A stretch of DNA of 63,667 nucleotides, filler included, from Octopus bimaculoides (lineage: Eukaryota): NCBI RefSeq assembly GCF_001194135.2. It is 7 parts of 6 records of this genome, joined end to end, with 100 filler letters (N's around TTAATTAATTAA, not from the genome) between each part and the next. Parts side by side here need not be neighbours in the genome. Positions count along the whole stretch, not along the records: positions 1 to 18,924 come from NC_068985.1; positions 19,025 to 38,846 come from NC_068990.1; positions 38,947 to 48,356 come from NC_068986.1; positions 48,457 to 55,099 come from NC_068982.1; positions 55,200 to 58,900 come from NC_068985.1; 2 more parts are not named here. One strand, 5' to 3'. Shown piece after piece: positions 1 through 63,667 of the stretch; the stretch's first letter is position 1; the number at the start of each line of letters is the position of its first letter. The position numbers and the translations under genes are program-made. The notes under the pieces are model-generated. The model made no database searches. It worked only from the letters and a program-made list of their open reading frames with translations, and was not told the origin of the DNA.

Positions 1-262
1 TAACGAAGGCAGTGTAATCGCTCTCTGTATACGCTTCTCTCAATCTCTGTTCGATCTTCTCCGCACTTAACCTCTCTTCCTCGTCCATTTCTAAATACAG
101 GGTCAGGACGCTCTCTTCCAAGTATAGCGCCATGAGACTTGCCACATCACTTATCCCTTGCAGCTTCGCCACAAGCCTGATCTTTCGCATCCAGGCCATT
201 ACATCTCCTTCGCCATTAACAGGCCTGATCACGTCGCTGGCGATTCTAATCTTGGCTGCCAT
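1..262 (-). mobile_element. Gypsy/Ty3 gag N-terminus (runs off window start)
   Basis: Open minus-strand frame from ATG at 262 to the window edge: MAAKIRIASDVIRPVNGEGDVMAWMRKIRLVAKLQGISDVASLMALYLEESVLTLYLEMDEEERLSAEKIEQRLREAYTESDYTAFV. It resembles the Gypsy gag motif GEGDV.AW..K..LVAKL...LYLE. Confidence 0.65.
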
Positions 263-344
263 CGCGGCGAATTTCTACACGTGGGGCCGAAATAGCTTGT
301 CCTGTATGCGTGCGAGTAGATGTAATCGCCATACCTCGGTTTTC

Positions 345-560
345 CTTCTTCGACTGCGAGTCTGTCTTGCGGTATCCGATCCTCGAAGCTTGCTCCGACC
401 TGAAGAACACTAGGAATAGCAGCTGTTTCTCCCAAACCTAGACCGTCGCTTAGCACGTCCTCTCCTGACAACAACCCCATTCGAAAGAGGGCACGAAATC
501 CCGATCGAGATTCCCTCTGTCCTTCTTCCTCTTCCGGTCAACTCGCCCTTCTGGACAGCT
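345..560 (-). repeat. LTR/leader segment of the gag-bearing element, related to 18735-18924
   Basis: Reverse-complement similarity to 18735-18924. The ORF track gives MGLLSGEDVLSDGLGLG here and MGLRSGQDVLSDGLGLG there. Confidence 0.55.
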
Positions 561-759
561 CCCCAGTTGCTGACGTCATACCACAGAAGCATATTTTATT
601 GTCTCTGGGGAGAGTCGTTCTGTTTTAATGCCGTATTAATTAACACACTCACTGGTTCGATTTTCACTCGTTTACATATTTATTTTTTCTAAAATTTTCG
701 TTGAAGTTTGCAATCTCTTCCAGTCATTGACTTAGTCCATTGTCAGAGCTGCCTTCTTT

Positions 760-1075
760 TTGTTCGTGCGCATGTGTGTGCGTCAGTGTGCATGTGTATA
801 CACATATGTATATATACATATGTGTATGTATACGTGTGTGTGTATGCATATGTGTACGTTCTTATGTATGTATTCTGCATATTCATGTGTTTGTGTATTC
901 ATGTTTGTGTGTGTGTACCTCTGTCTCCTTGTGTTTGAGTGTGTCTATGTATACGGGTTTGTGTGACTACGTACGTGTGTCTTATGTGTGGATGTGTCCT
1001 TGTGTGAAGTGTGCGTGTATATATGGTCATGTATTTCAGTCTTCCTATGTGTGTATATATGTATATATATATCGT
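760..1075. repeat. Degenerate (TG)n/(TA)n compound microsatellite
   Basis: Continuous imperfect TG/TA/TATG repeats. Confidence 0.9.
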
Positions 1076-1135
1076 CAATGTATTATATATCCGGAAAAGA
1101 AGCACTCTCTAAAGCATCTACTATAATAATACTCT

Positions 1136-1579
1136 TGTAGTGACGCCTGGTTCCAAACGCTATTTTGGGATTTTCATCCCCACATGCGCAGGGATTAGAG
1201 CCTTCCGGAAGGCCTCCCGGAAGCTCCTTATGCACATGTGCAGTCATCAGCAGCAGCTAGGCTTCACAGCCATTCACTCTCTTCACCCCTGCTGCTGACG
1301 GAGCCAGATGCAACTTGACCAGCTCTGTGTGGCTGAAATTCTGATGGTGACGCATGACATGAGTAATCTGTGAAGAATGCCTTCACAGCTGTGATTGAAC
1401 CGACTCTGCTGCTTCCACACCAAGGTGACCTGGCTACCGATTGTCCAGAGATGTAATGCTTGTACAGACAGAAAATAAATATTGTTATTTTTTCGGAGAT
1501 TCTTGTTCCCATTATTTTCCTTCCATGACTATGTAAGGAATTGTGAGGCATCTATCCAGTGCCAACCTCACTTCCTACA
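1136..1579 (+). repeat. 5' LTR of Gypsy element 1
   Basis: TG...CA termini. Direct repeat of 3912-4343, roughly 85-90% identical by eye. Confidence 0.9.
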
Positions 1580-1581
1580 AT

Positions 1582-1599
1582 TGGTGACCGCAACGTGAT
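1582..1599 (+). promoter_or_regulatory. Primer-binding site complementary to the tRNA-Trp 3' end
   Basis: TGGTGACCGCAACGTGAT versus the expected reverse complement of tRNA-Trp, TGGTGACCCCGACGTGAT, 2 nt after the LTR end. Confidence 0.75.
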
Positions 1600-2749
1600 T
1601 CCAGCACGCAACCCGACGTTCGCACGGACGTTTAAAAAATGGTGACCCAGTGCCAGCTTCATGACCAACCGCTCTTTCTCCTTTTTATTACAGTTATTTC
1701 ATCCTTTATCGTCTATTTTATCTTACACAAAATGAGTGGTGGGGGCTCTGTAGCGTACTTCTCTCACTCTCTCTGTTATATATACATGGATACGGACGTA
1801 GTGGATAACAGCTAGCCTTCGGCCACACTTTTGGATTCTGTTTTGTCCATCACTCTGATTGGTTGGTATTGGCGCATTTTGTCTCTTGTTCTATTGCGCA
1901 CCAAGATGCAATCGCAACCTTCAGATATGTTCATGTGGGACAGTCTTTCTGAACTCCAGTTTGAGCCAACAGGATGTTATAAATAGCCAGCTTTCACCGT
2001 CCCATTTGTCAGTCTTCTCGACTCTAGACCTTCTGAGGTCTAACTGCTGACCACAGAGAACAGAGCCAGTTCCAACGACGACACAGCAGCACATGGAGAA
2101 TCGTCAACACTTCGTCCAGCATTCAGGACCTCCATCTTCGTTGCCTCCAGCTTCTCAGCATCTACATCAACTTCTCTACGTACACACCAACCAGCAATGC
2201 TCACACAGCTATTCTCCACGCTGTTTGTGAAATGCTTCACCATGGTTAACAGCAAATACAACCTGCGAGGACTCCTGTACCAAGTAACTGGCAGCAGCAT
2301 TGAAGCCCCAACTTCTTACATGACATGTGTCTCTCCTCGGCTCTGCATTGCTGCCACAACTTCTTGTTACAGCACCTCAACAACTGTGTAACTTGACTAC
2401 GAACTGGTATTTGCCATCCTTGTGTCTGGACTTTCTCTCAGCGTCCTTATAGACTCTTTTCTATGCTCTGTATTTCTTGAACACACATACATCTATGTTT
2501 GTACACATACACTTTGTTTACATGACGGCCTGTCTATTATTGTGTTTATTATGTAGCACTCACACACACAGACATACATGTTGACATATCAATAAAACCT
2601 TTTAAACCTTCTACCAGTTGTGTCTCTCTTTTTCTTCTGGCGCTTATATTCATTTATCCTCCTTTCGTAATTTTATTTTGTATCAACCGTGCGATGTGCT
2701 AAAGGAGCCATTCCTCGTTGCCATCTCCTGACCGCATGGTCCTTAATTG

Positions 2750-3490
2750 TCACGAATTCTGGGTGTGCATCACATTCGCACAACCAGTTACCATCCAGCT
2801 TCCAACGGGATGGTCGAACAGTTTCATAGACAGCTCAAGGCCGCTCTACGTGCCTCTCCAGATCTGCAGTCTTGAACTGAATTTCTGCCAATTGTGCTTC
2901 TTAGCTATCGTACTGTTGTCAAGGCAGACCTGGGTTTCTCCTCTGCAGAGCTGCTGTATGGTACCACACTAGCATTGCCTGGTACGATGTTGGTGCCAGA
3001 CACTTCACAGATTCATGATCTGGCGTCATACGTTGCCAGACTTCGCACTTATTTTTCTAATCTTCCACCCATGGGTTCCCGGGACCAATCTCCACCCTGT
3101 AATGTCCCATCAGATATTGACTCTTGGTCGCATGTTTTTGTTCGGGATGACTTTGTCAGGGGACTTCGTGTTCTCCTTACAAAGAACCCTTTCGTGTGCT
3201 TTCTTGCACACCCAAAGATTTAACGATCGATATGAATGGTAGTACGGAAACCGCTTCTGTAGATCAGCTTAAAAGAACATATTTTGAGGTGTCCACATCT
3301 TTCGATGACACCTCTGCCATGCCCACCTTTGAACCTACACATGCACCTTTGCCAACACCATCACCTACACATGCACCTTTGACAACACCACCTTTGTCGT
3401 TGCAACCTGCCTCGAGCAGACCATATGTCAACAGGACTGGCTAAACTGTTCACTGGCCCAAGAAACTTACTAAGACTATTTACATTTGAC
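2750..3490 (+). pseudogene. Gypsy integrase C-terminal remnant (stops and frameshifts)
   Basis: HHIRTTSYHPASNGMVEQFHRQLKAAL...SSAELLYGTTLALPG, a GPF/Y-like PYKEPFRVL motif, and VDQLKRTY. Confidence 0.9.
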
Positions 3491-3606
3491 ATTCTCTATT
3501 GTGTTTCCTGTGACAGACAGGTGTTCCTTTGTGTACTGGACATTTTCAATGTTTTGTTATTGAACATTTTGTAAAAAAAAAAATTTTTGTGCATGCTTAT
3601 TTATAT

Positions 3607-3780
3607 TCATCATCATCATCATCATCATCGTTTAACGTCCGCTTTCCATGCTAGCATGGGTTGGACGATTTGACTGAGGACTGGTGAAACCGGATGGCAA
3701 CACCAGGCTCCAGTCTGATTTGGCAGAGTTTCTACAGCTGGATGCCCTTCCTAACGCCAACCACTCAGAGAGTGTAGTGA
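3607..3780 (-). mobile_element. RTE-tail/SINE repeat (family A, (GAT)n tail) nested in Gypsy element 1
   Basis: Matches 35602-35958 and 37673-38033 (GGATGCCCTTCCTAACGCCAACC core, (CAT)n on +). Confidence 0.85.
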
Positions 3781-3911
3781 TTGTTATTATGTTTTTTTTT
3801 TTTGAGTTGTCATATTTTGTGCCACATCTTGTGGGTGATCGGTAGCCATTTTTGTGTCTGGTACCAATACAATCTTTCTGTTTTCGTGCTTCCACACTCA
3901 AGGGGCAGCCT

Positions 3912-4343
3912 TGTAGTGATGCCTGGTACCAGACGTCATTTTGGGATTTTTATCCATGCATGCACAGGGATTAGAGCCTTCCAGAAGCCCCTAATGCACA
4001 TGTGCAGTCATCAGCAGCAGCTAGGCTTCACAGCCATTCACTCTCTTTGCCCCTGCTGCCGCCTGAGCCGAACGCAACTTGACCAGCTCCGTGTGGCTGG
4101 AATTCTGATGGCGACACACGACGTGGCTAATCTGTGAAGAATGCCTTCACAATTGTGATTGAACCGACTCTGCTGCTTCCACACCAAGGTGACCTGGCTA
4201 CCGATTGTCCAGAGATGTAATGTTTGTACAGACAGAAAATAAATATTGCTATTTGTTCGGAGATTCTTGTTCCCACTATTTTCCTTCCACGACTATGTAA
4301 GGAATTGTGAGGCATCCATTCAGTGCCAACCTCCCTTCCTACA
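3912..4343 (+). repeat. 3' LTR of Gypsy element 1
   Basis: Direct repeat of 1136-1579, preceded by a polypurine tract. Confidence 0.9.
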
Positions 4344-5269
4344 CTCATTTTTCTCCATCACAACATATGAATGAGGAAGGCAGGGGTAACAGATGAATAA
4401 GCAAGGAAGGGGTGAAGAAAATCAAACAGCGTTTCAACTCCGTGTGAGTATATAAAAAAAGGGGAGGTATGTGAATGTTCGTGTGTGTGTGTGTGTGTGT
4501 GTGCAACAGAAGTGGGATGGAGAACATTCAACACTGAAAAGAAAAATCAAACGTTTCAAATCCGTGTGAATATATGTGTGTGTGTGTGTGTGTGTGTGCG
4601 TGTACAAGGGAAGTATGTGAATGTATGTGTAAACCAGCATTTTTTCAGTAACAATGATTGGTATCACATCTCAAAATACAACCACTAGATAACATTGAGA
4701 AGTGTATTAATTTGAATTACCATCCATATTTTATCTGTTGTGTTACAAATAATTATTACAATCACACACATCTACACAAACATATACAAACTCATTAGAG
4801 AAAATAATTATTGTTTGAGTGTGTCAAGAATATAAAATGACTGCAGTTGAAAAGTATATTTTAAATACACATTTAACAGTTCATACATGCGCCTAATTTA
4901 TTTATATTAAGAAATTTATGTAATAAATTTTGAATAGGGAGTTTTTACATCAACTATAAGTCACAGACTGCTTTTTGTGGCTTTTAGTTGTGAGTTTAGA
5001 TTGGTTTCAGTAATGGAGAGAGGAAACGTCACTTCGAAAAAGTTGGTATTTACTTGCCAGCTCCCATATTTAGTCATGGCCAGTTTTATGTGCCCATAAG
5101 TCGTACAAGAAGGAAGGAAAACCTTAAAATTCTTTTGAAGGAAACAAGCAGTCAAGGGATGTTAATAAATTTTTCACAAGAAATTTGGTAATTATTAGAA
5201 TTATTAAACTAAAAACTTGGTTTTGTACCTTCTTTATATATAAAATATATAAAATACTACAATCAACCA

Positions 5270-5297
5270 TCACTTTTGACGGCACAGGGTCAGCTAG
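5270..5297 (+). mobile_element. Helitron-like 3' terminus (degenerate)
   Basis: GC-rich subterminal GACGGCACAGGGTC followed by CTAG|T at 5294-5298. Confidence 0.4.
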
Positions 5298-5560
5298 TCT
5301 CATAATAATTCTGCTTTATGTTACTTAACCAGTCAGTAATGCTCTCATGTGATTAGAGAAAAAGTGGGAGAAAGAAAAGGGGGAAAGAAAAAGAGGATAA
5401 GGTGAAGAATGAGGTAGAAAGTGAGAGAAAGAAAGGACAGAGAGATAAGTGTCCATGACATGTGGTAGGGGGAACATAATATTTATTACATGGTTTAAAA
5501 AGTTAGAGGAGAGTTGGGAATATAATTTTAGCAGAAGGGTGATGTTCTGATGGTGAGATT

Positions 5561-5594
<34 letters not shown>

Positions 5595-5689
5595 TGGTGG
5601 TGGTGGTGGTGAAGGTAGCAATGGTGAGTGCATAGTGGAAAGTAATTTTTTTTTAATTGAAATAAGTTTTTATATCACCTATCACTTAA

Positions 5690-6439
5690 CACATGTGCAT
5701 CCCAAACTTGCCATTAACTTTAGACAGAAACCAGTTCCCTGTTCACCTGTCATATGCAATGACTATCAATAAATCACAAGGGCAGACATTTGACAAAGTG
5801 CCAAATTCTTGCTTGAATCTGTATTTGGCCATGGTCAATCTATATGTTGCATTCTCAAGAGCTCATAAATTATTTGATGTGAGAGTTGAAGTTATCAATA
5901 CTGACAAACAAAGGAAAAGAAGAGAGAGAACTTACACACAGAACCTAATCTGCAAAGAAGTATCGGATTGAAAGGTGTATGCAAATTGAAATAGGTATTG
6001 GCTCTGACCCATCGCCTTGGCTTATAAGTTACCAACAATGTGGTTTTCAGAGTATACCATGTTGCATTAAATTTTTACCCCTGTGAAATTGTGGCCCTTA
6101 TATTTTACACGTAGAATAATTTTTTTTAGTATAGAATTTTTGTTTCCTAGATATGAAATTGTGACCATGTAAATTTTTGTAATTTTTTTTCTGTTTATGA
6201 GGAAAATAAGAATGAATATTTATTCTATGTGCTGTGTCTATAAAATTGTACATAAAGTATATATATAAAGTGCATGAAGTAATCATCTAATTTCCTTCAC
6301 TTTCAAGAATAGCAAATGAGTGACTATCTTTTGATACAGACAACACAAGTTACACTTTTAGGTTTTTTTGGATAAAGTTTTCAGGAATAACCCAATAGAT
6401 TTACTATTAATTCTGTGAAATATTCATGGGTCCCACTAG
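5690..6439 (+). mobile_element. Helitron 3' fragment: Pif1-like helicase C-terminus, subterminal hairpin and CTAG end
   Basis: ORF 5693-5971 has QFPVHLSYAMTINKSQGQTFDKV...LYVAFSR (helicase motifs V/VI). Decayed hairpin CTGTGAA-ATA-TTCATGG at 6413-6429, then CTAG at 6436-6439 followed by T. Confidence 0.8.
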
Positions 6440-6483
6440 TAGAGCAGTAAAGTATTAAAGTAATAAGGTTAATGTCCAGTCAT

Positions 6484-6545
6484 AGAGTGACCCATGGTTT
6501 CACATTCATGAAGGCTGTAGCCTCATGGACGACTCATCAGACTCT
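6484..6545 (-). ncRNA. Type-I hammerhead ribozyme motif in a PLE pLTR (core intact)
   Basis: Minus strand: AGAGT-CTGATGA-[GTCGTCCATGAGGCTACAGCCTTCATGAATGT]-GAAA-CCATGG-GTC-ACTCT. Stem I AGAGT/ACTCT is perfect, stem II is a long hairpin, stem III has palindromic CCATGG, and the cleavage triplet is GUC. Confidence 0.75.
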
Positions 6546-7857
6546 AAAGCTGAAGACAATTCTCCTCCTCTGAGAGGCAGAAATCTGTTACAGTCATTGG
6601 TCAATTGGTCATCAAAGAATAAATAATATGGTGACAATGAGGATGGCATATCTCCCTTAGACCAGTTATTTGTGGGCTGGGAGAGGAGGAACAAGGGATT
6701 TTTCCCTTGGACTACATTTGGATCGTAAGAACCCTTCCAGGCTTAGCCAGAGAAGGGGGAATCCCATGCTTGTAGCAGGTAGTGTTTGAAATGGATGCAG
6801 GAGCTGAAAATTTCTTGGCAAGTATTCAGTGACTCAGGTTTCAGGGAGTCTTTGAGTATCCTTGCTTGCTCAGCTGTGCAAAGCTTGCAGCGTATGCTCC
6901 TGTTTATACAGGGTCACTTGATATCGTATGGTATCTGTTTATCTTTGAGGCACCACACATGGCTGGCTGGCTGGGGGTGTGATGAATCATCTTTCCAAAA
7001 CCCTGAAGGAGGACCTGTGGGTGTACAGGCGTCACTTGAAGGCCATCTCATATATTTCCAGGCTTGGGTGTTGGTTGCACTCACATTATTAGTGCATTTT
7101 TGGTTGGCTCCAGGCCTGGAGATGTTGTTGTTGCTGCCATCAGTACTCTTAAAATTACAATGCATGGGTCTAGCAATACTGTTGTGGCTGTTGTGGAGAT
7201 CATTCCTGGCTGTAGCTGGTGCTGGGGTCATTGGCATCAGTGCTGGTGTTTCTGCCACTGTCACTGCCTCTGATACCGTCAATGTTGCTGGATGATCTGT
7301 TGCTGCTATTACTGTGACCACTAGGCCTGGGTATCAACACAGCCTCATAGATGACTCCCTTGGTCTCGCATTGGACAGTCATTATACACTCTGCAAGAGC
7401 AACCTGCCTCCTCCCATGTTTTATGGGAATTTGCTAGTATACTTTACATATTGGGTGCACAACTAAATGAGACCCTTAGGTTGTGCCTAAGAGTGGCCAG
7501 GACCCTACATCAATGGGAGCATACACTACAAGCTTTGCATAGCTGAGCGAGCAAGGATACTCAAAGACTCTCTGAAAGCTGAGTCACTGAATACTTGCCA
7601 GGAAATTTTCAGCCCCTGCATCCATTTCAAGCACTACCTGCTGCAAGCGTGGGATTCCCCATTCTCTGACTAAGCCCAGAAGGGTTCTTACGATCCAAAA
7701 GCAGCCCAAGGGAAAAATCCCTTGTCCCCGCTCTCCCAGCCCACAAATAACTGGTCTAAGGGAGATAAGCCATCCTCACTGTCACCAGACTATTTATTCT
7801 TTTAATGACCAAGTGACCAAATGACCATAACAGAAGTGAAGAGTTGTCTTCAGCTTT

Positions 7858-7908
7858 AGAGTCTAATGAGGCTACAGCCGTCATGGATGTGAAACCACTG
7901 GTCACTCT
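7858..7908 (+). ncRNA. Degenerate hammerhead copy in the inverted pLTR
   Basis: AGAGT-CTAATGA-GGCTACAGCCGTCATGGATGT-GAAA-CCACTG-GTC-ACTCT. G5 is changed to A and the 5' half of stem II is deleted relative to 6484-6545. Confidence 0.6.
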
Positions 7909-8323
7909 ATGACTGGACATTAACTTAATTACTTTAATATANNNNNNNNNNNNNNNNNNNNNNNNNNNNNNNNNNNNNNNNNNNNNNNNNNNNNNNNNNN
8001 NNNNNNNNNNNNNNNNNNNNNNNNNNNNNNNNNNNNNNNNNNNNNNNNNNNNNNNNNNNNNNNNNNNNNNNNNNNNNNNNNNNNNNNNNNNNNNNNNNNN
8101 NNNNNNNNNNNNNNNNNNNNNNNNNNNNNNNNNNNNNNNNNNNNNNNNNNNNNNNNNNNNNNNNNNNNNNNNNNNNNNNNNNNNNNNNNNNNNNNNNNNN
8201 NNNNNNNNNNNNNNNNNNNNNNNNNNNNNNNNNNNNNNNNNNNNNNNNNNNNNNNNNNNNNNNNNNNNNNNNNNNNNNNNNNNNNNNNNNNNNNNNNNNN
8301 NNNTGGGCACCAGCCAGCCTAAA

Positions 8324-10025
8324 GCTTGGGGTGGGCTGCACCTGCCTACCTGAAAAAGGAAGGTGCAATCCCTTATCCTGAGTTGCACAAGCATGACTTG
8401 CCTTATGATGGCCAACGGCCTGAGGAAAAACTTGGGAAGTTGGAATGTGGGCAGTCTATATGGAAGGGGAACTGAGGTGTGAGAGGAATTGAGAAAGAGG
8501 AGGGTGGATGTGTGCTGTGTGCAGGAGGTTAGGTGAAGGGACCAGGGTGCAAGATTTGTGGGGGTCAAGGGACGAAGGTACAAGTTGTGGTGGTCAGGGG
8601 ACTGGAGGGAAGGGAATTTTGGTGAAGGAAGAAATCTATGAGGTGGTGGAGGTCAGGAGAAAGAGTAACAGAGTGATGACAGTAGTGTTAGCATTTGAGG
8701 AAGAAGTGATGAGGGTGATTTGTGGGTGTGGTCCACAAAGTGGAAGAGGGATCGCTGAGAAAGAACAGTTCTTTGAAGAAATGATGAATGAGTGGGACTT
8801 ATAAAAGCTAGATGAATTGGTTTGGGGCATGGGTGGGGAGAGACAAATTTGGAAGGAAGGATGCTGTTGGAGTTTTGTGATGAGAAAGAGTTGTGTTTGG
8901 CAAATACGTGGTTTAGGAAAACAGAGAAAAGGAAGGTGACTTTCAGTGCAGAGGGGAATGAGACAGAGATTGATTTTGTGTTGGTTGGCAGGAAAAACAG
9001 AAAGTACCTGAGAGATGTGAAGACAATACTAGGGGAGTTGCAGCACAGGTTGGTTGTTGCTGACTTGGATAAGAAGGAAGTTTAAAAAGTGTGTGAGAAA
9101 GGGAACTGTTGAGAGGAGAAAGGTGTGGAAACTGTAGGAAGAAGAAACGAGAGCAAGGTTTGAGGAGAGAGTTGGGAAGTTGGTAAGCACTGATGCACCG
9201 GATTTGTAGAAGTCTTCTAAAGAAGGGGTACTAAAGGCATGTGATGAAGTGTGTGGAAGGACGATGGGTAGGAGAGATCGAGGAGATATGTGATGATGGA
9301 ACAAGGTGCGGAATGCGATAGTGAGAAAGGAGGCACACAAAGCTTTATGTAATAATGGGACTGAGCAAACGAAAGCCAGGTATAATAACATGAAGAATCA
9401 TGCAAAGAGGCTGGTTGCGAGATCTATGAGGAAGGTTGAGCAGGATGGATGAGAACCCAGATAGAGTGTTTAGGTTTAGTAAATCAATGAAAAATGATGG
9501 AAGAGATGTTAAGAGAGGAAGATGCATGCAGAGGAGTGATGGTAGGCTGAATTTTAGTGAGAAGGACAGGGGAAGAGTTTGGAAGGAACATATGGAGGGA
9601 ATTATGAATGAGGTGAATGAATGGGATCAAAGGGTGGAAGTTGCTCTGGTGAAGAGGGTTAGTCGGGAAGAAGTAGTGGAGGCAATGAAGGAAATGAAAA
9701 CAGGAAAGGCAGCTGGTCCATCAGAAATAAGTGTGGAAATGATAACTGCAAATGGAGAGATTATTGTGATGATGGAGCTCTACCAGGGTATGCTGGATGG
9801 AAGAGGAATGCCAGATGATTGGGCACTAAGTGTGGTGGCACCAATCTTTAAGAGGAAGTGGGATGCAATGAATTGTGGGGTGTATAGAGGAGTGAAGTCA
9901 TTGGAGCATGCAATGAAAATAGTGGAAAGGATGTTGGAGAGGAGAATTCGGAAAGGGATGGATGTGGATGAGATGAAATTTGGTTTTATGCCAGGAAGGG
10001 GGACAATAGATGCAGTGTTCACCAT
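8324..10025 (+). mobile_element. RTE-clade LINE remnant (AP endonuclease plus RT N-terminal part, 3'-truncated)
   Basis: GSWNVGSL...DVCCVQEVR, GKGILV, VICGCGPQSG, NTWFRK, TEIDFVLV, then GKAAGPSE, DWALSVVAPIFK, YRGVKSLEHAMKIVERMLE, FGFMPGRGTIDAVF. Multiple stops. Confidence 0.88.
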
Positions 10026-10351
10026 CACTAGTGATCACTCCAAACACCATGATGTTGACTAGATGTTTGATTTTTATCACTCTCAGTACATGTCCTCAGG
10101 TTGCACTGTCCTCAGATTGACACCCAAACACTCTGAAATGTTCATATTGGAGCTTCTGGGGCAAATGCCAAGCAGCACAGCATGTCGTTTCCAAATTACT
10201 GGGAGAGTGAATTGCGTCATGGTGCTGTTTTTCTCACAGATGGTGCTCAACAGACCCTACTATTCTGTGTAGTTGACAAAATTAAAAACAAACACTGTGC
10301 ATGCGCGAAATTAAAAGAAATATAAAATGGTGACAATTTACCCATTGCACC

Positions 10352-10401
<50 letters not shown>

Positions 10402-12000
10402 GTGTGTGTATATAAAAATTCTTATAACAAAAATAGCATACAGTTCTTGCAGATAAGAACAAAGCTTCTAAAATGGATGGAGAAATTCAAAGGATTGCTT
10501 TGGTACAATAGTAGAACATGTGTTATATTTATTGAAATGTGGGTTTGAGTCCCATGGGCAGAGTTCGACTTTTTCCATCTAAGGGATTTTAATTTTTAGC
10601 TTTATCTACTTCGCATTCCACCATTAAAAACGATTTATTTCACATCTCTAAAAGTTTCTAAATCTCTATAATGTAAAACAATATATATTTTTTACTACTT
10701 ACACAAATAATATAAACTCCTTTATTTGAATAATCTATGTTTATATGTGTAACTTAACACATATTATGTTGCTAGTTTACACTATACACAGACTATAGAA
10801 TATAAATACATCTTGTTATTCTGTTTACATACAGAAAAATAAAAGATTGCCCTGCCTTGTTTCATAAATTGTTGCTCATTTTTTAGAATACCTCTCATTC
10901 CCACCTTTTAGAAATAACCCTCATTCCCCTGCCTACAAAGTGAACTGAAAAAATAATACTATTTAAATCATATACAAACCTAGACCTAGCAGAAATGCCT
11001 GGACTAATTTTATATGTAATGTATTTGTAGGCAGTATGATTAAAATGATATTTACTGAATGCGTGACTAAATAATTAAAATTGATACATAAACTTTCTAC
11101 TGTGTAGACTTTATAGGTTGCAATCTAACTACATCAAAATTTATCTTAGATTTTTCTGATACTTGTAATTTGTGAATGAAATAGGTACAGTCATGCTTCA
11201 CATTGATACTCTTAATGTAACCCTGCTCACATTGTAACCTCTTTACTATGACAACCTCAAACTTGTAACTCCTCATATCGATATCCTCATGCTGTAAACT
11301 CCTCTGTTAAACCCCTCTCACTGTAACATCCTCACATTTTAACACCCTAACACAGATATCCTTTCATTTTAAGCCCCTCACGCAAATACTTTTTCACTGT
11401 AACCCTTTCTCTCTGCTACAACCCGCACTCTTGAGCCACATCCTCACTATCACACTTTTGTTACATGTATCATTTAACCATCTCAATATTTCTGTTAGAA
11501 ACCATTTAATTCTTTAATCGCTTGCAGAGTTATGGCAATAATGTCTGGAATGTCCTCAGCAGTCAAATAAAATGTAATCATGGTGGACTGCTGTTGATAC
11601 AAAACTGGTTGGTTATATAAGAACATTGAGGGCTTGTTTGGCAGGGTGGCCATAATTACTGAGAAGGAATAAGAAAGAGAGAGAATGAGAGAGAGTGAGA
11701 GAGAGAGAAAGGAAGAGGAGGTAGGAAGGGAAAAGAAAGAAAGAGGAAGTGTATGAGTATCTCTCAGTTAAAAATACATGGGATGTAGTACATTCTATGA
11801 AGTGCAAATGTGTGTATAAATAGTTATCATATAGGGTGGAAGTAGGAGAGGGAGGAAACATCATGGCATGGCAGTGACTTCTTGGCAAATGAAATCTATG
11901 ATTTAATTTTATTTATTTCTTTATTGTAGTAATTCCTAAGTTCTGTTAAGCGCCATAAGAAAGGCAGTAATGTAACAATTCCACATTTCATACACACATG

Positions 12001-12051
<51 letters not shown>

Positions 12052-24829: not shown

Positions 24830-25337
24830 TAGTGTATAGTGCTTGTGTCTATATACGTGTGTGTATGTATATATATATATGTGTGTGTGTGCATGTGTGT
24901 GTATATACAGACATTTCTGTGTGCGTGTGTGCGTGAGTGTTTGTTTGTAATTGACTGTTCTGTTATTGGTGGGTTCACCAAAAAGAAACTCCATCCAATA
25001 AGAGAAATATTTAACATATACAGGATTTAAATACGAGGTGCTATTAGTTTCATTCTGCGAAAACAATAAATTAGCAAGCAACATACTCTGTGTGTGTGTG
25101 TGTGTGTGTTTGTGTGTGTGTGTTTGTGTGTGTGTGCTTTATAAGCTCTCTGTTAACACAGGTCTTTCAGTTTTTCTCAACTGATCAATTGGCCGATTTA
25201 GTAAACCAATCAGTGAACAAAGAACCTATAATGTTTCTATAATAATCTATAATGTTTATCGAAAACAGTTGTATGTCAAATTTACTAAAACCAAACTATA
25301 TGTAATGATCATTATCTACATCTGGTCTCGTACAGCA

Positions 25338-25414
<77 letters not shown>

Positions 25415-25424
25415 CCAAATTCCA

Positions 25425-25540
25425 CCGAGGTCGACTTTGCCATTCATGCTTCTGGGGTTGATAAAATAAGTACCAGTTCAGTACCAAGGTAATGTAATCG
25501 ACTTAGCCTCTGTCCCCGAAAATGCTGGCCTTGAGCCAGC
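25425..25540 (+). mobile_element. SINE family C fragment (Meta/MESC-like domain)
   Basis: GAGGTCGACTTTGCCATTCATGCTTCTGGGGTTGATAAAATAAGTACCAG. Related copies near 27905 (-), 34520 (-), 36600, 39220, 43640. Confidence 0.55.
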
Positions 25541-26593
25541 AGTTTCTGAGGAGGGATAAAAAGTAAATTTTGAAACCAATATATCTATAAATTAACTATT
25601 GAGGTTAGAAGTGAATAACTAATAAATTAACGATTAAAATCACATAATTAATAGATAAATCAGTGCTAATTTATATGAGGAAATAAGAAATGTTAATTGC
25701 ACCCGTAGTGAGCAGAAGGATCAATTTATTTTTGGTCATGAAATACGTGGGAGACAACCCCGAAAATTGAAATAATTAAAACTAATCAGCAGCTGTTGTT
25801 CAACGACAGGTCACTCGTCATCGACAAAATGAATCTTCATCGAGTTTGAAGATGATTATTTAGTTGTTCGATCAAGTAAATCCTTATTGAATTGGTAACT
25901 GGTTGAGTATTCCACAGCTACGTGTATATTTAATACAATTCTCTGGTTGAATTTACGTGACATAGCATGCGACAAGGCTGGACTATTGTATTCCAAGTGC
26001 AATCCCTCTTTCAGGTTTCAACAAAGTTTCCGGCCATTCAAATTCACTCACAAAGCTTGAGTCGACGACTCGATACTATGATAAAAAGACATTTGTCAAG
26101 ATGTCACGCAGAGGTATCGAACACGAGGCTTCATAATTTCAAAGCGAATGGTTAAGAACGCTTTGAGATCAAAAGCATTCCTACAGTTTCCATGATGTGT
26201 TTTATCTACAATATCTAATATCTCACCTGTATTTAAGCCAGTCAGTTACTTGTAGTCTGAAGTAGATTTAACTGTTATTTCTTACAAACCAAGCAACCGT
26301 GTAGAAACGCTTTCGTTGACTCTGAGATATTTCAGTTATGTTGGGAAGCTCTGTGTAAGAAGTCTGGAAGTACATATGGCAGACTACAGAACGAGAAAAA
26401 CATCGAAGAAAGTAAAACTTTTAAATCACGAAGGAAAATCTTCAATCCCGTAAGACTTCGTTTTCGGTTGTCTTAACTTTTCTTTGCCAGATGTTTTGAC
26501 ATATTGCTCAACAGATGCCAACAAAAGAACCGCAGATGGTTTTTATTATCTCTTTTACCTCATATGTTCTGTCGGTCTGTCTGTCGTCTGTGC

Positions 26594-26654
<61 letters not shown>

Positions 26655-26844
26655 AGTTCACTTGTCGTTTTCTCTCTCTTTCTCTCTCTTCACCTGTTTG
26701 TCTGTCTATCAGTTAAGGCAATTTTCTGTCTACCTCTCCCACTTTCCGCTAACTCCAATTCTATTTCTGTCTTATTTACTTTTCCCATGGCTGCTATTGT
26801 CTCCAGCATACTTGCTCCTTGCATATTTCGTACATATTTCCATT

Positions 26845-26906
26845 TAATAATAATAATAATAATAATGATAATAATAATGATAATAATAATGATAATAATA
26901 ATAATG

Positions 26907-26962
<56 letters not shown>
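26845..26962. repeat. (AAT)n/(GAT)n microsatellite
   Basis: Long TAA repeat with occasional GAT. Confidence 0.95.
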
Positions 26963-26966
<4 letters not shown>

Positions 26967-27974
26967 GAAATCCAAACTAAAACTAGAACAGCAACGAACC
27001 ATGATAAAACGATGGCAAGAAAAGCCCCTACATGGTANNNNNNNNNNNNNNNNNNNNNNNNNNNNNNNNNNNNNNNNNNNNNNNNNNNNNNNNNNNNNNN
27101 NNNNNNNNNNNNNNNNNNNNNNNNNNNNNNNNNNNNNNNNNNNNNNNNNNNNNNNNNNNNNNNNNNNNNNNNNNNNNNNNNNNNNNNNNNNNNNNNNNNN
27201 NNNNNNNNNNNNNNNNNNNNNNNNNNNNNNNNNNNNNNNNNNNNNNNNNNNNNNNNNNNNNNNNNNNNNNNNNNNNNNNNNNNNNNNNNNNNNNNNNNNN
27301 NNNNNNNNNNNNNNNNNNNNNNNNNNNNNNNNNNNNNNNNNNNNNNNNNNNNNNNNNNNNNNNNNNNNNNNNNNNNNNNNNNNNNNNNNNNNNNNNNNNN
27401 NNNNNNNNNNNNNNNNNNNNNNNNNNNNNNNNNNNNNNNNNNNNNNNNNNNNNNNNNNNNNNNNNNNNNNNNNNNNNNNNNNNNNNNNNNNNNNNNNNNN
27501 NNNNNNNNNNNNNNNNNNNNNNNNNNNNNNNNNNNNNNNNNNNNNNNNNNNNNNNNNNNNNNNNNNNNNNNNNNNNNNNNNNNNNNNNNNNNNNNNNNNN
27601 NNNNNNNNNNNNNNNNNNNNNNNNNNNNNNNNNNNNNNNNNNNNNNNNNNNNNNNNNNNNNNNNNNNNNNNNNNNNNNNNNNNNNNNNNNNNNNNNNNNN
27701 NNNNNNNNNNNNNNNNNNNNNNNNNNNNNNNNNNNNNNNNNNNNNNNNNNNNNNNNNNNNNNNNNNNNNNNNNNNNNNNNNNNNNNNNNNNNNNNNNNNN
27801 NNNNNNNNNNNNNNNNNNNNNNNNNNNNNNNNNNNNNNNNNNNNNNNNNNNNNNNNNNNNNNNNNNNNNNNNNNNNNNNNNNNNNNNNNNNNNNNNNNNN
27901 NNNCAACTGGTACTTATTTTATCGACTCCGAAAGGATGAAAGGCAAAGTCGACCTCTTCTTCTTCTTCCTTTGA

Positions 27975-28580
27975 AGGAGGAAAGAGGTAGGTTGCGGGAA
28001 GATGTGCAAGGCGGAGGGGTCAGACTGTTGTCGCCGGAAGGTTCAGAGAATAGTGCGTTGGAGAGGCAGGGTGGAGGGGTGGTAGGTGCGGGGAAACGAG
28101 AGACGGGTTAACGGTGGAGGGGGTGCGGGGAAAGAGAGAGCAGAAGCATGGTCCACGGAACGTGCTCTGGTAAGGGCGGTGTGGATAGTGGTGAGGCGAT
28201 ATCCACGAAGGACGAAGTGGCGAGCCATGAGTTGAGACATGGTTGTCACTGCAGAGCCTGCGCAGAAGGAGGAGGAGTTGGGAGCTTGGTATGGGTAGAA
28301 TGGGAGAAGGAGAAGTTAAGGAAGGATAGTGATTCGGTGTTTGTAGTGGATGGAGGTAGTGAGAACGAAGTGGTGTATGCTAACAGAAATATGGAGGAAT
28401 GCGCAAGATGGAAAGATTGGACAAAAGTGCAGAGGAAATCTAATTGTTCGCGGTAGACTGATGTCGCGCCGATACAGTCATCCGTATAACGACCGTATAG
28501 TTCGGGAGTGGGAGCAGTGAATCGTGAGAATATTTGGGCCTCTACGTAACCAACGAACAGGTTCGCATAGTTGGGCCCAT
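27975..28580 (-). mobile_element. Penelope-like reverse transcriptase C-terminal remnant
   Basis: GPNYANLFVGYVEAQIF...GRYTDDCIG (YxDD), SLSFL, MARHFVLRGY..TIHTALTRAR, RTYHP: PLE RT motifs 5-7 and thumb. Confidence 0.85.
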
Positions 28581-28589
28581 TCTTTATAT

Positions 28590-28805
28590 ACTCTTTTACT
28601 CTTTTTACTCTTTTACTTGATTCAGTCATTTGACTCAAGAACACTCTCCAGGATACACACGACACGCTTCTTTCAGTTTCCGTCCACCAAATCTACTAAT
28701 GAGGTTTTGGTCGGCCCGTGGTTATGGTAGAAAACACTTGCCCAAGGTGTCACGCAGTGGGACTGAACTCGGAAACATGTGGTTCGAAGCAAGCTTCTTA
28801 TTACA
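28590..28805 (-). mobile_element. SINE family B (internally deleted copy)
   Basis: CTTTTACTTGATTCAGTCATTTGACT...CACTTGCCCAAGGTGTCACGCAGTGGGACTGAAC. Confidence 0.75.
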
Positions 28806-28835
28806 GAGAAAGCAAGAAAGAAAGAAAGTGAGAGA

Positions 28836-28875
<40 letters not shown>

Positions 28876-28900
28876 CTGTAAGTGAGATGGAGGGAGAGAA

Positions 28901-28939
<39 letters not shown>

Positions 28940-29774
28940 AAGAGAGACTGTAAGTGAGATGGAGAGAGAGCGAGAAAGAGAGAGAGAGAGTGTGTGTGGG
29001 AGAGAGGGGGAGTTAAAGTGGGGGGCGGTGTGTGGTAGAACTGTTTAAGCTTCGAAAAGAATGCCTTGCGCACTACTTCTTCCGGTTCTTTATGCTCTAA
29101 CTTCGAATGCTACTGAGGCCAGCTTTGTCTTCATCATTTCGTGGTCGACTAATAAATTATCTGTCAGGTACAGGGGTCGTCGATGTAATCAACTGATATC
29201 TCATCCCCTCAAAATTTCTGGCCGTTTGCTTAAATCACACACCATTAGGAAACAAACTGTTGATAGACTGGTTTTTTTTATTCTAGTTTGAAATTAAAAG
29301 TACTTCATTTATATTATTTATATATTCAATAATAGTGGAGTACTGCGAACGTACTAATTTAAACTGCTTTCACCTTCATTTGTAAATAAGAAATAACAGT
29401 TGAAAAATAATGACCGATAAAAAGAATCAAAGGGAGATGATTTATATGAAATAGCATTAAGGAAATATTTGGGTAAGAGTTATCTCCCTTGCTAAGTTTC
29501 ACTTCGGTTGAATAAATTTATGTATGTCGTGTGCGATCATAAATTTTCCAATCAGAGAATTCCTCTCCACTCGCAGACTTTGTAAAGGATATTTTTTAAA
29601 TGAAAGATCATCAGTAACGAACTAAATATACCTTGGCCACCAGAGTTGTCGCAAATCTTGTTGCCAAAAATCAAAGTCACGGATACTATATGCTGCAGAA
29701 CAACTCGTACGATGCTCTGTTGATTTCACCAATTCATCCACCCATCCCATCTTTGGCTAATATTTTATTTACTC

Positions 29775-30111
29775 TATTGCTCTTTTACTCTTTTACTTGT
29801 TTCAGTCATTTGACTGTGGCCATGCTGGAGCACCACCTTTAGCCGAGGAAATCGACCCCAGGACTTATCCTTTGGAAGCCTGGTACTTATTCTATCGGTC
29901 TCTTTTGCCGAACCGCTAAGTTACGGGGACGTAAACACACCAGCATCGGTTGTCAAGCGATGTTGGGGGGACAGACACAGACACACAAACATATACACAT
30001 ACACACACACACACACATATATATACATACATACATATATACGACGGGCTTCTTTCAGTTTCTGTCTACCAAATCCACTCACAAGGCTTTGGTCGGCCCG
30101 AGGCTATAGTA
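29775..30111 (-). mobile_element. SINE family B, runs into a gap
   Basis: TTTCAGTCATTTGACTGTGGCCATGCTGGAGCACC...internal (CA)n...GCTTTGGTCGGCCCGAGGCTATAGT. Confidence 0.85.
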
Positions 30112-30584
30112 NNNNNNNNNNNNNNNNNNNNNNNNNNNNNNNNNNNNNNNNNNNNNNNNNNNNNNNNNNNNNNNNNNNNNNNNNNNNNNNNNNNNNNNNN
30201 NNNNNNNNNNNNNNNNNNNNNNNNNNNNNNNNNNNNNNNNNNNNNNNNNNNNNNNNNNNNNNNNNNNNNNNNNNNNNNNNNNNNNNNNNNNNNNNNNNNN
30301 NNNNNNNNNNNNNNNNNNNNNNNNNNNNNNNNNNNNNNNNNNNNNNNNNNNNNNNNNNNNNNNNNNNNNNNNNNNNNNNNNNNNNNNNNNNNNNNNNNNN
30401 NNNNNNNNNNNNNNNNNNNNNNNNNNNNNNNNNNNNNNNNNNNNNNNNNNNNNNNNNNNNNNNNNNNNNNNNNNNNNNNNNNNNNNNNNNNNNNNNNNNN
30501 NNNNNNNNNNNNNNNNNNNNNNNNNNNNNNNNNNNNNNNNNNNNNNNNNGGGGGGGGGGCAAGGGTTTAAAAATCACCATTTTT

Positions 30585-30975
30585 ATCTTTTACGTGTTTT
30601 AGTCATTAGACTGCGGCCATGCTGGGGCACCGTCCTGAAGAATTTTAGTCGAACCAATCGACCCAGTAGTTCTCATTCTAGTGGTCTCTTTTACCGAAGC
30701 GCTATGTTACAAGGATGCCAACAAACCAACATCAGTTTTCAAGCGGTGGTAGGGGCACAAACAACACAAACACACACACACATACATACATATATGGATA
30801 TATATATCTTTATAAGACGGGCTTCTTTCAGTTTCCATTTACCAAATTCACTCACAAAGCTTTTAGCCAGCCCGGGATTACAGTATATACTTACCCAAGG
30901 CGCCGCACAATGGGACTGAACCCAAAACCATATGGTTGGGAAGCAAGCTTTTTACCCTCACAACCACACCTGTAG
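30585..30975 (-). mobile_element. SINE family B
   Basis: Same motifs as 29775-30111, with tRNA-like head (GGGACTGAACCC is the B-box complement). Confidence 0.8.
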
Positions 30976-31227
30976 GAAATTAGATATAAACGACGGGAAG
31001 AAAGAGAGAAAGAAAGGTAACTAGAAAAGTACACGAGAGAACAAAATTTAATACCATCCGGATTAACTTCATCACTTAGTGTTTTGGGATATCTTCGGAG
31101 GAGTTCACTCCGTAGCAAAGAAACTCAGACCTGGTCTTCGCTTCGTGGCTATTTTCCTCTCCATCTTGGAGACACTAAACGATGAACACTGGCTTCTGTC
31201 TTGGCTAAAAAGGTGTAAGTAATATTT

Positions 31228-31291
31228 GGAAGTGCAATGAGAGAGGGTAATAATAGTAAGAGAGAAAGAGAGTAAGGGAGACAGATGAAGA

Positions 31292-31323
<32 letters not shown>

Positions 31324-31590
31324 AAGAGGGAGCGTGAGAAGAAAAGGGAGAAACAGAAAGATGGAGAGAAACAGAGGAAGTAAGAAAGGGAAGAGGAAAG
31401 AGAGGAAGAGATGAGTAGAAAGATAAGGAAAGAAATTGAGAGACGGAGGAGAGAGGGTGAGAGGGAGTGAGAAAAGGAGAGAGATGAAAATAGAGAAAGA
31501 GAGAGGTGAGAGAAAGAGAAAGAAAGAGAGGGGGAATAGGAGAAAAGAAGAGAAAAAAAGGAAAGAGAGCGAGGGAAGGAAAGGTTGAGC
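31228..31590. repeat. (GA)-rich polypurine tract upstream of PRCC
   Basis: About 360 bp G/A tract ending about 160 bp before the PRCC ATG. Confidence 0.85.
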
Positions 31591-31749
31591 AAATAACTTA
31601 GAGAAGCCATTTTCAAGTGAGAATTAGGTTAAAGACGGAAATAGCAGAAGGAGAGTAAAGACAAGGGAGATAAGCAGTTTGTCGAACTAGGATTATCGTC
31701 CTTGGCAGCGATTCACTTGTTTACGAAATCGGAATTCTAAACACAAAAT

Positions 31750-31993
31750 ATGTCTTTGGTAGGTTATGGTTCCAGTGATAGTAGCGGCAGCAGTGATGAA
31801 GAAGATAACCATCTACCCCCATCAGGTGAACAAAAGAGAACCAATGCTGCCAGTGGTGTGTCTAAAATTGAATCTAAACCTCAGAATGGTATGGAAGAAC
31901 AGCAAAAGGCAATAATTAACGGCACCAAATCGGACAATGTTTCTGTTGATGACGAAGAGGAAGACGGCCTACGTGGAAATAATTTGTTTAAAG
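31750..31993 (+). CDS. PRCC: PRCC (proline-rich mitotic checkpoint control factor) orthologue, coding exon 1
   Basis: MSLVGYGSSDSSGSSDEED matches the PRCC start MSLVAYASSDES. Ends NLFK+G with donor AAG|GTAATA, phase 1. Confidence 0.85.
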
Positions 31994-33963
31994 GTAATAT
32001 GCGTTATGTAATATGGGTCTGTTTCTGTTTAAATACGACGCTCTTTGTTTGAAAAAGAGGGAGATCTTTTATGGAGAAATTTAATTTGTTTGAAATCGCA
32101 GATAAATATTTCTGAAATCGCACTCTGTTGTTTTATAAATAATAAATAATAAATAACACATCGGACAATGTGGTCTTAAATACAGAATATTTAAAACAAA
32201 CAGAAAGCAAAAAATATATAGGATAGACTTAGTTTACACGCTAATGACAATATGTTTGTGAAATCAGGGCTAATCTTCAGGTACAAAGCGAAATTAAAAG
32301 CACTGACACAGGAGAATAACAATGACAACAATATATTATACATACATATGAGTATTATAAAACATTCTGGCTCAGTCCTTGAAATTCAGCTCGTTACGAA
32401 TACATAGATATTGAAGCAATATTCTAAAATATATTTGATCATAAGTTTGCTTAATTAAAGCTGAACTCGGGGCTAAACACCCGCAACAACAATAACAACA
32501 ACCGATACATATTTTGTCGTCTTCGGAAAGTATGGAAGAGTTATAAGTGACTTCGGTTGGATTTGAACTTACAGTTAGGCGAAACTAAATACTATCTGCC
32601 CTATGACAGTTTATTTCAGTTATTTAATCTCATTAAGATAATAATAATTATGATTTTCTTTTACGCATATACTCTCCATTAAAAAATCTGATTTGTTTTA
32701 GAAGATCATAAAAGAATTGAAGCAGTGGTAATTTGAAACCACGTCAAGTGGGTTGTTGAATTGTTTTGGCGAAGTTTTGGAATAGCTTATCTCTACTTGA
32801 TGGGGAAGGAAAAACACATAGAACTGAATATTGTTATTTTATTCTATGTTATTTATTCCTGTGTTTCATACAACGGAAATTACAGTTGTGAAAGAACCCC
32901 TTCCTCCCCATAAATTGTTACTTTTCTTTACATTTTTACTCCTCCCGTAATCTCGTGCTATATTCATTCTTTCCTCTTTCCCCGTGAAATAACGACGTTG
33001 GCTATATTTCAAAACTCTGCCATCGTTTTCGTTTCTTTTTTGGAGAGCTGCTCCGTCTAAGGAACTGATTCTGCCCCCCCCCCACACCTCCTTAGAATAA
33101 GTGTAAGGTGAACAACTTCGATGGACTGTTTAAAAGTTCTTTGTCCTTGTCCCCACTTCTCGAAACACATCTATTTTTTTCCATATTTAATATAACGGGA
33201 CGAATATTAACAATATTATCAGAATGGAATTTCCTCTACGTCAATTTACTCCCCAGCCACTTTGCCACGAATCATAGAACGTGGGTCCTTCGATGTTCCT
33301 TACATTTTGCTTCCTGTAAATAAAGAAAACAATTTTGTTAAAAGATTGGTTGCTATTCTCTAAATAAAAGTTGTTCCCCTTCGATGAACGTGGACATTGG
33401 GGTGATGGTAGTAGGGGTATGTTGGACAAAATGCATAATGTCATTTGCTCTGCTTTTTTACATTCTGAACGCTCAGTTAAGTGTGGCAAATTTGTCTACA
33501 TTTGTTATTAACTTCAGATCTCTCATCAAACGTATCCCAGCAGTGATAACTACATCGTATATTCAGGCTCATTGCATCTAGGATTTTTGTTTAAGACGGT
33601 AGAGTGTGATGTAAAGAAGGTTTTGTTGCTACTTCTAGCGTGTTGATCAACCATGTGGAGGTTCCAACATTCGTTCATGTTATTGTAAGTGTTGTTGGGG
33701 ATGCAGTGTTGATGTTGATGGAAGTTAACTCATATCTGAGTACGACCACTTCTTAGACACAGATAAGCACTTACCAAAGTGATAAGCACTTACCAAAGAA
33801 GACATAACTGCACAGGATGGCCTGAGAATTGCAACTGCTCTATCTATTCTGTACCTGCTGCATGCTCTCAGGAATACAGAAACTACAGAAGTAGTGGTTT
33901 TCATTGTTGCCAGAAGTTTGCTTATCTAATTTAGACCTTTATTATTCACACGGTGACATTTAT

Positions 33964-34138
33964 AAAGCACCCAGCACACTCTGTTGAGTGGTTGGCTTTA
34001 GGAAGGGCATCCGGCCTTAGAAACCATGCCACAACAGACAGTTGGTGTCTGGACAGCTTCCTGCTAACCAGCTCCATGTCAAACCATCCAACCCATACCA
34101 GCATGGAGACCAGATATTAAAGTGATGTTGATGATGAT
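33964..34138 (+). mobile_element. Family A RTE-tail/SINE, older copy, PRCC intron 1
   Basis: GGTTGGCTTTAGGAAGGGCATCC...CCAACCCATACCAGCATGG...GATGATGAT tail. Confidence 0.75.
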
Positions 34139-34154
34139 TTGTTTCTCTATTCAA

Positions 34155-34430
34155 CATCATCATCAACATCATCATCGCTTAACGTCCGCTTTCCATGCTA
34201 GCAAGGGTTGCCCGATTTGACTGGGGACTGGCAAGCCAGAAGGCTGCACCAGGCTCCAATCTGATCTGGCAGAGTTTCTACAGCTGGATTTCCTTCCTAA
34301 CGCCAACCACTCTGAGAGTGTAGTGCGTGCTTTTACGTGTCACTGGCATGGGGGCCAGTCACACGGTACTGGCAATGACCTCGCTCAAAAGGTGTTTTTT
34401 ACGTGCCACCTGCCCGGGAGCCAGTCCAAT
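34155..34430 (-). mobile_element. Family A RTE-tail/SINE, PRCC intron 1
   Basis: (CAT)n-CGCTTAACGTCCGCTTTCCATGCTAGC...TCCTAACGCCAACC. Confidence 0.85.
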
Positions 34431-34759
34431 GTTGGCTGATATTTCTTACAGGCTCAGTCAGACAAAAAGCTTTGAGCGTATTTTCTGAATTCACTCCCTA
34501 CATTGGTTAACTTTAATTTTTCTTATCCTTTCAAGGTCGATAAATAAATTACTATTCTGGTGGACTGAGGGAGTCATTTGAGGATTGGACTGATTGCCAT
34601 GTGGTATTTGTTCTGCTTCTTTGCATGCTGAGTTCAAATCCTGCCTTATTGGGGGTGGGCATAACACTCTCCTCCCCACTTCCTGATTCTTCAGTACCTT
34701 CAGCAGTATTCTGGCCCACAAGTTTGTCGTCTCTTCTCTCTCTGTCTTTCATATCCCTA

Positions 34760-34985
34760 CTATAATGGCCTCTGCTCTTTGGAGCTGGCTGGTCTTGTAC
34801 CTACCTCTACCACCCTTTCCACTCATCTCTCCACCTTTTGGTAGCCTAGGTTTCTCTACCAACTGCTCTATCCAATCCTTCATCTCCAGAACATTTGCCT
34901 TCTGGAATCCGTTCCCTGCTCACATATTTCTTTCAGCACTTTAAGAAGAATATTAACAATATGAATGTCACTGATCTTTGAAGGA
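34760..34985 (+). mobile_element. LINE 3' fragment (CR1/L2/Jockey-group-like)
   Basis: NGLCSLELAGLVP...SFISRTFAFWNPFPAHIF resembles the SF.PRT..LWN.LP C-terminal motif of APE-LINEs. Confidence 0.4.
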
Positions 34986-35261
34986 CCGCATGGGTCATGA
35001 GCTTTGCTTCTTCCTCCTGACTCAGCAAATAAAAAAGAAAATCACTATTTGGGCTGGGGTCTCCAGTTTGGGTGTACCTTCTTCCTGCCTATTTTTTCTC
35101 TTGTTTTGAGGCCCTGTAATAGGTACTGCTCCTTTACCAAAAGCTAAAAAATTAAAAAACAAAAACTAAAAAAAGAAACTAAAAGAAAAAAACAAACTAA
35201 ATTACATTTGAACCATGATGAAGTCATGTGACTTTAATATTTCTTTATTTCCATTTGACAG

Positions 35262-35425
35262 TTCTACCAAAGCCGCAGCAGAAACAAACAACGAATGATG
35301 AAATATCTGAAGGAGATCTGGAAGATATTGTCAAACCAAAATCTTCGCAGATAACAAGTTTACCAAAACCTTTACCATTGCTAAAAGGTTCTCATGTGAA
35401 AATCACTATTCCGGCATTGGATTCA
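35262..35425 (+). CDS. PRCC: PRCC coding exon 2
   Basis: Acceptor TTTGACAG|, donor TCA|GTGAGT. (V)LPKPQ...SLPKPLPLLKGSHVKITIPALDS. 164 nt completes the phase-1 codon and ends in phase 0. Aligns with PRCC LPKPKKRKEPVKIAAP. Confidence 0.85.
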
Positions 35426-35601
35426 GTGAGTTTAGAGTTTTTAAAACTTTTTTACTCCTTACTATAAAACTCCACCTCTCTCTCTCCCTCTAACTGCCAC
35501 ACCTTGGATGTGTTACTTGATCAAATGACAGAAGAGTGAAGAATTGTATCTGTGTCTGCATGCAACTATATAGGTGTCTAAAACAAGTACAAGTCATGGT
35601 T

Positions 35602-35958
35602 CGGGATGGCACCTGTGCCTAGCGTCGCCTTTCTGGCACTTGTGCCCGTGGCATATGTAAGGATTTTTGAGCGAGATCGTTGCCAGTGCCCCTGGACTGG
35701 CTCTTGTGTGGGTGGCACATAAAATACACCATTTTGAGCATGGCTGTTGCCAGTATCGCTTGACTGGCCTTCGTGCCGGTGACACGTAAAAGCACCTACT
35801 ACACTCTCAGAGTGGTTGGCGTTAGGAAGGGCATCCAGCTGTAGAAACTCTGCCAAATCAGATTGGAGCCTGGTGTAGCCTTCGGGTTCCACCAGTCCTC
35901 AGTCAAATCGTCCAACCCATGCTAGCATGGAAAGCGGATGTTAAACGATGATGATGAT
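35602..35958 (+). mobile_element. Family A RTE-tail/SINE, PRCC intron 2
   Basis: About 355 bp ending AAACGATGATGATGAT. Reverse complement of 37673-38033. Confidence 0.9.
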
Positions 35959-36298
35959 ATATAGTTTTTGGCGAGTATGTGGGTGAGCATGTGTGTGTTT
36001 CAAGCGAGGGTGGTTTAGTATATACATATAGGCGAATGTATGGATTGGTGCGTTTACGCGAACACTATAGACTTTTCTACTCCCTTACCTTTACCCCTTC
36101 CCCTTACTTAGCGGTCATTCTAATAGCTCTTTTGTCTTAATAACGGTCAACCACACAGTAATTTCCCTTTGTTTAACGGTCATTTTTCACAGGAATTTTC
36201 AATGGCTGGATAACTGAAGAGATGTTGGCGTGGACTCCCACCCCGGCATCCAAAACTCGGAGTTTTATCATGGCTACCAAATAAGTGTCTCATATTTT

Positions 36299-36349
<51 letters not shown>

Positions 36350-36774
36350 ATGATTGTATTTAGTTTCAGTTTCTTTTCAATCTACCAAATTCACTCACAA
36401 GAATTTGGGGCTATAGTAACAGGCATTTGCACTATGCAGTGGGACTGGACCCCAAACTACATACTACATGGTTTGGAGAAGTGAATTTCTCTATCACAAA
36501 CCCTGTTAGTAACTAGTTGACCCCGTGGATATTACATGCTTAAATTAGAAACAGCCACCAAGTATCAAAGATCAATGTGGCATTCTAAGTTCAAATCTCC
36601 TGAGTTCGCCTTTGCTTTTTCTCTTTTTGTGGGTCAGTAAAATAAGTACCGGTCAAGCACTGGAGTTGGTGTAATTGACTTAACCAATACCCTTGAAACA
36701 TTTCTGGCCTAGTACCAAAATTTGAAAATTGTTATTATTGTTCTTATTAAGTGTTATTATTTTGATAATTTCAG

Positions 36775-36822
36775 GATTCAGATGAGGAAGAAGTGGTTAC
36801 AAAGAAAAAAATGAAGTTCTCG
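36775..36822 (+). CDS. PRCC: PRCC coding exon 3 (48 nt)
   Basis: TTTCAG|GAT...TCG|GTGAGT. DSDEEEVVTKKKMKFS matches PRCC DSDSEEDEPTKKK. Phase 0-0. Confidence 0.85.
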
Positions 36823-37004
36823 GTGAGTTTTATTTATTTGCTTACTTAATAGTCATCTCAAAATCAATTACATTTAATTTACTATTAATCTGTTATAAGT
36901 TTAACAAACTTTTATGTTTTATGTTTAAGTTTAATGAACTTTATATGACTTCTGTAATTTCTATTTCTTAATTATTTGATTATTTCTCTCTCATATATTT
37001 AAAG

Positions 37005-37463
37005 GGCAAATGCCGTTTGTTGGATATCCTTCCTCCCCCGAAACACATTTCTGTGAAACAAAGCAACCGGACATTTATACCCTACACCCTAAACAAAAGA
37101 CCCGAAGCAGCAGAAAGTGCAACAAAGAAACCCCCGTCGAGTTCCGTATCGAAGAAGCCAGCAGTTAAGAAAAGTATCCTTGGTGTAACTGGTTATAACA
37201 GCGATGATGATGATGACGATGATGACAGCAATGTCAACAGTTCAAATTTTTTCTCTCTGGACTCAAAACCCCAAATACCCCGACAGACAGGCGGATCATT
37301 CACCCAACCCTCAGCCACCATTTCTTCTACCATCACTTCTACTTTCCATTCCCTTTCTTCCATTCCTTCAGTTCCTTGGCAACAAACTACAGTCTCTCCA
37401 CATGTGCCATCTGCCACTGATGTCATGGAAAAGAACTACGCAGAATATTACGTGCAGCCTGAA
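37005..37463 (+). CDS. PRCC: PRCC coding exon 4 (459 nt)
   Basis: TTTAAAG|GGC...GAA|GTAAGT. LLDILPPPKHISVKQSNRTFIPYTLNKRP matches PRCC LSALLPQPKNLTVKETNRLLLPHAFSRKP. Acidic run plus NFFSL is conserved. Phase 0-0. Confidence 0.88.
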
Positions 37464-37500
37464 GTAAGTAGCTTTATTTCAACTTTAATTCTGGTGTAGT

Positions 37501-37535
<35 letters not shown>

Positions 37536-37544
37536 CAACAACAT

Positions 37545-37671
37545 TGAAAATACCTTAGGAATGAAAACCCAGGTTCGAAATTTCCCCCAGACGCCTGATG
37601 AAGGCTGGAGGGTATATCAGCCGAAACGTTGTGTAACAACAAACAAGATGAGGACAAATATCCGTCAAATG
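37545..37671 (+). mobile_element. Short (~125 bp) hammerhead-bearing PLE-type repeat, PRCC intron 4
   Basis: Near-identical reverse-complement copy at 39668-39795. Sits between (AAT)n and (CAT)n. Confidence 0.75.
37590..37635 (+). ncRNA. Minimal type-I hammerhead ribozyme motif, sense to PRCC
   Basis: ACGC-CTGATGA-A-GGCTG(GAGGGTATAT)CAGCC-GAAA-CG-TT-GTGT. Stem I ACGC/GTGT, stem II GGCTG/CAGCC, palindromic AACGTT, GUU triplet ending at 37630. Confidence 0.72.
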
Positions 37672-37672
37672 T

Positions 37673-38033
37673 CATCATCATCATCATCGTTTAACGTCTG
37701 CTTTCCATGCTAGCATGGGTTGGACGATTTGACTGAGGACTGGTGAAACCAGATGGCTACACCAGGCTCCAATCTGATTTGGCAGAGTTTCTACAGCTGA
37801 ATGCCCTTCCTAACGCCAACCCTTCCGAGAGTGAATTGGGTGCTTTTACGTGTCACCGGCACGAAGGCCAGTCAGGCAGTACTGGCAATGGCCACGCTCA
37901 GAATGGTATATTTTATGTGCCACCCGCACAAGAGCCAGTCCAGGGGCACTGGCAACGATCTCGCTCGAAAATCCTTACACATGTCATGGGCACAAGTGCC
38001 AGAAAGGCGACGCTGGGCTCAGGTGCTATCCCG
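37673..38033 (-). mobile_element. Family A RTE-tail/SINE, PRCC intron 4
   Basis: Reverse complement of 35602-35958. The same spurious ORF is read on opposite strands in the ORF track. Confidence 0.9.
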
Positions 38034-38218
38034 ATTTTGCTTTCGCTTAAAAATGTAAATAATAAAATATATGCCGTTTGTTTCTAAGTTTAAAACAACA
38101 TTACTCAGTTGTCTACTCCACTTCTATTGTAAGAAGCACTCTGCGGATTATGTGTTGTGCATCTTCTACTCATTCTTAAATATTCATGATTAATTGTTTT
38201 CACACCTTTGTCTTGCAG

Positions 38219-38320
38219 GAATTAGTACAACCAGACCAGGACCGTTTAGCAACTCCTGATGATGATCCTGAGCTTGCCGGTCCATCTATGAACATTGACA
38301 CACTTCTTCAGGATGAACAG
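38219..38320 (+). CDS. PRCC: PRCC coding exon 5 (102 nt); gene continues beyond the visible exons
   Basis: TCTTGCAG|GAA...CAG|GTAAGG. ELVQPDQDRLATPDDDPELAGPSMNIDTLLQDEQ. Phase 0-0, no stop codon. Confidence 0.75.
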
Positions 38321-38440
38321 GTAAGGTGGTGGTTGTATTTGTGTTGCTCTTGTGACGAACATATTTGTTAATGAAAATATAACACAAATGATTATGACAA
38401 ATGTCTTGCCATGTTTATTAGAATTTTATCCCTTTTGATT

Positions 38441-38790
38441 CATCATCATCGTCGTTTAACTTCCGCTTTCCATGCTAGCATGGGTTGGACGATTTGACTT
38501 GGGGGACTAGCGAACCAGATGGCTGTAACAAGTTCCATTCTGATCTGGCAGAGTTTCTACAGCTGGATGCCCTTCCTTACGCCAACCACTCCGAGAGTGT
38601 AGTGGGTGCTTTCATGTGCCACCGGCATGGGGGCCAGTCAGGCAGTACTGGCCACGGCTACGCTTGAAATGGTGTGGCACTAGCAACGAGCTCACTCAAA
38701 TGTCTTTACACGTACCACCAGCACAAGTGTCAGGGAGGCGACGTTGGTAATGATCGACGGCCACGCTTGAAATGGTGTTCAACGGCCACG
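38441..38790 (-). mobile_element. Family A RTE-tail/SINE, PRCC intron 5
   Basis: (CAT)n-CGTTTAACTTCCGCTTTCCATGCTAGCATGGG...GGATGCCCTTCCTTACGCCAACC. Confidence 0.85.
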
Positions 38791-39667
38791 CTAACATAAA
38801 CTTTTTTTTAAAAGTAATCCCATTCCTTGTGAGTGGAAAATGGTAANNNNNNNNNNNNNNNNNNNNNNNNNNNNNNNNNNNNNNNNNNNNTTAATTAATT
38901 AANNNNNNNNNNNNNNNNNNNNNNNNNNNNNNNNNNNNNNNNNNNNTAGATATGTGTGTACATGTATATGTGTATATGTAAGCATTATATATACTTTTAT
39001 GTAAACTTTGGTTCTTCCTCTTTGAGGATTCTATCACACGTTTCTATACTGTGTATACCATTTTCTGTCTCTGCCCACCTACCCACTTCCTCAATCACCC
39101 AATTCCTATGTTAACTCCTACATTTTTTGCAGCCTTTTCTTCCAATGTTTCTCCCATTTCCCTAGTGGCAATAAAACTTGCGGTATGTTCCGGTTCTTTA
39201 TGTTCTGAGTTCAAATCCTGCCGAGGTCAACTTTGCCTTTCGTCATTCCATAGCCGAAAAAATAAAGAACAAGTGAAGTATTGGGCTCGATATAATTTAA
39301 TGTACCCTTCCCCACCAAATTTCAGGCCTTGTGCTTATATTATCATTAAGCAAAAAACAATCGCACCAAGGTGGACTCTGCTTTCCTTACCTCCGAGGCT
39401 GATAGAATCAAAATACGAAGCACATACTGGGATTCCCCAGTTGTTTAGCCATGTGCATTCTTTTGGGGTGGTTAAAATAAAGTTCCTGTTAAGCACTGTA
39501 GTTGACTTACTGCCTCGTCTTAGATTTGCCGACCTGGAGCCAAACTTTGAGACTTTCATCATCATCATCGTTATTATTATTATTGTTTTTACTTTCAATC
39601 TGCATCTTTGTTACAGTCACTTGACGAAGCACACCCAGCGTCCTGGGACGAGTGAAGGATAAGAAAT

Positions 39668-39795
39668 GTTACATTATTTACATTATTTACATTTGACGGA
39701 TCTTGTTTGTTGTTAACACAACGTTTCGGCTGATATACCCTCCAGCCTTCATCAGGTGTCTTGGAGAAATTTCAAACCTGGGTTCTCATTCCTAC
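39668..39795 (-). mobile_element. Second copy of the short hammerhead-bearing repeat
   Basis: Reverse complement of 37545-37671, with a short (AAATAATGT)n tandem tail. Confidence 0.75.
39715..39760 (-). ncRNA. Minimal type-I hammerhead ribozyme motif
   Basis: Minus strand: GACAC-CTGATGA-A-GGCTG(GAGGGTATAT)CAGCC-GAAA-CG-TT-GTGTT. Stem I GACAC/GTGTT. Confidence 0.72.
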
Positions 39796-39796
39796 G

Positions 39797-39885
39797 GGCA
39801 TATGACGTAGTTGTTAAGAGCGCGGGCTACTAACCCCAAGATTCCGAGTTCGATTCCAAGCAGTGACCTGAATAATAATAATAGT
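39797..39885 (+). mobile_element. Short tRNA-derived SINE with (AAT)n tail
   Basis: A-box-like TAGTTGTTAAG and B-box GAGTTCGATTCC, followed by AATAATAAT. No complete acceptor stem. Confidence 0.65.
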
Positions 39886-39960
39886 TATAATTATTATTAT
39901 TTTTATTATTATTATTATTATTATCATTATACTAAGCTCAACTGGTTAAGGTCAAACAAC

Positions 39961-40028
<68 letters not shown>

Positions 40029-40385
40029 GTTGTTTTTTTTTTCTTCTTTCTTCAAATTTTCTTCCATTTCTCGCCGAGTGTTTTCCGTACACCTAGGGCA
40101 GAGAAACTCGTTGTATGCATTCCCAGTTTACACACGCAAATTCACAGGTAAAACATGTATTTAAGAAAACAAAAAAAAAATTCATGAATGGATGTTGTTT
40201 TCACAGCGATAATGCTCTTCTCAGTACATGAGTCGTTCCAGTTAGCACGATTTTTTGCACTTCCTGTAGGGATGGTAAGCCTGGTATCATTTTCAAATAG
40301 GTTTCAGTACCTTTTTTATCATTCCTAGAGATCCTACAATCACTGGTATGGTAGTCGCCTTAAGGTGCCACATTTATTTCAATTA

Positions 40386-40428
<43 letters not shown>

Positions 40429-40699
40429 AGGAATTATTATTATTATAGCCGCCATACTGTGAAGTCACGGAAATTTGGTGTTCCGTAAGTTGAAAAAGTA
40501 TTTGTAAACTTTTCGGCCTTCTAATGCCCGGCCTTTTCATTTCTGTTGTTACCATTATATTTCGGAGATTGTCTGGATTGTGCAGATAATATTTTTGTCT
40601 AGAAACACACCCAGTTTTGCAAGGGGTGCGCATAAATATTTTTTTAATTTAACTACTTTCGGCGAAAACAAATATTTCGCAATCTTCTGCAATTTTTTA

Positions 40700-43450
40700 A
40701 AGATAATGATAAAGAAGCAATCATAATGTTCGATAACGAAACGCGCACCTTCAGAAATTTTGAGAACAATGAAAGAAATGGGAATGTTAACACCGAATGG
40801 TCTAAACTTAATGACGTCTCTGGGGTTAAAAAATCTTTTGTCTCTAAACAACATCAAAACTTTAGGAGTCAACAAAGAGAACACCAACAGCAACAGCAGT
40901 AACAGTGACAACAGTGGCAGCAGTGACAGCAGCAACAACAACAATAACAACAATAAAACAACAATAATAACAGCAACAACAACACGAAAGAAATAAAACA
41001 TATAAATGCAAATATCGCCCGTTTCTTTTGCGTCAGAAAATGCTCCCAAGTGAGAAGTTAAAAAATGCCTTGGGTGCGTGTGGGAACAAAAGACCCACAT
41101 CACCCGAGGAAAGAAGTTTGGAACCATTGAGGTGAGATTTGGTGCGGAAGAAGCTAGATGTAATTCCGCAATCACTTTGAAGAATGACAACTTTCTCTTA
41201 ATCTCCAGCTATTGCGGCCAACGTCTTGCTAAGATTAGGGTGCTGAATGTGCCGCCAGAAATATCCATTACCTGGTTAGTGACGGCTGTCTTGGCAGGTT
41301 TAGAAGACGAAGTCATAATACTGGAGGTCAAAAACTACCTAAGCAAGACTGGTTAGGTATAGGTATGGAACTGACCTTGCAATGCAAGCAGGACCATATC
41401 GACCAGCTGCCCGATCTAATCGATCTCCCGGGTCGCACTCACCTGTCAGTGTTCGTGGAGGGTAGAAAGCCACGATGCCATAAATGTGGATCTGTAAAAC
41501 ACTTACAGGTTTCCTACGCTAAAACAAAGAAAATGAAGTCTCACCGCAGCCAACAAGTGCTAAATCATAAACAAGTGCATAAGACTTTAGCACCTTCTCC
41601 CACTCCCAAACCAAGACAATGAAGGAGTCTACTCCCCGGTTTCCACAGAAAAGCAAGCTTCTCCTGAATGCTCTTCCTCCCAAACGAATTCTATGTTTTC
41701 ATGCCAGATTTGTTTGACAGCCACTTGGCATATGTCTACAGTAACCTGGTCGGGGAGGCACAAACGTGCCCAATACCAAGCAGGTCTATCCACGGCAACC
41801 TCCACCTCAAGCTGGCTTCGGTGGAGCCTTGATCAATTTAAATCAGTCTAAATCTTTCGATAAGGTAGACCATCGCTACTTGGAAGCCGTCCTTAAAGCG
41901 ACTGGTTTTGGACTCCTTATTAGAGGTGGATTGTTGCAATGCACAGCGGCACCTGCTCGGTGGTCAAAGTAAATGGCCACCTATCGGAACCGTTTTGTAT
42001 GGCATGTTCGGTACGTCAGGGCTGCCCGCTGTCACTTCTTCTGTATGTGCTGGCTCTCGAGCTGCTGCTGCGGAAGATGGAATAGTTAAGAGGCATTCCT
42101 TTCAAAATTGAACTCGGGAGGGCAGTGTCTGCATACACGGACGACGTTACCGTCATGGTGTCGGACGCCTCCGAAGTGGTGACGGTCGGCCCCATTGTAA
42201 AGGAATATGAGTCGGTCGCAGGGGTTAAAATCAATGCCGACAAGNNNNNNNNNNNNNNNNNNNNNNNNNNNNNNNNNNNNNNNNNNNNNNNNNNNNNNNN
42301 NNNNNNNNNNNNNNNNNNNNNNNNNNNNNNNNNNNNNNNNNNNNNNNNNNNNNNNNNNNNNNNNNNNNNNNNNNNNNNNNNNNNNNNNNNNNNNNNNNNN
42401 NNNNNNNNNNNNNNNNNNNNNNNNNNNNNNNNNNNNNNNNNNNNNNNNNNNNNNNNNNNNNNNNNNNNNNNNNNNNNNNNNNNNNNNNNNNNNNNNNNNN
42501 NNNNNNNNNNNNNNNNNNNNNNNNNNNNNNNNNNNNNNNNNNNNNNNNNNNNNNNNNNNNNNNNNNNNNNNNNNNNNNNNNNNNNNNNNNNNNNNNNNNN
42601 NNNNNNNNNNNNNNNNNNNNNNNNNNNNNNNNNNNNNNNNNNNNNNNNNNNNNNNNNNNNNNNNNNNNNNNNNNNNNNNNNNNNNNNNNNNNNNNNNNNN
42701 NNNNNNNNNNNNNNNNNNNNNNNNNNNNNNNNNNNNNNNNNNNNNNNNNNNNNNNNNNNNNNNNNNNNNNNNNNNNNNNNNNNNNNNNNNNNNNNNNNNN
42801 NNNNNNNNNNNNNNNNNNNNNNNNNNNNNNNNNNNNNNNNNNNNNNNNNNNNNNNNNNNNNNNNNNNNNNNNNNNNNNNNNNNNNNNNNNNNNNNNNNNN
42901 NNNNNNNNNNNNNNNNNNNNNNNNNNNNNNNNNNNNNNNNNNNNNNNNNNNNNNNNNNNNNNNNNNNNNNNNNNNNNNNNNNNNNNNNNNNNNNNNNNNN
43001 NNNNNNNNNNNNNNNNNNNNNNNNNNNNNNNNNNNNNNNNNNNNNNNNNNNNNNNNNNNNNNNNNNNNNNNNNNNNNNTGAGAGGGAGGTGCTGTCCTCG
43101 AGTGAATTTATGAAAAGGTGGCTGAAAGTTGCGAAAATGGCAAGTGTGGATGGTACCAAACTCAGTGTAGACCTGTGAGTCTGAAGAAAGGAGTTGGAGT
43201 GGGCTCTCATTCTTGGTACTCAGGGTGATCCTGGATGGTGGGGTTCCTTGATTATACCTAGAGGTCCTCCTGAATCAGGATCCTCCCCCCCCTCTTTTTC
43301 TAGTGTGGTATACTATGTATACTTCCCTTCTTCTAATGTATACCGTGTATAATCTTTATTTTATCATTCCATTATATGCAAACCCCTACTCTTTATGTCT
43401 GTCTTCGTATTGTCCCCCCTCATCCTTCTCCCTAGCAGCAAATAAAAAAA
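40700..43450 (+). mobile_element. Tx1/L1-group non-LTR retrotransposon remnant (ORF1 zinc knuckle, RT, 3' UTR, poly(A))
   Basis: RVLNVPPEI; VFVEGRKPRCHKCGSVKH (knuckle); GALINLNQSKSFDKVDHRYL; RQGCPLS; SAYTDDVTV...KINADK; after the gap ER..LSSSEFMKRW* and AAATAAAAAAA near 43440. Endonuclease region missing. 5' boundary approximate. Confidence 0.78.
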
Positions 43451-43460
43451 TCATTATTAC

Positions 43461-43493
<33 letters not shown>

Positions 43494-43549
43494 CATTATT
43501 ATTATTATTATTACTGTTGTTTTTGTTATTGTTGTTGTTGTCATTTTTT

Positions 43550-43722
43550 AGGCGGCGAGCTGGTAGAATTGCTCTGATTGATTCTGAATGTGTGGTTCTT
43601 CCTCTCTCACAGAACGCTTAGTGGTATTTGGTCCGTCTTTTATCCTTTCGGAGCCGATAAGTATCAATTGATGTAATCGACTTAGCCCTTCCCTTTAAAT
43701 TGCTGGCCTTGTGCCAGAATTT
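43550..43722 (+). mobile_element. SINE family C (tRNA-like head GGCGGCGAGCTGG, Meta-like domain)
   Basis: GGCGGCGAGCTGGTAGAAT...TTTATCCTTTCGGAGCCGATAAGTA...GGCCTTGTGCC, then (ATC)n. Confidence 0.6.
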
Positions 43723-43734
43723 GAAATCATCATT

Positions 43735-43765
<31 letters not shown>

Positions 43766-43766
43766 A

Positions 43767-43813
<47 letters not shown>

Positions 43814-43900
43814 CCTTCATCATCATCATCATCATTATGATCATTGTCATCATCATCGTCATTATCATCATGATCATAATCAGCGTCATCATGATCATAA
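43722..43900. repeat. (ATC)n microsatellite
   Basis: Long imperfect CAT repeat. Confidence 0.95.
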
Positions 43901-44044
43901 GAGTTGGTGGGGTTATCATAGTTATAGTTGTTTTATCTCCTTGTCCATATTTCATAATCCATTTTCTCATTGCCTTTCTGGATTTGAATCTCTACTCTTA
44001 TCTGTTCGTCGACCTCTATGTATGTATGCATGCATTTATTTATG

Positions 44045-44190
44045 TATAAATAGATAGATAGATAGATAGATACATACATACATACATACATACATACATA
44101 CATACATACATACATGCACACATACATACATACATACATACATACATACATACATACATACATACATACATACATACATACATACATGAA
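44045..44190. repeat. (ATAG)n(ATAC)n compound microsatellite
   Basis: Direct reading. Confidence 0.95.
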
Positions 44191-44317
44191 TAGACAGACA
44201 AACACACACAGACAAACAGTCAAAAAGACAAACAGACAGACAGACAGATAAATATAGGATAGAATGATAGAAAGACGTATACATATATATGTATGTATAT
44301 ACACATGTATCTGCATA

Positions 44318-45270
44318 TACTGGGTCATCCCATAAATAATGCGGTTTTTATACTTTTATTTTTCAAAATATACTCTTCATTTTCTACAATGCTCTTCCAT
44401 CTATCTGGTAGACTTGCAAGGCCCCTCTTCCAAAATTCACTAGTCCCTGACGGAAAAATACTCCTCCAGTACTGTTCTGACTTCGTTTGGGTTTAAAAGT
44501 TAAGTGGACTAAACCTTTCATATCCCACCAAACAGATAACAACACCTTACGTGGGTGAATACCTTCTTTAGCCTGGGGCGCCGGTGTTTCTGTTTTCTCT
44601 TTTCTTCAGCGCTTGACATTTTTGTAGAGAACACATTTCTCGTCACCAGTCACTATTCGGTCGAAAAACGGTTCATTCGTGAAATGTGACTGCAAAGAAG
44701 AGCACACATTCATTCTCTGCGCCCGATTAAACTCGGAAAGTTTGTGAGGAACCCATTGACACAATTTGCTGACCTTTTCGATGCCACGCAGGTGTCGATC
44801 AATGGTTCAATGACCAAAACCTAGCTTCTCTGCTAGTTCCTCAACCGTTAAGATGGGATTTTGTTCCACTAGGTTTTGCAGTACTACAGATCTTCCAGGA
44901 CGAGGCTCGTCTTCTATGCTGTACTTTCTGACTTAAAATTTCTGGAACCACCATTGACACTGGCTTACGCTAATTGTCCGATCACCATTTACTGCATCAA
45001 TATTCCTAGCACTTTCCGTTACGTTGTTGCCTTTATTGAATTCATAAATCAAAATATGCCGAATATGCTCCTTTGTCACTTCTATTATAGCTTTGAAAAA
45101 ATAACTGTTAAAATCGAACTGCACTCTTCAAAGCTTGCACTAAGAATAAGTACAAGGTAAAATTACTACCTGCTTTTATAGCAAGTTGATACTGGTACTT
45201 TATCCCGTCCCTCTCTGACTTTTAGTTCATGCAGTTGAAAAAACAGCATTATTTATAGGATGGGCCAATA
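44318..45270 (-). mobile_element. Mariner transposon, internally deleted, both TIRs present
   Basis: 31-bp TIRs at 44318-44348 and 45240-45270 (26/31 match), TA-flanked. Minus strand: KEHIRHILIYEFNKG..ARNI...WFQKF (mariner HTH), RIVTGDEK, LPDRWKSIVEN. The remaining DDD residues are deleted. Confidence 0.88.
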
Positions 45271-45856
45271 TATGCAAAATGTAGACGTACATATACATAC
45301 ATACACATATATATACAAGGGCACACGCATACAAAAATACATGTGGTGTGAGATGTATACATAGATACATACAGCCAAACTGTCTTTCTTGTTCTATGTA
45401 TCCATCCAAGACAAATTTTTCTCCCTCCTCCTTTCCTGCTAGCTTTTCTCCCTCTTCTTCTTTATCTTTCTTCCTCACTCTCTCTTTCTCTCTATCTCTC
45501 CCTCTCTCGTTCTCCTTCTCTTTCACCTTCATTTGTTTCGTTAATCTTATCTATATTTGTATTTCTATCGTTATCACTTCCTCCATATTCCTGTTTTCCT
45601 TATTTGAATGATTTTTGTGCGCATCTGTGTGTATACATATACGTGAGCCTATTCTGTGCGTGGATATTTTATGCTTATGCAATGCGCACATACACACATA
45701 TACAAATGTATAAATCTATGCATCTGCACTATATGTCTACGTAGATACATTTACATACATGCACACGCACATGCATACACGCATAATATATACACACCCA
45801 CACACCATATATTTATGAATATATATATATTTATTTATTACCACAGCCACTGACAC

Positions 45857-45901
<45 letters not shown>

Positions 45902-46096
45902 NNNNNNNNNNATATATATATATATATATGCATATATATATGCATATATGCATATATATATGCATTTATTTATTTATATCTATGTTTATATATATATTTA
46001 TGCATATATATATATATACATACCTGTGTGTGTATACATATACATACAAATATATTTATATAAACAGAGATATACATACATATTTATATATATGTA

Positions 46097-46128
<32 letters not shown>

Positions 46129-46889
46129 NNNNNNNNNNNNNNNNNNNNNNNNNNNNNNNNNNNNNNNNNNNNNNNNNNNNNNNNNNNNNNNNNNNNNNNN
46201 NNNNNNNNNNNNNNNNNNNNNNNNNNNNNNNNNNNNNNNNNNNNNNNNNNNNNNNNNNNNNNNNNNNNNNNNNNNNNNNNNNNNNNNNNNNNNNNNNNNN
46301 NNNNNNNNNNNNNNNNNNNNNNNNNNNNNNNNNNNNNNNNNNNNNNNNNNNNNNNNNNNNNNNNNNNNNNNNNNNNNNNNNNNNNNNNNNNNNNNNTATA
46401 TATATATATATATATATATATATGCATGTATACATGTATATATATGATCTCAACAATGCAACACAATTAAAAACCACATGCAAAAAAGACATTCACACAA
46501 AAACAACAGAAAACGTGAACTCGTACACCACACCTCACACAAGCACCCACCCGCCCACAGACACGCTCATATACATCTGCAAAAACGCCTACATATACAC
46601 TCGCAAGTTCACTCTACGCACACACACATATACACACACACACATGAAGCAATAAGCTCCACCACGGACGCCGCCACCACAACCACCAACCACTATTACA
46701 CTTTTGTTTTCTATGGATCTGTAAGTCAAACAATCAGACGCTGTCTTCAAATACATTTGACGTCATTATCTGAGGTGCCCCCAGGGTTGTCACCATAAAC
46801 TTGCTTACAAGAAGCTTTTATTTCCTGTTCGCCGTTTTAACGCTTGCAATGAGGAAATCTGTACAAATACCTATGCTTCTATATATAGT

Positions 46890-47479
46890 GTGCTTCTAAG
46901 TGTGTGTACATGTGGGTTTGTGTGTGTTTCTAAGTGTGTGTATGTGTGTGTTTCTAAGTGTGTGAGTGTGTCTTTGTGTGTGGTGTGCGTAGAGTGTACT
47001 CGCGAGTGTAGGCGTTTTTGTAGATGTATATGAGCGTGTGTTTGCGTATATGTATGTATGTATGGATGTATGTATTTTTGTGTGTACCTGCACGTGTATG
47101 TTTAGGCATGTTTGTCAATATATGCATACATCTGTTTCTGAGACTGTGTGTGTGTGTGTTTGTACGTTGTACCTGCATTGTTGTATGATTATGCCGTTGA
47201 TTGTATGTTTCATCGTTTCAATGTGTGTGTTGTGTGAGTGCGCGTGGGTATTTTTACATGGTAGAGAGAGAGGAAGTGTGTATGCGTCTGTGTGTGTGTG
47301 ATTGTGTACGTGCTTGTTAATAAGTGTATGAGTGCATCTATGTGCATGCGAGTATGCACAAGCGTGCGTTTTCATGTTGCTGCAACCTTGTGCATACATA
47401 TACCTCTCTTTAAGTATGTGTACATGTGTATGTTTTTGTGTACGTATATTTGAGAATGTATATGAACATGCATAAATAT

Positions 47480-47551
<72 letters not shown>

Positions 47552-47556
47552 TTATT

Positions 47557-47589
<33 letters not shown>

Positions 47590-48350
47590 GTATATACTTA
47601 TAGATATACATACACACATATATATGTATACACATTATATGCATATATATATACACACACACACTCACTCACACACATATATATATGTATACACATTATA
47701 TGCATATACACATGCACACACTCACACACATATATATAAATATATACATTATATGCATATATACACACACACACTCACACACATATATATGTATACACGT
47801 TATATGCATATATATATTTATATGTATCTATACTATTTATATATATGAATAAATGTTTACGTCAGTAAGAGAGGATTTGTATTAATAATTGTACGTTCTA
47901 TGTTTTGGTGTACAATTGTAGCTACATGTATTAAATTGCTCGGGCATGCAGAAATGTATATATGCAGCTAACTATGGATGGGTATCTAGTTGTTTTTGTT
48001 GCACATGTTCGTGTGCATATGTGTATATATAAATATATACATACGCATATACAATAGCAAACGCACGCACACACACGTACACAGCAACGCACATACACAC
48101 AACATACACATACACACAAACACACACGCACGCACAGAAAACATACACATACACACACGCGCACATACAAAATACACACACACACGTACACGTACCTAAC
48201 ACCGACAACCCCACACAAACACGAACACACACACACCCAAATAACCACCTGTTGACCTTCTACCTACACTGTCTATAGCGTCCACTAACCAGTCCTGCTA
48301 CTAATTTCTTCCACTACGTCATACACACACACACACACACACAAACACAC
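46890..48350. repeat. Extended degenerate TG/CA/TA microsatellite field
   Basis: About 1.4 kb of imperfect dinucleotide-based repeats. Confidence 0.9.
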
Positions 48351-48456
48351 TAACAGNNNNNNNNNNNNNNNNNNNNNNNNNNNNNNNNNNNNNNNNNNNN
48401 TTAATTAATTAANNNNNNNNNNNNNNNNNNNNNNNNNNNNNNNNNNNNNNNNNNNN

Positions 48457-48544
<88 letters not shown>

Positions 48545-48562
48545 CATCATCATCATCATCAT

Positions 48563-48951
48563 CTTGGCACAGCTTCTAACGCTGGAAGTGTACTACGGTG
48601 TCAGCAGCTCACTACCAGTTAACTAACTTAACGCTTCTTATTTTTGGAGCACCAACCGGAATATTCGAGCGGTTCCAAGGAGTGATGTTTTCTGCAAGTG
48701 CCCCACCCTTATTGCAGCCCCTATTTGTTCCATGTACTTTTCAAGATTTTTAATCACTGTTCACTGTTCCTAGGACTCCGATAATTATTGGTACTACTAC
48801 CACCATTTTCTGCAACCACAACTGCTTAACCCCCCAAGCTAACCTGTCGTTTCTACCTAACTTTCTTTCTTCCTTATCGCATTACTTTGTTTTCTGCTTG
48901 GTATGCTATATTTATGATCCGGTACCATTTGCTTTGTTTCTCAATTAACAC
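48563..48951 (-). mobile_element. RLE-type (R4/Dong/NeSL-group) non-LTR retrotransposon 3' fragment
   Basis: VLIEKQ...IINIA...KQLWLQKMVVVVPIIIGVLGTV..KNLEKYMEQIG..IRVGHLQKTSLLGTARIFRLVLQK*, then a short UTR and (GAT)n(AAT)n. Confidence 0.85.
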
Positions 48952-49931
48952 TTATTATTATTATTAGAAGTAGTAGTGGTATTATTATGTTGTTATATTC
49001 ATTATTATTATTTCAATTGTTACTGTTGTGGATGTGAGTGTTGCTTTAATCTGTTTCTTTACCATTCCTGATTGTTCTAATGTATGATTATATATTTGCT
49101 TGCATCTTATACGCAAGTGTTAATCTATTATTCTGTCTTATTTTAACCAGCATACTGTAGTATTTATAGATTTTGGTATTTAAATTTTTAATAGTATTCG
49201 TTTCAGTGTATATTGGAACCCATTAACATTAGCAAATAGAATAGGGGGAAAAACCATCATTTTGTCACTGGGATATATTGTTATATCTTTAGAAAATGTG
49301 TTATATAGAGTGGAGCATATTATCTACCTATACCAAACTTGTGCTATATATTATCGCTTTCATTCCTATTACACAAATATTCATCCACGTACAATTTTAC
49401 ACGACTGCGTTAAAACTCTGTGGAAAGAATGCTTTTCGGTTATATTGTCTTTTACGCTTATTTGATTTTATTGAGTTTTATCTTTATTCCGTTGGTTTGA
49501 AAGAAAAATTAATGCGTATTGTACACACAGAGATAATATTCAAGACAGCTTCAGACTAGTATCTTTATTTGTATAATTTATCTTCTTTGTCCATTCTCAT
49601 TCTACTCCGAACTTTCACCGGGGGCCATTTACCATCTTATATTTCTAGGTATATGTGTGGTAGCATTTTATTAAATTATTTTCTCTTATATTATATCATA
49701 AATCCCGTAACAAAATTTCTCAATCTCTGTAATCTAAACAGGGTTATTTAGTGAATTACGAATGTAGCTTCTCCATGCATTTTATTATTTGCTTTCCCAT
49801 ATTAGCAGAGGGCAAACAAAGGATTTTGTAACGCTTTACCTCGATCTTAGCACATAGCTTTGATTTCTCTATTAATTTAGCAAATTCACATATAATTTTG
49901 AAATATGCGAATGTGTGTGTGTATGTTCGAA

Positions 49932-49973
<42 letters not shown>

Positions 49974-50376
49974 CAACATTTAAATCGTTTAATGCTTTAT
50001 GATCATGTTATTAATTCCCTGACTGCAATGCTGTGCGTGGGCATTTTTCTCAATCACTCGTCACAAATTTGCGAATCAGAAACATTCAAATAAATTTAAT
50101 ATTTTCTGTCGCTCACTATAGTAATTCAACAAGATAGTTGCTAATGATGCTTTAACGAGACATTTTTCGTAGTTACTACTACGATAGCAGCATGTGTTAT
50201 TCGATTTGCATATAAGAACATTTTGTTAAAATGTGTTTTCAATATATACTTCATTGGTGGTAGACGAGCGCAACTGTCAGATCGATGATGTATTTAGTCA
50301 TATCCCATTTTTTTTTCTCTTTTGAGATCTGTGGATAGAAATATGCGTTTATTGATAAATCATGTCTCTTATTGCA

Positions 50377-50419
<43 letters not shown>

Positions 50420-51020
50420 NNNNNNNNNNNNNNNNNNNNNNNNNNNNNNNNNNNNNNNNNNNNNNNNNNNNNNNNNNNNNNNNNNNNNNNNNNNNNNNNN
50501 NNNNNNNNNNNNNNNNNNNNNNNNNNNNNNNNNNNNNNNNNNNNNNNNNNNNNNNNNNNNNNNNNNNNNNNNNNNNNNNNNNNNNNNNNNNNNNNNNNNN
50601 NNNNNNNNNNNNNNNNNNNNNNNNNNNNNNNNNNNTATATTCATGTTTAACGTGAACCACATCCTCTTATTACTTCACTCTCCATTTTACTGCCTAAATT
50701 TGTTATTTATCTACAGTTACGAATAATATGCTCCTTGAGCAATGAAGTCGCTCAAATCGACCACAACCATCCTCCAGAATGTTATGCTTTCAATAAGATG
50801 ATACATTATGTTGTCATATATCAGTTCAGATTTCAAATATATGATTACGTCATTATCATTATCCACTATCCCGGTGCCGATAGAGGGACGATTTCAATAC
50901 CCTAGATGTTTCGCATTGTGTTTATATTCAGCAATATATCTATATCCACATACGTATACATCTCCATATATATGTGTTTTGTATTTCTAGCTATTTAGAT
51001 CTCTATCTATACATGAAAAT

Positions 51021-51084
<64 letters not shown>

Positions 51085-51149
51085 GTATATATGAATATAT
51101 GATATGCTTTGTTTTACTCCTACTGCTTGCATTTTGCATTCTTGTAGTT

Positions 51150-52060
51150 TATTTCGTTATATGGTAGAACTTATGTATCTTTATATTTCCTTACGGCCAT
51201 CATCCTTTATCTTAATCATTGCTCCTCGATGGTCAGTGACCCTTTCGCTATCATGTTCATCCACACCGAAAAGCCAAGAGTAACTCCTTACCACAAGGAG
51301 CCACTACATACAAACTACAATGTCTATAGCTGTCTTTACGATCCCTTCCTCTTGTACACGGCCACCAAACTCTGCATATATTTGCAGCTTTCTCGCTTTC
51401 GTTTCCATGATCTTCTTCGCTTTCGGCACAGTTAAATCTACAATGACTACACTAAGTGCCCTCCACGATACAAGAACCAAATCCTGTTCACTCTCTCTGT
51501 TGACATCATCTGCTTCCCTTTCTTATTCACTCACACCTTCTGGGTGTCTGTAACCATCACCATCACCATCCCATAAATACCAACTGTGTGTACACATTTC
51601 TCATACATATTCCTATATTATCCTCCCTTACAAATTTAATACGTTTCGGCAGCTGCTTTGCTTTATCTTTACGACGTTGAACCTCCTTGCACGTATCGTC
51701 TGCCTGTTGCCAGGATCCGTGATTCTGTTTCTGTGTATAAACTGGGTGTTGAGCTCAGGACAATATAGCACACAATCCAACACATTCTTCTATCTCTTGC
51801 TGAAATTCTCCCCCTCCACATCACTTAAATTTCACTGAACATGGTACCAAATGAAATGTGGAAGTAATCACAAACCGGATTGCTTCTGAGGAGACTCAAA
51901 CTTTCCAAGAGTTTCGTTCCTGATCAAATTTGTCCAATGCTATCCATTTGCACTTAGGTCCTTGCTTTGCAACCCTTCTAGAAATATCTTTCTTATCGCT
52001 GGTATATTTTCCCATCATGTCCCACTTTTCCTTCCTGTCATGCAAACTCAAAGATTTATT
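51150..52060 (-). mobile_element. Degenerate RLE-type (HERO/NeSL-like) retrotransposon 3' fragment
   Basis: EQDLVLVSWRALSVVIVDLTVPKAKKIMETKARKLQIYAE resembles RPD.V...DLTVP...RKL.KY. Upstream AIRFVITSTFHLVP resembles I.FLL.STYD.LP. Boundaries approximate. Confidence 0.55.
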
Positions 52061-52243
52061 ATTTTTTTTTTGTTGAAATAAAACTCACATAATTTCAGAT
52101 AGTCTTCGATATAAACCCAAAGCCTTCTTCCCCTCAGTATTAAAAAAAATTAACTGTTTTTTATACACCCTTCACTTGCATTCATTATGAAGTGGAAGAC
52201 TTGTGTTGAAAAGTGTTGGATGCATCTCAAGGCCTTGCTGTTA

Positions 52244-52300
52244 TTAAAGTGGGAGCCGTGTTATCGTATATGATATACGATAATACAGCTCACATTTTAA
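52244..52300. repeat. Isolated 27-bp inverted repeat (hairpin, 3-nt loop)
   Basis: On the + strand the arms give 23 Watson-Crick pairs, 2 G-T pairs, 2 mismatches and no bulges. Confidence 0.85.
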
Positions 52301-53031
52301 ATTCAACAACTGGGTTAAGTGGAAGCTACAATTTCCTTGGACGGCCAAATAGAGCTACATAGGACATCACAGCTCCCAAACACCTCCGTTATCAAATATT
52401 CATTATTTGCTTCATGCGCGAGAAATATTGTTCATATAGAATCCATACACTTCACATTTATTCGAAACGCCTTGTATCTTAAACGGACAACTTGAATTAT
52501 TATGTATCAATTCATATGGATCGCTTACCACTTGTATCTATTGTCATTGAGTTTAGAACTTACTAGAAAACATACAAGGAAAAGCCGTTGACATGAAATT
52601 TCAGATTTCTAACAGCGAGGGGCTCCGCTTTAATATTTCATTATTTTTTCTGTATATTTTTCGCATCTATTCGTAATACACGAGATGCACGTTCTTCATA
52701 TTTCGCTCGATAGTACATAATAAATAATCTTAACAGCAGCTACGCATGCAGAACACACTCAAACAGTATGTGAGCTGATAACAGTTTCTTTTATGAGCTC
52801 ACATACTGATCATAGCATTCCATCTAATCTTCTCCTATACATGAGTGATAAAACAATAAATATGAAAATAATATGATTTATTATGCAACATAATACCTTC
52901 TTTTGTTTCCGCCAAAGTATAAAGTATGTATCCTTTGTAATAACCTATTGTGTAAGGTTTTCTATTACGTATGCAAATATGTTAAAATCAGTAGTTTTAG
53001 GGATCGGTTCGTTGAATTTTTCGTATAAATT

Positions 53032-53076
<45 letters not shown>

Positions 53077-53629
53077 CTCAAGGATTCGAATGTTGGAATT
53101 CGAAGTGGCGAATACCATTGACGACTTCTGTGAAGAGATGTGCATAAACCGAAAGGTACAACTCTATTACCTCACAAATCGCCAACATCGAAATCTTACT
53201 ATTAAAAGTTTGCTACTCTCAATATAACAAATGGAAGCAAATCGGAGAAAAGTAACTGCAAAATGTTGCGAAATTCCCGCCTAAGTTGCTGCAGAAACTT
53301 TTGATGATTTTACCAGCTTTGATGAATCATTTAGATAAGCATTTCACGCAGTGACATAAAACAGGAAGCATACATAAAATCCCATGGTATTTTTTTTTTT
53401 ACATTCTACAATGACCAAACAGATCATCATTAGGCACAAACTGCTTTGAGAGGGAAATAAACCAATAAGAGGAATTTCAAAATGGAGATGATATATACAC
53501 AACACCATATTGTCAAGGACTTGCTGGTTTAGAAAAATCCTGGTGTACATACATATCTGAGAAATTTTAAGAGTCACTTTAAGTGCAAACAGTAATGAGC
53601 TCATCTAAATAATATTTGAATTATAGGCA

Positions 53630-54080
53630 GGTGTTAAAGGCGAGTTAGACGAAGTGAGTTAGACGAAGATGTCCTTCTTTTTGCTTCTTGCCGTGATGGG
53701 ATTTCATACAATTTTTTCTAGTGCTTTTTTATCGTTTCCTCATTTACACCTAGTACAACTCTTAAGTTCTTTGGCAGGATGTAACACCGTTGTGGACCCC
53801 TGAAAACCTAGACATTGCAATAGTAGTTCTCTGTCTGAGATTAAAATGACGGTATCTTCGTTATTATGCAGAGAAGTCAAATTTGGTGGTTGGTATAGCT
53901 CTTAATTCCAAAGTTGGGAGCTGGGCTTTCTAGGATCTTCTATATGCATATTACTGCATACCTTTCTAGCCTTTTCTCCATGGAGTAGAGCTTCAGTTCT
54001 TGTAGCCTCTACTAGTAGCTCAGCTGTTTCACCGAGTCAATCTTCTGTATGCAGTGGCGCTGGATTGGCTAATGTTCCGC
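53630..54080 (-). mobile_element. CR1/L2-group LINE 3' fragment
   Basis: IQRHCIQKI...LSY*...LQELKLYSMEKRLERYAVI...KILE..PNFGI...GFQGP...ILPKNLR resembles the CR1-type C-terminus. Confidence 0.7.
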
Positions 54081-54711
54081 CATTTATCCCTAATTATTTT
54101 ATATCTTTAATTTATCCCTAATTATCTGATCAAGTAGTCAGGTTTAGATCAGAAATATTTCCTTCCTCACCTGATATTTTTCACCCATCGGGAAATATTT
54201 TCATTATGAAACAAAATATATAAAGCAAAATACCGCAACATATTTATTTTACCTCTTTTAAAGCTATGTTAAAAACAACCATCTCTCTATGTGATCTGTG
54301 ACACATTTTATTGCGTTTAAGTTGTCGTTCAGTTTAAGAAGCCTGCAGATTGATAACCGTCCTTTTATTTAGAAACTCTTAGTTTCAGCGTCAATGGAAG
54401 TATCATTTCTTGCGATGAGAAATTATTTCATGCTGTATAACTTTCATTATATGCCTAAATATCAAAATTCGCACAACTCGTATAAATCACTGTTGAACAA
54501 TCCATTTCCCTATATATCCTGTGATACACTTTTTTGAGTGTGAATGAGTCGACTGTTGATCTGTATTTCCATGCGTTTGTCGCAGATTACAAAGTGCATG
54601 AATAAGCAAAATACATAGCTCACATTAATTAAACAGCAATAAACTTGAATGACAAATCAATGCATTGCATAGATATTTCCGCTTGAACATTTCGCTTAAA
54701 TATATACATAA

Positions 54712-54739
54712 CTAGCAGAAATACCCGGCTTTGCCCGGG
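54712..54739 (-). mobile_element. Helitron 3' terminus
   Basis: Minus strand: CCCGGGCAAAGCCGGG hairpin, TATTTCTG, CTAG|T. Confidence 0.65.
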
Positions 54740-56974
54740 TTAAAGAGAATAATGAAATCTAAAAACGCTGTCTAGACTACGCAACCCTCAACTGTTAGTA
54801 GCTACGATACCATATTTCTACATTAATAACTCTCCAATCCATGCCAGTATGGAACATAGACATTAAGTGGAATGCCAGTCTCTCATCTAGGAGGGCCTTG
54901 AAATCAATGTTACCAACTGGGGATTATGTGTGTCGCAGTGATAATAAAAAAGACCCAAAGGAGGCCTGCAACGAAATAATTTTACTCAACACTTTGCAAG
55001 TGAATCAGTGAAGGCAAATATGCGTCTCATTTATTTGACAATTTATGCACCACATTGCAGAAATCACAATGTAAGTATATCTGAAAGGGTAGTCTTACAN
55101 NNNNNNNNNNNNNNNNNNNNNNNNNNNNNNNNNNNNNNNNNNNTTAATTAATTAANNNNNNNNNNNNNNNNNNNNNNNNNNNNNNNNNNNNNNNNNNNNT
55201 CCGATCTTATATATATATATAAACCCAACACTTTGTAATTAATTTATAGTTACAATAGGGCACAAGAGATACAAGCACTGCTGTAAAAATCAGAGTCGAA
55301 AATTTCTCTAAAAAGACCAACAATCACTGGAAATGTAATAAGCACAACAGAAATTTATTCACCATCTCGGCAGAAAACCAAGCCGTAGAATGAGAAAAAT
55401 AGTTACCCCTGGATCAATTGATTTCGAATTTTGTGAGTTAATCTCCCTTAATTCTCATTAGTTTATCTCCATCAATTCTCATTGCTCGTTTCGCTGTACT
55501 TGGCCACCGTTGAATAGCTAATACCAAATTAATAAACGGTGTCACTGTATAAAATTACTAAATGGATAAATATTCAAAAATATTTATATAGATATTATCA
55601 TTAATAAAATGAATAGTGGCCAGCAATCAAAAAGGCTGGTAAATGGCAAATCACAAATTTTATAAAGCTATAAAAGAGTACAGGAGGTGCCAGCATTTTT
55701 ATGAAAATCAAAGTCTAAAATCCTCTACTTACATATATGTACTCATTTATAGTATATCTATCTATCTTGTTAGCTAAGTAGTAGTCTATATATATATGTG
55801 TGCGTGTATGTGTGTATGTGTGCCTGTCTGTCTGTCTGTCTGTGAGTGCGTGTGTACATTTCTAGACAGATAGGTAGATAGATAGATGCTTGCAGTACTC
55901 CTGTGATTTACAAGCCGCTAGCTAATTATACTTCTCAATTCTTTTACTTAAAATTTTGTAATTTCCATATTCCTATACCAATTAAAAGAATAGTTACCTG
56001 GAGCTTGATAACTGCTTTAATATTTTTATCCGTTTTGATGCCAATCTTTCGATAATCTACATTTACCTCTCTTGTTTTCTAATTCCTATCATAGATTCAG
56101 GTATCTTTCCGTCAATTCGTTGATTAATTCAACTTTTCAATCTTCGCTTCGATATTCATGATGTTGAATATATTCCTGTAAAAGTGAAATCCCTGAAAAG
56201 AAGAAACAACTACTTTTGTTTCACTAAACTTTTAAATATTTCATCATCATAATTGAAATTAAAGACTATTATACTGTTCTGCATAATGTTCTATTATACT
56301 GTTCTATTATACTTGCTATTATACTGTTCAGCATAACGTTCTTCATCCTCGATCATATTTCAATTCATTTTTAAACGTTTCACTGAGTTATGGAGGAATA
56401 TTAAACGCGGTGTTGTATATTAAAATTAGATGCATTAAATTATTCTGTCGTTGTTTAGTAATTTCTTTTTAGACAGTAGTCAGGCATGCTTAAATAAACT
56501 TTTGAAAATCGTTTCAGCTTAAACAGTCCTTACTGTTATGCAGATATGAAAAGACCTAATATCACGTCATCAATTGTTCTAGTTTTTACAGCTGTAATCT
56601 TTAATTTCAAGTTTATTTCGATACTGTTATCAGCAGTCAAGTAGCCACTTAGATATCTTCAATAATACTTCGCTTGCAGAAATTTTATAAACATCCATTG
56701 AATAAATAGTATTGATATATATATATATATAAATTATATTTAGGATAAAAAGAATCTATTTAATGTATAGATGTTATTGTAGTGTGCACTAGACCTTCCG
56801 TAGTTTCACTTTTCAATTATGTGACTACGAATAAAAAAGGTAAAAATAGTGGTACAAGCCTCTCAGCATCCTCAAGTACTTTAATGCTAGAAAGCTTGTG
56901 TGAAATGATGCCTTTTAACGGATCCGTCTTTTTCTTTTTTTTTTTCTCCTCTTCCACATATGCAAATTCCGTAG

Positions 56975-57630
56975 CACCAGCTTTCGTCATAGTGATGACC
57001 TTCGAAAAAAGATCCGGATCGAATTCCAGCTGTTCATTCAGTTCGTGACATGCATTAAGTCGTGACTGCATTGATCTGTCCGTGAGCAAGTAAGACACAC
57101 ATTTTGACGTAACACTTCATTCGCAATTCCTCGTTAAAAATTCGTTGCCAGGAGCTCAAGGACACACCTGTCATATCAACAAGTTCGTCAATTTTGATGT
57201 GACGGCCTCGAAGATCAGTTCATGAATGTTCGTGATATTTTCATTAGTTCGAGAGGTCGTCGATCATTCTGAACGAGGTTGGTCCTTAAGCGACAAGTGA
57301 AGATTCCTAAAGCATGCAAACCACTCGTAAATTTGTATTTTTCCCGTGGAAGCATCCTTGTAAGCTGTTTAAAGCATGAGAACTGTTTCGGCAACCGTTT
57401 CTCCAGCTGAAAACAGAATTTCACGGAAGCACGCTGTTCCTTCGTTTCAGCCATCGCGAAAATCGACGAACAAGCACTGCAAAACATAGACACACCACGC
57501 GGCAGTACGAGTCCAGCGTTCGATGCCTGATATTTGCATCAAGTGTCTTCTAGCGGCGGAAATCTGAACTACAATAGGTTTGTACCACAGAGAACGTTTC
57601 CGGTTAATTTAATTTTGGGTACCCCTCGTA
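56975..57630 (-). mobile_element. Mariner transposon 5' half (one TIR)
   Basis: Starts TACGAGGGGTACCCAAAA on the minus strand. EQRASVKFCFQL..; LT..MQSRLNACHEL.EQLE.DPDLFSKVIT(G)DESWCYG, then breaks off. Confidence 0.85.
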
Positions 57631-57781
57631 TCATTCAGATTAATTGAAGTACAACCACCCAAACTCTCTCTCTCTATATATCTATATATATGGGAGAATA
57701 TACAAATAATAACAACAGACGAGGACAGGTGGTGTAAATAACAAAAGTATATATTAGTATGACGCTCGGGAATACGGAAAG

Positions 57782-57818
57782 TCTTTGACGTTTCGAGCTA
57801 CGCTCTTCAACAGAAAGA
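57782..57818 (-). ncRNA. Minimal type-I hammerhead variant (A6 to U) in a short PLE-type repeat
   Basis: Minus strand: TCTTT-CTGTTGA-A-GAGC(GTA)GCTC-GAAA-CG-TC-AAAGA. Stem I TCTTT/AAAGA, stem II GAGC/GCTC, palindromic ACGT, GUC triplet. Confidence 0.62.
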
Positions 57819-57823
57819 ATATA

Positions 57824-57856
<33 letters not shown>

Positions 57857-58385
57857 ATGTATGTATGTATGTATATATATATCGTCGTTACAAATATAAA
57901 GTATTTAATATGTACAAACAAAAACACTATGTTGGATTTGATTGAATCTACTCTCCGAAATTAAGACTGTTAAGTAGTAATAACAGTATCGTTAATACTG
58001 ACATAACACACACACTAGAGGATCTAATTCTTTTCATATATAAACGAAAAAGAAACAGTAAGAAAAAGCAGTGGGTAAGATGATAATCGACACCGCATCC
58101 TTTTAATTAAAAAACGGTCGCAGCTCAAATCAGTTGCCTGGCGAGTGCATCGCCAAGCTTTATGCAATTTTACATTTTATGTGAAAAATGATTAAAAGAG
58201 AGAGAATCTTTTGAATTCGCATAAAATATTAGGACGTTTATTTCACTCCAAACAGCCCAAAAATTGTGGATGGATACAAATTACGGTAGTAGAATGTTGT
58301 ACAACATTTGCAAAGCTCGAATGCAAAAGTTGTACATATATACATACTCAAACTCACCCCCCCACCCCCCGCACACACACATACG

Positions 58386-58417
<32 letters not shown>

Positions 58418-58466
58418 CACACACACAGATGCAAAAATACTCTTATGGACATTCAGACACACACAG

Positions 58467-58511
<45 letters not shown>

Positions 58512-58868
58512 TGTGCTTATGACAACGCATAAATAATGGTCATTATATATCTCGTTATTGTAATAAATTTGACTTACAGCTATTTCCAGTACTCATTATA
58601 GGGTTGTTATTTTTAGGTTCACTCAATTGACCCTTGGTGTGTTGAGAAAAACTGAATAACCTAGAGAGTTAAAGCTACGTTCCTCGGAGTCATTTCAGGT
58701 TATAAATAAGTAGAACACTGAAACAATGTTTCAGGCATGGGCACGGGAGCAATAATTATGAGTGTGAAGTAAGTAGAGGAGAAATAAAGTGGAAAGGGAA
58801 AGTGAAGTGATCATTTTCTTTTCCAAATCACTTCTTCTCTTCCATTTTCTTCCAGCTTTCTCCCACTT

Positions 58869-58900
<32 letters not shown>

Positions 58901-59546
58901 NNNNNNNNNNNNNNNNNNNNNNNNNNNNNNNNNNNNNNNNNNNNTTAATTAATTAANNNNNNNNNNNNNNNNNNNNNNNNNNNNNNNNNNNNNNNNNNNN
59001 TCTATCTATCTATCTATCTATCTATTCATATACGGTATGTATGAATATAGATACATGCGTGGATGGATCATCATCATGGTCGTCATCATCTTCATTATCA
59101 AACATCGTAATTAGTGAACTGAACGTACCAGGGAAATTTTCCATTAAACAATGAAAATTTTCCATTAAACAAATTATCAGAACGAAATAAGAAGCGCGGA
59201 TAGAAAGGAAAGAAACGTTCTAGTTTTAGAATATGTACTCCAAAACGAGTTCAGTAAGGAGACGAATGTTAAAACACACTTACATTATATGCAAAAAATA
59301 TAAAAACGCTCTCATTGGGGACTAAGGTCAATCGAAAGACCAAGATCTATTGTCCAATGGAGATAACTTCTTCTGCGGCCATATTGTTATTATGTAACAA
59401 TGTAAAGAATTTTACATTCACTGTCATTTCCTTTAAATCATTTTATAAATGGGTGAAAACAGTAGCTAAGGAATTTTGTTAGAGATCACCATTAGTTGAA
59501 TAAGCTTAATCAACCTCTGTATATATACGTTCAGTTACACTTATAT

Positions 59547-59925
59547 TTGTGGAAGCGCAATGGCCCAGTGGTTAGGGCAGCGGACTCGCGGTCATAGGAT
59601 CACGGTTTCGATTGCCAGACTGGGCGTTATGAGAGTTTATTGAGCGAAAACACCTAAAGCTCCACGAGGCTCCGGCAGGGGATGGTGGCGAACCCTGCTG
59701 TACTCTTTCACCACAACTTTCTCTTACTTCCTGTTTCTGTTGTGCCTGTATTTCAAAGGGTCAGCCTTGTCACACTGTGTCACGCTGAATATCCCCGAGA
59801 ACTACGTTAAGGGTTCACGTGTCTGTAGAGTGCTCAGCCACTTGCACGTTAATTTCACGAGCAGGCTGTTCCGTTGATCGGATCAACTGGAACCCTCGAC
59901 GTCGTAAGCGACGGAGTGCCAACAC
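59547..59925 (+). mobile_element. tRNA-derived SINE family D, near full length
   Basis: Head GGAAGCGCAATGGCCCAGTGGTTAGG...GGTTTCGATT (A/B boxes), about 370 bp, CAACACACAC tail. Partial reverse copy near 25880-25990. Confidence 0.7.
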
Positions 59926-60169
59926 ACACACACTTTTATATTTATCTCATTTCAGTGCGTTAAATGTTTTTCTAATTTAAATATAGAGAAATCTGTAAAT
60001 TTGTAGGCTTTCTTATCATTTATGGATTTCTGGTGATTGGAAGAGGAGAGCTCGGTGATGAAAGACAGAAAAATGGTTTCAAATAGAAGTGAAACTGCTC
60101 TGTCTGATAGATGAAACATGAGCGAAATAGGGAGCCTGTATGTGGTCGCGTGACTTGCTAGTAATGAGG

Positions 60170-60362
60170 GAAGAAGTAAAGAAAAGAGGGAAGGAAGAAA
60201 TAAAGAAAGGAAAGAAGAAAGAGTGAAATAAAGAGAGTGGAAGAAAGAAAGAAAGAAAATGGAGTGAAAGAAAGGAAGAAAGAAAGAGTGAAAGAAAGAA
60301 AGAGTGAAAGAAAGAAAGAGTGAAAGAAAGAAAGAGTGAAAGAAAGAAAGAAAGAAATAATA
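60170..60362. repeat. (GAAA)n-rich polypurine tract
   Basis: Includes tandem AAAGAAAGAAAGAGTG units. Confidence 0.9.
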
Positions 60363-61959
60363 AACACGGTTCATAAATGAAGTTCAACCCTCTACGCTCG
60401 TCATGGTCAAGCGTCCATCCACAAGACTTCCTGAATGGTACAACTAACGAAAAGACACCTTGAATTAAAAAAAAATTTTCTTTGATAGCGCAGCCCATTG
60501 GATGATGAACGAGGTCAAAGTGCAGCCGGCTTCTCAAAACAGGTTGCCCTTGACTGCTCTACGTAGTCATTCGACACGCTCGCACGCACTGCAAAGTATA
60601 TTGCAATAGGTTGTCCGCATCTTTTGCCATATAACTGCGTTTCCCGGCGGTATACTCTACACAGTCATAAAAGAAGTGAAATATCCCATAATGGCTACCT
60701 CTGATGAGCGCAGGGTTGCATAATCGGACTGTTCCCTAACACTCCATTGCACCACTTGTGCAAAACCAATTGATAAGATCAGCCATAATGGATATATAAT
60801 ACTTTACACTTCGATTGATATACATATATACCGTATATTTCCACTTATAAGATGACCTTTAAATCCTAAAACTTTACACTAATTATTTGGAGTCGTCGTA
60901 TACCACTAATCTAAAAATTAAACTTTAAATTTTAAGTGATTTTATAAGTTTAGAGAATATTATCAAGTCCGTGATTACTTATATACAATTGGCAGAGTAA
61001 CAATTTATAAAGATCGAAATATTGCACTTCCTTCGATGATTCCTTATCGCATTACATTTAGCGCACAAAGACATAAGAATGATATCCCATGCTGAAGTTT
61101 CAGGCTTTGGGGGCTATAATAACATTTGCTGGCAGAACACTCAGAAATGAATGCCATCATTGCAAGAGAACAGGACTTCACAATTAAGTGCATCATCTTC
61201 TATTCTTGTCCAACTCATATCAATTCAATCTATGTGCGTAGATTATTTTCTTTACAAAGGCATACAATATTTAGTCCTTACTGACTATTTCAATTAGTCA
61301 GTCGATGCTATCAAAGGCTTTAGTGAAATTATACACTGAACCTATGTTACGTATGGGAATTCCCTATCGATTGCTATTTCGAGAAAGAACAGAGTTCACA
61401 AATTCGTCAGCGAGATACTGCCTTAAAACTTATTGATATACACCAACTTTCCATCAGATTGTTTCCCGCAGAGCAACTACCTTATCGGCGTCAACAATGG
61501 AACAATTTCTGAAATGGACTGAAATTAGTTGCCAAATAGATATGCTACAATATTACAACATATCACATATGAATACCGAACTGTCACCAGTTACGTGCAT
61601 ATTTGGATGAGTATTAGGGAAAGGGCTATAGTGAAGAGAAGGAGAGAAAGAAAGAGAGGAAGGAATAGAAATAACAGAGGAAGGGGAGCATTCAATAAAA
61701 AAAAGAGACAGAGGATGGCTGAAATTGAGGAAGGAAACAGTCACAAAAACATTAGTGTTTGTAACTGGGATACCATACATGAAAACATTCGCATTGTCTT
61801 CAGATAATGGCTTAGCTGGATGAAACTTCGAACTGACTGTCCATACTATCTTCGTTAAAGCATAATATATACATACATATATGTGTGTGCGTATCTGTGT
61901 GTCTGTGTGTGTGTATTTGTGTGTATACATATGTACATAATACATGGATATATGTATTC

Positions 61960-62170
61960 TTTTATTCTTTCACTTGTTTCAATCGTTTGACTGCGGCCAT
62001 GCTGGAGCACCACCTTGAAGGGTTTTAGTTAAACAAATCGACCCCAGAGCTTATTCTTAAAGCCTAGTACTTATTCTATCAAACCCTAAGCAGAACCGCT
62101 AAGTTACGGGGATATAAACACACCAACACCGATTGTCAAGTGGTGATGGAGAGGGTACAAACACAAAAAC
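61960..62170 (-). mobile_element. SINE family B 3' half
   Basis: TTGACTGCGGCCATGCTGGAGCACC...GAACCGCTAAGTTACGGGG. Confidence 0.8.
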
Positions 62171-62379
62171 ACACTTAGATAACATTACCCTTTAACAAAA
62201 GAGTCTGCATCCCTAAACATACTCATGACNNNNNNNNNNNNNNNNNNNNNNNNNNNNNNNNNNNNNNNNNNNNTTAATTAATTAANNNNNNNNNNNNNNN
62301 NNNNNNNNNNNNNNNNNNNNNNNNNNNNNTGTATGTATGTATGTATGTATGTATGTATGAATGTATGTATATATCTATA

Positions 62380-62595
62380 GGTGCATGCGTAGCTGTGCTG
62401 TAAGAAACTTCCTTCCTAACCATTTCCGGTCTCAGTCCCACTGCGTGGCACCTTGGGCAAGTGTCTTCTACTACAGCCTCGGACCGACCAAAGCCTTGTG
62501 AATGGATCTGGTAGACGGAAACTGATAGAAGCCCGTCTGTGTGTGTGTCTGTGTGTGCGTGTGTGTTGTGTGTGTTTGTGTGTGTGTGTGTGTGT

Positions 62596-62685
<90 letters not shown>

Positions 62686-62880
62686 TTTCACCATCGCTTG
62701 ACAACCGATGCTAGTGTGTTTATGTCCCCGTAAATTAGCAGTTCGGCAAAAGAGACTGGTAGAATAAATAGGAAGCTCACAAAGAATAAGCCCTGGGTTC
62801 GATTTCTTCGGCTATAACGCTTTAAGGCGGTGCTCCAGCATGTCCACAGTCAAATGACTGAAACATGTAGAAGAAGAAAA
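62380..62880 (+). mobile_element. SINE family B, near full length with expanded internal (TG)n
   Basis: CACTGCGTGGCACCTTGGGCAAGTG...(TG)n...GCGGTGCTCCAGCATG..CACAGTCAAATGACTGAAAC. Confidence 0.85.
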
Positions 62881-63409
62881 GAACCCTTTTCAGAATCTCC
62901 ATAATTTCTGGGAGAAATTGGGTAATACTGTGAACTTTGCTAAAGGTACCCGAAGGGCCACGTGGTCACATTATTATTAAACTGTGCGGAGGATTAAGTT
63001 TACCAGCAACAGGATTTGAACTCGGGATGCAAAATGCCAGAATTTATACCATAGGACATCCCAACCGACGCTCTAACAATTCAGCCAGTCAACCGACCTT
63101 GATTAGTATTTTATTTACCGACTCCGCCCCACTGCAGAAAAAAAGAAAGGAGTAAAAAAATTGACTTATTGGGATTTGAACCCGGAATACACAGAATTGG
63201 AGTAAATACGTCAAGACACTTCACCTTATGCTAGAGCTACTCTGTCAGATTGACACTCGAAGTAGTGTGAATTAGCAGAGTAGTTCTAATTGAAATTGTC
63301 CTAATTTGGAAACATCGGAGTTCTTATTCAACAACGATAATCACAAACTAAATCGCTTTCGTTAATTTTACATTTTTTCCTGCTTTCAATGGTTATTTTC
63401 TTTTTTTCT

Positions 63410-63640
63410 TTCTTTTGTTTCAGTCATTTGACTGCGGCCATGCTGGAGCACCGCCTTTAGTCGAATCAAATCGACCGCCAGGACTTATTCTTTGTAAGCC
63501 TAGTACTTATTCTATCGGCAAAATGCTGAACCGCTAATTTATGGAGACCTAAACACACCAGCATCGGTTGTCAAACGATGTTGGAGGGACAAACACAGAT
63601 ACACAACATATACACACACATGCATATATATATAGTCTGT
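63410..63640 (-). mobile_element. SINE family B 3' half
   Basis: TTTCAGTCATTTGACTGCGGCCATGCTGGAGCACCGCC...GCATCGGTTGTCAAACGATG. Confidence 0.85.
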
Positions 63641-63667
63641 TAAAGTCTGTCATACCGGCCATGACGA

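Follow-up and report, generated by a model that had tools for sequence, protein, structure and literature searches.

Penelope-like elements (PLEs) of metazoans carry minimal hammerhead ribozymes (min-HHRs) in their pLTRs, and Cervera and de la Pena 2014 (PMC4209133) already describe an extra nucleotide after A9, a palindromic stem III, and many unrelated families that mostly occur as single copies. Work on the anole PLE Poseidon reported cleavage at ATT, described a 3' tail as unique to PLEs, and found PLE hammerheads to be dispensable for insertion in vitro (PMC11167929). Inverted pLTRs and an optional tail of 30-40 nt are regarded as marks of PLEs (PMC3846280, PMC8969392, PMC11167929), while SINEs form the main repeat class of the octopus (PMC8967140). 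We analyzed a 63,667-nt stretch of joined Octopus bimaculoides genome parts (GCF_001194135.2; hereafter, the window), in which six hammerhead motifs from four unrelated families had been predicted to form one system of retrozyme-like mini-elements.

Hammerhead motifs of the PLE type

All six motifs are present on octopus DNA with the positions and stem I pairs of the original prediction, four of them on the minus strand (motifs 1, 3, 5 and 6) and two on the plus strand (motifs 2 and 4). The CUGANGA core claimed for the entire set is intact in motifs 1, 4 and 5, while motifs 2 (G5A), 3 (G5C) and 6 (A6U) each carry one core change. The additional A after A9, predicted for three families, was found in motifs 3-6, which combine this extra nucleotide with the G10.1-C11.1 pair of the published minimal form. 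Their stem III is a loop-less ACGU palindrome (15.2-16.2, without loop 3) with a computed stability of about -3 kcal/mol as an intermolecular duplex; motifs 1 and 2 possess the quasi-palindrome ACCA-N-(U/G)GGU instead. The form of the motifs corresponds to the min-HHR consensus given in the supplement to PMC4209133, in which octopus is not included.

A strict descriptor comprising stems I and II recovered two loci (motifs 4 and 5) versus 0.017 per shuffle (one match in 60 local dinucleotide shuffles), and motif 6 was added when one core mismatch was allowed (three loci versus 0.067 per shuffle, with a maximum of one in 60 shuffles). When stem II was not required, and with one mismatch, eight loci were obtained, i.e., the six motifs and two unrelated ones, with a mean of 1.16 and a maximum of 4 in the shuffles (n = 25). 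The motif set exceeds the chance expectation. A candidate seventh hammerhead at about 21806-21865 (minus strand), with CUGAAGA and two stems but without GAAA, was excluded from the count. Rfam searches of the entire window and two short scans yielded no hammerhead or tRNA match, only microsatellite noise; the output of a general repeat finder on the window was likewise dominated by microsatellites, together with N runs.

The motifs match the hammerheads described for PLEs, and neither the motif nor its density is thus new. The motifs are real but partly decayed, and their PLE type agrees with the original prediction. It is not supported that the four families make up one mini-element system: this view was rejected, motifs 1 and 2 belonging to the 3' end of a coding PLE and motifs 4 and 5 to a tRNA-headed family.

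A decayed Hydra-clade PLE, and motifs 3 and 6

Motif 1 (6484-6545, minus strand) is a Hydra-type hammerhead with an intact core and a long bulged stem II that is located 198 nt behind the stop codon (6743-6745) of a PLE ORF, the decayed 3' part of which extends over 6743-7488 on the minus strand. The claim that the motif-bearing units contain no coding sequence is therefore wrong for motifs 1 and 2. A tblastn search of 152 proteins against the window (best E 6e-12 for this remnant), combined with translations, identified the thumb, a CxCX5C linker, plus a C-terminal GIY-YIG with CxxC and CxH. The ORF is interrupted by stops and frameshifts, and the RT part is missing from the window; the long homologue P0087 has both RWK and DKT. 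PLE ORF remnants were detected by tblastn at three loci within the window, and the fragment at 22553 was found by a full HMMER search, a word-based protein search having come back empty. Pfam did not recognize the PLE remnants, and among six homologues only two gave GIY-YIG and RVT_1 matches, all of them sub-threshold.

A second copy of the PLE 3' end (7497-7939, plus strand), also detected by tblastn, is inverted and 5'-truncated, shares 84% identity with 6453-6915 in self-BLAST, and terminates in TA, followed by an assembly gap. It carries motif 2 (7858-7908, plus strand), a decayed copy of motif 1 situated 185 nt behind the stop codon, in which the core reads CUAAUGA and an 11-nt deletion has removed the stem II 5' arm known from motif 1. 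With about 190 nt (185-198) between stop codon and hammerhead, both motifs lie near the 3' end, where Hydra-clade PLEs have a canonical hammerhead. The Hydra-clade PLEs described by Craig et al. 2021 (PMC8557442), including Hydra-1_Obim, share with this locus the CxCX5C linker, the CxxC and CxH of the endonuclease, a 3'-region hammerhead whose stem III is of the ACCA-N-UGGU type (listed for Hydra-1_oBim in File S2), inverted 5'-truncated copies, and a terminal TA; unlike in those elements, the RT core is not preserved here. Stems I and II of motifs 1 and 2 differ from those of Hydra-1_oBim, and the two motifs therefore represent another, decayed family. Taken together, motifs 1 and 2 belong to the 3' terminus of a coding Hydra-clade PLE that has decayed and whose two copies are inverted head to head, as is usual for these elements.

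Motif 3 (20799-20856, minus strand) is a single-copy, decayed, minimal-hammerhead-like sequence with a CUCAGGA core and a weak stem II; a segment of 140 nt farther downstream is repeated at 21427-21566, with an assembly gap between. Motif 6 (57782-57818) lies in a unit of about 130 nt (57690-57818, minus strand) that is flanked by (TA)n tracts and present once in the window. Stem I, with 5 bp, and stem II, with 4 bp, are both perfect and its stem III is ACGU, and its CUGUUGA core is not among the min-HHR cores listed in PMC4209133. For A6C cores, a preference for Mn2+ has been described (PMC7151607). The motif 6 pattern had no match in viral contigs, and a single match in metagenome contigs, located in a bacterial coding region without hammerhead stems, was dismissed as chance. 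Each of these two motifs is probably a solo pLTR stump left by a separate, additional PLE family; no coding PLE partner for motifs 3-6 was found within the window.

The motif 4/5 family

Neither the ribozyme motifs nor the density at which they occur is unusual in an invertebrate genome, and the interest of the window lies in the family to which motifs 4 and 5 belong. Copy 4 (37533-37672, plus strand) is a 5'-truncated hammerhead tail of the putative SINE with no head upstream, whose 5' end is a (TAA)n tract (37502-37532, plus strand) that may be SINE linker and/or target site. It lies within an intron of PRCC (37464-38218), sense to the gene; a function as a host-gene regulatory ribozyme was considered and rejected, copy 4 not being set apart from its family and deviating from copy 5 at a stem I position. 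Motif 4 (37590-37635, plus strand) has an intact core, the extra A, a stem II of 5-6 bp and an ACGU stem III, and the predicted cut is after 37630. The hammerhead tail of copy 5 (39667-39794, minus strand) contains motif 5 (39715-39760, minus strand), a minimal hammerhead with an intact core and a predicted cut between 39720 and 39719. The two copies are 94% identical over 95 nt, and copy 5 has a private 12-nt deletion behind 39699.

The tail of copy 5 is inverted with respect to an adjacent tRNA-like head (39796-39870, plus strand; A box 39803-39813, exact B box 39848-39856), behind which an (AAT)n linker (39871-39884, plus strand) follows that in other copies leads into the hammerhead tail. 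The A box of the window copy has one mismatch to the search pattern, and more than 90% of the family sequences have G at 39805 and 39812. Neither ARAGORN (0 genes) nor Rfam called the head a tRNA, and its tRNA-like assignment rests on the A and B boxes. The sense strand of head and tail contains no run of four T (longest T-run, 3). The head-linker-tail order is present in neither window copy and is known from reads of other copies; the units of about 125 bp originally proposed are, for motifs 4 and 5, only the tail of this longer element. Eight other loose candidates for tRNA-like heads in the window are in no case followed by a same-strand hammerhead, and there were no matches of the head pattern in prokaryote genomes or of the motif 5 pattern in metagenome contigs.

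Surveys of two DNA runs (X1, X2) and two RNA runs (X23, X24) with window positions 39590-39884 as the reference revealed 25,558 and 26,077 contigs in the two DNA runs (about 26,000 per run), runs X19-X22, with a small or zero share, being left out; the very large copy numbers inferred for all families are thus borne out for this one only. In the reads, the usual form of the family begins with a tRNA-like head that bears the A and B boxes; an (AAT/AAC)n linker connects this head to a tail of about 140 nt containing an intact minimal hammerhead in sense orientation. The whole is a short (about 250 nt), non-coding, dispersed, high-copy element. Six opposite-strand joints connect the head end (39878-39883) with the tail start (39792-39794) in 672 reads of X23 and 534 of X24, and head-tail joints also occur in DNA contigs (1-8 contigs per joint where present). 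The loose ends behind 39794 and 39883 both continue into an AAT/AAC linker like the sequence preceding copy 4. Across the four runs, peak depth over the head amounts to 0.60-0.68 of that over the tail, which corresponds to about 1.5-1.6 tails per head.

Eight listed 'skip' joints, with 1-3 contigs each in either DNA run, link the head start or a position inside the head to an inverted tail, for which six different cut points occur. One common 3' extension is shared by the loose ends before 39670/39673 (571 and 564 reads); it is absent from copies 4 and 5 and is known from a 30-letter loose-end consensus, so that its full length may be greater. The ends of the family copies lie in microsatellites, and target-site duplications are for this reason unreadable. 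The family copies hence bear marks of the PLE type, namely tails that are inverted and truncated, a 3' extension that only some copies have, and a location at microsatellites. Inversions can also come from L1-type twin priming.

RNA reads in X23 and X24 are equal on both strands and have the same head-to-tail ratio as the DNA, with the proviso that the counts may come mainly from a few expressed loci. There is no pile of read starts or ends in the two RNA runs, the predicted cut site included. The strand balance, the DNA-like ratio and the missing end pile fit passive transcription inside host RNAs; neither a discrete SINE transcript nor a cleavage signal was apparent in these reads. The anole element likewise lacks an end pile-up at its hammerhead (PMC11167929). 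Among the 40 variants listed out of 125, four fall into the hammerhead, namely three CpG transitions, one of which affects G12, and one loop change. No compensatory stem pair over the motif 5 span was seen among the same listed variants, and since absent covariation had been named as evidence against the original prediction, the latter is weakened in part.

Origin and mobilization of the family

We consider it probable that, with all six motifs being of the PLE type, motifs 4 and 5 reside in a head-linker-hammerhead repeat that is a Pol III SINE reverse-transcribed in trans by a PLE. A more far-reaching proposal is that of a very high-copy tRNA-headed SINE made up, in its 3' half, of a Penelope pLTR whose minimal hammerhead is intact; mobilized by a PLE, it would constitute a natural minimal PLE substrate. 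The chances of this proposal seem to us evenly balanced. The notion of non-autonomous PLE parasites survives for the motif 4/5 family, which is non-coding, very abundant and likely PLE-dependent, but not as one four-family system.

By analogy with anole Poseidon (PMC11167929), a master copy would be transcribed from the tRNA-type promoter, and the PLE protein would bind the pLTR-derived tail and nick both strands at ATT-rich DNA. Reverse transcription might then start at either of two sites downstream of the hammerhead, one of which would include the extension and the other not, and priming on both strands could generate the inversions. The hammerhead was likely inherited as part of the recognized pLTR; to cleave, it would have to dimerize or be assisted by protein. 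Most copies in the genome probably have no activity and undergo neutral decay. The window yielded no autonomous PLE that carries this tail, and a literature search (Repbase and Dfam being outside its scope) found no such SINE.

Head and tail might instead be independent repeats, the one a standard tRNA-SINE with (AAT)n at its end, the other a mini-PLE that consists of a solo pLTR and was repeatedly inserted into the SINE end through a preference for ATT microsatellites. The PLE endonuclease does favor ATT (PMC11167929), a head is missing from copy 4, tails are more numerous than heads, and the two parts are opposite in orientation at copy 5; however, of the roughly 2,100 X23 reads that cover the head end (depth at 39870-39879), 672 or more extend into the tail within 150 nt, with a single orientation and through one linker (loose-end agreement 0.68-0.75), a frequency and uniformity not expected from independent nesting, and we regard this explanation as unlikely. 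It is decidedly improbable that a SINE captured a pLTR piece once and was mobilized by a LINE with the hammerhead as a passenger: LINE mobilization is usual for SINEs (PMC8969392), selection on the hammerhead is not visible and the window holds no partner PLE, but the 3' ends of copies 4 and 5 are neither poly(A) nor a simple-repeat LINE tail, and the inverted truncated 3' pieces and the optional 3' extension are PLE marks.

It is very unlikely that the short units are retrozymes whose amplification proceeds through tandem or circular RNAs set free when the hammerhead cleaves itself, even though the hammerhead is intact in the majority of the family and an origin of retrozymes from PLE pLTRs, with many monomers, has been argued (bioRxiv 10.64898/2026.07.22.740005). 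Self-BLAST and repeat scans detected no tandem hammerhead units in the window, contrary to the retrozyme-like nature first assumed; no back-joint was present among the 15 joints listed out of 152 from RNA and DNA reads, standard RNA-seq being a library type unsuited to circles and able to miss small ones; and read ends were missing at the cut site. Moreover, each unit has a single hammerhead without stem III, and a Pol III-type head is outside the retrozyme definition. It is scarcely credible that AT-rich repetitive DNA gave rise to the motifs by chance: the lack of an Rfam match and the roughly one match per shuffle of the loose descriptor, with its two unrelated window matches, contrast with 2-3 strict matches versus 0.02-0.07 per shuffle, the match to the published consensus, and the position of motifs 1 and 2 behind a PLE endonuclease. 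These findings refute a chance origin of motifs 1, 2, 4, 5 and 6; motif 3, taken alone, is the weakest of the six, and for it chance is still possible.

Significance

If the PLE-mobilized SINE proves true, a new pair of host and parasite, with a tRNA-headed SINE riding on a PLE, would enter a field in which SINEs are taken as parasites of LINEs, and a SINE-PLE partnership would here replace the textbook SINE-LINE one. The tail would then define a signal of about 140 nt that acts in cis in PLE reverse transcription, and would show the cis needs of the PLE protein. With thousands of copies in dated subfamilies, the role of PLE hammerheads would become testable: successive master copies may have preserved the catalytic core more faithfully than the loop, or subfamilies with a dead core may have spread just as well. 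Motif 6 lends itself to this test, too, provided that A6U is present throughout its family.

Comparison with known systems

The min-HHRs in metazoan PLE pLTRs, as presented in the available part of PMC4209133, resemble the octopus motifs in the core, the extra nucleotide after A9, the G10.1-C11.1 pair, the loop-less palindromic stem III, a stem I of 4-5 bp, and the presence of many unrelated families per genome, mostly as single dispersed copies; a tRNA-type head, as in the motif 4/5 family, does not form part of that description. The schistosome Sm-alpha and Sj-alpha elements (reviewed in PMC6765202) likewise are short non-coding repeats with a Pol III-type promoter and a type I hammerhead, but they are often arranged in tandem and their multimeric transcripts have been shown to cleave. 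They carry the canonical motif (PMC4209133), whereas the octopus element possesses the stem-III-less PLE motif and appears dispersed, with PLE insertion marks. Non-LTR retrozymes (PMC7229834; bioRxiv 10.64898/2026.07.22.740005) are also non-coding and hammerhead-bearing, and have been proposed to be PLE-derived and PLE-dependent; in contrast to the motif 4/5 family, for which neither feature was seen here, their definition rests on tandem units together with circular RNAs, and a tRNA head is absent from their description. With tRNA-derived SINEs that have a LINE 3' tail, the octopus element shares a head with A and B boxes and a short, non-coding, dispersed and very abundant nature, but its tail is a PLE-type hammerhead end and its likely partner is a PLE.

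Hammerhead motifs in the window

The window is repeat-rich (5,661 N), and all six predicted hammerhead-like sequences (motifs 1-6) were found in it, at 6484-6545, 7858-7908, 20799-20856, 37590-37635, 39715-39760 and 57782-57818. The CUGANGA core attributed to all of them is present in motifs 1, 4 and 5 but not in the others: motif 2 carries G5A and, compared with motif 1, a stem II shorter by 11 nt, motif 3 combines a G5C core change with a weak stem II, and motif 6 has an A6U core change and perfect stems. A strict descriptor retrieved two window loci versus one match in total over 60 shuffles; with one core mismatch allowed, three window loci compare with four matches over 60 shuffles. A looser descriptor without stem II retrieved eight loci, the six motifs plus two unrelated ones, versus a mean of 1.16 and a maximum of four matches in 25 shuffles. 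The window count thus lies above that of shuffled controls, the comparison by which the original prediction could have been refuted. An Rfam search of the window gave no match to the motifs. The motif set is genuine, and half of the six are decayed.

According to the relevant parts of PMC4209133, minimal hammerheads reside in the terminal repeats (pLTRs) of Penelope-like elements (PLEs), possess one additional nucleotide following A9, the pair G10.1-C11.1 and a palindromic 15.2-16.2, occur in thousands per genome, mostly as single copies in many unrelated families, and are only weakly active, dimers included. Motifs 3-6 match this consensus, the changes G5C (motif 3) and A6U (motif 6) aside; the hammerheads of the window are of an already known kind. 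The observation underlying the original prediction is confirmed in part, and its reading as non-autonomous parasites of PLEs is partly supported.

Motifs 1 and 2 and other element remnants

Motifs 1 and 2 lie within an inverted repeat (6453-6915 / 7501-7939; 84% identity). A full HMMER search with the remnant 22553-22900 yielded 2,588 relatives at E 0.001, 150 of which were listed; tblastn with 152 proteins placed thumb, linker and endonuclease pieces at 7488-6719 (-) and 7497-7658 (+). In translation, this PLE remnant exhibits a CxCX5C linker as well as CxxC and CxH at its endonuclease end, described in the pertinent sections of PMC8557442 as marks of the Hydra clade. The hammerheads lie downstream of the respective stop codons, at 198 nt (motif 1) and 185 nt (motif 2); in stem III they agree with the form that File S2 of PMC8557442 gives for Hydra-1_oBim. 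The locus is an ordinary dead PLE insertion plus its head-to-head inverted copy.

A second decayed Hydra-clade 3' end, with thumb, CxCX5C linker and GIY-YIG, is present at 21973-22903 (+) (tblastn E 9e-39 versus an 806-aa protein); no hammerhead was found behind it. Directly upstream, on the opposite strand, lies a candidate decayed hammerhead (21806-21865, -) with CUGAAGA, two stems and no GAAA. A reverse-transcriptase fragment of another PLE lineage (44% identity to P0001) occupies 28202-28692 (-). The window also holds remnants of an LTR-type reverse transcriptase and integrase region (15109-17289 and 2876-3223) and two LINE-like ORF remnants (9430-10062; 41054-42245).

Motifs 3 and 6

The hammerheads of motifs 3 and 6 each occur once in the window, adjoin microsatellites and have no ORF; scans of metagenome and viral contigs revealed no relatives of motif 6. 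Each may represent a leftover solo pLTR or an additional mini-element. An A6C core strongly lowers activity in Mg2+ and retains it in Mn2+, and the passages of PMC7151607 on this core make no mention of A6U. A 97% identical direct repeat (20624-20766 / 21427-21569) flanks an assembly gap and is either a true tandem copy or an assembly artefact.

An abundant repeat family with a tRNA-like head

The repeats carrying motifs 4 and 5, copy 4 (37533..37672, +) and copy 5 (39667..39794, -), are 94% identical across 95 nt. Copy 4 is preceded by (TAA)n and sits in an intron (37464-38218) of PRCC, the exons of which span 31741-38320 (+); only exon 36996-37463 was matched by search (90% identity to Octopus sinensis PRCC), a match that marks the DNA as coming from an octopus. 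Motif 4 is in sense to PRCC, ~125 nt past the splice donor. Copy 5 directly adjoins, in opposite orientation, a 75-nt tRNA-like head (39796..39870, +) that has A and B boxes, is followed by (AAT)n and was recognised as a tRNA by neither ARAGORN nor Rfam. The sense strand of head and hammerhead-bearing tail contains no run of four T.

The locus is present in public sequencing runs of a single organism. Two DNA runs (contigs, whole) and two RNA runs (~6% of reads) were placed on the stretch 39590-39884, giving 25,558 and 26,077 DNA contigs and 6,911 and 5,630 RNA reads (0.05% of those examined). The six most-read joints, among 15 listed of 152, connect head end to tail start across strands; together these six are carried by 672 and 534 RNA reads, and they recur in DNA contigs. 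Since loose ends on either side of the joint run into the AAT/AAC linker that also precedes copy 4, family members typically run from head through linker to tail, their hammerhead being in sense; relative to this order, copy 4 is truncated at its 5' end and copy 5 is rearranged. Many copies seem, from loose ends and inserted letters at 39794-39796, to contain a head-to-head fold-back in which the 5' end of the head is repeated in inverted form. An abundant short (CAT)n-starting repeat occurs in both orientations at 3608-3792, 33951-34428, 35601-35958, 37672-38034 (adjoining the 3' end of copy 4) and 38440-38675.

Summed contig depth relative to that of long flank contigs is 160,000-230,000, or 5,000-7,400 after further division by a worst-case overlap factor of 31, both values being depth ratios and no copy numbers. 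No baseline came from the left flank of the stretch, which is also repetitive, at a lower copy number. The family can be put at thousands to tens of thousands of members or more; the very large genome-wide copy numbers predicted hold for motifs 4/5, as judged from contig depth in two DNA runs.

RNA reads fall equally on both strands, with a head:tail ratio (0.60-0.68) like that of DNA, and neither RNA run shows a pile of read ends on the stretch, the hammerhead cut site included. This signal points to passive transcription within host RNAs. The hammerhead holds four of the 40 variants listed (125 in all), three CpG transitions, one of them on G12, and one loop change; the CpG transitions reach 11-16% of DNA depth and 20-30% of reads in the RNA run X23. 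No compensatory stem pair occurs among these 40 variants. The majority sequence keeps the hammerhead core, and individual genomic copies look unselected. A 3-nt deletion at 39721 that destroys stem III is present in 9% of RNA reads in both runs and at 0.3-0.4% of DNA depth, an excess that likely reflects a few highly expressed copies.

Marks of probable PLE mobilisation

Eight 'skip' joints (1-3 contigs each per DNA run) link an inverted tail to the start or interior of the head. The inverted tails are cut at six different places; therefore, the inversion arises anew at separate insertions. Furthermore, loose 3' ends of the tail share one common extension (571 and 564 reads; 30 letters in the consensus, its full length may be greater); neither copy 4 nor copy 5 has it. 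Inverted pLTRs and an optional tail of 30-40 nt are described as PLE features in parts of PMC3846280 and PMC8969392. As reported in sections of PMC11167929, an anole PLE cleaves both strands at ATT and uses two internal reverse-transcription starts, delimiting the tail, in an AC-rich stretch downstream of its hammerhead; this hammerhead cleaves only when protein is present, is dispensable for insertion, and gives rise to no RNA-seq ends where it cuts. In copy 4, the sequence following the predicted cut site is 62% A+C. By analogy, the anole mechanism would act in trans on a predicted Pol III RNA of the family: PLE protein would open the insertion site by cleaving both strands at ATT, and reverse transcription would start at two internal sites downstream of the hammerhead. 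No PLE partner sharing the tail is present within the window. We consider it probable that the family depends on a PLE.

Comparison with known systems

Octopus SINEs are the topic of older papers, and the motif 4/5 family may already be recorded under a plain label in Repbase, Dfam or subscription papers. Our literature search, which covered mainly openly accessible papers, found no SINE that is dispersed, tRNA-headed and tailed by a PLE hammerhead, including in the parts covered of PMC8967140, PMC6962438, PMC10294476, PMC6685494 and PMC5753468. The structure of the family is established by reads and contigs; that its PLE dependence is both true and undescribed has about an even chance. In the portions of the literature considered, retrozymes are tandem and circular (PMC7229834; bioRxiv 10.64898/2026.07.22.740005) and have been called a possible type of SINE, maybe reliant on PLEs (PMC8969392), schistosome SINE-like repeats pair a hammerhead with a Pol III promoter and are often tandem (PMC6765202), and a Drosophila willistoni hammerhead family labelled 'SINEs' forms tandem arrays (PMC4209133 supplement). 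Next to these largely tandem systems, the motif 4/5 family appears dispersed.
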